From: Malacoraja senta
Lineage: Eukaryota
DNA: 64,000 bases
NCBI GenBank assembly: GCA_038087875.1
Contig: CM075992.1
Location: forward strand, 3,474,001 to 3,538,000
Direction of reading: 5' to 3'
The notes below the pieces were generated by a model. The model did not search any database. It was given only the letters and a program-made list of their open reading frames with translations, and had not been told where the DNA came from. Shown in pieces: positions 1-64,000 of this stretch. The translations under genes and the position numbers were made by a program. The first letter of the stretch is position 1. Each line of letters opens with the position of its first letter.

Positions 1-89
1 TCCTCATCATGCTTCCGTTCAGCTTCTGTTCTCTGCTCTTTCACCTCTGAGCAGTCTTTGAAGTATTCGTAGCTGGACGGCTCAGGCAT
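1..89 (-). CDS. Probable first coding segment of an unidentified gene (MPEPSSYEYFKDCSEVKEQRTEAERKHDE...), running off the left edge
   Basis: Non-repetitive sequence. The ATG (+ strand cat, 87-89) is the first Met after an upstream in-frame TGA, and the frame is open to the window edge. An acceptor-like ttttttaattctttacag puts the exon start at 317. Product not recognised. Confidence 0.4.
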   Translation of the reverse strand, partial: MPEPSSYEYFKDCSEVKEQRTEAERKHDE

Positions 90-670
90 GCCGCTGATTC
101 TTCGTTGGAGAGGGAATATACGACACAAATCTTTCGGACACTGGAGGAGCCTTGATTTAAGCAATTCCTCTGCCCAATTGAAATATCAGAAAACCACCAA
201 CTTGCACCAACTTCTCCATTTCCTCCAATTATGTAACTTAAAGATGATCATTTGCCGTGAGTTCTGCTGTGCTCAGCACATGCGAGCTTGCGACATAACA
301 GCAAAAAAAACGCACGCCTGTAAAGAATTAAAAAACTTATGGCCAGTCTATTTTGCTCTAAACATTATTCCCTTAACATGTATCTATACACTGTAAATGG
401 CTCGATTGTAATCACGTATTGCCTTTCCGCTGACTGTTTAACCCGGAACAAAAAGATTGTCACTGTACCTCGGTACACGTGACAATAAACTACACTGAAA
501 CTCCTTATCAATCTTCCTGAGTTGGACAAAACTTGGCCCTTTTGTGAAAGAAAGAGTTCTGTTTCCTTTAAGAGTCAAGAGTGTTTTATTTTCATATGTC
601 CCGGACGGGACAATGAAATTCTTACTTGCGGCAGCACAACAGAATATGTGAATATGTAAACACCTTTATT

Positions 671-724
671 GTGGTGGGAGATTGCAACCTTCACGTGGTC
701 CGCCCTGTTTCGACGAATGCAATC
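671..724 (+). ncRNA. Minimal HDV-like ribozyme (family A)
   Basis: P1 GUGGUGG/CCGCCCU (GGGGUGG in other copies, G1-U wobble), P2 GAUUGCA/UGCAAUC, P3 ACC/GGU, L3 UUCACGU, reduced P4 (GUUUCGA), J4/2 CGAA. Confidence 0.75.
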
Positions 725-800
725 AACCCGGCGTTACAATCAAATAAGATTAAATAGAACAAGTTGTCCTACAACTTTAGGCTGTGCACACCATACGCAG
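671..800 (+). mobile_element. Ribozyme-headed short retroposon, family A (3' tail eroded)
   Basis: Same sequence as the - strand copies at 2143-2284, 49593-49987 and 56704-56832. HDV-like fold at 671-724. Confidence 0.8.
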
Positions 801-803
801 CAT

Positions 804-878
804 TTATTACCCTTGTAGTATTTCTATTACCCTCGTAGTATTTTTTATTACCCTTGTAGTATTTTTATTACCCTCGGA
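804..878 (+). repeat. Minisatellite, about 21-bp unit (tttattacccttgtagta..), about 3.5 copies
   Basis: Direct reading of the tandem units. Confidence 0.8.
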
Positions 879-1049
879 GTATTTTCCACAGCACTTTAGA
901 AACAACAACACATGGTTGGTGAAAACCAAGACGACTCCAATTGCTGGAAATCGAAAAGGAAAACAGAAACCGCTGGAAACAATTAATAAGGCTGGGCAGA
1001 ATCTGTGGATTGAGAAACTGTTAAGACTTCAGTTTGATAGCCCTTAATT

Positions 1050-1378
1050 TTGTTTAGTTTGGTATAGTTTAGAGATACAGCGTGGAAACAGGCGCTCCGG
1101 CCCACCGGGTCCACGCCGACCGGCGATCCCCGCACACTGACACTATCCTACACCCACGAGGGACAAGTTTTACATTTACTAAAGCCACTTAACCGACAAA
1201 CCTGTGCGTCTTTGGAGTGTGGGACGAAACTGAAGATCTCGTAGAAAACGCACGCAGGTCACGGGGAGAATGTACAAACTCCGTACAGACAGCACCCGTA
1301 GTCAGGATCGAACCCGGGTCTCCGGCGCTGCATTCGCTGTAAAGCAGCAACTCTACCGCTGCGCCACCGTGCCGCCCC
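1050..1378 (-). mobile_element. HE1-type tRNA-derived SINE, full length. One of about two dozen copies or fragments (e.g. 4656-4960+, 9520-9717-, 21407-21763+, 23709-24005+, 24683-25000+, 35870-36175-, 40365-40615+, 46362-46688-, 48058-48360+, 48725-48998-, 55383-55665-, 59876-60215-, 62740-63620+)
   Basis: tRNA-like head with box A (tggcgcagcggtag) and box B (ggttcgatcc), a conserved core, a CR1-like 3' end (gggccgaagggcctgtttcc) and a (ctaaa)n tail. Confidence 0.9.
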
Positions 1379-1455
1379 AATGCTCATAGTAAAGGCACAA
1401 CTTTATTATGCTGGCGGGAGTGGAAGAGTCACTGTCAGTATGGTCATGTACTTAC

Positions 1456-1689
1456 CAGCTCCTCGCGGCCCCACTCAATTATATTGTGCACAGGGAGTAT
1501 ACCTCTACATGAGTAGCTAATCACACAGCTAACCACATAGTCACTTGCACCGGTTCTTATCGTGTCCAGAACAGACTTGTTTTTCTCTATCTGTGGTTCT
1601 ACTTGGTTTTGTGCCTCCCTCCATCCCTGTTTACCCACAACATCCTTTGCAGTTCTGCAGAACCACCTGTTGGTCATTAGCTGGCAATT
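1456..1689 (-). other. Candidate exon, 234 nt, open in phase 0 (NCQLMTNRWFCRTAKDVVGKQGW...IIEWGREEL)
   Basis: Acceptor ctttacttgcttag, donor CTG|gtaagt, length divisible by 3, non-repetitive. Protein not recognised; it could be a UTR exon or chance. Confidence 0.25.
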
Positions 1690-2027
1690 CTAAGCAAGTA
1701 AAGCAGGCTCACTGGGGCAACATGCAATCTGTCATTGTCCACATTAACTCTTAAACTCACATCCTCCTCTGCATTCCTGGCAGCATCAGTGGAGGGATAT
1801 AGACCTTGGGTCGGGACCCTACTTCAGTCTGGTGGGGCAGAGGAGAGATAGGGGGTGATGAGAGGTGAGCAGAAGGGGTGGGGCAAGATTTGATGATGAT
1901 CAACATGATAAGCTCATTCAGAGTCCCCTTGTGGTACAAAGTGGTCAGAGACATTGAATAATGAGGATTACAGCGATGATCAGCACGAAGATAGATCCAT
2001 AATGTAATGTTGATTCCCAAAGTCCAC

Positions 2028-2640
2028 CGGGGCTGTCATATGCTGAGAGAATGGAGCGGCTGGGCTTGTACACTCTGGAATTTAGAAGGATGAGAGGGGA
2101 TCTTATTGAAACATATAAGATTATTAAGGGTTTGGACACGCTTCTTCTTCTTCTCGCGTATGGCGTGCACAGCCTAAAGTTGTAGGACAACTTGTTCTGT
2201 TTGATCTTATTTGATTGTGCATGCCAGGTTGATTGCATTGGTTGAAACAGGGCAGACCAAGTGAAGGTTGCGATCTCCCACCCCGTTTGGACATGCTAGA
2301 AGCAGGAAACATGTTCCCAATGTTGGGGGAGTATAGAACCAGGGGCCACAGTTTAAGAATAAGCAGTAAGCCATTGAGAAGGGAGATAAGGAAAAACTTT
2401 TTCACACAGAGAGTTGTGAGTGTGTGGAATTCTCTGCCTCAGAGGGTGGTGGAGGCTGGTTCTCTGGATGCTTTCAAGAGAGAGTTAGATAGAGCTTTTA
2501 GGGATAGTGGAGTCAGGGGATATGGAGAGAAGGCAGGAACGGGGTACTGATTGGGGATGATCAGCCATGATCAAATTGAATGGCGGTGCCGAATGGCCTA
2601 TTCCTGCACCTATTGTCTGTTGTCTATTGACTATTGTCTA
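2028..2640 (+). mobile_element. HER1/CR1-clade LINE 3' fragment. Other copies: 4017-4290+, 5521-6026+, 10913-11406+, 12580-12953+, 13210-13545-, 15650-15963+, 16455-16755-, 18915-19270-, 31010-31410+, 36745-37125-, 49697-49967+, 53460-53740+, 54951-55260+
   Basis: RT C-terminus RTRGHSLRI..FFTQRVVSVWNSLPQ..FKRELD, a conserved 3' UTR and a (ctattgt)n or (tttctatg)n tail. Confidence 0.92.
2143..2284 (-). mobile_element. Ribozyme-headed short retroposon, family A, full length
   Basis: Inserted in a CR1 with a 13-bp TSD gtttggaca(c/t)gct (2130-2142 / 2285-2297). Begins GGGGTGG and ends catacgc..(aag)n. Confidence 0.88.
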
Positions 2641-2731
2641 CTGCACCAATTAAAAGGCCACCAGCTACTTCCTTCATGAAACCCTTACGAATGACTTAGA
2701 ATTTTCCTGATCTTATTAACCTCTTGGGATA

Positions 2732-2862
2732 GACAAAAGTGCTGGAGAAACTCAGCGGGTGCAGCAGCATCTATGGAGCGAAGGAAATAGGCAACGTTTC
2801 GGGCCGAAGCCCTTCTTCAGACTTTTGTCTACCTTCGATTTTCCAGCATCTGCAGTTCCTTC
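2732..2862. mobile_element. Penelope-like terminal fragment (inverted pair) inserted in env
   Basis: Flanked by the 16-bp duplication ttaacctcttgggata (2716-2731 / 2863-2878). Confidence 0.8.
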
Positions 2863-3275
2863 TTAACCTCTTGGGATATGTGGGCTGCCAAATTGGTTGT
2901 GTTGGAGGACTCATCAGGGATGTAGGTGCAGCATTCTTGCCCTATTATGGCACCTTTTTCGGCCAAAATAAAGTCCAAAGCCGTGCGATTCTGCAAGGCC
3001 TCGGTGCGGAGTGTAACCAGCTTGGCCGTCACAGAGGAGAGGGCCTTCTGCGTATCCGTAAGGGCATTTGCGGTTTCCTTAGCCAGTTTCTCCATAGCCG
3101 ATGCCATGTTGATCAGTTCTCGTGAGGCGCGGGCCGTCCCATAGAAGGGAAAGGCAATCATCCAAAACCGTTGAGATTCGGATATGCCTCGTTTGGACCG
3201 TAAGGGGAAGGATAACTCGGCCACCTGTACCCTAGTTCCAGCCTACACACTAGGGGACAATTTACAGACGCCAAT

Positions 3276-3368
3276 GGGATGCAGGCAGAAGCCTCCACGT
3301 GGCGCATCCCGGGCAATGCTGACGACAGGAACTGTACCGCAGTGACCGACTGAAGCAGCCAATTCTGC
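3276..3368 (+). ncRNA. HDV-like ribozyme (family B), canonical fold
   Basis: P1 GGGAUGC/GCAUCCC (3276-82 / 3304-10), P2 GCAGAA/UUCUGC (3285-90 / 3363-68), P3 GCC/GGC, L3 UCCACGU, P1.1 GG, long P4 region, J4/2 GCCAA. Confidence 0.88.
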
Positions 3369-3443
3369 AACCACCGACCGTCAACCGTCACTGACCGACC
3401 GGAAAGACGTGATGTGGAAGATGGCCGGACACGAGGAAGAAGA
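3276..3443 (+). mobile_element. Ribozyme-headed short retroposon, family B (168 nt)
   Basis: Inserted in an HE1 SINE with a 12-bp TSD acaga(c/t)gccaat (3264-3275 / 3444-3455). Tail ggacacgaggaagaag. Confidence 0.88.
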
Positions 3444-5140
3444 ACAGATGCCAATTAACCTACAAACCCGCACCTCTTTGGAGTGTGGGAGAACAGCACC
3501 TGGAGTCAGGAGTTTGTACGTTCTCCCCGTGACCACGTGGGTTTCCTCCGGGTGCTCCGGTTTCCTCCCACGTCCCAAAGACGTGCGGGTTTGTAGGTTA
3601 ATTGGCCCTCTGTAAATTCCCTCTAGTGTGTAGGGAGTGGATGAGAAAGTGGGATAACGGATTACTGGCATGAACGGGTGATCGAAGGTCAGCGCGTACC
3701 CGGTGGGCCCAAGGGACCATTTTCATACAGCATCTTTCAAACAACCAGTAGACTCAGCGATGTTAAGAAAATTAAGCGTCACTTCTTGGTCGCTTTCGAC
3801 GTTTTTGTCTCGTCTATGTTGGGGGAGCAAATATAAAGCGGTTTGGCTGACAGCCGGGAACTATCCAATGAGTGACTGAAGCTAGACACAAAACGCTGGA
3901 GTAACTCAGCGGGACAGGCGGCATCTCTGGAGAGAAGGAATTGGTGACGTTTTTCGAGTCGAGCCCGAGTCTGAAGAAGGGTCTCGACCCGAAACCTCAC
4001 CCATTCCTTCTCTCCAGGACTGAGATGAGAAAAACATTTTTCACACAGAGAGTGGTGAATCTCTGGAATTCTCTGCCACAGAATGTAGTTGAGGCCAGTT
4101 CATTGGCTATATTTAAGAGGGAGTTAGATGTGGCCCTTGTGGCTAAAGGGATCAGGGGGTATGGAGAGAAAGCAGGTACAGGATACTGAGTTGGATGATC
4201 AGCCATGATCACATTGAATGGCGGTGCAGGCTCGAAGGGCCGAATGGCCTACTCCCGCACCTATTTTTCTATGTTTCTATGTTTCTATGAGATGCTGCCT
4301 GTCCCGCTGAGTTACTCCAGCATTTTGTGTCTATCTTTGGTTTAAACCAGCATCTGCAGTTCCTTCAGACACGAGTGACTGAAGCATTTGTTTAATTTAC
4401 GATTGGTTGGTGGGGGAGGAAGGTTGCCATGGAGATTGATGTGTTGTCCCGCCAATGACAGGAGGATGGGGGGGCGGTGAGAGGTTGGAGACGGGGGAAC
4501 GTGTGATGACTTTAGCTCCAGCTGGCAACCATTTCAGTAGTTGCATTTGGGATGTCATAGACATTTGCAACACAGAGGTACGAACATCGATTTCTCTAAC
4601 TTCAAGTAACCCCTGCATTCATTCCCTCTCTCTCCATCCATCACCCACCCATGGTGGGCACGGTGAAGCAGCGGTAGAGTTGCTGCCTCACAGCGCCAGA
4701 GACCCGGGTTCGATCCTCACTACGGGTGCTGTCTGTACGGAGTTTGCACGTTCTCCCCGTGACCTGCGTGGGTTTTCTCCGAGATCTTTGCTTTCCTCCC
4801 GCACTCCAAAGACGTACAGGTTTGTGGTTAATTGGCTTGTATATGTGTAAACTGTTCCTAGTGTGTTTAGGATAGTGTTAGTGTGCGGGGATTGCTGGTC
4901 GGTGCGGACTCGGTGGGCCGAAGGGCCTGTTTCCACGCTGTATCTCTAACCTAACCTAAACCCTAGTCGTACCAGCTTCAAAGTCGTCTTATTGTTGAAC
5001 TCGTTCTCCCCCAACAAACAGCTAACAATGACCTACTTCTTTATTATCGTTACCTTTTTGCATATCTTTCATTCATTTGCTCTATATCTCTCTACGCCAC
5101 CATCTATTTATCTCGTTCCTCTTTTCCCTGACCCTCGAGT

Positions 5141-5171
5141 CTGAAGAAGGGTCTCGACCCGAAACGTCACC
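5141..5171 (+). ncRNA. Minimal hammerhead ribozyme core of a Penelope-like element. Further cores at about 7922-7949-, 8920-8947-, 10251+, 19880+, 25085+, 30034+, 37923-37950-, 38965+, 41439+, 45753-45780-
   Basis: CUGAAGA, stem II (GGGUC-UC-GACCC or GGGU-UUCG-GCCC), GAAAC, then GUC or GUU. Lies downstream of GIY-YIG coding fragments, as known for PLE hammerheads. Confidence 0.75.
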
Positions 5172-6026
5172 AATTCCTTCTCTCCAGGAGACGCTGCCTG
5201 TCCCGCTGAGTTTACTCCAGCTTTTGATGTCTATCTTCCAGTTTACCAACATATCCTCGGCACAGAGCAATGTAGCGGATGGATGGTTGTGACAGTAACT
5301 CAAAGGGTCGATGGCCCATTAGGACTTCCTCTTCAGCCAACCTGTCAGCTACTGTAGGATCTTCATTCCAGACATGTTCTCCCTTGGGCCAGTTCCCAGC
5401 CTCTACTGCAGTTAGAGTCGATGATGTCTACTTTGTAAGCATTTCAGTCCCATTAACTCTCAAACTTGGATAGAAATGCTCATAAAAAAGTGCTGGAGTA
5501 ACTCAGCGAGTCAGGCAGCATTGAGGGAGTGCAGCGTAGGTTTACAAGGTTAATTCCGGGATGGCGGGACAGTCATATGCTGAGAGAATGGAGCAGCTGG
5601 GCTTGTACACTCTGGAGTTTTAGAAGGATGAGAGGGGATCTCATTGAAACATATAAGATTGTTAAGGGCTTGGACACGCTAGAGGCAGGAAACATGTTCC
5701 CGATGTTGGGGGAGTCCAGAACCAGGGGCCACACACAGTTTAAGAATAAGGAGTAAGCCATTTAGAACGGAGACGAGGAAACACTTTTTCTCACAGAGAG
5801 TGGCGAGTCTGTGGAATTCTCTGCCTCAGAGGGCGGTGGAGGCAGGTTCTCTGGATGCTTTCAAGAGAGAGCTAGATAGGGCTCTTAAAGATAGCGGAGT
5901 CGGGGGATATGGGGAGAAGGCGGGAACGGGGTACTGATTGGGGATGATCAGCCATGATCACATTGAATGGCGGTGCTGGCTCGAAGGGCCAAATGGCCTA
6001 CTCCTGCACCTATTGTCTATTGTCTA

Positions 6027-6190
6027 TCTGTGGAGAACATGGATAGGTGACGTTTCACAGAGTGCTGGAGTAACTCAGCGGGTCAGGCAGCATCTGTGGT
6101 GAACATGGATAGGTGACGTTTCACAGAGTGCTGGAGTAACTCAGCGGGTCAGGCAGCATCTGTGGAGAACATGGGATAGGTGACGTTTCG
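6027..6190. repeat. 66-bp tandem repeat (about 2.5 copies) derived from the PLE terminus
   Basis: Units start at 6027, 6093 and 6159. Confidence 0.8.
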
Positions 6191-6899
6191 GTTTGGGACC
6201 CTTCAGGTTGATTGTAGCAGGGGAACGGGAGCTGGAAGTGAGCTGGGGGCAGGACAAAGGTGGATACAAAGGTGCTGGAATTACTCAGCGGTTCAGGCAG
6301 CATTTCCGGAGAAACATGAAAAGGTAATGTTTCCGGTCGGGACCCTTCTTCAGAATGATGCCTAAAGTAGGGTCCTGAAATCTCACCTCTACATGTTCTC
6401 CAGAGATGCTGCCTGAGCTGCTGAGTTACTGCAGCACGACTCAGCGGGTGAGGCAGCATCTCTAGGGAACATGGTGAGGATCTCCAGAAACCAAGAACCG
6501 CTGATGGTGGCTTTATGTAAACCAGCATTTGCAGTTCCTTGATTCTACAAGTGATGGGTGGATACAGGTGAGGGGAGGGGTGGGGCTTCTGTAATATTTT
6601 TCACATCGCTATGTGATTGATAACTAAAGAGATGCATTGTAGTCCCTTTTACTTAAGGGGAAAGGCGGAATATAATTTACTCTTTGGTCTTCCTTAGAAG
6701 GCTTAGTAAATTCGGCCATGTCGCACTGGTGTCAAAAATCATAAATGGGTAAACACAGTTTCTTGCCCTGAGTAGGGAAATCGAGAACCAGAGGACATAG
6801 GTTTATGGTGAGGGGGAAATGGTCCTAATAGGAACCAGTGGGATAACTTTTTTACACAAAGGGTGGCGGGTGTATGGAGTGAGCTGGCGGAGGAGGTAT

Positions 6900-6980
6900 C
6901 TTCTTCTTGCATATGGCGTGCACAGCCTAACAAAACACTACATCTATTTGTTTGTGCACGTTGGGTTGATTGCATTCGTG
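6900..6980 (-). mobile_element. Family A retroposon, 5'-truncated
   Basis: cttcttcttgcatatggcgtgcacagccta...gttgattgcattcgt matches the other copies. Confidence 0.75.
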
Positions 6981-7857
6981 GCATTTGAGGCAGGGACTAT
7001 CGCAACGTTTAAGAAGCTTTTAGACAGGTATGTGGATAGGACAGGTTGGAGGGATATGGGCCAAAAGCGGGCAGGTGGGACTAGTGTGGAGTGGGTGTGG
7101 TCGGTGTAGGCAAGTTGGGCCGAAGGGCCTGTTTCCGTGCAGTATCAGTCTGTGACTCTAGTGAGCAGCTACAGTGGGGGAACACTGGTTTCAAGATATC
7201 ACTTGATTCACAAGCTCTGTCATTGCTCAGAAAATCTCTCGCCTCCACAATGTCACAGCTTCCACCTATGTACTCTGAGACGTCACACTCCCTCATGCTG
7301 TGCATGGTTGGGTTCCAACACCTCTCTGCCTGCCCGTTTGAGGTGACAATGTTAGCACGGACTGTTTATTTTCAGACCAGATCTGTCTTTATTTGCAACT
7401 TCCCCTCAGAGCAGCTTAGTGGGACCAAGTGAATGGGTGAATGGGTGAAGATAGACACAGAATGCTGGAGTAACTCAGCGGGACAGGCAGCATCTCTGGA
7501 GAGAAGGAATGGGTGACGTTTCGGGTCGAGACCCTTCTTCAAACTTTCAAATGCTTCATAGTTCACAATAAGGCCATAAGGAATAGTCGTAGATTTAGGC
7601 CATTCGGCCCATCAAGTCTACTCAGCCATTCGATCATGGCTGATCTATCCCTCCCTCCTAACCCCATTCTCCTGCCTTCTCCCTGTAACCTCTGAACCCC
7701 TGTACTAACCAAGAATGTACAGGTAATCATGAATCACGGGTAGCCAAAATGTTCATCATGCTAGTGTGCGGGCATCGCCAGTCGGCGTGGACTCTCTCGG
7801 TTGGCCAAAGGGCCTGTTTCTGCGCTGTCCCTTGAAACTAAACCAAGCTAAATTAAA

Positions 7858-8080
7858 GGTAGACAAAAATGCTGGAGAAACTCAGCGGGTGAGGCAACAT
7901 CTATGGAGCGAAGGATTAGGTGACGTTTCGGGTCGAGACCCTTCTTCAGACGTCTGAAGAAGGGTCTCGACCTGAAAGGTCACCTATTTCTTCGCTCCAT
8001 AGATGCTGCCTCACCCGCTGAGTTTCTCCAGCATTTTTGTCTACCTTCGATTTTTCCAGCATCTGCAGCTCTTTCTTAAA
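7858..8080. mobile_element. Penelope-like terminal repeats in inverted (palindromic) arrangement
   Basis: The arms are reverse complements centred near 7951, each with a hammerhead core. Confidence 0.8.
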
Positions 8081-8561
8081 CAAGCTAAGTTAAAGGTCTC
8101 CAATTTCATTACAAACTATTCCCCGTAGCTCTTGAATTGAGGATGTTTCAAATTTATTTCATCAGGCGGTTATGAGTCAAACACATTACTTTGGACTGGA
8201 GTTCCATCACACGTGGCAATAGCACGAATCTCCTTCTCCAAGAGAGAGTTGTGGTCAAATTTGTTTTTATCAGAACCCAGTAGTTTCATGTTGACTAAAC
8301 TGAGTGTAGCAGTTCCGTCCAGATTTATTTCCTTAACAGTTTAAGTTTCGAAACTGTCATAGATGCTTTGAGCCATGCAGCACAACAACGTCATCGGCCC
8401 ACCAATTCTACATTAGCCATCAAGCACCCATCTCAATACTATCCCTCACGTTTTATTTTCCCTACCCTCATCGAACCCAGGTCCCTGCAGTAAACAAAAT
8501 GTGTAGGAAGAAACTGCAGATGTTGGTTTAAATCAAAGATAGACACAAAAAGCTGGAGTTA

Positions 8562-8875
8562 TAGCCCTGTCCCACGGTACGAGTTCATTCCAAGAGCTCT
8601 CCCGAGTTTTTAAAAAATCAGCCTCGTGGTAAGCACGGAGAATGAACGTGGCGGGTACGTCGGAGCTCGGGGACGTCTCTTAGCGGCTCATTACGCTAAC
8701 GGCAGGTACTCGGGAAGACTCGCTAATGGCAGGTAAGCACGGGAAGACTCGTGAAGATTTTTCAACACGAGAGCCCCGGGTACCGACGAGTGGCCATTAC
8801 CGTAAATCTCCGAGTTCGAATCAGGGCCAACTCGGGAGAGCTCTTGGAATGAACTCGTACCGTGGGACAGGGGTT
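8562..8875. mobile_element. PIF/Harbinger-like MITE
   Basis: Long TIRs N6-TGTCCCAC.../...GTGGGACA-N6, with a 3-bp TSD tta/taa splitting ctggag-taa-ctcagc. Confidence 0.8.
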
Positions 8876-9880
8876 TAACTCAGCGGGACAGGCAGCATCT
8901 CTGGAGAGAAGGAATGGGTGACGTTTCGGGTCGAGACCCTTCTTCAGACTCTGCTGAACTCTCGTCGTAGAGAGGAGGAGAACTTGTTCAAAGTAGACAT
9001 ACCTTGAGGAGATTTCGCAGTGGAGCAGACAAAATGTGTTGGAAGGAACTGCAGGTGCTGGTTTAAACCGAAGAGAGACACAAAATGCTGGAGTAACTCA
9101 GTGGGACAGGCAGCATCTCTGGAGAGAAGGAATGATTTGTAGAAGGGTCTTGAACCCTTCTACACTTCCTGAACCTGGACGTTACAGTTTTCAGGCTCCT
9201 TCACCTTCTCATGGTCTCGACCCGAAACGTCACCCATTCCTTCTCTCCAGAGATGCTGCCTGTCCCGCTGAGTTACTCCAGCATTTTGTGTCTGTCTTCG
9301 TTGTGAGGCAGCACCTCAGCCAAGCCTCATCCTACAAAGCCATCTATCCCAATAGCTTTAATCAATGGATCAATAGTTTCTTTATTGTCACGTGTACCAA
9401 GGTACAGTGAAATACTCTTTTTGCTGATCCTTGCAGTTCCTCCCTCCATGCTTATCACCGTACATAAGCATGGAGGAAGGAACTGCAGATGCTGGATTAT
9501 ACCGGAGATGGACACAGGAGCAATTTACAGAGGCCAACTGGCCAACAAACCCACACGTCTTTGGGATGTGGGAGGAAACCAGAGCACCCGGAGGAAACCC
9601 ACATGGTCACAGGGAGCACGTGCAGACTTCACAGAGTCAGCACTCGGGGTCAGGATTGAACCCGGGTCTCTGCCGCTGTGAGGGAACGGCTCTACCCACT
9701 GTGCCACCGTGCCGCCCCTTGTCCAGAGATGCTGCCTCACCCGCTGAGTTACTCCAGCATTTTGTGTCTACCTTCGATTTAAACCAGCATCGGCAGTTCT
9801 TTCTCATATAATCTTTCAGCCTTCCCTGTCAGGAAGTATATATTTATAGAATGCCTTGTAGTCAATGCCTACTATGTTCT

Positions 9881-10341
9881 ACATCGGTGAGACCAAGCGG
9901 AGGCTGAGCGATCGTTTCGCCGAACACCTCAGTTCGGTCCGCAATAATCAACCTGACCTCCCGGTGGCTCAGCACTTCAACTCCCCCTCCCATTCCGTAT
10001 CCGACCTCTCTGTCCTGGGTCTCCTCCATGGCCAGAGCGAGCAACACCGGAAATTGGAGGAAATGCACCTCATATTCCGCTTGGGGAGTCTGCATCCTGG
10101 GGGCATGAACATTGAATTCTCCCAATTTTGCTAGCCCTTGCTGTCTCCTCCCCTTCCTCAGCCCTCAGGCTGTCTCCTCCCATCCCTCAGCCCTCGGGCT
10201 CCTCCTCCGCCTTTTTTCTTTTCCTTTCTTCTCCCCACCCCCCCGTCAGTCTGAAGAAGGGTTTCGGCCCGAAACGTTGCCTATTTCCTTCGCTCCATAG
10301 ATGCTGCTGCACCCGCTGAGTTTCTCCAGCATTTTTGTCTA
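9881..10341 (+). mobile_element. Penelope-like element 3' fragment: GIY-YIG endonuclease C-terminus plus hammerhead-bearing terminus
   Basis: YIGETKRRLSDRFAEH..PVAQHFN..RKLEEMHLIFRLGSLHPGGMN; 13-bp TSD cctactatgttct (9868-9880 / 10342-10354). The uninterrupted host sequence is visible on the - strand near 22690-22775. Confidence 0.9.
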
Positions 10342-13300
10342 CCTACTATGTTCTGTTGTGCTGAAGCAAAGCAAGAATTTCATTGTCCTATCAGGGACAC
10401 ATGACAATAAATAAACTCTCTTGACTTGACTTCAAGGGGTTAATGAAGGGGCCTGCGGAATGAGCTTGGCACCTCTCGAGTTTGCTTTCTTCCAAGTTGC
10501 ACAAGGCCTTGGCATCCATGGGAACCGTGACAGTGTGATTGTGTGAGCATCTGTCACAAGGCAATTAAGGGCTGTGTGTAATGCAGCGAGAGAAAGAGAG
10601 GACAAGGAAACTTGTTTGTCCAAACCCAGGGTCCTGGAAAATGCAGCAGAGCATTGGAGTGGGCTGTGGTGAAGATGTGTGGTGTTCACTAGGGTGATTA
10701 CAGCAACAGGGGATATAGCTCAGTGAATCCATCCAATGCAGGGACTGTGCAATGAGATTTATAGGGAAAGGCTCCTGTTAGATATTATTATATAGTGGTG
10801 CACTGGCCACGGAATAGTGAGGAAAGGATGTGCGGGAAGGAACTGCAGATGCTGGTTTGCACCGAAGATAGACACAAAATGCTGGAGTAACTCAGCGGGA
10901 CAGGCAGCATCTTCCCGGGATGGCGGGACAAGATCCATCTTCCCGGGATGGCGGGACTGTCATATGCTGGGAGAATGGAGAAGCTGGGCTTGTACACTCT
11001 GGAGTTTAGAAGGATGAGAGGTTATCTCATTGAAACATATAAGATTGTTAAGGGCTTGGACAAGCTAGAGGCAGGAAACATGTTCCCGATGTTGGGGGAG
11101 TCCAGAACCAGGCGCCACAGTTTAAGAATAAGTAGTAAGCCATTTAGAACGGAGACGGGGAAACACTTTTTCTCACAGAGATTGGTGAGTCTGTGGAATT
11201 CTCTGCCTCAGGGGTCAGTGGAGGCAGGTTCTCTGGATGCTTTCAAGAGAGAGCTAGATAGGGTTCTTAAAAATAGCGGAGTCAGGGGATATGGGGAGAA
11301 GGGAGGAACGGGGTACTGATTGGGGATGATCAGCCATGATCACATTGAATGGCGGTGCTGGCTCGAAGGGCCAAATGGCCTACTCCTGCACCTATTGTCT
11401 ATTGTCATATAGTGGTGCTCTGGCCACGGAATAGTGAGGAAAGGATGTGCGGGAAGGAACTGCAGATGCTGGTTTACACCGAAGATGGACACAAACTGCT
11501 GGAGTAACTCAGCGGGACAGGCAGCATCTCTGGAGAGAAGGAGTGGGTGGTGTTTCGGGTCGAGGTCGGGTCAGACTGGGGAAAGGGAGTCTAGAGATAT
11601 GGAAGGGTAAGGTGTGAAAACGACAGATCAAAGCAGACAATGTTCAACGAAATGTAGAACGGTTCACTGTTGGTGGAGGGGAAGGTGACAACAAGGCATA
11701 CAAACAGTAATATTTAGTCAGGAGGACAGTGAAACTAGTCGGAGAACCAGGGTGGGGGCGGGACAGAAAGAGAGGGAATGTAAGGGTTACTTGAAATTAG
11801 AGAAATTAATATTCATACCGAGGGGTTTGAGGCCTTTTTGTGGTGTTTTTCACTATCCTGGACCTTCCAAACAACCAATGAAACACCTTTGTGGTCACAG
11901 ATGTGATGTGGGGAACATCGTGGTCTATTTGTGAACAACACGGTCTCATAAGAAAATAATGTGAGAATGACCCCTGAGCTTCTGTAATTAAATACGTCGA
12001 ACGTGGAAAAGTACAGCACGGGAACAGGCCCTTCGGCCCACAATGTCCGTGCCGAGCTACACTAATCTCCTCTGCCTGAACATGACTCAATGTGTAGGAA
12101 TGTGCAGATGCTGGTTTACACCCAAGATAGACACAAAATGCTGGAGTAACTCAGCAGGACAGGCAGCATCTCTGGAGAGAAGGAATGGGTGACGTTTCTT
12201 GAAGGAATTTATTTTGTCCTGAAGGAATTTTGTTGTCATGAAGTATCTTTATCATGCCTAAGTTTTTGAGATTATTATTGGCTGGGCCTGTCTTTATCTG
12301 CCTCTGAAGTCTAATTAGTACTTGGTTGTTTTTTAATCAAGGTTGTAGCTGTTCTGAATTGGTGAGGATATTTCTTGCTTGTTGCAATGTCGAGTGGAAG
12401 GGCAGATGTGATACACATTTTCACTCTAAATGTCTGAAGAAGTGTCTCGACCCGAAACGTCATCCATTCCTTCTCTCCAGAGATGCTGCCTGTCCCGCTG
12501 AGTTACTCCAGCATTTTGTGTCTATCTTCAATGATTCTTTAATATATGTTATGGTCATGTGTACCACATGTGACTTAATTCTTAAGGGGTTGGACAGGCT
12601 AGATGCAAGAAGATTGTTCCCGATGTTGGGGAAGTCCAGAACAAGGGGTCACAGTTTAAGGATAAGGGGGAAGTCTTTTAGGACAGAGATGAGAAAAAAA
12701 AATTCACACAGAGAGTGGTGAATCTGTGGAATTCTCTGCCACAGAAGGTAGTTGAGGCCAGTTCATTGGCTATATTTAAGAGGGAGTTAGATGTGGCCCT
12801 TGTGGCTAAAGGGATCAGGGGGTATGGAGAGAAGGCAGGTACAGGATACTGAGTTGGATGATCAGCCATGATCATATTGAATGGCGGTGCAGGCTCGAAG
12901 GGCCGATTGGCCTACTCCTGCACCTATTTTCTATGTTTCTATGTTTCTATGTTATTAAAGAATTCATCAGCATATATTTTCCACCCAAAGGGTGGTGGGT
13001 GTATGGAACAAGCTGCCAGAGGAGGTATTTGAGGCTGGGACTATCCCAACATTTAAGAAGCAGATAGACAGGTACATGGATAGGACAGGTTTGGAGGAAT
13101 ATGGACCAAGCACAGGCAAGTGGGACTAGTGTAGCTGGGACATGTTGGCCGGTGTGGGCAAGTTGGGCCGAAGGGCCTGTTTCCACACTGTATCACTCTG
13201 ACTCTATATAGACAATAGATAATAGGTGCAGGAGTAGGCCATTTGGCCCTTCGATCACATTGAAATGGCATTCAATGTGATCATGGGTGGTCATCCCCAA

Positions 13301-13789
13301 TCAGTACCCCGTTCCTGCCTTCTCCCCATATCCCTTGACTCCACTATTTTTAAGAACTCTATCTAACTCTCTCTTGAAAGCATCCAGAGAACCGGCCTCC
13401 ACCGACCTCTGAGGCAGAGAATTCCACAGACTCACAACTCTCTGTGTGAAAAAGTGTTTCCTCATCTCCATTCTAAATGGCTCATCCCTTATTCGTAAAC
13501 TGTGGCCCCTGGTTCTGGACTCCCTCAACATCGGGAACATCCCCAACTTTGGGTTACATGGCAGAGAAATGGCAGATGGAGTTTAGTCCAGACTTGTGTG
13601 AGGTGATTGGGAGGTCAAATGTAAAAGGAAAATTTGCAGAAAACGGCAGGATCCTGTAGCATTGATGATTAGAGGGATGATAGGGTTCGTCCATAGCATT
13701 CTGAAAGTGGCAATGCCGGTAGATGGCACACAGCAAGCTTGCCTTCACCAGAGTATAAAAATCAGAAAAAAAACTGATGAAAACTAGCA

Positions 13790-16168
13790 TACATACATTA
13801 CTGCTCTCTCAATGTCAGGCACTCCCTGATATAATTTAAAATACTGCATAGACTTTACTATCCAAAGATGTTGAATAAGATCTTCCCAACCGTCTCCCCT
13901 ATTTGTGATAAATGCCACCTCCAAGAAGCGACTTTAACCCATTCTTTTGCTTCCTGTATAAAGACACAAAACCTCTGGAGGGGAATATTTGATATCTTCT
14001 CTAAAATAATTAAAATCAAACTGGAACCAGATACAAAACTGATCACATTAGGTATGTCAGAGGCCTGTTCTAAGCTAACAATATTTCAAAGACGTTTCCT
14101 TCACTATGGCCTAATAACTGCGAAAAAAAACTCATACTCAAATTCTGGAAAAAGACAACAGTTCCCACAGTGAAGATGTGGATTACAGATATGTCCGAGA
14201 CACTACATTTAGAAAACATTAGGCTTGTTTTTGGCTGAAAAAGCAGATCAATTTCTCAAAACATGATCGCCTTTCATTGAATTTCTGCAACAACAGAATG
14301 GTTAAAAACAAATTTAAAACCGATGCTAGAAACTGGAAAATTACTTTCATTTCAACAATTACAAATAAAATATAAACTCGGAAATAATCAATATTTTAAA
14401 TATTTTCAAATATGCGACTATTTGAAAAAATATACAAAAGATCATTATAATAATCCAGTAGATGTATTGGACGAGGCAATGCAGATAAAAGCGGAATCAG
14501 CAAACTTAATATCATATTTGTATAATATTATTTTAAATGTACAAATACCACCTACGGAGGGTATCAGAAGAGACTGGGAACAAGAGTTAGCTATTAAAAT
14601 TTCAAAGGAAAGTTGGAATGAATACTTATTAAACGTGCATAAATGCTCGATTAATGTAAGACACACTTTAATACAATTTAAAATTTTACATAGATTATAT
14701 TATTCGAAAACTAAAATTCATAAAATTTTCCCAAACGTATCATCTATTTGTGATAAATGTCAATCCCAAGAAGCAACTATAGCGCACTCATTTGTCTTCT
14801 GTACAAAAATTCAAAAATTTTGGAATGACATTTTTGAAATCTTTACAAAGTTATTTAAAACAAGACTGATACCCAAAGCAGAATGGATTATCTTCGGAAT
14901 AACGGAAGATGATCCAGAACTAAATGTGTTTCAAAAGAAATTAATGGACTATGGGTTAATAACTGGAAAAAAGCTAATTCTAAAATTTTGGAAGAAGGCT
15001 CCAATACCAACTATAAATATGTGGATTTCAAATATGTTTGAAACATTACACCTAGAAGAGATAAGACTCCTCCTAGCAGGTAAACCAGATCACTTCCACC
15101 TGACGTGGTCTGCATTTATAGAATTATTACAAACATAGGGTGCAAAAGTACTTTAAAAAAATAAAAAATTGAGGTCAGGTAAGGGGGGATGATAGTTGAA
15201 GAGTTGGTATGTCCTATTTACGTGATGCTCAAAAAAAAACATTTGTTTCTTTTTTTTTTCTCTTTCTCTTTTCTTTTCTTAGGGCCTATTTCTTAACTCT
15301 TTTTCTTTTTGTTTTTAATTTCGCTCTTATAGGGTCTTCGTCCTTTTTTGTTGTTACATTTTCTACACTTTTCTACACTTGCACTTTTTCCTTCACTTTC
15401 TTCTTTCTTTCAATCTTTTCCTTTTCTAGTGTAAAAAAATAAATAAAGGGAGTACATTAATTGTAAGAAGATATAAATGACGAGTATTAATGTATGTGGT
15501 TGTAATGTAATGTACTTCTAATAAATAAAAATTAAAAAAAAAAAAAAAAAACGATGCTAGGGATGGGTGAGGGGGGGGGGGGGGTTATATCTCCATCCTC
15601 CTTTTTCTTATTTCTCTTCTTTCCTCTTGCACTTCTTTGGTCGTTGTTCCACAGGGGTCACAGTTTAAGGATAAAGGGGAAATCTTTTAGGACTGAGATG
15701 AGAAAAACATTTTTCACACAGAGAGTGGTGAATCTGTGGAACTCTCTGCCACAGAGGGTAGTTGAGGCCAGTTCATTGGCTATATTTAAGAGGGAGTTAG
15801 ATGTGGCCCTTGTGGCTAAAGGGATCAGGGGGTATGGAGAGAAGGCAGGTACGGGATACTGAGTTGGATGATCAGCCATGATCATATTTAATGGCGGTGC
15901 AGGCTCGAAGGGCCGAATGGCCTACTCCTGCACCTATTTTCTATGTTTCTATGTTTCTATGTTTAGGGGTCTTTTCCTTTCTTTCTTTTATTTTACTTAT
16001 TTTTCTTCATTCTCTCCTTTTTTCTCTTTTTTTCTCTTTTTTTAAATTTAGGTTTCAATGTTAAAAATGAAGCTGTACAATAATTGTATAACGGTCATGT
16101 CGATCGCCTTATTCCTGTACAATTGCTTCTAATAATATTAATTCCAAAAAAAAAACAACAAAAAAAAA
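13790..16168 (+). mobile_element. Older L1-clade LINE 3' fragment (ORF2 C-terminus 13790-14300, 3' UTR resuming at 15561), interrupted by a younger L1 and a CR1
   Basis: CCHC-type region ICDKCHLQEATLTHSFASC with frameshifts and stops; A-rich tail near 16147-16168. The same UTR is present at 38594-38870. Confidence 0.8.
14330..15551 (+). mobile_element. Young 5'-truncated L1-clade LINE (intact ORF2 C-terminus of about 270 aa, 3' UTR, poly-A)
   Basis: QFKILHRLYY..ICDKCQSQEATIAHSFVFC..FW; aataaa followed by an A-run; TSD cgatgctag (14321-14329 / 15552-15560). Confidence 0.9.
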
Positions 16169-17279
16169 CTAGCATCTGCAGTTCCTTGTTTCCATTCTAT
16201 TAAAAATCAGGATGTTGTGTTGCAACTTTGTACATCTGTGGTCGGACCGCATTTGGAGTATTGCGTGCAATCCCGGTCACCACACTCCCGGAAGGATGTG
16301 GACATTTTGAAGAGGATGCATAAAAGGTTTGCCAGGACGTTGCCAAATTTAACAGGTTTTAGCTATATGTTGGACAAACTTGTGTTGTTTTCTCCAGAGC
16401 ATCAGAGGTGTAGGGGTGATCTGATGAAAGGACATAAATGCTGCAAATGAGATAATAGACAATCGGCAACAGGTGCAGGAGCAGGCCATTTGGCCCTTCG
16501 AGCCAGCACCGCCATTCAATGTGATCATGGCTGATCATCCCCAATCAGTACCCCGTTCCTGCCTTCTCCCCATATCCCCTGACTCCGCTATCTTTAAGAG
16601 CCCTATCTAGCTCTCTCTTGAAAGCATCCAGAGAACCTGCCTCCACCGCCCTCTGAGGCAGAGAATTCCACAGACTCACCACTCCCCTGTGAGAAAAAGT
16701 GTTTCCTCGTCTCCGTTCTAAATGGCTTACTCCTTATTCTTAAACTGTGTGGCCCATTCTGCACTCTGGATAGACACAAAAAAGCTGGAGCAACTCAGGA
16801 GGGTCTGACAGCATCTCTGGAGAAAAGGAATTAGTGACGTTTCGGGTTGAAGAGGCAGATGCGATAGTGGTGTTTAAGATGCTTTTAAAGAGGCACATGG
16901 ACATGCAGGGAATGGAGGGATATGGATCCTGTGTACGCAGAGGAGATTAGTTTAACTTGGCATCATGCTCAGTACAGACATTGTGGGCCGAAGGGCCTGT
17001 TCCTGTGATGTATTGTTCTATGTTCATCTGTAATCTTCTCTCTCTCTCTCACATGCACTTACAATCCCATTGATATTTGGTACCACCATCTCCACTCAAG
17101 GTTATTTACAGCAGCCAATTAACCTATTGTGACATTTCATGATAAATATTCTGTTCCATTCTATGAGATCACCTCTTATCATTTTAATTCTCATGAGAGC
17201 ACAGGCCCAGTCTACTCATCTCATACGTCAACTCCCATCGAAGAAATCAATGTGGTGAACCTTTGATTCACTCCCTCTA

Positions 17280-18022
17280 TAGACAATAGACAATAGGTGC
17301 AGGAGTAGGCCATTCGGCCCTTCGAGCCAGCACCGCCAATGTGATCATGGCTGATCATCCACAATCAGTACCCCGTTCCTGCCTTCTCCCCATATCCCCT
17401 GACTCCGCTATCTTTAAGAGCCCTATCTAGCTCTCTCTTGAAGGCATCCAGAGAACCGCCCTCCACAACCCTCTGAGGCAGAGAATTCCACAGACTCACA
17501 TCTCTCTGTGAGAAAAAGTGTTTCCTCGTCTCCGTTCTAAATGGCTTACCCCTTATTCTTAAACTGTGTGTGGCCCCTGGTTCTGGACTCCCCCAACATC
17601 GGGAACATGTTTCCTGCCTGTAGCGTGTCCAAACCCTTAACAATCTTATATTTTTAATATGATAACCTCTCATCCTTCTAAACTCCAGAGTATACAAGCC
17701 CAGCCGCTCCAATCTCTCAGCATATGACAGTCCCGCCATCCCGGGAATTAACCTTGTAAACCTACACTGCACTCCCTCAATAGCAAGAATGTCCTTCCTC
17801 AAATTAGGGGACCAAAACGGCACACAATACTCCAGGTGTGGTCTCACTAGGGCCCTGTACAACTGCAGAAGGACCTCTTTGCTCCTATACTTGACTCCTC
17901 TTGTTATAAAGGCCAACATGCCAATCGCTTTCTTCACTGCCTGCTGTACCTGCATGTTTACTTTCATAGACTGATGAACAAGGACCCCCAGATCCTGTTG
18001 TACTTCCCCTTTTCCCAACTTA
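17280..18022 (-). mobile_element. HER1/CR1 LINE 3' fragment (longest in the window)
   Basis: DLGVLVH..LYRALVRPHLEYCV.FWSP..RTRGH..WNSLP. Confidence 0.92.
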
Positions 18023-20334
18023 GATATTGGAAACATCCTTCCTCAGATAAACTAAAACTGAAACTTGTAGGTTAATTGGCTTGGTGTGTGTGTACGTTGT
18101 CCCTAGTGTGTGTAGGTTAGTGTTAATGTGTGGGGATCGCTGGTCGTTGTGGACTCGGTGGGCCGAAGGGCCTGTTTCCACGCTGTATCTCTCAACTAAA
18201 CTAAAGACAGGAGACCAGAAATCTAGGGATCAAGAACAAGAGGACAGATGTTTAAATATGTTTAGAGCAGAAATATATAATACGAAACCAAGGGGCAATC
18301 TTTCACTCAGAGGGTGGTGGGCACGCGGAACGAGTTGCGTAATAAGGAACTGCAGATGCTGGTTTACCAAGGAAAGACACAAGATGGTGGAGTAACTCAG
18401 TGGGTCAGGTAGTATCTCTGGAGAACGTGGATCAGTGATGTTTTGGGTCAGGACATTTTTCCCTGTTTGTGGAAGGACCCCGACCACAAACGTCACCCAT
18501 CCATGTTCTCCAGAGATGCTGCCTGACCTACTGAGTTACTCCAGCACTTTGTGTGTTTGCTAAAAGAGGTAGTTGAGGCAAAAAGTATAACAGCATTTAA
18601 AAGTCGTTTGGACAGGTACACGGATAGGAAAGGTTTAGAGGGATATGGGCCAAACGCAGGCAAGTAAGACTAGCTTAGATGAGGCATCTTATGAGTTGGA
18701 CTGAAGGCTTGTTTCCATGCTGTGTGTGACTGTGACTCTATAATGCAAAATCATAAAGGTTTTGGAAGTGTGAGTTAATACAAGTTAATACTAATTGTTG
18801 CCAATGGTAACCAATAGTACACAATATAAGATAAATTGCAAAAGAACCTGGGTAAAAAAGATATAGGTGCCTTCTCTTTCATGCAATGAGTTGTTGAAAA
18901 TTTGGAGGAAACTGATTAAAGTCATAGAGTGATACAGTGTGGAAACAGGCCCTTCGGCCCAACTCACCCACACCGGCCAACATGCCCCAGCTACACCAGT
19001 CCCACTTGCCTGCGCTTGGTCCATATCCCTCCAAACCTGTCCTGTCCATGTACCTGTCTAACTGTTTCTTCAACGTTGGGATAGTCCCAGCCTCATCCAC
19101 CTCCTCTGGCAGCTTGTTCCATACACCCACCACCCTTTGTGTGAAAAGGTTACCCCTCAGATTCCTATTAAATCTTTTCCCCTTCACCTTGAACCTATGT
19201 CCTCTGGTCCTCGATTCCTCTACTCTGGCCAAGAGATTCTACCCATCTACTCAATCTATTCCTCTCATATTGAAACATTTTCAAGAGGAACTTTCGAAAA
19301 GGATTTGGGTGCATACATGAGGGGGGAGCCTTTAGAGAGCTACGGAGAAAGTGTATGGTCGTGCCTGTTGCCCTGTTGAGTTTTGCTGTCTATATACCTC
19401 ATTATCATCTACCCCACAGCCAAGAATGAACCATTGTTGGCTCCATCTTTCCTTGATCATCATTGCTTTTTTTGCATATCTTTCATTCATTTGTCCTGTG
19501 TCTATATCTCTCGGTTCCCGTTCCCCTGAACTACTTGAAGAAGGGTCTTGACTATCTGCTCTATCCATGCCTCTCATAATTATATTTATAATTTGGAGGA
19601 AACTGATTAGAGTCATAGAGTGATACAGTGTAACAGGCCCTTCGGCCCAACTCGCCCACACCAGCCAACATGTCCCAGCTACACTAGTCCCACTTGCCTC
19701 TGTTTCGTCCCATATTCCTCCAAACTGATAAATATCAGTAGAGACTTATCATCACATGTACCGAGGTACAGTGAAAAGCATTTGTTCGCTTGCCACCCAA
19801 ATTAAATGAGACCAAACTGTGTATGAGTGCGATCAAGTCACATACAGGTAGTGCAGAGAGAACAATATCAGATGACTGTCTGAAGAAGGGTTTCGGCCCG
19901 AAACGTTGCCTATTTCCTTCGCTCCATAGATGCTGCTGCACCCGCTGAGTTTCTCCAGCACTTTTGTCTACCTTCGATTTTCCAGCATCTACAGTTCCTT
20001 CTTAAACACAATATCAGAGTGCAGAATGTGTAGGAAGGAACTGCAGGTGCTGGTTTAAACGAAAGATAGACACAAAATGCTAGAGTAACTCAGGCAGCAT
20101 CTCTGGAGAAAAAAGCTGGAGGTCACCTATTTCTTTTCCCCGGTGATGCTGCCGGACCCGCTGAGTTACTCCAGCTTTTTTTGTGTCTATCTACAGTGAT
20201 ATGGTTGAGGCAGACTAGTATATGTACCTAATTATGGCACAACGGATACTCTGACTCGATACTCTGCTATACGATGCGATAGAATTTTTCTCAATTTCCC
20301 TCCTGGGATGAATAAAGTTTTATCGTATCATATC

Positions 20335-20852
20335 TCTCGAACTTCTACAGGTGCCCAGTAGAGAGCATCCTGACCGGCTGCATCGTGGCCTGGTTCGGCA
20401 ACTTGAACGTCCAGGAGCGGAAAGGAATGCAGAGAGTTGTGACCACTGCCCAGTCCATGATCGGCTCTGACCTCCCCACCATCGAGGGGATCTATCGCAG
20501 TCACTGCCTCAAAAAGGCTGCCAGCATCATCAAGGACCCTCACCATCCTGTCCACACACTCATCTCTCCGTTGCCTTTGGGAAGAAGGTACAGGAGCTTG
20601 AAATCTGTAACATCAGGAACAGCTGCTTCCGCATAGCCATCAGACTATTAAACACGACATCAAACAAACTCTGAACAATAAGTCTATTATTGCTATTGCA
20701 CTATCTGTTTATTTATTGTGTATATATGGTCTATGGTCTATAGACACACTGAACTTTTATCTTCCGTTCTGTATTATGTTTCCATATTCTGTCGTGCTGC
20801 AGCAAGCAAGAATTTCATTGTCCTATCTGGGACACATGACAATAAAACTCTC
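20335..20852 (+). mobile_element. Rex1/Babar-like LINE 3' fragment
   Basis: NFYRCPVESILTGCIVAWFGN..QRVV..IIKDPHHPVH..LPLGRRYRS, plus the 3' tail acacatgacaataaa. Confidence 0.85.
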
Positions 20853-22099
20853 TAGACTGTTGACTCTTGTCTCTTGAGCTGAGTGTCGAGGCAGCAGGAT
20901 TTCATCTTCCTCTTGATGGTCTGGCTGTGCTGCAGTTTGAGAGCTTTGTCAGCAGGGGTCACTATGTCGTGGTCCATGGAGTTCAACTGGGGCACTCGGG
21001 TGTGCTGGTGAGTATTGGAACCATATACGTAATCCAAGTAGGAGATAATCCTCTCGTACTCATGGGGACGCAAGAAACTGCAGGTGCTGAAATCGTGAAC
21101 AAAACACAAAGTGCCGGAGGAACGCGATGGGTCAGGCAGCATCAGTGGAGGGAGGTACAATGAACTGCAGATGCTGATTCACACCAAAACAAATCACAGA
21201 GTGCTGGAGTAACTCAGAGGGTCAGGCAGCAACTCTGGAGAACATGGATAGGTGACGTTTTGGGATTGGACCGTTCTTTAGTCTGAAAAAGGGTTGCAAC
21301 CAGAAATGTGGTCAGTCCATTCCCTCCCAAGTTATTGCCTGCCCTGCTGAGTTACTCCAGCACTCTGTGTTTTTCCTCAGTATTTATGGTCTGTGTATGC
21401 GAGGAAGGCGCAGTGGTAGAGTTGCTGCCTCACAGCGCCAGAGACCCGGGTTCCATCCCGACTACGGGTGCTGTCTGTACGGAGTTTGTACCTTCTCCCC
21501 GTGACCTGCGTGGGTTTTCTCCGGGTGCTCTGGTTCCCTCCCACACTCCAATGACGTGCGGGTTTGTAGGTTAATTGACTTCGGTAAAATTGTAAATTGT
21601 TAAATTAAAATTGTAAACCGTAAATAGCAAAATTGTAAACTGTGAATTAAAATTGTAAGTTGTAATAGGATAGTGCTGGTGTGCAGGGGATCGCTGGTCG
21701 GCTTGGACTCGGTGGGCCGAAGGGCCATTTTATGCGCTGTATCTCTAAACTAAACTAAACTAAAGTTGGTCGTGAGTTGCTTGCCTGAATTGCTGACTCT
21801 GGTGAAGGTATATATTAAATATATTGCTATATTTAAGAGGGAGTTAGATGTGGCCCTTGTGGCTAAAGGGATCAGGGGGTATGGAGAGAAGGCAGGTACA
21901 GGATACTGATTTGGATGATCAGCCGTGATCATATTGAATGGCGGTGCAGGCTCGAAGGGCCGAATGGCCTACTCCTGCACCTATTGTCTATGTTTCTATG
22001 TTTCTAAGGTGTTCCGACTGTGCTATTGTGTTTAGGAAGTTCTGAGATTTTGAGCGAATTAATTTGAAGGTAGTCAGATATAGTCCCATGGTGGGGGTG

Positions 22100-22534
22100 C
22101 GTTCTGAAGGGGCTGCTACTGAAGTTTTGGCTCCACTTTAGTCCAACGCTCCCGATTTTTGGGAACAGAGGGGGGAGGGTCGGGAGGGAGGAGGGGGTCT
22201 GCTCCTGGGCCTGGCTAAGATGGCCATTGGCGGGTCCAGGCAGCGGGCAGTCGATGGCCGCACAGGGGTCGTCTACCTGCCCCTTTTCCGGGGTTACGTC
22301 CGTGCCCGCGTGTCCCTGGAGAGGGAACACGCGGTGTCCACGGGACTCTGTAGGCCTTCCACGAACGCTGATCGCCGCGGCAGGTCGATTGTATTACAGA
22401 CAAGGATGGCGGGATTTTAATTTGAATTGTTGTCTTCTTTGTAAACCGCCGATACAGGCAGCGTTTGATATGAACGCTATACTACTTTGTATGTTGATTT
22501 TGGTTTTTGGAATAAAATATTTGTAAAAAAAAAA
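22100..22534 (+). mobile_element. Tx1-clade LINE 3' fragment
   Basis: LKGLLLKFWLHFSPTL..GLAKMAI..LPLFRGYVRARVSLEREHAVSTG; aataaa plus poly-A; 12-bp TSD atggtgggggtg (22088-22099 / 22535-22546). Confidence 0.8.
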
Positions 22535-23039
22535 ATGGTGGGGGTGTGATGCTGAGTGGAATTAGAAAACAATATTGAACCCGTACAATAATTGATTGGT
22601 TGGAAGATACAGCATGGAAACAGGCCCTTCAGCCCACCGAGTCCATGCTGATCATCAAGCACACTTCAAGTGTTCAAGTGTTCAAGTGAGTTTATTGTCA
22701 TGTGTCCCTGATAGGACAATGAAATTCTTGCTTTGCTTCAGCACAACAGAACATAGTAGGCATTGACTACAAAACAGATCAGTGTGTCCATATACCATTC
22801 TATAAATATATACACACATGAATAAATAAACTGATAAAGTGCAAATAACAGATAATGGGCTATTAATGTTCATAGTTTTGTCCGAGCCAAGTTTAATAGC
22901 CTGATGGCTGTGGGGAAGTAGCTATTCCTGAACCTGGCCTAACTTGTTCTATGTTAGCCCACTTTCTCACCCACCACTTGGGGTAATTTACAGAGGCTAC
23001 AATCCCTATCTTTGGGAAGCGAGAGGAAACCAAAGCACC

Positions 23040-23267
23040 TTCTTCTTCTTGCGTTTGAGGCAGCAGAAGTCTGCAGCAGGGTGATGCCATCCGGTTCGAC
23101 ATCCGTAGGTGCCCGCCCTAAAGTGGGCGCATGCTCCGGCTTGGCGGCAAGCAGCGGCGCTGCTGCTGTCTCTGTCTGTTGTCGTTGGCCTGACTGAGGT
23201 CAGATGACGGGGCTCTCGCCACGGGGAGGTCGACAACATGAGCCGGAAAGCACCTGAAGTGAACCCG
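23040..23267 (-). mobile_element. Ribozyme-headed short retroposon, family C
   Basis: Tail caaacgc(aag)n. HDV-like fold at 23267-23177: P2 UGUUGUCG/CGACAACA, L3 UCCCCGU, P1 GGGUUC/GAGCCC, P4 CUGAC/GUCAG, J4/2 GCCAA. P3 is imperfect and no clear TSD is seen. Confidence 0.6.
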
Positions 23268-23328
23268 TGGAAGTAATCAGCATTGAAACTGACCCTTCGG
23301 CCCACCGAGTCCAAGTTGACCATCGATC

Positions 23329-23690
23329 ATGGGCTGACGTGTAGTACGCAACGGAGCGGAACGTGGGCCTTTTTTTTCATCCATTTCAGTAACCCGACCC
23401 GATCCGACCCGACTCGCAGTGTAATCAACGTTGCGGGGGAACAGTTTGTGTTAATAAATTATAATTCTGAAAATGAGAAGATTTTTACCAAAGAACTTTT
23501 ATTTTTACGAGGATGTTTCCGTAACCGGCTTCCGTCTCCGCACTAGTTATCTTTGCTCCGCTGTGGGATCTTTGGTGCGGAGACGGAAGCCGGTTACGGA
23601 AATGGGGCCGAAAATTACCCATGGATCTGCCCATGACCGTACTACGTCTTTTTCATCGAGTGGACTATCTTGCTCGCTATAGGGTCTTTG
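23329..23690 (-). mobile_element. hAT-type MITE, truncated copy
   Basis: Reverse complement of 24188-24553. Confidence 0.8.
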
Positions 23691-24187
23691 GACAAAAGGA
23701 CACAAAGGGAGGCACGGTGGCGCAGCGGTAGTGTTGCTGCCTCACACCGCCAGAGACCCGGGTTCGATCCTGACTAGAGGTGCTGTCTGTACAGGGTTTG
23801 TACCTTCTCCCCGTGGCCTGTGTGGGTTTTCTCAGAGATCTTCGGTTTCCTCCCACACTCCAAAGACGTACAGGTTTGTTGGTTAATTGGCTTGGTGTAA
23901 GTGAAAATTGTCCCTGGTGTGTGTAGGATAGTGTTAGAGTGCGGGGATCGCTGGTCGGTGCAGACTCGGTGGGCTGAAGGGCTTGTTTCTGCGCTGTATC
24001 TCTACTCTGAAGTGCTGTCTTCACTTCCATTTCACCGCCCACTTCTTTCCCCCACCCCCTCCCTTGCTGCTCCAAGCCCATGTTAGTTAGATGAAGCGTA
24101 TCATTCTGTTTGGGGAACATTGGGCTGAGATAACAGCTCTATCACAGACCATTGTCTGAGCACTGCCCTTTATACCCACCTATTGAC

Positions 24188-24600
24188 CAAAGACCCTACA
24201 GCGAGCAAGATAGTCCACTCGACGAAAAAGACGTAGTACGGTCATGGGCAGATTCATGGGGTCATTTTCGGCCCCATTTCCGTAACCGGCTTCCGTCTCC
24301 GCACCAAAGATCCCACAGCGGAGCAAAGATAACTAGTGCGGAGACGGAAGCCGGTTACGGAAAAATCCTCGTAAAAATAATAGTTCTTTGGTAAAAATCT
24401 TCTCCTCATTTTCAGAATTATAATTTATTAACACAAACTGTTCCCCCGCAACGTTGATTACACTGCGAGTCGGGTCGGGTCGTGTCGGGTTACTGAAATG
24501 GATGAAAAAAAGGCCCCACGTTCCGCTCCGTTGCGTACTACAACGTCAGCCCATTGCATTTAGCAGGAGTGGTCTATCTTGCTCCGCTATAGCATCTTTG
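24188..24600 (+). mobile_element. hAT-type MITE, full length
   Basis: TIR caaagaccctacagcgagcaagatag / ctatcttgctccgctatagcatctttg; perfect 8-bp TSD ctattgac. Confidence 0.88.
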
Positions 24601-25251
24601 CTATTGACAGCCTCTACACCATTTCTATCTCCATCTCTGCTGTTTATTTCTCATCTCCGTTCTAAAGGTACATCCTTTAATTAGGGCGGCACGGTGGCGT
24701 AGCGGTGGAGTTGCTGCCTCACAGCGCCGGAGACCCGGTTCGATCCCGACTACGGGTGCTGTCTGTACGGAGTTTGTCCCTTCTCCCCGTGACCTGCGTG
24801 GGTTTTCTCCGACATCTTCGGTTTCCTCCCACACTCCAAAGATGTACAGGTTTGTAGGTAAATTGGCTTGGTGTAAATGTAAAAATGGTCCCTAGAATGT
24901 GTAGGACAGTGTTAGAGTGCGGGGATCGCTGGTCGGCGCGGACTCGGTGGGCCGAAGGGCCTGTTTCTGCACTGTTTCCATCTCTAAACTAAACTAAACG
25001 CTGTGCCCTCTGGTCCTAAACTCTCCCACTAGTGGAAACATTCAAAGATGGACAAGCTGACATTTACTTTTCAGGCCCGAAACCCTGAAGAAGGGTTTCG
25101 GCCCGAAACGTTGCCTATTTCCTTCGCTCCATAGATGCTGCTGCACCCGCTGAGTTTCTCCAGCAATTTTGTCTACCTGACATTTACTTAAAATCCTTGA
25201 TACTTTTTTTGACCACCAAAAATGTATTAGTTTCACAATGTGCAACTGAAC

Positions 25252-25668
25252 TAGTGTTGCCAACTGGCCCGTATTAGCCGGGACATCCCGTATATTGGGC
25301 TAGATTGGTTTGTCCCGGACGGGACCACCCTTGCCCCTGTATTTGACTGCTACTACTCGGGTCGAGGGGACTGTCGGATCGGAGCGCCGCGTCCGGCCCC
25401 CGCCTCACCCGTCCCGACGTAGTGCAGCCCCTGGAGTGCAGCAGCAGCAGCGCCTCGACGGTGGCCCCGTCGGTCGGCAGCCGGACCTTCGGACCTTCGC
25501 TTACCGCTGACACCACCACCACCCCTCCTTCTCGTGGCTTTGTGTGCAGTTTAGCACCCGGGCCAACTCACCATTCACCCGAGTCGGTCAACGAATTGCC
25601 GTTGGGAATTTTGTCCCGTATTTGGACCTCTCGTCCCTTATTTGGGAGTGAGAAAGTTGGCGACCCTA
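25252..25668. mobile_element. hAT-type non-autonomous transposon (second family)
   Basis: TIR tagtgttgccaac / gttggcgacccta; 8-bp TSD aactgaac/atctgaac. The empty site is visible in the paralogous segment near 32505. Confidence 0.8.
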
Positions 25669-26079
25669 ATCTGAACCCTCATCTTAACAGGAGAATTCAG
25701 GATATTCACTACACTTTGTGCAAAAAAAAACAATGGCGTCTGTTTACCAATCCCACTCGCTGCTCCCCCCAGCCCCTGCCGATTGTCCTCCTCCTCCTCC
25801 TCCTGCCGGAGAGGTTTAATCATATACTTTACACTTAAAGGACCAGCCAGGCAGATGCATTTGCATTTTAATAACTCCTCATTACCCTGGGGCCATCGTT
25901 CCTCTGTCACAATGGGACTCCTTTGGAGTTCTTTCAGCTCTCAATCGAAGCAGCAAATGGTTTAATGTCCTTACAATCCCGTTTAAAAAGAGGCATTACT
26001 TTCTCACACGATGTTAAATTCCTAGTGGATTAATGCCTGAGCCCATATTCCAGTTCTGTTTCTTCAATCACTCCTTCAC

Positions 26080-26497
26080 TTCCTTTCTCTCCCCTTCTCC
26101 CTCTCCAGCTGCCTCTCCTTTTGTCACTCTTTCCTTCTCACTCCCTTCCTGTCCTCTCTCTCTCCCACTCTCTCACCCTGTGTGTGTGTGTGTCTTTCTC
26201 TCTCTCTCTCTCCCTCCCCCTCTGCATCTCCTCTTGTCTTTCCTTCTCACCCTCCCTCTCTGTCTCTGTCTCTTTTTCTCTCTCTCCCTCCCTTTCCCAC
26301 CGTCTCTCTCTCTCTCTCTATCTCTGATTCTTTTTCTCTCTCTCTTTCCCTTTCCCCCCATCTCTCTCTCTGTCTCTTTTTCTCTCTCTCTCTCCCTTTC
26401 CCTCCGTCTCTCTCTCTCTGTCTCTGTCTCTTTTTTTCCCTCTCTTTCCCTTTCCGTCTCTTTCTCCCTCTCCCCCCTTCTCTCTGGCTTTCTCAAC

Positions 26498-26550
<53 letters not shown>

Positions 26551-26640
26551 TCACCTTCATTCACTCTCTCACTCTCTCTCCCCTTCTCCCTCTGTTCCTC
26601 CTGTCTCGCTCTTCACTTCTGTCTCTCCCCACCCCCTGTC
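26080..26640. repeat. CT-rich microsatellite / low-complexity tract
   Basis: Direct reading. Confidence 0.95.
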
Positions 26641-27745
26641 TCTGGGATAAAGCGTCAGAGAGAGGATAGAATTCTTGCGGCAGCTCTATAGGACTTAGGT
26701 TCGGCCTCATTTGGAATATTGCGTGCAGTTCTGGTCGTCCCCATTTCAGGAAGGATATGAAGGCTTTGGAGAGGGTGCAGAAGAGGTTTACCAGGATGTT
26801 TAAGAAGGAACTGCAGATGCTGGAAAATCAAAGGCAGACAAAATTGCTGGAGAAACTCAGCGGGTGCAGCAGCATCTATGGAGCGAAGGAAATAGGCAAC
26901 GTTTCTGGCCGAAACCCTTCTTCAGGTTTACCAGGATGCTGCCTTTATTCGGGGCCGGTCCCTTCTTCAGCCTGTCCCATGTTGTAGAAACAAGGAACTG
27001 CAAATGCTGGTTCACACAAAAAGACACAAAGTGCTGGAGTAACTCAGCAGATCAGGCAGCACCTCTGTAGAACGTGTTACCTGCCACGCTTTGTCCTGCC
27101 TCTCCTCTCTCCAAGCTCTCTTTACCCCCCCCCCCCCCTCTACAATCAGTCTGGAGAAGGGTCCCGACCAGAAACATCACCTATCCACGTTCTCCAGAGT
27201 TGCTGAGTTACTCCAGCACTTTGTATCTTTTTGTTCTGTTGCGTTTTCGACGCGCCACTGCGATTCCCTGGGAATTGTCCACATTTTTCCCCAAAACTAA
27301 TTTTATTCAGATAAAAAATAAAAAATATATATATACAAAACAAGAACAGGGCATAAAAATGTTTCCGCCATTCTCAGCGGCTTTGCGTACATTCAATAGC
27401 CTTGTATTTGGTAGTGTAGGAAGGAACTGTAGATGCTGGTTTACACTGAAGACAGACATAGTCTGGAGAAGGGTCTCGACCCAAACGTCACCCATTCCTT
27501 CTCTCGCTGCCTGACCCGCTGAGTTACTCCAGCTTTTTGTATTTGGAAGTGTTCACAAAACCATCATTACACCAGGTACCCTTGCCACTCATGGCCCCCC
27601 TCCTGGACATCTTAATGAGGGGAAGGAAGGATGTTGAGAGACAGTATGTCCATTCTACCCAGTCAGTGTTCAGCTGAGATATCTCTCTCCAGCTCATCCC
27701 TGGAGGGGTTCACTGACAATGAATTCAAGCCTGCAGCAATGCTAC

Positions 27746-28472
27746 AGGGAGAGAGGGGAGGAGAGAGGGAGAGAGGGAGAGAGGGAGGGAGGGAGAGAGG
27801 GAGGAGAGGGAGGGAGAGAGGGAGGGAGGAGAGGGAGGGGGAGAGGGTGGGGGGAGAGGGAGGAGAGGGAGGGAGAGAGGGAGGAGAGGGAGGGAGAGAG
27901 GGAGAGCGAGGGGAGGGAGAGAAGGAGGGAGAGAGGGAGGAAGGGGTGGGGAAGAGGGGATGGAGGAGAGAGGGAGGCAGAGAGTGGGAGGGAGGGAGGG
28001 AGGAGAGGGAGGGAGGAGAGGAAGGGAGAGAGGGAGGAGAGGGAGGGAGAGAGGGAGGGAGGGAGGGGAGGGAGAGAGGGAGGGAGGAAGGGGTGGGGAA
28101 GAGGGGATGGAGGAGAGAGGGAGGCAGAGAGTGGGAGGGAGGGAGGGAGGAGAGGGAGGGAGAGGGAGAGAGGGAGAGGAGGAGGGAGTTAGGGAGAGAG
28201 GGGAGGATGGGAGAGGAATGGAAAGATAGCAGAGTGTGTGTGTTTGTAAGTCCGTGTTCCTTGTGTTGCATCTGTGTACTTGTATATGTGGGTACTTTGA
28301 TCTCTCATATGTGTGTATGTACATGTGTGTGTGTTTTGTGTGTGTGCGCTTGTGTGTATGTGTGTCTGTTTGTGTGCATGTGTGTACATATGTTCATTGT
28401 GTGTGCGGATGTGAGTCTCTTGTGTATGTGTGAGTTTTATGATCACGCCTGTGTTTGTGTGTGTGTGTGTGT
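27746..28472. repeat. GA-rich tract followed by a degenerate (TG)n tract
   Basis: Direct reading. Confidence 0.95.
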
Positions 28473-28666
28473 TCTTTGCAATTAGCCGACAAACCTGCGC
28501 GTCTTTGGAGTGTGGGAGGGAACCGGAGCACCCGGAGAAAACCCACGCAGGTCACGGGGAGAACGTGCAAACTCCGTACAGGCAGCACCCGTAGTCAGAA
28601 TCGAGACTGGGTCCCTGGCGCTGCAAGCAGAGTTAATGGGGGAGGGTGTGGTGGATCAGTGGGAAC

Positions 28667-29064
28667 CAAAGATCCTATAGTGAGCAAGATAGACCACTCC
28701 TGCTAAATGCAATGGGCAGGAGTGGTCTATCTTTGGGCCTTTTTTTCATCCATTTCCGCAACCCGACCCAACCCGACCCGACTCGCAGTGTAATCAACGT
28801 TGCGGGGGAACAGTTTGTGTTAATAAATTATAATTCTGAAAATGAGGAGAAGATTTTTACCAAAAGAACCTTTATTTTTACGAGGATGTTTCCGTAACCA
28901 GCTTCCGTCTCCGCACTAGTTATCTTTGCTCCGCTGTGGGATCTTTGGTGCGGAGACGGAAGCCGGTTATGGAAATGGGGCCTAAAATTACCCCATGGAT
29001 CTGCCCATGACCGTACTACGTCGGTTTCGTCGAGTGGACCATCTTGCTCGCTATAGGGTCTATG
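28667..29064 (-). mobile_element. hAT-type MITE (same family as 24188-24600)
   Basis: Both TIRs present; 8-bp TSD gtgggaac/gtgggaat. Confidence 0.85.
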
Positions 29065-30381
29065 GTGGGAATTGTACGGTGGAGGTGAATGAACCGAGAA
29101 GGCTGCAGTGGCGACTGTGGCATGCATGGGGTTAATGGAGGCTGGGAGAGTAATCCCAGGCAGGAACGCAGCTGGGGACCTTAGATTGTCGTCAGGAGCG
29201 AGGCTAGGATGCTTTGTGTCTGGCTCCCTTAACAAGACATTGGATCCGTGCCCAGGGGCAGTGGAGATGGGACGCGCTCCAGCTCAGTGTGGTGTCAGCA
29301 CAGCTCCCATGGCTGGAGGGGAGGTGGGGGAGGGGGGATGGGGATGGCTGGAAAGACCTTGTGTGTGCAGCCAACTGCTCTGTAATACTGCCGTGGGAAC
29401 CCCTTGACTCCAGCCCCAGTCCGAGCCAAAGAAACAGACACAGAAGCAACAGGCACCAAGTGCTGGAGTAACTCAGCCGGTCAGGCAGCATCTCTGGAGA
29501 ACGTGAACGGACGACTCACCCAGTCTGAAGATGGGTCTCGAACCGAAACGTCACCTATTCCTTCTCTCCAGAGATGCTGCCTGTCCCGCTGAGTTACTCC
29601 AGCCTTTTGTGTCTATCTTCCGTGTAAACCAGCATCTGCAGTTCCTTCCCACACAGAAGGGACTGCTGTGAATCCCGGCTCTAAGTAACTGCAGAGAAGG
29701 ATATAAAGTGCTGGGGTAACTCGGTAGGTCAGACAGCCTCTCTAGAGAACATGGATAGTCAAGAATGTTTTATTGTCATGTGTCCCAGATAGGACAATGA
29801 AATTCCTGCTTGCTGCAGCACAACAGAATATGTAAACATAGTACACAACGGGAGAAGAAAAACAGTTCAGTGTGTGTATATACACATGCACACATACTCA
29901 ATAAATAACAGATATAGTACAATAATGACAATAGTCTGTTGTAGTTCAGAGGTTATTAGTTGTTGTGTTTAATAGCCAGGTGGGTGTCGGGAAGACGCTG
30001 TTCCTATTTCAGGCTCCTGCACCTTCTCATGGTCTGAAGAAGGGTCTCGACCCGAAAACGTCACCCATTCCTTCTCTCCAGAGATGCTGCCTGTCCCGCT
30101 GAGTTTTTTGTGTGTCTATCTCCAGAGATGCTGCCTGACCTGCTGAGGGAGCTATCCCAGGTGGAATGCAGCTGGGAACCTTGGGAACATTATGCGTGGA
30201 ATATTAACACGGAACATGCTGTGTTCATTCTGTATTAACCAGCATCTACAGTTCCTCGTTTAAGAAGGAACTGCAGATGCTGGAAAATCGAAGGTAGAGA
30301 AAAGTGCTGGAGAAACTCAGCGGGTGCAGCAGCATCTATGGAGCGAAGGAAATAGGCAACGTTTCGGGCCGAAAACCCGGA

Positions 30382-30687
30382 AGGGTTTCGGCCCGAAACG
30401 TTGCCTATTTCCTTCAGGGTTTCGGCCCGAAACGTTGCCTATTTCCTTCAGGGTTTCGGCCCGAAACGTTGCCTATTTCCTTCAGGGTTTCGGCCCGAAA
30501 CGTTGCCTATTTCCTTCAGGGTTTCGGCCCGAAACGTTGCCTATTTCCTTCAGGGTTTCGGCCCGAAACGTTGCCTATTTCCTTCAGGGTTTCGGCCCGA
30601 AACGTTGCCTATTTCCTTCAGGGTTTCGGCCCGAAACGTTGCCTATTTCCTTCAGGGTTTCGGCCCGAAACGTTGCCTATTTCCTTC
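30382..30687 (+). repeat. Nine perfect tandem copies of a 34-bp unit (agggtttcggcccgaaacgttgcctatttccttc) inside an inverted PLE pair (about 30260-30750)
   Basis: Units start at 30382 and recur every 34 bp to 30687. Confidence 0.95.
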
Positions 30688-32210
30688 GGCTCCATAGATG
30701 CTGCCGCACCCACTGAGTTTCTCCAGCACTTTTGCCTATCTACAGTTCCTTGTTTCTTCCAGTAATTGTGGAGAATTGTTTTGAGGTGTGGTCTCCTCCC
30801 TGCAAACCCGCACGTCTTTGGAATGTGGGAGGAAACTCACGCGGTCAGAGAAAGAACGTGTAAACTCCACACAGACAGCACCCGAGGTCAGGATCGAACC
30901 CAGGGCAGCAGTTCTACCCGCTGCTCTGCCCTGAGAAGGCTTGGTGTCAAATTCCCTGTGATCGTATTGGCATGCAGCGGGTTGAGTTGGTTTATCTTTA
31001 TTAAAATACACTCTGGGGTTTAGAAGGATGAGCGGGCATCTCATTGAAACATATAAGATTGTTAAGGGCTTGGACACGCTAGAGGCAGGAAACATGTTCC
31101 CGATGTTGGGGGAGTCCAGAACCAAGGGCCACAGTTTAAGAATAAAGAGTAAGCCATTTAGAACGGAGACGAGGAAACATGTTTTCTCACAGAGAGTGGT
31201 GAGTCTGTGGAATTCTCTGCCTCAGAGGGCGGTGGAGGCAGGTTCTCTGGATGCTTTCAAGAGAGAGCTAGATAGGGCTCTTAAATACAGCGAAGTCAGG
31301 GGATATGGGGAGAAGGCAGGAACGGGGTACTGATTGGGGATGATCAGCCATGATCATATTAAATGGCGGTGCTGGCTCGAAGGGCCGAATGGCCTACTCA
31401 TGCACCATTTAAGCAACAAGACAGCGACACCTTACACGTGGACCGGAGGATAATTGTTGCATCAGTGATGTTTTGGAAACAAAGATGGCGGATGGCCATA
31501 GCAACAGGAGAAAGTCACATGTGACCACTCGCCCCCTGGGAACAGGAGAGTGCAAAACAAGAGAGATCCCAAAAGATCTGACAACCTTTTGATGCAGACT
31601 CAAGATCATTGCCCTCTGAGCAACATAGGAGTAGAATTATCCATTCGGCCCATCAAGTCTCCTCCACCATTCAATCATGGCTGATCTACCTCTTCCTCTG
31701 AACCCCATTCTCCTGCCTTCTCCCTATAGCCCCCCACATCTGTACTAATCCAGAAGCCATAAATCTCTGTTTTAAAAATACCAATTGAATTGGCCTCCAC
31801 CACCTTCTGTGGCAATGAATTCCATAGAAACATAGAAACATAGAAAATAGATGCAGGAGTAGGCCATTCGGCCCGACAAGCCAGCACTCCCATTCAATAT
31901 GAACATGGCTGATCATCCGTTCCTGCTTTCTCCCCATATCCCTTGATTCCATTAGCCCGAAGAGCTAAATCTAACTCTCTCTTGAAAACATCCAGTGAAT
32001 TGGCCTCCACTGCCTTCTGTGGCAGAGAATTCCACAGATTCACAACTCTCTGGGTGAAATATTCCAGATTCACCACTGCCTGGCTAAAGAAATTCCTCCT
32101 CATCTCCTTTCTATTCTTAGACTGTGCCCTCTGGTCCTAGACTCTCCCACTAGTGGAAACATTCAATGATGAACAAGCTGACATTTATCTAATGCTTGAA
32201 CTCAGGTTTA

Positions 32211-32460
32211 AGGGCCTGTCCCACTTAGGCGACTCTTTAGGCGACTGCCAGGGACTAATTTTAAAGGAATTTACCTACGACACCCGGCGACAGCTTACGA
32301 CAGCACCTACGGCAACCAATGCCAACACCCACCTCAATCTACGACAACCTACGACAGTAAAAATTGTAGCCACTGCCGCCGAAAAATTGTCGCCATGTTG
32401 AAAATTTTGCGGCATTCGCCTGTAGTCGCCCAAAAAAATCGCCCAAGTGGGACAGGCCCA
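32211..32460. mobile_element. PIF/Harbinger-like MITE
   Basis: agggcctgtcccactt...aagtgggacaggccca, TSD tta/tta. Confidence 0.82.
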
Positions 32461-32668
32461 TTACTTTTCTCGACCACCAAAGATTTATTAGTTTCACAAT
32501 TTTTAACTGAACCCTCATCTTAACAGATTTCAGGCTATTTCAGGATATTCACTACGTTTTGTGCAAAAAACAATGGTTTAAGATGTTACTCTGAATTAAC
32601 TGGGTGCTGGATACTAATTTTATGTCTGTTTGCTGTGAGCTCTCCTTCTTTACCAAATGGTTACTCAT

Positions 32669-32868
32669 NNNNNNNNNNNNNNNNNNNNNNNNNNNNNNNN
32701 NNNNNNNNNNNNNNNNNNNNNNNNNNNNNNNNNNNNNNNNNNNNNNNNNNNNNNNNNNNNNNNNNNNNNNNNNNNNNNNNNNNNNNNNNNNNNNNNNNNN
32801 NNNNNNNNNNNNNNNNNNNNNNNNNNNNNNNNNNNNNNNNNNNNNNNNNNNNNNNNNNNNNNNNNNNN
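32669..32868. other. Assembly gap (200 N), followed by a C/T-rich minisatellite to about 33125
   Basis: N run. Confidence 1.
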
Positions 32869-33939
32869 CTCTTCCCCCCCCCCACCCTCTTCTCTTCCCC
32901 CCCCCCCCACCCTCTTCTCTTCTCTTCCCCCCTCTCCCCTCTTCTCTTCCCCCCCCCTCCCTCTTCTCTTCCCCCCCTCCCTCTTCTCTTCCCCCCCCTC
33001 CCTCTTCTCTTCCCCCCCTCCCTCTTCTCTTCCCCCCCCCCTCCCTCTTCTCTTCCCCCCCCCCTCCCTCTTCTCTTCCCCTCTCTCTCTCTCCCCCCCC
33101 TCTCCCTCTTCACCCCCCTCTCTCTCTTGTTTAATCTTATTCGCTGGGGGAGGAGAGGAGCTTTATTTCTATGTCCATTAGCTGATTGATGTGGCTGAAC
33201 ATAATGTTGTGTTTTTATGTTTGGCTTGCATCCTTGATGACCAGCAGAATTTCGAGGCTGTCTCTTAAGTGATGGTGTCTGGACTGTGAATTGAATTATC
33301 TAATTGGCTGTAAGTTAAGTGGGATTTGGCTACTGGTTGATTGAGTGGTTTAATACAATGGTTGTTTTTTATTTTAAATGGAGTTGGGGGGAAAGCCCTT
33401 GGGTCAAAAGTGATAGGAGCAGAATTAGTCCATTCGGCCCATCAAGTCTATTCTGCCATTCGATTGTGGCTGATCTCTCTCTGTCCTAACCCCATTCTCC
33501 TGCCTTCTCCCTATAACCTCTGACACGTACTAATCAAGAACCTATCTATCTCTGCCTTAAAAATACCCGGTGACTTGTTATGGCTGAAATAGTCGTGTGT
33601 GCTTTTCAAAAGATGCTTCAGGAAAGATGTGTAGGAAGGAACTGCAGATGCTGGTTTGCACCAAAGATAGACACAAAATGCCTGAGTAACTCAGAGGGAC
33701 AGGCAGCATCTCTGGTGAGAAGGAATGGGTGACGTTTCTGGTCAAGACCCTGCTTCAGGACTCTACATGAAACGTCACCCATTCCTTCTCTCCAGAGATG
33801 CTGCCTGTCCTGCTGAATTACTCCAGAATTTTGTGTCTATCTTCAGGAAAGATGTTCCATTCAGTGTTGAATGTGATTTCCCCCCCCCCCCAACTCTGCA
33901 AGAATAGATTTGATGCAATGGAATAACCATCTTCCAAAT

Positions 33940-34560
33940 TTAAGTAAGTTTATTGGCCAAGTATTCACATACAAGGAATTTGCCTTGGTGCTCCGCCCAC
34001 AAGTAACAACATGACATACAGTGACAGTTACGAATGACTCAGAAAACACTAAACATTAATAATAATAAAACATTAATGATATAAAACACCATTGATCAAG
34101 CATGTGAACCAACAAAATACCAGATCAAAGGGAGGCTACAGATTTTTGGCTGTTGAGTAGAGCAACTACTCGTGGATAAAAACTGTTTTTTATGTCTGGC
34201 TGCTTTGACAGTCCGGAGTCGTCTTCCAGAGGGAAGTGATTCAAAGAGTTTGTGGCCAGGGTGAGAGGGGTCAGAGATGATCTTGCCCGCTCGCTTCCTG
34301 GCCCTTGCAGTGTACAGTTCATCAATGGAGGGAAGGTTGCAGCCAATAACCTTCTCTGCTGATCGGACGATTCGCTGCAGCCTCCGGATGTCATGGTTGG
34401 TGGCTGAGCCAAACCAGACCATGATGGAGAAGGTGAGGACAGACTCTACGATGGCCGTGTAGAATTGGACCATCATTGCCTGTGGCAGATTGTGCTTCCT
34501 CTGCTGCCGCAGGAAGTACATCCTGTGTTGTGTCTTTTTGACTGTGCAGTCGATGGTATA
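33940..34560 (-). mobile_element. Rex1/Babar-like LINE 3' fragment
   Basis: RMYFLRQ..FYTAIVESVLTFSIMVWFGS..LQRIVRSAEKVIG..ISDPSHPGH..LPSGRR. Confidence 0.88.
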
Positions 34561-35449
34561 TACCATACATATAGTAGTCAAGAGTGTTTTATTGACATAT
34601 GTCCCAGATAGAACAATGAAATTCTTACCTGAGGGCAGCACAACACAATATGTAAACACAAGGAACAGCGGATGCTGGTTTACAAAAAAAAAAAGATACA
34701 AAGTGATGGAGTAACTCAGTGGGTCAGGCAGCATCTCTGGGAAAACAATATTGACCCAAAACATCACGCATTCCTTCTCTCCAGCAATGCTGCCTGTCCC
34801 GCTGAGTTACTCCACTACTATTTGAAAACTCTATTTGAGTAGGGTCCAGGATTAGGGGTTGTGTATTAACCAGCATCTGCAGGTCTTTGTTTCTACAAGA
34901 TTACTTGGTTCTTGGACAGCTATCAATGTAACTGGGGCTTGCTGTGTGCATAAGCTTTTCAATGCCTTTGTTTAGTATCAGATGCCATTCAAATGGAAGC
35001 AAACAGCTAAAACTCCTCGCACTAGTCAGTTCCTTTGTTTGTGGCAGGTAGGTAATCTATTCCCTGATGAAATCACGTCTCCTCTCCAACCCCCCAAAGT
35101 GCAGGGCTTTGATTTACCTGACTCTGTTTGATCTTCTTGGTCTGATTGGTAGCTGTTCCCCTGGGTGCCCTACTCTAGCTCTCTGGGAATGGGCTGTGTC
35201 ATGGTCAAGATATCAAATATACTCGATCAATACGTTCCCTCCGAGTGCTTCTGCATTAATAGGAATGTGGTCTGGCCTGTGCTGTAAAATTGTTTATCCT
35301 TTACAGCAGAGTTCAACGATCCAAGTTAATTGTCATGTCTAGAATTAAAGGCTTGGTGATAAGTGCAGGTCGAATTATCTGGAGGATCATTTCTGGAGTT
35401 TCCATAGTTTGAGTTTGGAACTTGCCCCCCCCCCCCCCACCCCCTATAT

Positions 35450-35790
35450 CAAAAATCTTCGAACCCACCATTCTACCTGCAGGTCCCTCAGGTCGGCCGA
35501 CTTGGGGCTACTGACTATACTGCGGTCTAGGTTTAAGCTCGGGTGAGAGGGGTCAGAGATGATCTTGCCCGCTCGCTTCCTGGCCCTTGCAGTGTACAGT
35601 TCGTCAATGGAGGGAAGGTTGCAGTCTAGGTTTAAGCTTTTGCGGTTGCAGCAACCTAGACTGTGGAATAGCATCCCTCTCCTCATCAGAACTGCCCCCT
35701 CCATCGACGACTCTAAGTCGAGGCTCAAAACCTATTTCCACTCCCTAGCGTTTTTTGAGGCCCTCTGAGGGGGCGCTGTAAACAGTGTGG
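35450..35790 (+). mobile_element. L2-like LINE 3' fragment carrying an 84-bp templated insert
   Basis: RSLRSADLGLL..PRLWNSIPLLIRTAPSI..KSRLKTYFHSLAF. Confidence 0.7.
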
Positions 35791-38593
35791 GGGGGGGGGG
35801 GGCAAACGATGTTTTTTTCCAGAATCTGGACAATATGGAGTAATCGTTAATATGGAGTAATCTTGACTTTAAAGATACAGCGTGGAAACACGCCCTTCAG
35901 CCTACCGACTCCACACCTACCTGCCATCACCCCACACACAAGCACTGTCCTACACACAAACGAGACGCCATTTGTAATTTGTTTTTTTTAACCAAAGCCA
36001 ATTAACCTGCAAACCCTGTACGTCTTTGGAGTGTGGGAGGAAACCGGAGCACCTGGAGGAAACCCATGTGTTCACGGGGAGAACGTGCAAACTCCTTACA
36101 GGCAGCACCCGTGGTCGGGACCGAACCCGGGATCAGTGGCGCCGTGAGGCAGCAGCTCCACCGTTGCGCCACCCTTCTGTGAATGTGCCATTCTACTGGT
36201 GACTTTGCTGTGATTCCCTGTTGCAGACTGAGGAAGAAAGAGCCTCTATCCGAAATGTCACCTATTTCCTTCGCTCCGTAGATGCTGCCTCACCCGCTGA
36301 GTTTCTCCAGCAATTTTGTCTACCCTGTTGCAGACTTGCATTTTATCCTTAGCCCCCTGTAAGACAGATTGGGAATAACTGCAGACCTAGCAAAAACCTG
36401 TAACAAAATACCTCCCATTGAAGCTACAGGCCGACTGCGACATTGTATTTGATACTTGTACGACCAATTCGTGCTTAAACCCCGATTCATGTTCTAGTTC
36501 GGAAACCTGATCCAGCAACACGCCTGGTATTGTTTATACAATTAAAGATTGTTTCCCAAATGCTGCTTTTCCAATCAATGCTGGGCCTTTTCTATGTGTT
36601 TATGGAGTGATTTGAATAAGATGAACACTGATTGTTCTGCAAGAGTTTAGAAATACAGCATGGAAACAGACCCTTTGGCCCACATTAGTTCTGTTATCCC
36701 ACTTTCTCAACCACTCCCTGCACACTGGGGGCAATTTACATAGATACATAGACAATAGGCGCAGGAGGAGGCCATTCAGCCCTTCGAGCCAGCACTGCCA
36801 TTCAATGTGATCATGGCTGATCATCCACAATCAGTAACCTGTTCCTGCCTTCTCCCCATATCCCTTGATTCTGCTAACCAACCCTGAGGTCTATCCAACT
36901 CTCTTTTGAATGCATCCAGTGAATCGGCCTCCACTGCCTTCTGAGGCAGGGAATTCCACAAATTCACAACTCTCTGTGTGAAAAAGTTTTTTTCCTCATC
37001 TCGGTTCTGAATGGCCTACCCCTTATTCTTAAACTGTGGCCCCTGGTTCTGGATTCCCCCAACATCGGGAACATGTTTCCTGCCTCTAGCCTGTCCAAGC
37101 TCTTGATAATTTTATGTTTCTATACAGAGGTTAGTTAACCTAACACCGGCATGTCTTTGGGATGTGGGAGGAAACCGGAGCGCCCGGAGAAAACCCACAC
37201 GGTCAGTGGGAGAACGTGCAAACTCCACACAGACAGCAAATGCTGATATTGAAGCCGGGTCTTGGTTGCTGTGAGGCAGCAGCTCGACCATCTCTGCTAC
37301 TGTGCAGCACTTAGTTCAACGAATCATCGTTTTCTGCTCCCTGCAGAACTTGGCTCTTGTGACCTCCATTGCCATCTAAATGGAACTGCACTCACTCCAG
37401 TCCAATCAGTTAATTGCTGATGAAGCATCAGTTGCTGCATTACCCAGGCATGGTCGCTCCCTATTGGCGATGCTGCTTGTGTTCCACCTGCCAACAGCAC
37501 AAAAATAGAGCGACTTTGCATTTGTGGGTTGTGCAAAAGAATTTCACTCTGGTGTGAGCTGGTGTGTTAATAAAGAACCATTGATCCTCCACCTTCTCTG
37601 CTAGTTTAGTTTAGAGAGACAGCGCAGAAACAGGCCCTGCGGCCCACTGAGTCCGCACCGACCAGCGATCCCCGCACACTAACACTATCCTACACACACT
37701 AGGGACAATTTACACTTGTACCAAGCCAATTAACCCTACATACCTGTACGTCTTTGGAGTGTGGGAGGAAACTGAACAATATATAAACCATATAATAATA
37801 TTGTCCGAAAAAGGTCTTGATCGGAAATGTCATCCATTCCTTCTCTCCAGAGATGCTGGTAGACAAAAGTGCTGGAGAAACTCAGCGGATGCGGCAGCAT
37901 CTATGGAGCGAAGGAAATGGGCAACGTTTCGGGCCGAAACCCTTCTTCAGACTGTCTCCTCCAGAGATGCTGCCTGTCCCATTACTCCAGCTTTTTTTGT
38001 CTATGTTTTAATTTTTTTTTAATATATACATATGAATGAATAGGTTTATTGACCATGTAGTCACCTACAAGCACCTTATGTAGATGACCTGGAGCGGGGT
38101 CTTACATCGCCCGGCACGGCTTTAAATGGCCGCGGGACTTGCTAGCGCTACCGGGGGCTCCAACATCAAGACCCGGAGCGTGGCCTTGCATCGCCCGGCG
38201 CGGCTTTAATGGCCGCGGGACATATTTACCATCGCCCGCCGGGGGCTTTGACTTTGACATCGGGAGGAGAATGGGGAGTGCAAGGGAGAGACAAGACTTT
38301 GCCTTCCATCACAGTGAGGAGGAGATTCACTGTGATGGATGTTTGTGTAAATTGTGTTGTGTCTTGGTTCTTTTTTACTTGTTTGTATGACTGCAGAAAC
38401 AGAATTTCGTTTGAACTTAGGTTCAAATGACAACAAATAAATTGGATTGTATTGTACAAGGAAATTTGCCTTGGTGTTCCGCCCGCAAGTGACAACATGA
38501 CCTACAGTGACGGTTAGGAATGACGCATAAAACATTAAACATTAACAATAAAACATTATTGATTAAACATGTGAATTAAATAAAATACCAGAG

Positions 38594-38870
38594 CACACAA
38601 ATTCTAAACCGACGCTAGGGTCGGGTGAGCGGGTGTAGGGAAGGGTAGTGGGATATATCTCCGCTTCTTCGTTAGCTCAGGGGTTTTTTCTTCTTTCTTT
38701 TTCGTATCTTTCTTCTTCCTTTTCCTCCTTTCCTTTTTTCCGATTCATTTATCAGTTTATATAATGTTAAAACTGAAGCTGTACGAAAATGGTATAATTG
38801 TTATGTCGATTACTTTCTCCTTGTACAGTTGCTTCTAATAAAATAAATAATAATTAAAAATAATAATTAT
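38594..38870 (+). mobile_element. L1 3' UTR fragment inserted in a Rex/Babar tail
   Basis: Similar to 14305-14329 plus 15561-16140; 15-bp TSD aataaaataccagag. Confidence 0.75.
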
Positions 38871-39192
38871 AATAAAATACCAGAGTAAAAGGAGGCGACA
38901 GATTTTTGGTTATTGAGTAGAGCTACTACTCGTGGAAAAAAGCTGTTTAAAAAAAAAAGCTGTCTGAAGAAGGGTTTCGGCCCGAAACGTTACCTATCTC
39001 CTTCGCTCCATAGATGCTGCTGCACCCGCTGAGTTTCTCCAGCACTTTTGTGTACCTCCTGTTTTTATGTCTGGCTGTGGCAGCTTTGTTTATATATATA
39101 CAATACCATTTATTGTCATTTGAACCTCAAATGAAGTTCAAACGAAATTTGGTTTCTGCAGTCATACAAACAAGTAAAAAGAACCAAGACAC

Positions 39193-39227
<35 letters not shown>

Positions 39228-41207
39228 AGTTCAGAGCCAAATGGAGGTTGTAGTGTTGTACAACGCTGCTGCCCACATCTTTGCTGGTGCTGGATTTAGA
39301 ATGGTGGTGGGCTATGTGGCTCCCTGTGTGTGTGTGTGTGTGTGTTTGGGACTCTGACCCGCTGCTATACGCTTGAACAGATGGCAGATTGTTCCCTCTT
39401 AATCCATCGGCGGAGAATTGATTGGAAGGAGGACTTGACCTTCGTGAATCTAGTGCCGCGGAGAATTGGGGGGGTGGCTGGGAGGGCGATTTAACCACGG
39501 CTCTTGATTGCAGCCCAAGGGCTGGAGCTGTGCGTCTGTGTTTGTCCTGTCTATGAAGCTTGTGTTAGATGCAAGTCCAATGTGCCTGCAGATATCACTA
39601 AGCTGATAAGAACGATGCTAGATCAATCCAGACTGGTCCCGGTGAATTTGAGTGTAGTTTGGAGGTTGATAGTGCAATTAATAAAGCCTTTATCTGAGGA
39701 ATTTTGTGGTTGGCTGCTGTTTGCAAAGCAGTTTGATTTTCGATGGGGTGTGAGATCGGGTGGGGGGGGGGGGGAATGTGGGGATGGGTGGGGGGAATGT
39801 GGGGAATGGTGGGGGGATGTGGGGTGGGGTGGGGGGGGAATGTGGGGATGGGTGGGGGAATGTGTGGGGGGGGGAATGTTGGGGGGATGTGCCACTGAGA
39901 ACATTGGAAGACCTGGCAGGGGCCCCACAAAAACATAGGGGGGCCCGATACTGCTATGTGCGGGGGGCGGTCCTTGTTCATCGCTGCGGGAAGATCGAAC
40001 TGTTCGATTCATTTTGTACGCATTGGAAATGTGGCAACTCTTCGTGAACTTAGGTGAGGTCTGCTGTTTGGGTTTTACTGGATTGTAATTGAGAACAAAG
40101 CCTTCCACTGTACCTAGGTACAGGTGACAATAAGGTATTATCGAACCATTGAAGTTGTGTGTGGTGAAGACAGACACCAAGTGCTGGAGTAACCCAGGGG
40201 GTCAGGCAGCAACTCTGGAGAACGTGGACAGGAACCAATGTCACTGCCATAACAACAGGCCTTCAAGGCCAAGTTAAGACTCTTGTCCGATTTTAAAAAC
40301 TTCAGAAGTTGAAGAGCACAAGTTGGTGCCAGAAACGTGGTGACTCTTTTGTGTTTGGCATCGGGCGGTGCCGGAGACCCGGGTTCGATCCCGACTACAG
40401 GTGCTGTCTGTACGGAGTTTGCATGTTCTCCCTGTGATCTGCGTGGGTTTTCTCCGAGATCTTAGATTTCCTCTCAAAGGTTTGTAGATAAATTGGCTTG
40501 GTGTGTGTAAAAATTGTCCCCAGTGTGTGTGTGTGTGGGATAGTGTTAATGTGCAGGGATCGCTGGTCGGCATGGACCGAAGGGCCTGTTTCCACGCTGT
40601 ATCTCTAAACTAAACAAGTCTACTGTTCTTGCTCTACAATCGTTACACTTTTGTGCTTATCTATATAGAATGACTTTACCAGATTGTATGCAAAACACAT
40701 GATTTCTCTGTAACGAGGTATATGTGGCAATAAAGTCTAATCAAGGTGACATTTTGGGTTCAGACACTTCTTTAGACTGTGTAAGTGTCGCGACTGGAAA
40801 CGTCCAGAAATGATGCCTGGCCCGTTTAGTTACTCCAGCACTTTGTCTGTCGTTTTGTAAACCAGCATCTGCAGTTCCTGGTGACTACATGTAAAAGATG
40901 ATATTTTGTGAGCTTGGTGTTTTGTTGCCTATTGCTTCACCAACGACACACCCGGGAGTACGTGAGCTTTGAAGAACGCTTCAGGGACCCGGTGCAGTAA
41001 TGTGTCTGTCGTTTGTTTGTACCAAGGTGGGGAGTTATTTATTACCCCTCCCCACTCTAAAAAATCTCAGTACACTTTGGATTCCTAATGCATGGACATG
41101 AGGCCCTTCAGCCCAACTTGTGCATGTTGCCCAAGTGTTCCAGTCCCACTGGCATGCACCTGGTCCATATCCCGACCAATCTTTCCTATCCAATCTTTCC
41201 TATCCAT

Positions 41208-41530
41208 CTCCTCCATGGCCACAGCGAGCAACACCGTAAATTGGAGGAAATGCACCTCATATTCCGCTTGAGCAGTCTACATCCTGGGGGCTTGAACATT
41301 GAATTCTCCCAATTCTGCCTACCCTTGCTGTCCCCTCCCTTTCATCAGCCCTCTGGTTGTCTCCTCCCCTCCCCCAGCCCTCGGGCTCCTCCTCCGCCTT
41401 TTTCCTTTTATCCTTTCTTCTCCCCACCCCCTATCAGTCTGAAGAAGGGTTTCGGCCCGAAACGTTGCCTATTTCCTTCACTCCATAGACGCTGCTGCAC
41501 CCGCTGAGTTTCTCCAGCATTTTTGTGTAC
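41208..41530 (+). mobile_element. Penelope-like 3' fragment. Related fragments at 11420-11820-, 45712-46115-, 46790-47325-, 50190-50555-
   Basis: LLHGHSEQHRKLEEMHLIFRL..GGLNIEF plus a hammerhead core; 13-bp TSD ctttcctatccat. Confidence 0.85.
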
Positions 41531-41860
41531 CTTTCCTATCCATTTACCTGCCGTTTCAATGTTGTAACTATTCCTGCCTCTTGCCGCTCATTCCATGTAC
41601 TCCCTATGTGGGAAAAGTTACCCTTCTGGTCCCTTTATATAAATAATCCTTGTCTCACATTAAACCTATGCTGTCTAGTTTTAGGCAAAAGGCTAGTTAT
41701 ACCCCCTGTGACTTTAGAAATCTCTCTGAAGATGTCAAGGGTCTCGGCACAAAACGTCGCTCTATAGATGCTGCCTCACCCGCTGAGTTTCTCCAGCATT
41801 TTTGTCTACTTTAGAAATCTCTCTGGTTGCTTCTTGGCCTCTTGTGCTCCAGGCAAATAA

Positions 41861-42365
41861 AGGGGCTGTCCCACTTGGGCGACCTCATTGGCGAGTTCAG
41901 AAGAGTTTGAAAAAATGACATGTTGAAGACCTCCTTCGACTATGTTGAAGACCAGCTTCGACTAGCTACGACTAACTTCAGGAAAATTGGACACCGAATA
42001 GTGGAGAGTGAAGACGACCTCCTTCGACCTCCCTTCGACTATGGTGAAGACTATCTATGACTACCTTCGACTACCCTCGATTACCTACGACTAACATGCC
42101 GACCTACTACGACTTAACCTACGAGTAAATAAAGTATCAATTTTTTTTTTCCATGGCGACCTTTTTTTACTCACGGGCATTTTTTTTTTAGCATATTGAA
42201 AAAACGCCATGACCTAGCTGAGGCCTCGAGTACGCGGAGACCACTCTCGAGCATGAAGGAGAGTTACGAAGACCTCCTAGGACCTCGTCGACCATGCTGC
42301 GAGTATGAGTCGAGGGCAAACTCGCCAGAACTCGCGGACTAGGTCGCCCAAGTGGGACAGCCCCT
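41861..42365. mobile_element. PIF/Harbinger-like MITE
   Basis: aggggctgtcccacttgggcgacc / ggtcgcccaagtgggacagcccct, TSD taa/taa; internal cgact subrepeats. Confidence 0.85.
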
Positions 42366-42763
42366 TAAGTTCTAACCTCTCCAGTCTCTGTAAATCTCAC
42401 TCCAGTTCTGGTAACATTGTCATTGTCCTCAAATCTATCTTTTTTTTTTTTTTGCAACCCGTCCAGATTAATGAGAGCTAATCTCAGTTTGGCTGAGAGA
42501 CTAATTTGTTGCCTGCATATCTATTTGTTTTATTTTTTATTTGGGTTTTTGGGACAGGAGGTGGTGGGGAAGAGAAAAAAGGGAGGGGGCGGGGGGAAGC
42601 GGGAGAAGGGGGGGGAGGGGAGAGAGTGGAAGAGAAAAGAGTGGGGGGGGGGGAGAGGGGGAAGAGAAAAAGAGTGGGGGGAGGAGAGAGGAGAAGAGAA
42701 AAGAGTGGGGGGGGGGGGGGAGGAGGAGGAGAGAGGGGAAGAGAAAAGAGTGGGGGAGGAGAG

Positions 42764-43618
42764 TTTGAGAGGGGACTGGAGTGCGGCGGTGCGGATTACT
42801 GCAGCGGCCCCTACAGCCTGTCTGTCTTTTATTTTTTTATTTTTGTCTAGTTAAATGTAGTTGTTTGTGTTTTTTAATACTGTTTTTAACTGTGTCTGTG
42901 GGGGGGAACTTAAAAAAAATCTCTTCCCTGCACGGGAGACCCGACCTTTTCCCTGTCGGGTCTCCGTTGTCGTTGGGGCCTAGCTCCGTGGATCGGCCTC
43001 CGACCGGGACGACCTGGGGGGCTCCAGTCGCGGAGCCTGTGGAGCTGCGGACTTACCATCGTGGGGCTGGCCGTCCTCGGAGCGTGAGGAGCGGTGGTGG
43101 CTCGCTGCTGTGGCCCGACTCCGGAGCTCCAGCTGCAGACCCGTGGACTATGATATCAGGAGCTCGCGGGTCCGGGTGAGAGACCGCTTTCCGGAGCTCC
43201 CGCAACGCAATTTCTCCCGCCCGTGTTGCGGGGTTGGAACGACCCGGAGCGGGGCTGTAAATCGCCCGGCGCGGCTTTAATGGCCGCAGGACATTCCAGC
43301 GCCCGCTGGGGGCTCCGACTTGGTGACTTTTGGGCCCGGAGCGAGGCCGTACACCGCCCGGCGCGGCCTCAACGGCCGTGGGACTTAACATTGCCCGCCT
43401 GGGGCTTCAACATCGGGAGAAAAAATGGTGCAGGGGAGAGAAATGACTTTGCCTTCCATCACAGTGAGGAGGAGATTCACTGTGATAGATGTTTTTCTGT
43501 AGATTGAATTGTTTGTGTGTCGTGTAGGAATTGTTTTGTTTGTATGGCTGTGGAAACGGAGTTTCGTTTGAGCCTCTTTGAGGTTCAAATGACAAGAAAT
43601 AAAATCTAATCTAATCTA
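42764..43618 (+). mobile_element. GC/CpG-rich non-coding retroposon with a Rex/Babar-like tail (shorter copy at 38085-38450)
   Basis: Shared subrepeats atcgcccggcgcggctttaatggccgc, hairpin ccatcacagtga..tcactgtgat, tail ggttcaaatgacaa..aataaa(tctaa)n. No credible ORF. Confidence 0.65.
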
Positions 43619-43854
43619 AAGAGAAGAGTGGGGGGGAGGAGGACAGAGGGGAAGATAAAATATGGCTGTCGTGTCGAGAGATGAGACGGTGCAGGGGAAT
43701 TATAGTGCCAGCAATTTATCCTAATGCATTAGGACTGCTGTTGGTCGTGCGTCTACAGCTAATACGAATGCTTGGTAACCCTTGACTCTGAAGCCTGCTT
43801 TAAGCTAGCAGATGGAGTGGTGGTGACCTGTTCCCATTTCATACCGCACCCACT

Positions 43855-44020
43855 GGGGTGAAGGATAGAGCGTTCACGTCGCGGCCCTGTATCCACCAAT
43901 CTTTCCACCACCACCGCTCACAAGAAGCGACAAGACAGACACCATTGTGTGCAGGTGCCGAGATGTGTGTTCAGCTCTGGCTGGACAACTTCTAATCTTG
44001 TGTGGGGACTCGATAAGAAG
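43855..44020 (+). mobile_element. Ribozyme-headed short retroposon, family D (older, degenerate)
   Basis: HDV-like fold at 43855-43906 (P1 GGGGUG/GGCCCU, P2 GGAUAGA/UCUUUCC, P3 GCG/CGC, L3 UUCACGU, J4/2 CCAA). Tail ggactcgataagaag; degenerate TSD accgcacccact / actgcaccact. Confidence 0.72.
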
Positions 44021-44359
44021 ACTGCACCACTGTTTCCCCGCCTTGTCACTGTGCATGAACTGATATTCAATTGGACATAATTGCCTTTGCTGTCGTGCTC
44101 ATTATTTCATCAGGACCTCAACAATATTTAGTTGTGTGATGTGCACAGACTAAATAGCCAGTGGCGATGGCAAGTTGCCAAAACCAGTCGGCAGGAAACG
44201 TTTAAACCATGTTACCCGCTGCTGAATGGTAATGCACTAATGCCTCTGTAGTTTCTGTTCAGATTTAGTGTAGAGATACAGCGCGGAAACGGGCCCTTCA
44301 ACTCACCGAGTCCGTGCCGACCGGCAATCCCCACACACTAACACTATCCTACACGCTAA

Positions 44360-44525
44360 AGCCCCTGTCCCACTTTCCCAAGTTACTCACAAATTCTCCC
44401 GAGTTTTCCCCTTGATTCAAACTCGGAGAATGTCGTAGGAGTCCGTAGGAGTCCGTAGATGTACTCGGGGCATCGGGTAAGTCGGGATGTTTTTTCAGCA
44501 TGTTGAAAAAATGTCCACGAGTTAA

Positions 44526-44615
<90 letters not shown>

Positions 44616-44707
44616 CCCTGAGTACCTACAGCTGGCATCTCCGAGTTTGAATCGAGGGGAAAACTCAGGAGAATTCGTGAGTAACTCGGGAAAGTGGGAC
44701 AGGGGAT
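44360..44707. mobile_element. PIF/Harbinger-like MITE containing a (TA)n expansion (44528-44613)
   Basis: Long TIRs, TSD taa/taa. Confidence 0.82.
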
Positions 44708-44749
44708 TAAGGCTTCATAAGTAACCTGAGACAATCGCCATTGAATGCC

Positions 44750-45410
44750 AAACTTCTACAGATGTGCCATAGAAACATTTTATCAGGATGCATCACAGCA
44801 CGGTTTGGAACAGCTCCGTCCAAGAACGCAAGAAATTGCAGCGAGTTGTGGGGCCCAGACCAGACCATCACCCAAACAAACCTTCCTTCCATTGACTCCA
44901 TTTATACCTCACTCGGCCTCGGCAAGGCCAGCAGCATCATCAAGGACGAGTCGCAACTTGGTCACTCCCTCTTCTCCCCCCTCCCATCAGGCAAAATATA
45001 TAGATGTGTGAAAATGCACACCTCTAGATTCAGGGACCCGAAACATTACCCATTCCTTCTCCAGAGATGCTGCCTGTCCCGCTGAGTTACTCCAGCATTT
45101 TGTGTCTATCTTCGGTTTCAACCAGCATCTGCAGTTCCTTCCTACACAGTTTTTTTCCCAGCTATTATCAGGGAACTGAATCCTCCTACCACAACCAGAG
45201 AGCAGTCCTGAACTACTATCTACCTCATTAGTGACCCTTGGGACTATCTTTTATCGGACTTTGCTGGCTTTACCTTACACAAAACGTTATTCCCTTATCA
45301 TGTATCGCTGTGACTGTCTCGATTGTAATCGTATATTGTCTTTCCGCTGACTGGTTAGCACGCAACAAAAGTGTGTACCTCGATACACGTGACACTAAAC
45401 TGAAACTTGA
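44750..45410 (+). mobile_element. Rex1/Babar-like LINE 3' fragment, interrupted by a PLE piece
   Basis: NFYRCAIE.ILSGCITARFG..LPSIDSIY..KASSIIKD..FSPLPSGK. Confidence 0.75.
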
Positions 45411-45481
45411 AGTACGTGTTGGAGTGTGTAGGAAGGAACACCGAAGTTTACACCAAAGATAGACACAAGAAGCTGGAGTAA

Positions 45482-45707
45482 AGGGCCTGTCCCACTTTCA
45501 TGACCTATTCACGACCTCTGCCGAGTTTGCCTTGACTCGTACTCACAGCATGGTCGTCACGAGGTCGTAGGTAGGTCGTAGCAGGCGGTGATGCTAGTCG
45601 TAGGTACTCGTGGCATCAAGTAGGTCGGGGCGTTTTTCTAACATGATGAAAAATGTCCACGAGTAAAAAAAGGTCGTGAATTAGGTCATGAAAGTGGGAC
45701 GGGCCCT
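45482..45707. mobile_element. PIF/Harbinger-like MITE (same family as 54826-55379)
   Basis: agggcctgtcccacttt...aaagtgggacgggccct; TSD taa/tga within ctggag-taa-ctcagc. Confidence 0.82.
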
Positions 45708-48700
45708 TGACTCAGCGGGATAGGCAGCATCTCTGGAGGAAAAGGAATGGGTGACGTTTCGGGTCGAGACCCTTCTTCAGACTGGTCAGGGATAAGGGAA
45801 ACAAGAGATATAGACCATGATGTGAGAGATAAAGAACAATGAATGAAAGATATGCAATAAAGTAATGATGACAAGGAAACCGGCCATTGTTAGCTGTTTG
45901 TTGGGTGAAAACGAGAAGCTGTGCGACTTGGGTGGGGGAGGGATAGAGCGGGAGGGGAATGCAGGGGCTTCCTGAAGTGAGAGAAATCAATATTCAAACC
46001 ACTGGGCTGTAAGCTGCCCAAGCGAAATATAAGATGCTGTTCCTCCAATTTGCGTTTAGCCTCACTCTGACATCGGAGGAGACCGAGGACAGAAAGGTCT
46101 GTGTGGAATGGGAAGGAAAGTTTCCTCTTTCTGTTTTTGGGACATATGACAATAAGACACTCTCTTGTGTGTGTATGAGCAGGAATGTTAATGGTTCCAG
46201 AATTCCTCTGACATGTTTGAGACTCGGGTGACTGAATGCAGGAAACATCCTGCCACTCCAAGGGTGACAGGGTTTCCCTGTCAGCGAGTGAACAATCTAT
46301 TCAGTCATTATCCATATGTAGCTGAAGGCATAAACTGTCAGTCCCCTTTTTATTCCCCTCCTAGTTTTGGTTTTAGCGATTCAGCGCGGGAACAGGCCCT
46401 TCGGCCCACTGAATCTGCACCGTGCAGCGATCCCCGCACATTAACACTATCTCTCACACACACACACACACACACACACACAACACACACAACAATTTAC
46501 ACATACACCAAGCCAATTAACCTACAAACCTGTACGTCTTAGGAATGTGGGAGGAAACGGAAGATCTCGGAGAAAACCCACGGGGAGAACGTACAAACTC
46601 CGTACCGACAGCACCCGTAGTCGGGATCGAACCCAGATCTCTGGCGCTGTAAGGCAGCAACTCTACCGCTGCGCCACCGTACCGCCCCCTAACCCGCTGA
46701 GTTCCTTCTCCAGATATTTTTGTCACTTATTGAAGCCTACATTTTTTATCCATGTGTTTTGTTCCATTAATTGTGAAGATAGACACAAAGCTGGAGTAAC
46801 TCGGCGGGTCAGGCAGCATCTCTGGAGAATAGGGATGGGTGACAATTCGGATCGAAGCCCTTCTTTGGACTGAGAGTCGGGGGGGAAAGGGAAACGAGAG
46901 ATATAGACGGTGCATAGAACAAATGAATGAAAGCGATGCAGAAAGCAGCGATGTTTCAAGGATAGGTAGATCCCACAATGGTCCATTGTTGGCTGTGGGC
47001 CAGGTGATAACGAGATGCTCAGATACTCAGCAGGACGACAGTGCAACTAGGGTGGGGGAGGGATGGAGAGAGAAAGGGGATGCAAGGGCTACTTGAAGTT
47101 AGAGAAATCAATGTTAATACCGCTGGGGTGTCAGCTGCCCAAGTGAAATATGAGGAGCTGTTCTCCAATTTGCATTGGGCCTCACTCTGACAAAGTAGGA
47201 GGCCCAGGACAGAAAGGTCAGTGTGGGAATGGGAAGGGTTTGGCAACCGGGAGATCACATAGGCCAAGGCAGACTGAGCGGAGGAGGTGTTCAGTGAAAC
47301 GATCGTACAGCCTGCGTTTGGTTCCTTCCTTTACAGTTATTGTACTGAATTCTAATTTTTTTTTTTTAAATATTTTTTTTTTTAAAGCAAGACCTTTCTT
47401 CAGACCTGAAACGTCACCGATTCCTTGTTTCCAGAGATGCTGCCTGACCCGCTGAGTTAGTCCAGCTTTTTGTGTCTAAGGTGTAAGCCAGCATCTGTGG
47501 TTACCTCAGGGACTCTACATTTCACAGCACAGATTGGACTATGCAGCTTATCTGTTCTCACACCAGCTTGTCCTTGTTAAGCTGCCCATTACATCTCTAT
47601 TTTCTCAACTCCCTCGGGGAGAGTCCAATATTCACATGCTCTCTGACTTAATTTTGAATGGAATTTGGTGACCATTGTACATGGAAGTCCTCCCCTCCAT
47701 CACCCCTACTTACACCTCTATCATCTGCTATGCCCCTTAATACGTTTGCATGTCACGCCCTCTGGGTTTGCTCTTCATATTTCTTCTTTCCCACCTAATT
47801 GCCTACTTTCCATTGATGAAGATCATCCTCTCACCTCTTGGGTGAGGTGAAAGCAACCCCATGACCTCCGAGACCATGTCAAATCTCCATTTAGTCCTTT
47901 CTTGATTAGTACGGGTGTCGGGGAGAAGGCAGGAGAATGGGGTTGAGAGGAGAGCTAGATCAGCCATGATTGAATGGCGTGGTAGACTTGATGGCAGAAC
48001 GGCTTAATTCTGCTCCTTATGAACTATGAACCAGTTTTGTCCCAAACCAAATAAAAAGTGGTGGCGCAGCGGTAGAGTTGCTGCCTCACAGCGTCGGAGA
48101 CCCGGGTTCGATCCTGACTACGGGTGCTGTCTGCAAGAAGTTTGTACGTTCTCCCCGTGACCTGCGTGGGTTTTCTCTGAGATCTTCGGTTTCCTCCCAC
48201 ACTCCAAAGACGTACAGGTTTGTAGGTTAATTGGCTTGGTATAAATGTAAAAATTGTCCCTAGTGTGTGTGTGTGTAGTGTTAATGTGCGGGGATCGCTG
48301 GTCGGCACGGACCCGGTGGGCGAAGGGCTTGTTTCCGCGCTGTATCTCTAAACTAAACCTGACTATAATCTAATCTTGCCCCGATGTTACCATATTTGTT
48401 CAGTGATTGCAAGGTTGAAGAGCACTATAATATAAAATGCCAATCCCTCTGAAAAATGCAACAAATGTACTTGTTGCAAAACCTGACTACCTGGTTTGTG
48501 TGTGTGTGTGTGGCATGCTTTTGCCTGGGTTCCTGTCTTGGTTCTTTTTACTTGTTTGTATACTGCAGAAACCAAATTTTCGTTTGAACTTCGGTTCAAA
48601 TGACAACAAATAAATTGTATCATCCTCTGTCATTGCAGGCAAACTGTGCATATTTCCAAATCGAGGGGTGGGGAGTGCTGGAGTAACGTGGATGGTGGGG

Positions 48701-49592
48701 TTTTGGGTCGAGTCGCTTGTTTAGTAGTTTAAAGATACAGCGCGGAAACAGGCCCTTCGGCCCACCGAGTCCGTACCGACCAGCGATCCCCGCACACTAA
48801 CACTATCCTACACACACTAGGGACAATTTACAATTACACCAAGCCAATAACCTACAAACCTGTTCGCCTTTGGAGTGTGGGAGGAAACCGAAGATCTTGG
48901 AGAAAACCCACGCAGGTCACGGGGAGAACGTGCAAACTCCGTACAGACAGCACCCGTAGTCGGGATCGAGGGCAGCAACTCTACCGATGCGCCACCCTGC
49001 TGTGGTTTGCAGGTTAATTGGCTTCTGTAAATTGCCCCTTAGTGTGTAGGATGGGAAAGTGGGATAATGTAGAACTAGTGTAGGGGTGACATGGTCAGTG
49101 TGGACTCAATGGGCCAAAGGGCCTGTTTGCACACTATTTATATATATATATTTTTTAACTTACTGCAAAATGATTTTTCAGCTGCTGTTTATACAATTAA
49201 TCTGTTATAGAGCTTGGAGTGTCTGCAACATATGTTTGGTGTGTGAAATCTCTGGCCTCTTTCAAACACCCAATTGCTATCCCCTCCCCTTGCCTTCCCA
49301 ACGTCTGAGGTTGTGTAATTCTAGGGAGAAGCGACAAATGATTATGGGGTTGTCATTAAGAATCGGCTGTCTAAATATTTGCCCAATGAAGTGCTGGGTG
49401 AGCTGCCAGTGCATATTATGCTTCTCGGTCATTAACTCCAGACGCCTGCTTCAACAGCGTGTGAAGGTTAATTTATCTGAAGTGTTCACAGTGGTACTGG
49501 GTGGTGAGAGAAACCTACCTTGCATTATTTGTGTCGGAAGGAACTGCAGATGCTGGTTTACATCGCAGATGGACACAAAATGCTGGAGTAAC

Positions 49593-49987
49593 CTCTTCTT
49601 CTTGGGTATGGCGTGCACAGCCTAAAGTTACAGGACAAATTGTTCTGTTTGATAGTGCCCACCGGCTTGATTGCATTCGTCGAAACAGGGTGAGGTGAGA
49701 AAAAACGACTGAGATGAGAAAAAACGTTTTCACTCAGAGTTGTGAATTTGTGGAATTCCCTGCCACAGAGGGCAGTGGAGGCCAAGTCACTGGATGGATT
49801 TAAGAGAGAGTTAGATAGAGCTCTAGGGGCTAGTGGAGTCAAGGGATTATGGGGAGTAGGCAGGCACAGGTTATTGATTGGGAACGATCAGCCATGATCA
49901 CAATGAATGGCGGTGCTGGCTCAAAGGGCCAAATGGCCTCCTCCTGCACCTATTTTCTATGTTTCTGAGATTGCAATCTCCCACCCC
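49593..49987 (-). mobile_element. Family A retroposon split by a CR1 insertion (about 49697-49967)
   Basis: 10-bp TSD ctggagtaac (49583-49592 / 49988-49997); 5' end GGGGTGG at 49987. Confidence 0.8.
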
Positions 49988-51145
49988 CTGGAGTAACTCG
50001 GACAGCATCTCTGGAGAAAAGGACTAGGTGATATCTGAAGAAGGATTTCAAACCGAAATGTCGCCCATTCCTTTCAGAGATGCTGCCTGCCCCGCTGAGT
50101 TACTCCTGCGTTTTGGGTCTATCTTTGGTATCGTCCGGTACTTTCTGTCACATGTACTGAGGTAACAGTGACATTCATTTATGAATAGGTGATGAATAGG
50201 TGAGGTTTTGGGTCGAGGCCCTTCTTCAGACTGAGAGTCGGGGAGAGGGAAACCAGAGGTATGTAAAGGTACAGAACTGACCAGAGCTGGCACGGATGTC
50301 CCAGGAAAAGTGGAGCCCACAATGATCCATTGTTGGCTGTGGAAGAGTTGATAACAAAGGGATGCGAACAGTGAAACTAGCAGATGACTAGGGTGGGGGA
50401 GGGTGGGAGAGGGAATGCAAGGGTTACTTGAAAGTTGGAGAAATCAATGTTCATTCTGCTGGGTTGTAAAGCTGCCCAAGTGAAATATGAGGTCCAATTT
50501 ATGGAGGAACACCGCGTCTCATCATGGAGGAGGCCCAGGACAGAAAGGTCGGTATAGGAAGATAGGACACAAAAAGCTGGAGTAACTCAGCGGGACAGGC
50601 AGCATCTTTGGAGAGAAGGAATGGGGTGACGTTTGGGGTTGAGACCCTTCCTTCAGAATGGGAGTTGGGGGGAGGGGGGGGGGAGTGAGTCTAGAGGTAT
50701 GGAAGGGTAATGTGTGAAAACTCCAGATCAAATCGGATAATGAGATGTAAAGTTTCATTGTTAGCTGAGGAGAGGGTGACAAGGAGTGTGTGTGGGGGGG
50801 GGGGGGGGGGGGTGAAATATTTGCAGCCATGAGATTGGGGAGGTGGGGTTTTGGGAGTAGAGATGAAAAACACTTGAGTGAGATGGAAATCTATTTGTTT
50901 GCAATCTTCCACAAGCGAATGATTTGGTAAAGGTGATGCTCTGAGCAGCATCTCTGGAAAAGAAACGAACGTCAAATTGAAGGCAGACAAAAATGCTGGA
51001 GAAACTCAGCGGGTGAGGCAACATCTATGGAGCGAAGGGAATAGGTGACCGTTCGGGTCGAGACCATTTTCAGGCGTGAAGGCTGACAGTTGGGAAGTCT
51101 GTAATGCAAGGGTTAAAACAGACCTCTGCTGCCTAAAATGGAGTT

Positions 51146-51510
51146 GTTATTATTATAATTAAACTTTCATTTCAGACTCGAGGTCCAGGTAAAAGGCGAC
51201 ATTACATAGAATACATTGCATAAAAACACCATAAAATACATATTTAAAAAAAAAAAGCTTAGTAAATGACTTATGAGCATCATAACATATATACAAAAAC
51301 ACTATACATGGTTTAAAATCCAGAATAACAGGAAAGTTCTGTGTCCTACAACAAGGCAACTTTACCAATGTCTCCACAGTGGGGATTGGTAGCGTGTAGC
51401 ACTAAACCTTACGTTTGATTAGGACCAAGATAATTTCATTTTCAGAGTCATTAGTCCGGCAAATAAATGTATACATAAGATTTGTTCGGATGGCTTGTAA
51501 AGTTGCCGGC
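51146..51510 (-). mobile_element. RTE-X-like LINE 3' fragment
   Basis: TLQAIRTNLMYTFICRTNDSENEIILVLI..(frameshift)FSATRYQSPLWRHW; 3' end ggacctcgagtctgaaatgaaagttt. Confidence 0.6.
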
Positions 51511-54211
51511 TATATCAGCAGCTCCACACCACAAACCCTGTTTGAGACAACAGATGTTTGGAAACAAATGCTCGGGCTGATTTGAAGGGACCAGTAAATC
51601 ACGAGGCCACCTGTGCAGTCACGAGATAAAACGTTTCCCTTCCTAGAAACATCAGAGGCTATAGCCTGGCGCCCGATGCAGAACACAACTGGTGCATTCG
51701 ACACCTGGTAGGTTAGCGAGCTTTGAGAACCTTGGTTACCCACTCTTCTTGCATCAGGGTGAAAACGGGCAATTTTTTTTCTGCAGCCCACTGCTGAGGG
51801 AGGCAGGGAGAGTGCTGGAATCGTGCGTTCGGGTAACGGCTTGAGATGGAGGACCACGCCTCAAAGGGGGGGGGGGTGCAGGCGGGGAACTGGTACATTG
51901 GGGGGTCTGCACTTGGTCTAGATTTAGTATAAAAGTGCGTGCTTCAACTGAACTGTTGGAACTTCATCTTTGGAAGAAGAGAGATATAGACCTTGTCTTT
52001 TGGGGTGAGGGGGGAGAGAAGATCTTGACTTTTGAGAGGGGAGGGCGAGGAGAGGATGATCTTGCTCTTTGAGGAGGGAGAGAAAGACCCCTCCTATGGG
52101 GGGGGGGGGGGTGGTGTAGGGGAGGAGACAGAGCTCACTCATTCTGTTCTATTCTGTTCTGTAGTTTTTTGTACAATCCGCAGGCATTGCCACTTTCATT
52201 TCACTGCACATCTTGTATGTGTATGTGACAAATAAAGTTGACTTGAGAGTACTTGTATTGTGGTGAGATGCGGCCAGCAGACTCTGATGTACAGAGGGGC
52301 GTGTGGCTTGTTATTTGGTTAATGCTCTACTGTATTTTGCTTTAATATTTAGTTGTTTCTGCACTGAAAAAAGATTCTTTCTCCCGTCATCGATGTGAAA
52401 TGTGCTTGCATTTCGTTGCAGGGTCTCCAACCAAAGCCGATTGTTTCCCCAGATCCTCCCTCGCACGAGTATCCCCAGCTTGAAGGCCGAAGGGCCAACT
52501 CCGGCACCTGTCGTCCATTGTCATTCTCTCATTCTCCGATTTCTTGGTCTAATTGCGGTTAGAGCTGTGAAGGTTGTTTCAAGAACCCGCTGGTTGTAAA
52601 TTCTTTTGGTTTCTACGCAAGCTCTTGTTCGGTGGAAGTTGCTGTCACGCTCGCGAATACAGTCGGGTGCAGATGCGATGTAAATTCTTGCTTTCAGTGA
52701 CAACACCTTAAATGTGGAATTTCTAACGGGAATAGAGTGAGTGGTAGAGGGGCAGGCAACCAGGAGATCCAGTTTCAGTGGATACAACCCTGGTGCTTGG
52801 CAGAGCAGTCACCTAGGGTGGCACAGCGGTAGAGTTGCTGCCTTCCAGCGCCACAGACCCAGGCTTCATCCTGACTACGGGTGCTGTCTGTACGGAGTTT
52901 GTACGCTCTCCCGTGGGTTTTCTCTGGGTGCTCAGGTTTCCTCCCACACTCCAAGGACACACAGGTTCGCAGATTCATTAGACATGGGTAGCAATAACTG
53001 GTGGGTGGTTTCTTTGTGTTTTTCTCTCTCTATCTTGGCACTTCATATGCATATTTGAGTGCAAGCTGCTTCTTATAGTGCAGTCATGAACATTTCAGCA
53101 GCTTTGAAATGTCATTCGTTTGTAGGATTTGTTGAATTTTACTCTGCTAGATTTTCCTTGGGAATAAATTATCGACTGGGGAAAAAAAAAATCCTTCTTG
53201 ATAAATACTGCTGGAGGAACTTGGCAGATGGGCAGCATCTGGGGGGGGGGGGGATGGGCAGAGAATAAGGTGCACGGATGCTGCCTTACAGCGTCCGAGA
53301 TCTAGGTTCGATCCTGACCTCTGGTGCTGTCTGTGTGGAGTTTGCTTGCACCTTCTCTCCGCGTGGATTTCCTCTCGCATCCAAAAGACGTGCGGGACTT
53401 TAGGTTAATTGTCCTTTGTCAATTGCCCGTAATGTGTAGGGGAGTGGATGAAAAGTATAAAGGGGAGGCCATTTAAGGCTGAGGTGAGAAGAAAAAAATT
53501 TCGCCCAGAGAGTTGTGAATTTGCGGAATTCCCTGCCACAGAGGGCAGTGGAGGCCAAGTCACTGGATGGATTTAAGAGAGAGTTAGATAGAGCTCTAGG
53601 GGCTAGTGGAGTCAAGGGATATGGGGAGAAGGCAGGCACGGGTTATTGATTGGGGACGATCAGCCATGATCACAATGAATGGTGGTGCTGGCTCGAAGGG
53701 CCGAATGGCCTCCTCCTGCACCTGTTTTCTATGTTTCTATAAAAGGTGAGATAACATTGACAGGTGATCATTGGATCTGGTGGGCTGAAGGGCCAGTTTC
53801 TTGCAGTATGTGTTGGGGGGGAAGCGGGGGGAGACTGTTTTGAACCTTTCACACTGAGTTCCTCCTGCAATTCTTGCTCGTCTACTTTGGTTGTTTAATT
53901 CTAGTTGTAACCCACGCCATTACTCAAGTCATGGGGTATTTAAAAAAAAAAAATTTGACATTGATAGTAAGAGCATCAACGGTTGTGTGGTGCAGGCTGG
54001 AGAATGGGGTTGGGGGGGGAAATTAATGTTCCAATGGCAGAACAGACATGATGGGCTGAATGGCCTAATTCCACACTTATGTCTTGTGGTCTCCAGCCAG
54101 CAATAAATCTCTTTAGAGGAGTTTTTAGTGATGGATTTTGGTTTGTGCAACTTGGTATTTTGCTCTGGAATTAATGTTTTTTTTCTTTTTCTTTTTGTCT
54201 TTGAATCTCAG

Positions 54212-54731
54212 CCCCTCTCTGCTCCCAAGACCCCCTGGGCCATGAAGTCTGAAGGGTCGGACGAATCCCCTCCAGCAGATGCCAACGCCTCTAACGTCAG
54301 AGGTGCATCGGCAATGCTGGGCAAGCAGAAGAACGATGGTGCCACCAAGGAGAAGCAGAGTACCAATCCCACCGCTGGTTCTCAGGTCAAGGCCAAAGTG
54401 GGCACCTCGAGCGGCAGACTACCCATCTCCAGCCGGACAAACCCCTCCCAGGCCAGCAAACTGGTCAAGAAGGACCAATGAGCAGGACCCAAGAGCCGCC
54501 CCGCCGCGGCCAAAACTGCGCCGAGGTCGGGCATGTCGGCCCACGACAAAATAATGGAGAAGAAAATGATGGCCAGGAGCAAGGTCGCTGTGGAGAGTGT
54601 GGCTGTGCCCGGCAGTGCCGGCGGCAATGGTAGCCTGTCCACCCAAGTGGCCAGAGGTGGAGCAGCCAAGGCATTGCCCCCCACCAAAGCTGTTGCTAAA
54701 GTCAAAACCCCAGCGCAGCACACCCCTGCAG
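54212..54731 (+). CDS. Coding exon of a basic Ala/Lys/Ser/Pro-rich protein (MKSEGSDESPPADA...KVKTPAQHTPA), tentatively PRR36/BTBD8(KIAA1107)-like; in-frame TGA at 54479-54481
   Basis: Strong polypyrimidine acceptor (..tctttgaatctcag), gccATG at 54242, donor CAG|gtatgt (phase 1), one frame open across the exon apart from one TGA. The family guess rests only on the recalled MKS(D/E)G start and the composition. Confidence 0.72.
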
Positions 54732-54825
54732 GTATGTCTATTCCTTGCCCACTTTGGTTGGGGTGGGACACAGGGAGCTCTCCAGCATTGCGGAATGGAG
54801 TAACTCAGCAGGTCGGGCTGCTTTA

Positions 54826-55379
54826 AGGGCCTGTCCCACTTTCACAACCTAATTCACGACCTCTGCCGAGTTTGCCCTTGACTCGTACTCGTACTCGCAG
54901 CATGGTCGTCACGAGGTCGTAGGTAGGTCGTAGCAGGCCGTGATTTACAGTACAGGTCACAGTTTAAGGATAAAGGGGACATCTTTTAGGACTGAGATGA
55001 GAAAAATATTTTTTACACAGAGAGTGGTGAATCTGTGGAACTCTCTGCCACAGAAGGTAGTTGAGGCCAGTTCATTGACTATATTTAAGAGGGAGTTAGA
55101 TGTGGCCCTTGTGGCTAAAGGGGATCAGGGGGTATGGAGAGAAGGCAGGTACAGGATACTGAGTTGGATGATCAGCCATGATCATATTGAATGGCGGTGC
55201 AGGCTCGAAGGGCCGAATGGCCTACTCCTGCACCTATTTTCTAGGTTTCTATGTTTCTATGTGATGCTAGTCGTAGGTACTCGTGGCATCAAGTAGGTCG
55301 GGGCGTTATTCTAGCATGATGAAAAATGTCCACGAGTAAAAAAGGTGGTGAATTAGGTCGTGATAGTGGGACAGGCCCT
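54826..55379. mobile_element. PIF/Harbinger-like MITE with a nested CR1 fragment
   Basis: TIRs present, TSD tta/tta; body matches 45482-45707. Confidence 0.82.
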
Positions 55380-56703
55380 TTAGTTGTTTAGTTTCAAGAT
55401 AGTGTGGAAACAGGCCCTTCGGCCCACCGAGTCCGTTCCGACCAGCAATCCCCGCACACTAGCACTATCCTACACACACACTAGGGACAATTTACAATGA
55501 TACCAAGCCAATTAACCTACAAAACCTGCTCGTCTTTGGAGTGTCGGATAAAACCCACACAGATCACGGGGAGAACGTACAAACTCTGTACAGACAGCAC
55601 CCGTAGTCGGGATCGAACCCAGATCTCTAGCGCTGTAAGGTGGCAACTCTACTGCTGCGCTGCCCATGGAGAACATGGACAGGTGGATGTTTTGGATCAT
55701 AATCCCCACCCCCCCCCCCACTTAAGTTCAAGTAATTTAACTAAATAAATTCCTTGCAGTCTAGGAAAACCACTACACCACATGGTACTAGTTCTTGAAG
55801 GGACATCTAACCTGGAGTGAGTGTCTGCGGTAGAAATAGAATCTAGCGTAGTCTGTTTCTGAGGCAGTGTTAAATTTCAGGGCAAAGCGCTCTGTCTGTG
55901 CATACCTAGTCTATTATTCAAGAAGTCGACCTGGAAATGCTAACTCTCTCTCCGAAACCTACCTGATCCAAGAGTCTCTTCCAGCAATGGGTTTTGGCCC
56001 TTCTGCGTATATGGCACGGGAAATATTCTTAACATTCTGTGTCATTCGCCTTCAGTGTGGCTCGACTGGGGTAGCAGCAATGTGGAGGCTAAAATGTCTC
56101 TTCCATATGTTTTAGCAGCTGAATCTCCCTTCTCTGTATGTAGCTGGGTTTTGTCCCCCCCCCCCCTCCCCTCTCTCCCTTCTGGCTAACTTCTCCACAA
56201 GACTACGCCACATCATTTAAAAAAAAATCTTTAAAAGTGGCTTAATTTAGACCAGTTATTTACCAAAGCCCGTTTACCAAAATGGTTTAAAATGAAATTA
56301 TTTTTTTAATATAACTGTCCTCTGACTAGCTTTGCAGAAGGTTAAATCGGTCTCATTATTTTGAGCTATTCTGGGCAGAATTAAAGATAGACACAAAGTG
56401 CTGGAGTAACACAGCGGGACAGGCAGCATCTCTGGAGAGAAGGTTTGGATGATGTTTTCTGGGTCGAGGCCCTTCTTCAGACTGGGCAGAATGAATGTGC
56501 AGCTGAACCGCCATGTTGCAAGCTACCACCATCTGTCTTGCTGGTGAGCAGAATGGGTGTGGTGAGGGGGCTGTCACAGCAGTGGGTGGGGGTTTGGTTG
56601 AGAGATACTGCGTGGAAACAGGCCCATCGGACCACCAAGTCCACGCCGACCAGCGATCCCCGTACACATGTTGGGGACACTTTGCAATTGTATTGAGCCA
56701 ATT

Positions 56704-56832
56704 CTTCTTCTTGCGTATGGCGTGCACAGCCTAAAGTTGTAGGGCAACTTGGTCTTATTTGTTTGTGCACGCCGGGTTGATTGCATTCGTCGAAACAGGG
56801 CAGACCACGTGAAGGTTGCAATCCCCCATCCC
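56704..56832 (-). mobile_element. Family A retroposon inserted in an HE1 SINE
   Basis: TSD gccaa(t/c)t; 5' end GGGATGG at 56832; (aag)n tail. Confidence 0.85.
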
Positions 56833-57252
56833 GCCAACTGACCTACAAACCTGTACGTCTTTGGAGTGTGGGAGGAAGCTGGAGATCCCGGAGAAAACCC
56901 ACGCGGGTCACGGGGAGAACCTACAGACAGAACCCGTAGTAAGGATCGAACCCGGGTCTCTGGCGCTGTGAGGCAGCAACTCTACCGCTGCGCCACCCAC
57001 CAGGTGGTGACCTTTCACTTAACGCGGGGGAGGTGGTTGGTATCACACCCAGGGATAACTTTGCTAATAGAGGTACATAAAAGAGATGCATGCCGAGAAT
57101 TGTGGACGCAGCCCAGACCATCGCGCAAACCAAATCCCCCAAATCCAGGGGTTAATTTTAACACTGTACCCCCATCAATGGAGGCATGGGGGAGAGGCGG
57201 GTGTGTTTGTGTGTCTAGTGCAGGTGGCATCATTCCTGCTTGCAGTATCTCC

Positions 57253-57319
57253 GGCCCCATAGCAGAAGCGTCCACGTGGCGGGGCTGGAAACTGGACGTA
57301 TCCTGAGCTAATTCTGCTA
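57253..57319 (+). ncRNA. HDV-like ribozyme (family E)
   Basis: P1 GGCCCC/GGGGCU (G1-U), P2 UAGCAGAA/UUCUGCUA, P3 GCG/GGC (one mismatch), L3 UCCACGU, P1.1 GG, P4 GGA-CGUA-UCC, J4/2 GCUAA. Confidence 0.8.
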
Positions 57320-57441
57320 CCACCATCATCTATTGCGACAAGTGATGGCTTCCACTGATTGTCGCCGGAAGCTTGCGTCCTTTTCAGGACGGACGATGAC
57401 GGCGAGGCCAACATTTGTAACAAGATGGACACAAAATGGAA
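57253..57441 (+). mobile_element. Ribozyme-headed short retroposon, family E (189 nt)
   Basis: Perfect 12-bp TSD tgcagtatctcc (57241-57252 / 57442-57453); tail ggacacaaaatggaa. Confidence 0.85.
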
Positions 57442-58330
57442 TGCAGTATCTCCACACATGGTGACCCCCACCCACCCACCAACACTCATTGTATTCTTTA
57501 GGCTTTAGAGAGACAGCGCAGAAACGGGCACTTCGACTGCCAAGCCACATGTCTTTGGGATGTGGAAGTGAAACTGGAGAACCCTGAGGGAACCTGTTGT
57601 GGTCATGGGAGGATGTCAAACTTCCCATCAGTGCACAATGTTCAGTTTAGTTTAACATGATATGCTGGAGTTACTCCAGTAAGTGTAGGGTGTGGCAGGC
57701 AGGCAGGCAATTCAGAACAGCTACAACCTTGATTAAGAAACAACCAAAGTACTAATTAGACTTCAGAGGCAGATAAGGACAGGCCCAGCCAATAATAATC
57801 TCAAAAACTTAGGCATGATAAAGATACTCCATGACAACAAAATTCCTTCAGGACAAAATAAATTCCTTGAAGAAACATCACCCATTCCTTCTCTCCAGGG
57901 ATGCTGCCTGTCCTGCTGAGTTACTCCAGTATTATGTGTCTACCTTGGGTTTAAACCAGCATCTGCAGTTCCTTCCTACACATTGAGTCGTGTTCAGGCA
58001 GAGGAGATTAGTGTAGCTCGGCACGGACATTGTGGGCCGAAGGGCCTGTTCCCGTGCTGTGCTTTTCCACGTTCGATGTATTTAATTGCAGAAGCTCAGG
58101 GGTCATTCGAACATTATTTTCTTGTGAGACCGTGTTGTTCACAAATAGACCACGATGTTCCCCACATCACATCTGTGACCACAAAGGTGTTTCATTGGTT
58201 GTTTGGAAGGTCCGGGATAGTGAAAAACACCACAAAAAGGCCTCAAACCCCTTTGTATGAATATTGATTTCTTTAACTTCAAGTAACCTTTACATTCCCT
58301 CTCTCTCTCTGTCCCGCCCCCCCACCGTGT

Positions 58331-58720
58331 TACCCCTGTCCCACTTAGGAGACCTAAGCAGCAACCTCTGGTGACCTTGCCCGCCACCCAAGGTTTTCAC
58401 GAGGTCAACGGAGGTTTTGGTCACTCTCCCTAATGGTCGAAAGTGGTTTCCGAGTGGTCGAGGCTTCATCTAGGTTGCTGCTATTTTTCATCATGTTTAA
58501 AACCGGCCTCGACTAAAAATAGGTTGCCGTTTTAAAAATCGATCTTTTTTTTTAGTCACAGGTCTAGTCGAAGCCGGTTTTCTTCATAGTCGAGGAAGGT
58601 TTTCAACATATGCCTGGGAGGTGGTAGGAGGTTGCAGGTCACCTCGAACTTGATTTTTTTTGGGTGGCGGGCAAGGTCACCAGAGGTTGCTGTTTAGGTC
58701 TCCTAAGTGGGACAGGGGCT
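58331..58720. mobile_element. PIF/Harbinger-like MITE (related to 62774-63365)
   Basis: TIR cccctgtcccacttaggagacc / ggtctcctaagtgggacagggg; left TSD not preserved. Confidence 0.78.
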
Positions 58721-59772
58721 TTACTGTGCTGTAGGACCTTCTGGTTAATGGCCACGTGATCTGTGCAACCTTGGTGTGAGAGCAGCAAGTTGTATCCATC
58801 TATAGTTAATCTAAAGGCAAATAGCATAACCCTGAATAGCACCAGTGTGAAGAAGGGTATCGACCCAATGCGTCACCCATTCCTTCTCTGCAGAAATGCT
58901 GCCTGTCCCACTGAGTTACTCCAGCAGTAATTGTCCATCTTCAGTTTAAACCAGCATCTGCAGTTCCTCCCTCCACAGTATAAGCAGGTGTTGCTATATT
59001 TCTTGCCATCCCTGTGAAAACGTTTGCACGCTTCAGCCTTAATCAGTTTTGGCCACCATCTCCTCACTTTGAAATGAAGGCATCGGAAACAATTGCATCT
59101 TGCAAAGGAAAGAATTTTTGTATTTTGGTTACTAAGGCCAACTTTTTCCTCTTACTGCAAATAAATGTTTAACCTCTTTTGGGTTTATGTTTTATTTTGC
59201 CTTGAAGGAATTTTTTTTATCATGAAGTATTTTTATCATGCCTAATTTTTTGAGATTAATATTGGCTTGACATGTCTTTATCTGCCTCGAGTCCCAATTA
59301 GTAACAGGTTTTGTTCCTTAATCAAGATTGTAGCTGTTCTGAATTGGTGTGGATATTTCTTCCTTGTTGCAACGTAGGGTGTGTCGAGAATGTGACACAC
59401 ATATTCACTCTGTGTCTCAACCCAAAACATCACCCATTCCATCTCTCTAGAGATGCTGCCTGTTCTGCTGAGTTACTCCAGCATATCTTTTGTCTATTTT
59501 TGGTGCGAACCAGCATCTGCGGTTCCTTCCTACACATTCACTCTAACTAAACTGACTGTAATTTGTTCTAATGGCGCAGATTTTAAGACCATGTGGGTCA
59601 TGGTTCTTGTCCCAAGTGATTTCTTTAAATAATTTGAATTTAAATCATTCTATATTTTTGAGAATCCATGCTAGCTATCAAAATGCAACATCTGATGTGA
59701 GGAATGGGCTGTGGTCAAGGAAGGTTGTTTCAAAATGGTGCCTTCCCTGATTCATTGTAGTTGTCTCCACAG

Positions 59773-59860
59773 CTTCAAAGAAACCACCACCACCACCAGC
59801 TGCTGCTGCAGTGCAGCCGGCAGGAAGACCAGTCAAGCCTGGTTACAGCACAGTGAGCAG
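59773..59860 (+). CDS. Next coding exon of the same gene (ASKKPPPPPAAAAVQPAGRPVKPGYSTVS)
   Basis: Acceptor ttgtctccacag, donor CAG|gtaaag. The phase 1 start matches the 54731 donor and the frame is open. Confidence 0.7.
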
Positions 59861-61380
59861 GTAAAGGGTTAATTTAGCTTGGAGATGCAGCGTGGAAACA
59901 GGCCCTTTGGCCCACCGGGACGGCACCGACAAGCAATCCCCGCACACTAACACAATCCGACACACACACACACACTAGGGCCAATCAACCTACAAACCTG
60001 CACGTCTTTGGAATGTGGGAGGAAACCGGAGCTTCCGTGGAAAACCCACGGGGTGAACGTGCGAACTCCGTACAGACAGCATCCGTAGTCGGGATGGAAC
60101 TTGTATATTTATTTATTTTTTTGAATAAAACTATTTGTATAATTGACAAAATATATGGTCAGGATGGAACCCGGGTCTCTGGTGCTGTAAGGCAGCAACT
60201 CTACCGCTGCACCAGCATGCTAATCCACGTCAATCAGTATTTACTGCTGGATTTTAATAGCTGCCATTATTTAGTTAGGGCCAAAATTCTTGTTTCCATT
60301 CTGGTCTTCTGGTTTTTTTCATCCCCTACATAGGGTAAACACAGTCTTTTACCCTATCTATTCCTGTCATGATCCTGTACACCTCTAAGATCACCACTCA
60401 TCCTCCTGCGCTCCAAAGAATAAAGTCCCATCTTGCCCAATCTCTCCCGACAGCTCTGGCCCTCGAGTCCTTCCGACATTGTTGAATCTTCTTTGCGCTT
60501 GTTCCAGCTTAATATCTCTCCTCTAAGCAGGGTGACCAAAACTGAACACCATACTCCAAATGTAGCCCCACAATGTCACAACATACTGTCCCCACTTCTA
60601 CACAAAATACGTTGACTTACGATGGACAATGTGTTGAAAACCACCATCACCACCCTATCTACCTGTGATGTCACTTTGCAGGAACTGTGTACCTGGATCG
60701 AGTGGATGTTTCCACTAGTGGGAGAGTCTGGGACCAGAGGTCATCGTCTCAGAATTAAAGGTCGTGCCTTTAGGAAGGAAATAAGGAGGAATTTCTTTCA
60801 TCAGAGGGTGGTGAATCTGTGGAATTCATTGCTACAAAGGCTGTGAAGGCCAAGTCAGTGGATATTTTCAATGAACAGATAGATAGATTCTTGATTAGTA
60901 CAGGGGTTATGGGGAGAAGGCAGGAGAGTGGGGTTCGGAGGGGGAGATCGATCAGCCATGATTGAATGGCAGAGTAGACTGGATGGGCTGAATGGTCTAA
61001 TTCTGCTCCTAGCATTTATGACCTTCTGAACCTACAACCATAGATCCCTCTGCCCCTACAATGTGCCCAAGAGCCCTGCTATTCACACTTTTTGATTAGC
61101 CAGAGTCATTCAAGCACAGATTAGGTCAATATAGTCTTTTACCCAGAGCAGGGGAATCGCGAGCCAAAGGATATGGGTTTAAGGTGATGGGGAAAGATTA
61201 AATAGGAACCTGAGGGGAAACCTTTTTTACACAAAGGGTGGTGGGTATACGGAACAAGCTGCCACAGGAGGTAGTTGAGATAAGTATCGCATTGTTTTAA
61301 AAACATTTGTACAGGTACATGGATAGGACAGGTTAGAATGATGTAGGTGAAAGCCAAGCAGGTGGGACTAGTGTAGATGG

Positions 61381-62083
61381 GGCATGTTGGTCGGTGTGGG
61401 CAAGTTGGGCCATGTTGGTCGGTGTGGGCAGGTTGGGCCATGTTGGTCGGTGTGGGCAAGTTGGGCCATGTTGGTTGGTGAGGGCAAGTTGGGCCATGTT
61501 GGTCAGTGTGGGCAAGTTGGGCCATGTTGGTCAGTGTGGGCAAGTTGGGCAATGTTGGTCGGTGTGGGCAAGTTGTGCCATGTTGGTTGGTGAGGGCAAG
61601 TTGGGCCATGTTGGTCAGTGTGGGCAAGTTGGGCAATGTTGGTCAGTGTGGGCAAGTTGGGCAATGTTGGTCGGTGAGGGCAAGTTGGGCCATGTTGGTT
61701 GGTGAGGGCAAGTTGGGCCATGTTGGTCAGTGTGGGCAAGTTGGGCCATGTTGGTCAGTGTGGGCAAGTTGGGCAATGTTGGTCGGTGTGGACAAGTTGT
61801 GCCATGTTGGTTGGTGAGGGTAAGTTGGGCCATGTTGGTCAGTGTGGGCAAGTTGGGCCATGTTGGTCAGTGTGGGCAAGTTGGGCAATGTTGGTCGGTG
61901 TGGGCAAGTTGGGCCATGTTGGTCGGTGTGGGCAAGTTGGGCAATGTTGGTCGGTGTGGGCAAGTTGGGCCATGTTGGTTGGTGTGGGCAAGTTGGGCCA
62001 TGTTGGTCGGTGTGGGCAAGTTGGGCCATGTTGGTCGGTGTGGGCAAGTTGGCCCATGTTGGTCGGTGTGGGCAAGTTGGGCC
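61381..62083 (+). repeat. 28-bp minisatellite (catgttggtcggtgtgggcaagttgggc, about 25 copies) expanded inside a CR1 3' UTR
   Basis: The unit is present once in other CR1 tails (13141-13168); CR1 sequence continues on both sides. Confidence 0.95.
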
Positions 62084-62773
62084 AAATGGCGTGTTTCTGT
62101 GCCGTATGACTCTATAACAACTATTGGTCAACCTGATTTTCTTCTCGTGTAGTGAGGAACTGCAGTTCCATGTTTAAACCGAAGATAGATAGATAAAATG
62201 CTGGAGTAACTCAGCGGGTCGGGCAGCATCTTTGGAGAAAAGGAATGGGTGACGTTTTGGGTCTGAAGGGTCACCTATTCCTTTCCTCTAGAGATGCTGC
62301 CTGACCTGCTGAGTTACTCCAGCATTTTGTGTCTACTGGTTTTCTGCTTTCAGGTCTGGGCTGGGTGGGTGCAGGGTGGATGTTGTCTCTGTAGGTGGAA
62401 GGTCTTTAATCCCTGCTAATTGTTCAGTTCTAATACCAGTGACGGCTCCCTTCTACTGCCTGAAACTTGTCCCTTTGTCTAACCTGGCAATATAATTTTT
62501 GCCGTGAAACTGCTTCTGACAGCCTCACAGTTGTTAATCCGATCCTGAATGATATCACAAAGGGGCGGGAGATATCAGGGTCGCTCCAGACAATTGTTGT
62601 GATTACTGGCTGACTCATTCATCCGATTTGCTCCCCACCATTGTTCCATTTGATTCCTGCCTTGGGCCAATATGACTTGGGTAACTATGTTATCGGATAG
62701 CTCGTTATGGAGGCAGCAGATTGAGTTTGTTCTATTAAGGTGCAGGTGGTGCAGCGGTAGAGTCGCTGCCTAA

Positions 62774-63365
62774 TGCCCCTGTCCCACTTGGGAAACCTGA
62801 ACGGAAACCTCTGGAGACTTAGCGCCCCACCCAAGGTTTCCGTGCGGTCCCCGGAGGTTTTTGTCAGTCTCCCTAATGGTCGAAAGTGGTTTCCGCTTCT
62901 TCTATGTTCCGGCGATTATTTCAAAAAATTCAAAACCGGCCACGACTATAAATAGGTTGCCGTTTTAAAAATCGGTAATTTTTTTTAGTCGAAGCCGGTT
63001 GCGATGCTAGTTGAAGGTGGTTGCCGGAGGTTGCAGGTAGTGGAAGGTAAGACCTCCCTGGTGGAATAAAACTGGGTGAAAAAAAGGTCTTACCTTCCAC
63101 TACCTGCAACCTCCGGCAACCACCTTCAACTAGCATTGCAACCGGCTTCAACTAAAAAAATTACCGATTTTTAAAACGGCAACCTATTTTTAGTCGCGGC
63201 CGGTTTTGAATTTTTTGAAATAATCGCTGGCACAAAGAAGAAGCGGAAACCACTTTCGACCATTCGGGAGACTGACAAAAACTTCCGGGGACCTCACGGA
63301 AACCTTGGGTGGGGCGCAAAGTCTCCAGAGGTTTCCGTTCAGGTTTCCTAAGTGGGACAGGGGCA
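62774..63365. mobile_element. Foldback PIF/Harbinger-like MITE inserted in an HE1 SINE
   Basis: Arms of about 280 bp are near-perfect reverse complements; TSD taa/tta. Confidence 0.88.
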
Positions 63366-64000
63366 TTACAGCAACAGAGACCCGGGTTCCATCCTGACTA
63401 CGGGTACTGTCTGTACGGAGTTTGTACGTTCTCCCTGTAACCTCCGTTAGTTTCCTCCGGGTGCTTAAGTTTCCTCCCACACTCCAAAGACGAACAGGTG
63501 TGTAGGCTTGGTATAAATGTAAATTGTCCCTAGTGTGTGTAGGGTAGTGTTCACCTGCAGGGATCGCTGGTCGGTGAAGGCTCGATGGGCCAAAGGGCCT
63601 GTTTCTGTGCTGTATAACTAAAATCGCCACCTATGCCACAGAATAAAGTTCTAGCTGGCCCTTGCCCTTCAGAGGGACGGCAATTTGGAATGCTGTGGGT
63701 TTTGACTGCTGCGAATGTTAAAATGGAAAGACAAATTTAAAAAGAAATTGAATATTTAAAAATAGGACAAGAGACAAGGGAACTGATCTAAATTGACGCT
63801 GCTTAGGTTGATAGGCCACCCACTATCACATTAACTAGGCCATTGTGTCATCACCAGCCAGCTTTTATTTTTGTTTTACTTTTGGAGATGCAGCATAGCA
63901 ATAGGCCCTTCAGCCCACCAAGTCCACATCGACCAACGATCACCTCTACACGAGTTCATTCCTACACACACTATGGACAATTTTCAATTTTACCAAAGCC

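Follow-up and report, generated by a model that had tools for sequence, protein, structure and literature searches.

A stretch of 64,000 nucleotides of the Malacoraja senta genome (the window) carries nine short insertions, raising the question of what kind of element they are, how their 5' ends are defined and which machinery copies them. An earlier note assigned the insertions to five families (A to E), and all are present: a BLAST search of the whole window with family queries returns exactly these nine and nothing further. Apart from one split copy of family A, the window elements are 131-207 nt long, too short for more than a small ORF. A classical SINE with a pol III head was considered and ruled out, as no tRNA-, 7SL- or 5S-derived head was found. 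ARAGORN detects no tRNA genes in the window and the Rfam scan finds no tRNA, 7SL or 5S match at the elements, in line with the proposed absence of a tRNA head. The head that the families do have resembles ribozymes of the HDV type. The core of HDV-like ribozymes consists of G1, a C-rich L3, a G after P1' (P1.1), and, in J4/2, a catalytic C that precedes N-A-A.

Family A is represented on the plus strand by a full-length copy at 671-802 (core 671-724) without an (AAG)n tail; its TSD, TTTATT, adjoins G1 directly and, judged by eye, fits the pattern of TSDs at G1 too, and its P1 has one mismatch, element position 2 being T instead of the majority G. The remaining A copies are on the minus strand. 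The full-length copy at 2143-2284 (G1 at 2284, core 2231-2284, TSD TGTCCAAAC) bears its (AAG)n tail on the low-coordinate side and is mutated in L3 and J4/2; an older copy at 56702-56832 (core 56779-56832) is 85% identical to it. The copy at 6899-6979 is 5'-truncated at about element position 43, with the P2' strand alone remaining of the ribozyme. The split copy at 49593-49987 (G1 at 49987, TSD GTTACTCCAG) spans 395 nt and contains a later nested repeat (∼49691-49963) between P2 and P3.

The other families have one insertion each. Family B (3276-3443, plus strand) sits within another SINE and consists of a predicted ribozyme with a long P4 (3276-3368) and the adjoining sequence, flanked by an 11-bp TSD with one mismatch. 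Family C (23040-23246, minus strand; TSD AGGTGCTTT) has its predicted ribozyme at ∼23178-23246; the family G1 falls at 23246, at which the copy has CC in place of the family GG, and P1' contains an insertion. In the family majority, the start of C lies 2 nt further 5' than had been proposed (GGGGCUC, a 7-bp P1). Family D (43855-44020, plus strand) has a P4-less ribozyme at 43855-43906, with one mutation each in P1 and P2 relative to the family majority, and family E (57253-57441, plus strand; TSD GCAGTATCTCC) has a CPEB3-type ribozyme at 57253-57319 with one mismatch in P3. Of the six window TSDs that had been placed exactly at G1, inspection by eye confirms those at 2284, 3276, 49987 and 57253; those at 43855 and 56832 are short or imperfect.

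The families extend well beyond the window, with first-look candidates in the host genome numbering 3147 for A, 400 for B, 858 for C, 1444 for D and 2009 for E. Among 40 scored matches per family, sequences are 90-100% identical and 36-39 of the 40 begin at element base 1; in family C, 38 of the 39 non-self matches begin at query base 3, 2 nt downstream of G1 in the family. The copies counted for 5' ends and TSDs were the best-scoring matches to full-length queries and the counts are therefore biased towards full-length elements; among 106 independent full-length copies obtained in this way, a TSD of at least 7 bp adjoins G1 in 69, ends 1-3 nt upstream of G1 in 16, and was not found in 21, which supports, for these copies, the claim that 5' ends lie at G1. 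The first TSD base is A in 61 of 85 TSDs, compatible with microhomology between tail and target. In family E there are 1282 occurrences of the 5'-terminal 24-mer (up to 2 mismatches) and 840 of a 3'-proximal 24-mer (reversed-pattern controls, 0), so the family shows no depletion of its 5' end of the kind that ordinary LINE 5' truncation would produce. The tails, previously described as GAA/AAG-rich, are (AAG)n in the genome copies, and the 3' ends read ...ACACGA(AAG)n in B and E, ...ACGCAAG(AAG)n in A and C, and ...CGATAAG(AAG)n in D. The elements are dispersed retroposons that are flanked by TSDs and end in (AAG)n.

All five families show the helix order P1-P2-P3-L3-P3'-P1'-(P4)-C(N)AA-P2', the nested double pseudoknot that had been proposed; B, C and E have a P4, which A and D lack almost entirely. 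Across the family majority sequences, 84 of 84 pairs in P1, P2 and P3 form. Each family has its own P1 (five sequences) and four P2 sequences occur among them, all with complementary strands, and swapping strands between families leaves only 0-5 of 6-8 P2 pairs, except between B and E, which have a common P2; the helices are thus different but compensating, as claimed. The core motifs are present throughout: L3 is UUCACGU, UCCACGU or UCCCCGU (UYCMCGU), J4/2 preceding P2' is CGAA, CCAA or CUAA, and a G follows P1' in every family. Every required feature is kept in 63 of 105 sampled copies (duplicates included). Mutations break the window copies of D (P1/P2) and E (P3), while the family majorities are fully paired. 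A descriptor of the helix order, devised together with its shuffle control after the sequences had been seen, gives 5 matches in the window, whereas 50 dinucleotide shuffles average 0.12 matches, with no more than 1 in any of them. Of the window matches, four fall where insertions had been claimed, and the remaining one, a weak match, lies inside another repeat. Judged by sequence, the first element base is G1 of a predicted fold of the HDV type, with helices that covary from family to family, and this predicted fold is of the CPEB3 type.

Comparison with curated covariance models separates the families. The Rfam gathering scores are 35 bits for CPEB3_ribozyme (RF00622), 50 for HDV and 44 for HDV-F-prausnitzii, and none of the nine window copies reaches them: the E copy scores 30.5 bits (E 4e-4) and the D copy 17.3 bits against CPEB3, and the B copy 28.4 (HDV), 22.2 (CPEB3) and 22.1 bits (HDV-F-prausnitzii). 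Less-decayed copies of E (36.9 and 35.1 bits) and D (43.7 bits) and four further genome families, namely a LINE head (59.7-64.2 bits) and three others (47.7-59.7 bits), reach RF00622 at 35.1-64.2 bits. Family C scores 32.6 bits against HDV-F-prausnitzii and family B 26.8 bits against HDV, both below the gathering score, and family A, with its near-absent P4, matches no Rfam model. Genome-wide, 39 of 59 scored candidates lie above the CPEB3 cut-off (top score 64.2 bits), and none of 14 control genomes has a CPEB3 match. The outcome of the covariance-model check is mixed: genome copies of E and D reach a gathering score, and copies of A, B and C and all window copies do not.

The best CPEB3 matches in the genome head a ∼3.15-kb single-ORF LINE with APE and RT. 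In the copy at locus L123, the predicted ribozyme spans 41-124 (63.8 bits) and the ORF 154-2958; the Pfam domains are Exo_endo_phos (PF03372), Exo_endo_phos_2 (PF14529) and RVT_1 (PF00078), with no others, a Cys/His knuckle lies in the next frame after the ORF, and the 3' end is ...GACACGAAAAG(AAG)n; the TSD is 11 bp long. A search for an autonomous LINE sharing both ends had been suggested, and this one has the same head type, at nt 1, and the ...ACACGA(AAG)n terminus of B and E; D and E align with its head across the P3-L3 core. Outside the ribozyme core and the final ∼12-17 nt, the family bodies show no similarity to the L123 LINE, the one LINE family compared. Simple internal deletion of this LINE was therefore rejected as their origin, and the link to it rests on head type, the ∼12-17 nt and the tail. 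For the LINE, homologues at 46-63% identity are found in many animals, including Anolis. Relatives of the LINE in metagenome contigs have an HDV-like ribozyme before the ORF, with compensating differences in P1 and P2 (L131, L138 and L149 by descriptor; L127, L131, L138 and L154 by Rfam; L135 by eye) and end in GACACGA followed by (AAG)n or (ATG)n.

The identity of the LINE can be approached through its 5' end. The supplement of Kojima 2018 (PMC5786205) prints the 5' ends of Vingi-2_Gav (nt 2-74) and Vingi-4_Crp (nt 1-64). Read by eye, both have the P2 of family E (UAGCAGAA/UUCUGCUA), which is identical in Vingi-2_Gav, and the P3/L3 of D and the LINE head, the E L3 being one base off. The Vingi clade is characterised in PMC13708176 by a compact single ORF with APE and RT and without RNase H, an architecture that the LINE fits, with no RNase H domain among its Pfam matches. 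The proposal of an Ingi/Vingi-type partner is supported because the LINE 5' end matches these printed Repbase Vingi ends. The 5'-end likeness and the domain architecture thus support classification of the LINE as Vingi-like, and it probably copies the short families.

These features can be assembled into a life cycle, and we regard it as likely that the elements are ORF-less bipartite non-autonomous non-LTR retroposons moved by a ribozyme/Vingi-LINE cycle. Each would comprise three parts: an HDV/CPEB3-type 5' ribozyme of 52-93 nt, an unrelated family-specific body, and a short 3' recognition end, ...CG-N(0-3), to which the (AAG)n tail is joined; in B and E, for example, this end is ACACGA. The element would be transcribed passively within a longer host transcript, and the ribozyme would cut directly 5' of G1 to give the retroposon RNA its exact 5' end. 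The Vingi-type LINE protein, encoded by an element with the same head and tail, may then bind the 3' end and nick the target; reverse transcription would be primed with the tail annealed to a target starting with A or AG, and a full-length copy would be inserted with a 7-13 bp TSD.

The mobilising partner could instead be a different (AAG)n-tailed LINE, an unlikely reading that draws on the dissimilarity between the bodies and the LINE copy read, on the ends of A, C and D, which differ from the LINE terminus ...ACACGA, and on the lack of any (AAG)n-tailed LINE fragment in the 354 kb scanned. Against it, the ACACGA-(AAG)n terminus of B and E is that of the LINE and recurs in its metagenome relatives, the head type is common to the LINE and all families, and no other candidate LINE was seen. 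The fold itself could instead be a decayed relic or a chance occurrence, with the uniform 5' end produced by an internal promoter or fixed start as in SINEs; the sub-gathering scores of all window copies, the lack of an Rfam match for family A and the post-hoc nature of the shuffle control speak for this. It is very improbable given the less-decayed copies and the LINE head, for which a curated ribozyme model returns scores as high as 64.2 bits, the full set of pairs that form and covary between families, the lack of any tRNA in the window, and the same module at the head of related LINEs in unrelated metagenome contigs.

A further alternative holds that the 5' module is kept mainly for a need of the LINE protein, such as to bind the RNA, to protect its 5' end or to carry out second-strand steps like those described for the R2 5' RNA; in the short families, self-cleavage would then be of secondary importance or lost. 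One polyA RNA-seq run places 89 reads on the E element, in both orientations; 16 reads cross its G1 uncleaved into unlike flanks, no pile-up of read starts at G1 is reported, and the run gives no support for in vivo cleavage there. The crossing reads favour this alternative, as do a short ACC/ACCACC motif after P2' in B, D, E and further families, the observation in Kojima 2018 (PMC5786205) that bipartite non-autonomous LINEs keep the LINE 5' end, for a reason left open there, and a passage in a 2026 review crediting the R2 ribozyme fold with cap-like protection. Protein binding alone, however, would require neither 5' ends exactly at G1 nor a kept catalytic site, and across five families G1, L3, the G after P1' and C-N-A-A are retained while the helices compensate; we consider such a primary role quite unlikely. 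The two roles are compatible with each other.

The ribozyme/Vingi-LINE cycle would place the elements in a kind already known from R2 SIDEs, NARTc and Vingi derivatives. In Drosophila, R2 SIDEs (short internally deleted elements; Eickbush and Eickbush 2012, PMC3414825; PMC3774820) are likewise ORF-less; of their LINE they keep the 5' HDV-like ribozyme alone, which generates the 5' end by cleaving itself from a co-transcript, together with a 3' end recognised by the LINE protein. R2 SIDEs are site-specific in 28S rDNA and derive from R2 via internal deletion, whereas the elements described here are dispersed, with (AAG)n tails, several unrelated bodies and an APE-type LINE partner. The trypanosomatid NARTc/RIME and SIDER elements (PMC3383444, PMC4035085) similarly share the 5' HDV-like ribozyme of an Ingi-group LINE, and the same 77 nt of the L1Tc/ingi Pr77-L1TcRz head double as an internal promoter; they differ in host and clade, and the ribozymes predicted here belong by sequence to the CPEB3 type. 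Non-autonomous Vingi derivatives and the SINEs SINE2-1_AMi and SINE2-1_ACar (Kojima 2018, PMC5786205) also reuse the Vingi 5' ∼70 nt in short elements, SINE2-1_AMi ending ...GGACACGAAAAAGG..., but in those SINEs the Vingi piece is preceded by a tRNA head, where the predicted ribozyme is itself the head in the present families. The near-absent P4 of A and D recalls the minimal HDV-like (theta) ribozymes, which, unlike the ribozymes predicted here, are described as bacterial or phage RNAs beside tRNAs (PMC10879173).

A close likeness in sequence is to the mammalian CPEB3 intronic ribozyme (RF00622), which has the same fold; in cmscan alignments, long identical stretches cover P2, P3, L3, J4/2 and the first part of P4, while P1 and, in part, P2 differ through compensating changes. 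The literature searched yielded no published report of a ribozyme in Vingi, or of the close likeness between Vingi heads and the mammalian CPEB3 ribozyme. We lean slightly towards the view that the CPEB3-type ribozyme is native to the heads of vertebrate Vingi LINEs and that the mammalian ribozyme was exapted from a Vingi or Vingi-derived head and did not arise de novo. If so, Vingi would be the seventh ribozyme-headed clade and the fourth ribozyme-headed one among the four clades known for bipartite non-autonomous elements. Mammals have one CPEB3 ribozyme copy, conserved in an intron and with a function proposed for it in the host gene, whereas here the motif stands at the 5' end of thousands of mobile copies.

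The window harbors nine insertions of five short retroposon families, A to E, each free of open reading frames (ORFs) and headed by a fold of the HDV/CPEB3 ribozyme type. All of the sites listed in the earlier note were read, and a BLAST search of the window with one query per family recovers these nine insertions only. Family A is found at 671-802 on the forward strand (full length) and on the reverse strand at 2143-2284 (full length), 6899-6979 (its 5' end truncated near position 43 of the element), 49593-49987 (interrupted by a nested insertion of later date) and 56702-56832 (an older copy). Families B, D and E lie on the forward strand at 3276-3443, 43855-44020 and 57253-57441, respectively, and family C lies on the reverse strand at 23040-23246. 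Element length ranges from 131 to 207 nt, with the split A copy spanning 395 nt. The absence of a tRNA head, also claimed in that note, agrees with ARAGORN, which finds 0 tRNAs in the window. The target-site duplications (TSDs) named there are present; those at 2284, 3276, 49987 and 57253 are clear, and those at 43855 and 56832 are short or imperfect.

Additional features surround some of these copies. The A copy at 671-802 is without the usual (AAG)n tail and is immediately followed, at 800-880, by a ~20-nt unit (tattacccttgtagtattt) repeated in tandem about four times. The stretch at 643-3784 (L001; 3142 bp), in which the B copy and two of the A copies lie, recurs with 100% identity 28,142 bp upstream in the same contig (L002), which points to recent segmental duplication or else to a duplicate created in assembly. 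Further locus pairs are near-identical with their flanks included (L006/L009, L036/L037, L101/L102 and L103/L104).

The ribozyme fold consists of four helices (P1-P4), a loop (L3) and a strand bearing the catalytic cytosine (J4/2), with cleavage predicted just 5' of the first base, G1. Majority sequences were built from fetched copies and their pairs counted by script; a cross-family MAFFT alignment had P1' and P2' out of register. All 84 of the 84 P1, P2 and P3 pairs form in the five majority sequences, which bears out the proposal of dissimilar helices that compensate. When strands are swapped between families, only 0-5 of 6-8 P2 pairs and 2-6 of 6-7 P1 pairs form, except for the P2 that B and E share; covariation between the families is observed. 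The conserved core also stands as described, since L3 (UYCMCGU), the G after P1' and the C-N-A-A directly before P2' are present in all five families. The majority sequences correct the window copies of D (P1 GGGGUC/GGCCCU, P2 GGAAAGA/UCUUUCC) and E (P3 GCG/CGC). They also correct the window copy of C: the family majority begins GGGGCUC, pairing with GAGCCCU, and in the window copy CC replaces the two leading G and P1' contains an insertion. Families A and D have almost no P4, giving ribozymes of 52-54 nt.

A structural descriptor, written after the sequences had been seen, matches the window five times, and 50 dinucleotide shuffles average 0.12 matches. Over 354 kb of sequence, it produces 90 matches inside copies of A to E and two weak ones elsewhere. 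Every required feature is kept in 63 of the 105 sampled copies (duplicates included); in damaged copies, the CpG of L3 is what has most often been lost.

Families A to E are real, high-copy retroposon families. In the 1.94 Gb genome that contains the window, first-look candidates number 3147 for A, 400 for B, 858 for C, 1444 for D and 2009 for E, all of which are lower bounds, and identity to the window copy is 90-100% among 40 scored matches per family. In A, B, D and E, between 36 and 39 of the 40 scored matches start with the element's first base; in C, 38 of the 39 non-self matches start with base 3 of the query, which is 2 nt 3' from the family G1. Copies were sampled from 30 loci per family for A, B and C and from 10 short stretches per family for D and E, and duplicate loci, several pairs of which are identical assemblies of one insertion, were removed before TSDs were counted. 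As the earlier note had predicted for the 5' ends, a TSD of at least 7 bp adjoins the predicted G1 in 69 of the 106 independent copies that reach the 5' end; the TSD ends 1-3 nt upstream of G1 in 16 and is not found by exact match in 21, in a sample biased toward the best matches to full-length queries. The TSDs are 7-13 bp long and begin with A in 61 of 85 cases, which suggests that the tail anneals at the nick. Tails of (AAG)n occur in all five families, in keeping with the AAG-rich ends first noticed in the window. Anatomy and copy structure are, in these respects, matters of observation. Genome-wide, the 5'-terminal 24-mer of E occurs 1282 times versus 840 for a 3'-proximal E 24-mer (at most two mismatches; reversed controls, 0), and the 5' end of E is therefore not depleted, unlike in ordinary LINE 5' truncation.

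Comparison with Rfam models relates the heads to the CPEB3 ribozyme. At gathering thresholds, the curated Rfam cut-offs, there are 0 hits in the whole window. With E-value reporting, the only HDV-class matches in the 64 kb are three claimed sites on the predicted strand: the E copy (CPEB3, 30.5 bits), the B copy (HDV, 28.4; CPEB3, 22.2; HDV-F-prausnitzii, 22.1 bits) and the D copy (CPEB3, 17.3 bits). Less-decayed copies of E and D match CPEB3_ribozyme at 36.9 and 35.1 bits and at 26.9-43.7 bits, respectively (gathering score 35), those of C match HDV-F-prausnitzii at 32.6 bits (gathering score 44) and those of B match HDV at 26.8 bits (gathering score 50); no Rfam model matches family A copies, less-decayed copies included. 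A genome-wide search with the CPEB3 model, RF00622, gives a rough first-look count of 102,231; 39 of the 59 scored candidates exceed the cut-off, the best at 64.2 bits, and 14 control genomes yield 0 hits. Alignments to the CPEB3 consensus display long identical runs in P2, P3, L3, the start of P4 and J4/2, with compensating changes in P1. Judged by these alignments, the predicted ribozyme heads are of CPEB3 type in sequence as well as in fold, and CPEB3-like heads in the genome number at least dozens and probably thousands.

Other hairpins in the window also score against RNA models. A near-perfect palindromic hairpin of ~110 nt at 63013-63127 draws microRNA-model scores on both strands, the best being mir-197 at 52.2 bits (below the gathering score of 74). 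A recurring palindromic unit at 30342-30421, at about 2790-2830 and at 2800-2917 of a fetched locus (L033) is mir-722-like at 46 bits (below the gathering score of 81) and probably belongs to a different repeat family. At 44375-44692, an inverted repeat ~318 nt long, whose arms are MITE-like, scores 48 bits with MIR7533, far below the gathering score.

The RF00622 matches also reveal a partner LINE. Seven of the 12 top fetched matches share one sequence, in which an ORF opens ~30 nt after the ribozyme. In L123, the copy that was read, the ribozyme lies at 41-124 (63.8 bits) and has P1 GGGGAUC/GAUCCCU, P2 GGUAGAA/UUCUACC, an 8-bp P4 and J4/2 CGAA. The ORF at 154-2958 encodes 934 aa with Exo_endo_phos, Exo_endo_phos_2 and RVT_1 matches, and a short second frame at 2980-3225 carries a Cys/His knuckle, which indicates a frame break in this copy. 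The element ends at ~3190 in ...GACACGAAAAG(AAG)n with an 11-bp TSD. An autonomous LINE that shares the type of head with the short elements has been found, and L123 has the same terminus as E and B. Beyond the core and tail, the bodies of A to E show no similarity to L123 or to each other, and the families are therefore not plain internal deletions of this LINE. Two loci, L113 and L118, have the LINE ribozyme head and diverge from the LINE beyond ~330 nt in L113 and ~105 nt in L118; these could be internally deleted derivatives or interrupted copies. No other (AAG)n-tailed LINE fragments occur in the 354 kb scanned, and the window holds 0 copies of the LINE and of families G, H and I, the window matches of those loci being unrelated flanking repeats.

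The other fetched top matches comprise a D copy (L122) and at least three more ribozyme-headed families. The latter, all of CPEB3 type, are represented in the host genome by L115 (59.7 bits), L119/L121 (51.4/47.7 bits), which match the CPEB3 consensus at the start of P4 as well, and L120 (48.2 bits). An ACC/ACCACC motif directly follows P2' in the B, D and E majority sequences and in L115 and L119, families that are otherwise unrelated, and may belong to the functional 5' module.

The LINE ORF has 306 relatives at E <=1e-10 among 8000 scored candidates, and the best 120 of these share 46-87% identity with it. Named relatives among those listed, at 46-55% identity, come from aphids, psyllids, moths, crabs, urchins, starfish, lancelet, Antarctic fish and Anolis. 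Metagenome contigs were also scanned, and 80 loci encoding LINE relatives were kept. The descriptor matches three times in the 80 loci and nowhere else, in L131, L138 and L149, each time ahead of the ORF and on its strand, and Rfam HDV-class matches lie upstream of the ORF in four of the 15 metagenome loci submitted (L127, L131, L138 and L154). Reading by eye adds a ribozyme upstream of the ORF in L135 and the 3' half of one in L126. The P1 and P2 sequences of these heads all differ and all pair, and wherever a 3' end is present, GACACGA or a close variant of it precedes (AAG)n or (ATG)n. Such comparisons argue that the putative ribozyme head is conserved across the LINE clade.

Transcript data are available for family E. 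In one polyA RNA-seq run, 89 reads in both orientations fall on the E element and none on its unique flanks; 81% run on into unlike sequence, and 16 cross G1. The pattern suggests that many copies are transcribed passively as parts of longer RNAs. Read starts show no excess at the G1 of E in this polyA-selected, low-depth run, in which many copies are decayed; the run gives no support for cleavage and is a weak, not decisive, test. Words of the E element (57253-57441) are present in sequencing runs of at least eight organisms, and so the family or close relatives are not confined to one assembly. Three contig sets from other organisms hold the E family, with contigs breaking at 57252/57253, the G1 of the element.

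The most likely account of how the elements work is a four-step cycle. An element would be transcribed by read-through and would then cleave itself 5' of G1, by analogy with known ribozymes; a Vingi-like protein would bind the ...CG-N(0-3)-(AAG)n end, and target-primed reverse transcription with microhomology between tail and target would produce a full-length insertion. Catalysis, promoter independence and trans-mobilisation are proposed here on the precedent of R2, L1Tc and CPEB3. Of the Ingi/Vingi-type mobiliser suggested in the earlier note, a Vingi-like LINE with matching ends and architecture has been found, and its action in trans on A to E is a presumption. The families also form a natural series of compensating variants for ribozyme biochemistry, including the P4-less forms.

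The partner LINE looks like a Vingi element, an assignment that rests on architecture and by-eye likeness of ends, not on a tree; names in the list of relatives are uninformative as to clade. Its architecture, one compact ORF that encodes APE and RT and lacks an RNase H domain, is that given for Vingi in a 2026 review (PMC13708176). The supplement of Kojima 2018 (PMC5786205) prints Vingi-2_Gav nt 2-74 and Vingi-4_Crp nt 1-64, and by eye these 5' ends carry the same CPEB3-like ribozyme, sharing base for base the P2 of family E and the P3/L3 found in D and in the LINE head. SINE2-1_AMi, as printed in the same source, ends in ...GGACACGAAAAAGG..., like the termini of the elements here. No literature linking Vingi to a ribozyme was found in the partial texts searched; Ruminski 2011 and Kojima 2011 lie outside the search and may cover part of this ground.

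R2, RTE and Ingi already provide examples of ribozyme-headed LINEs with short parasites, and the available text of Kojima 2018 (PMC5786205) lists Vingi as the fourth clade making bipartite non-autonomous elements, with no ribozyme named for it. If the Vingi head is confirmed, every clade that spawns bipartite parasites would be ribozyme-headed, and the making of parasites would be explained, since an element that makes its own 5' end can do without a promoter. The CPEB3-like heads also suggest, in a form concrete enough to test, where the mammalian CPEB3 ribozyme may have come from; an origin by exaptation is plausible because the human genome keeps a Vingi trace, X12_LINE, according to PMC5753468. 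The kind of element is already known from R2 SIDEs, NARTc/RIME and bipartite elements derived from RTE and Vingi. What may be new is a ribozyme at the head of Vingi elements and how closely its sequence resembles the mammalian CPEB3 ribozyme.

Follow-up and report, generated by a model that had tools for sequence, protein, structure and literature searches.

A dispersed retroposon family of Malacoraja senta, probably derived from a Vingi-like LINE, begins with a predicted HDV-like ribozyme

The systems closest to the one described here are the NARTc/RIME and L1Tc/ingi elements of trypanosomes (Pr77/L1TcRz; PMC4035085, PMC3383444), in which, as these reports describe, a short internal-deletion derivative of an Ingi-group LINE carries an HDV-like ribozyme as its first nucleotides, is flanked by a TSD of 11-12 nt and is inserted in dispersed fashion. 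The 168-bp element that we analyse here lies in a window of Malacoraja senta DNA (by window we mean the whole stretch analysed, 64,000 nucleotides in length) and is alike in all of these features, but its family inhabits a 1.9-Gb animal genome, its parent shows no RNase H and its ribozyme is a predicted one. Non-autonomous Vingi derivatives such as Vingi-1_EE (Kojima 2011, as reported in PMC5786205 and PMC4494074) share with it the bipartite structure, in which the two ends of a LINE are joined, this LINE being compact and having a single APE/RT ORF that lacks RNase H. Drosophila R2 SIDEs (PMC3414825), as described there, are likewise internally deleted and retain the 5' ribozyme and the 3' end of their parent; R2, however, is rDNA-specific and employs a restriction-like endonuclease, whereas the members of our family sit at unrelated insertion sites. 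Finally, the mammalian CPEB3 ribozyme (RF00622) has a P2 identical to that of our element and agrees with it at 16/19 nt over P2-P3-L3-P3', but our copy differs from it in P1, in a P1.1 of two pairs and in the greater length of P4, and it is multicopy and mobile where CPEB3 is a conserved single intronic locus.

We propose that the 168 bp are a copy of a mini-LINE that combines the 5' end of a longer parent with its 3' end, that its HDV-like head likely frees the RNA at G1, and that LINE protein then reverse-transcribes this RNA from a tail shared with the parent, the copy in the window being a passive insertion. We regard this reading as highly probable. The features on which it rests are as follows.

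3264..3275, + strand: 5' TSD
3276..3443, + strand: non-autonomous bipartite retroposon of 168 bp, internal-deletion derivative of a Vingi-like LINE
3444..3455, + strand: 3' TSD, with one C/T difference
3276..3385, + strand: LINE 5'-end part (element nt 1-110), 91-94% identical to the LINE copies L158 and L160
3398..3443, + strand: LINE 3'-end part (element nt 123-168), with the last ORF codons, a short 3' UTR and the GAA tail, matching five LINE tails at 83-91% identity
3276..3368, + strand: HDV-like ribozyme fold, cut predicted at 3275/3276
3276-3282 / 3304-3310, + strand: P1, 7/7 Watson-Crick pairs, G1-C
3283-3284, + strand: J1/2
3285-3290 / 3363-3368, + strand: P2, 6/6 paired
3291-3293 / 3301-3303, + strand: P3
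3294-3300, + strand: L3 UCCACGU, with U3294 as the U20 equivalent and G3299 as the G25 equivalent
3311-3312, + strand: P1.1 GG, partners C3295 and C3296
3313..3357, + strand: J1.1/4 and P4, with J1.1/4 being GCAA as in the Rfam HDV consensus
3358-3362, + strand: J4/2 GCCAA, with C3359 as the C75 equivalent and predicted general acid, and A3361 and A3362 as A77 and A78
3283-3286 with 3291-3294, + strand: rival hairpin specific to this copy, created by A3284G and competing with P2 and P3

An earlier, sequence-only reading of this DNA had placed an HDV-like fold at the head of a TSD-flanked retroposon, with C3359 as the catalytic residue and a predicted cut at 3275/3276, and on these points we agree with it. 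A coordinate check also found the P1, P2, P3, L3, P1.1 and J4/2 blocks where it had put them, and the ribozyme does begin directly after the TSD, which ends at 3275, with G1 at 3276. The 12-bp TSD is likewise present, its copies being identical at 11/12 positions. Two points are to be corrected: the description of the ribozyme as unmutated holds for the named core blocks but not for the rest, where 7 other sites differ from the family majority, one of them in J1/2, and the family is represented by a single copy in the window.

The 3276 copy has several features by which HDV-like ribozymes are recognized: a 7-bp P1 in which a G1-Y pair adjoins the cleavage site, as in the descriptor given in PMC6326823, the complementarity for a nested double pseudoknot of P2, P3 and P1.1, and equivalents of U20, G25, C75, A77 and A78. 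C3359 aligns to C75 of the Rfam HDV model, the residue to which PMC6326823 assigns the role of general acid. One design descriptor, the C-R-R-A rule with a purine right after C75, does not describe the copy, which has C3360 there, nor its relatives, which have C or U; the base following C75 is reported as flipped out in HDV (PMC6326823). Rfam scores of the copy are below gathering for HDV (RF00094, 28.4 vs 50 bits), CPEB3 (RF00622, 22.2 vs 35 bits, E 0.001) and HDV-F-prausnitzii (RF02682, 22.1 vs 44 bits). Majority-type siblings likewise remain under every Rfam gathering score, and no match at gathering level exists in the 64-kb window. A descriptor scan of both window strands returned the 3276 site as its single match, and the folding z-score of the whole region is 0.16, little signal being expected for a pseudoknot. 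Judged from its sequence, the head is a real HDV-like ribozyme fold and is probably catalytic.

The element belongs to a family of which the window holds one copy only. In a genome search 40 of 400 candidates were scored and 40/40 match at 95-100%; the exact 34-nt core pattern occurs at 127 places in the genome and the exact 23-nt tail pattern at 204, and the overlap of the two on contig C1 (10/19 and 10/29) gives a copy number of ~370, as a lower bound. Contigs from the runs of two other organisms contain the same family at a likeness of at least 90%. To study ends and TSDs we reduced 131 loci to 113 unique insertions; most of these were picked by their 5' similarity, and the fair set is the tail-selected one, which started with 30 loci and retains 27 after removal of 2 LINE tails and 1 duplicate. 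The exact 5' strand of P1 stands at the start of 84/113 unique copies (107/113 within 2 mismatches), and 24/27 tail-selected copies are 5'-complete. A TSD, mostly of 10-12 bp, was detected in 94/113 insertions and is flush with position 1 in 76, against 27/337 in a control with shuffled pairing. Copies that start at G1 beside the TSD are what would be expected if self-cleavage set the 5' end. As in other bipartite non-autonomous LINEs, the copies are scattered, carry TSDs and end in a simple repeat. Two internally deleted copies (L069 and L070), which have lost J4/2 and P2', recur with a 399-bp period within a minisatellite.

The parent LINE, absent from the sequence-only reading, was reached via the tail search, when two tail-selected loci were seen to run upstream into an RT gene. 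One of them (L160) is full length, with ~3,074 nt (3.07 kb), a flanking TSD and a single ORF with its ATG at nt 140; the second copy (L158) carries a 1.3-kb insertion. Element and parent both begin at G1 of the fold, beside unrelated flanks, and element nt 111-122 look like short local duplications. The L160 ORF encodes APE-like pieces (E 8e-6 and 0.012, below cut-off), an RT (RVT_1, E 1e-26, above cut-off) and a C-terminal Cys/His motif. No RNase H match was found in the three post-RT frames of the parent, and the RNase H Pfam is absent among the 120 of 587 RT homologues listed. The longest of the listed homologues are mostly APE+RT proteins of 900-1,050 aa, including some from Anolis and Branchiostoma, and one homologue from Anolis (P0115), with 939 aa and 53% identity, is presumably Vingi-1_Acar. 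Vingi elements have been described as lacking RNase H (PMC13708176), a description that the parent fits, and by its sequence it likely belongs to the Vingi clade. What the parent is already excludes a head derived from a small RNA. None of the three loci listed for ORFs has an intact parent ORF; the LINE copies that we inspected are broken and resemble one another at 91-97%, so that this LINE is probably no longer active. The genome has another Vingi-like LINE family (L163:2413-3677 and L164), with ~67% DNA and 60% RT identity to the parent, and no ribozyme head was found in it within the stretch fetched.

With such a parent, the route of mobilization can be outlined. A read-through transcript would fold into a double pseudoknot (after what is set out in PMC6326823, PMC6765202 and PMC4035085), and Mg2+-dependent cleavage at G1, with C3359 acting as general acid, would release the upstream host RNA from the element RNA. 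The protein of the parent LINE would then prime reverse transcription at the shared 3' tail, mobilizing the element in trans.

Support for the fold comes from relatives of the parent. An alignment-guided scan of metagenome contigs yielded 80 loci with related ORFs, and in L187, in L190-L192 (a single insertion) and in L193, L202, L241 and L262 an HDV-like head precedes the ORF match by ~330-390 nt, those of L187, L241, L262 and L202 being degenerate or variant when judged by eye and with Rfam. A strict scan found a head in 4/25 loci having a 5' ORF end, three of which are one insertion, and a uniform scan of the 80 loci gave 4 sense and 0 antisense matches; most other metagenome loci have no head within the stretch examined. 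In five distinct related heads 80/80 P1/P2/P3 cells are paired, a figure that overstates the support because the blocks were located by their pairing, and 22 extra pair types occur over 16 columns. The equivalents of U20, C22, G25, the P1.1 G and C75 are kept across these five heads with changed helices. The fold is maintained in the relatives through compensatory changes.

The window contains a further head of this kind:

57253-57440, + strand: second ribozyme-headed element (~185 bp), with a 6-bp P1, G1-U and a tail similar to that of the 3276 family

This copy has a G-G mismatch in P3 and a shortened tail. Its family counts 2,003 candidates in the genome, of which 40 were scored, at 95-100%, and other copies of it exceed the CPEB3 Rfam gathering score; family A copies in the genome reach 35.1-37.5 bits on RF00622, for which gathering is 35. 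The two mini-element families have the same P2 and a near-identical L3. The parent of the 57253 family was sought among 8 LINE loci only.

The 3276 copy had been singled out as the best candidate for an active ribozyme. This is correct within the window, given the P3 mismatch of the other head, but it fails genome-wide, where the exact core recurs at so many places, where 9/27 tail-selected copies have an intact core (identical in 7), and where A3284G puts our copy at a disadvantage. Seven sites (3284, 3329, 3339, 3347, 3356, 3414 and 3416) set the copy apart from the family majority, and since the parent LINEs carry the majority state, all seven changes are derived. The first of them, A3284G, lets 3283-3286 pair with 3291-3294; with an intact P1, the G allele is found at 2 places (the 3276 copy and its twin, see below) and the A allele at 243. 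The predicted probability of P3 is 0.06 in this copy, against a median of 0.94 in the 56 intact copies folded (of 58), and that of the rival hairpin is 0.9, a structure that reaches 0.5 in 0/56 intact copies. The penalty predicted for A3284G, as rival hairpin over P3, is a modest ~1.3 kcal/mol. In the 3276 copy the native-compatible fold lies 5.8 kcal/mol above the free fold; the median of this gap in 52 copies is 4.5, and just one of them fares worse. This shared median gap stems from a pairing of G3312-C3314 with G3358-C3360, predicted in 4/4 copies with displayed folds, which traps C75, and because of it the whole family may be slow. Such C75-trapping pairing also figures as a hazard in PMC6326823, and upstream misfolding is reported to slow the human CPEB3 ribozyme ~250-fold (PMC8233481). 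Our fold probabilities come from ViennaRNA, which omits pseudoknots, so that the ranking of the 3276 copy is approximate, and P2 and P1.1, absent from the folding model, may outweigh the rival hairpin. On these predictions the 3276 copy would likely still cleave in vitro, though the rival hairpin probably makes the reaction slower or less complete than in copies of the majority type, and it probably cuts no better than its siblings.

The seven changes have a peculiarity of their own, since all are A>G or T>C, against 87/368 in the family (0.236^7 ~ 4e-5, a post hoc figure). Four of the seven are found in L154, 315 kb away, and three in L005. This bias might reflect GC-biased conversion, a sub-lineage confined to this region or editing of the source RNA.

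The surroundings of the 3276 copy are themselves made of repeats:

2868-3242, - strand: open frame like a retroviral envelope TM segment, an endogenous retrovirus remnant (best PDB match syncytin-2, E 4e-5), directly upstream of the setting of the element
3242..3491, - strand: older abundant short repeat split by the element, its halves contiguous in an intact copy

We take the split repeat to be V-SINE-like. A 100% identical twin of the 3276 copy lies 28.1 kb upstream, in a tandem duplication (window 1-8739 plus G000:C16:3436001-3474000) with a period of 28.1 kb, a length of at least 18.6 kb and 99-99.7% identity. Contig depth in run X19, possibly the source sample, is 76-86 for it vs ~38-44 for other pieces, which suggests that the duplication is real. 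Tandem arrays were also noted at window 30314-30755 (34-bp units) and 61235-62178 (28-bp units). A search for host exons with 111 of the 226 unmasked open frames of at least 40 aa gave 0 Pfam matches, a search that short exons could escape. We found no + strand transcript for the 3276 ribozyme to cut, and in contigs of a presumed RNA run, whose RNA nature is our guess, the family sequence is present and the 3276 copy absent. The 3276 copy is an ordinary passive insertion in an older repeat, and nothing points to a host function.

Other explanations deserve to be weighed against the ribozyme-headed mini-LINE. The head could be mainly an internal Pol II promoter starting at +1, with the fold being a ribozyme that is slow or only a vestige, or else protecting the 5' end as a cap does. 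Pr77 of L1Tc is reported to be promoter and ribozyme at once, the misfold that traps C75 is predicted in every family copy displayed, and 5' ends at G1 are as compatible with a promoter as with cleavage. Yet a promoter acting at the DNA level needs no paired helices, and the relatives conserve the U20, C22, G25, P1.1 G and C75 equivalents though their helices have changed; besides, the roles of promoter and ribozyme are not mutually exclusive. We consider a head that is mainly a promoter unlikely. It is a good deal less likely still that the 3276 copy stands out from its family as an active ribozyme, exapted or under selection, with a + strand transcript of the host as its target. One could invoke for this its intact named core blocks, the T-to-C change at 3356 that turns a G-U pair of P4 into G-C, the fact that none of its 7 changes falls in a core pair or removes a CpG, and its location within a duplication that is recent and spans 18.6 kb or more. 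However, a third of the unselected copies (9/27) are equally intact, our copy has accumulated its 7 changes vs a family median of 3, including the one that favours the misfold, the Pfam search of 111 open frames gave 0 matches, and the coding remnant closest to it lies on the - strand.

To a parent of the RTE clade, or to an element that is a Pol III SINE, we assign a negligible probability. The GAA tail with TSDs of 10-12 bp would suit an RTE origin, and RTE-derived bipartite elements with ribozymes have been reported, but the LINE family found via DUF6451 is unlike the element (of 150 matches, 20 loci were compared with it, and none is significantly similar, best E 1.2) and the true parent was found directly; as to a SINE, no A/B boxes were detected by pattern, and the LINE 5' end suffices to explain the head. 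The DUF6451 LINE family (L031-L050, 772 candidates) is abundant, separate and unrelated to the 168-bp element.

The mini-LINE with a ribozyme head, and the Vingi-like parent from which it descends, lead to the question of CPEB3, a ribozyme that, to our knowledge, is found only in mammals. The 3276 copy is not a member of that family, as it scores 22.2 vs 35 bits, is multicopy and has no host exon found with it. A much closer match comes from the full-length Vingi-like element L191 (TSD of 14 bp), whose head (L190-L192, one insertion) obtains 55.6 bits on RF00622 (E 2e-12) and agrees at 35/37 consensus positions from P1 to P1.1. As only ~six invariant bases are described as required in HDV-like ribozymes (PMC8256844), convergence between L191 and CPEB3 is unlikely. 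We find it rather probable, from sequence comparison, that Vingi-type retrotransposons start with a clade-wide HDV-like ribozyme and that the mammalian CPEB3 ribozyme is a domesticated Vingi 5' end, a direction of descent that we infer. Vingi traces have been reported in human DNA as X12_LINE (PMC5753468). Our literature search found no statement of a link between Vingi and the CPEB3 ribozyme in the texts it covered, among them the CPEB3 ancestry paper, which mentions neither origin nor transposition; the link may nevertheless have been described before.

The importance of these observations lies in the family and in the CPEB3 link, not in the 3276 copy. The hundreds of natural variants of the family are a ready mutational library for HDV-type folding. 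Also, Vingi UTRs are reported to serve in gene-writing templates, whose design a self-cleaving 5' end would affect. The family would also add Vingi to those LINE clades whose 5' end is an HDV-like ribozyme, so that such a ribozyme would be present in all four clades known for bipartite non-coding derivatives (Kojima 2018 lists three), and it provides the CPEB3 ribozyme with an origin that can be tested.
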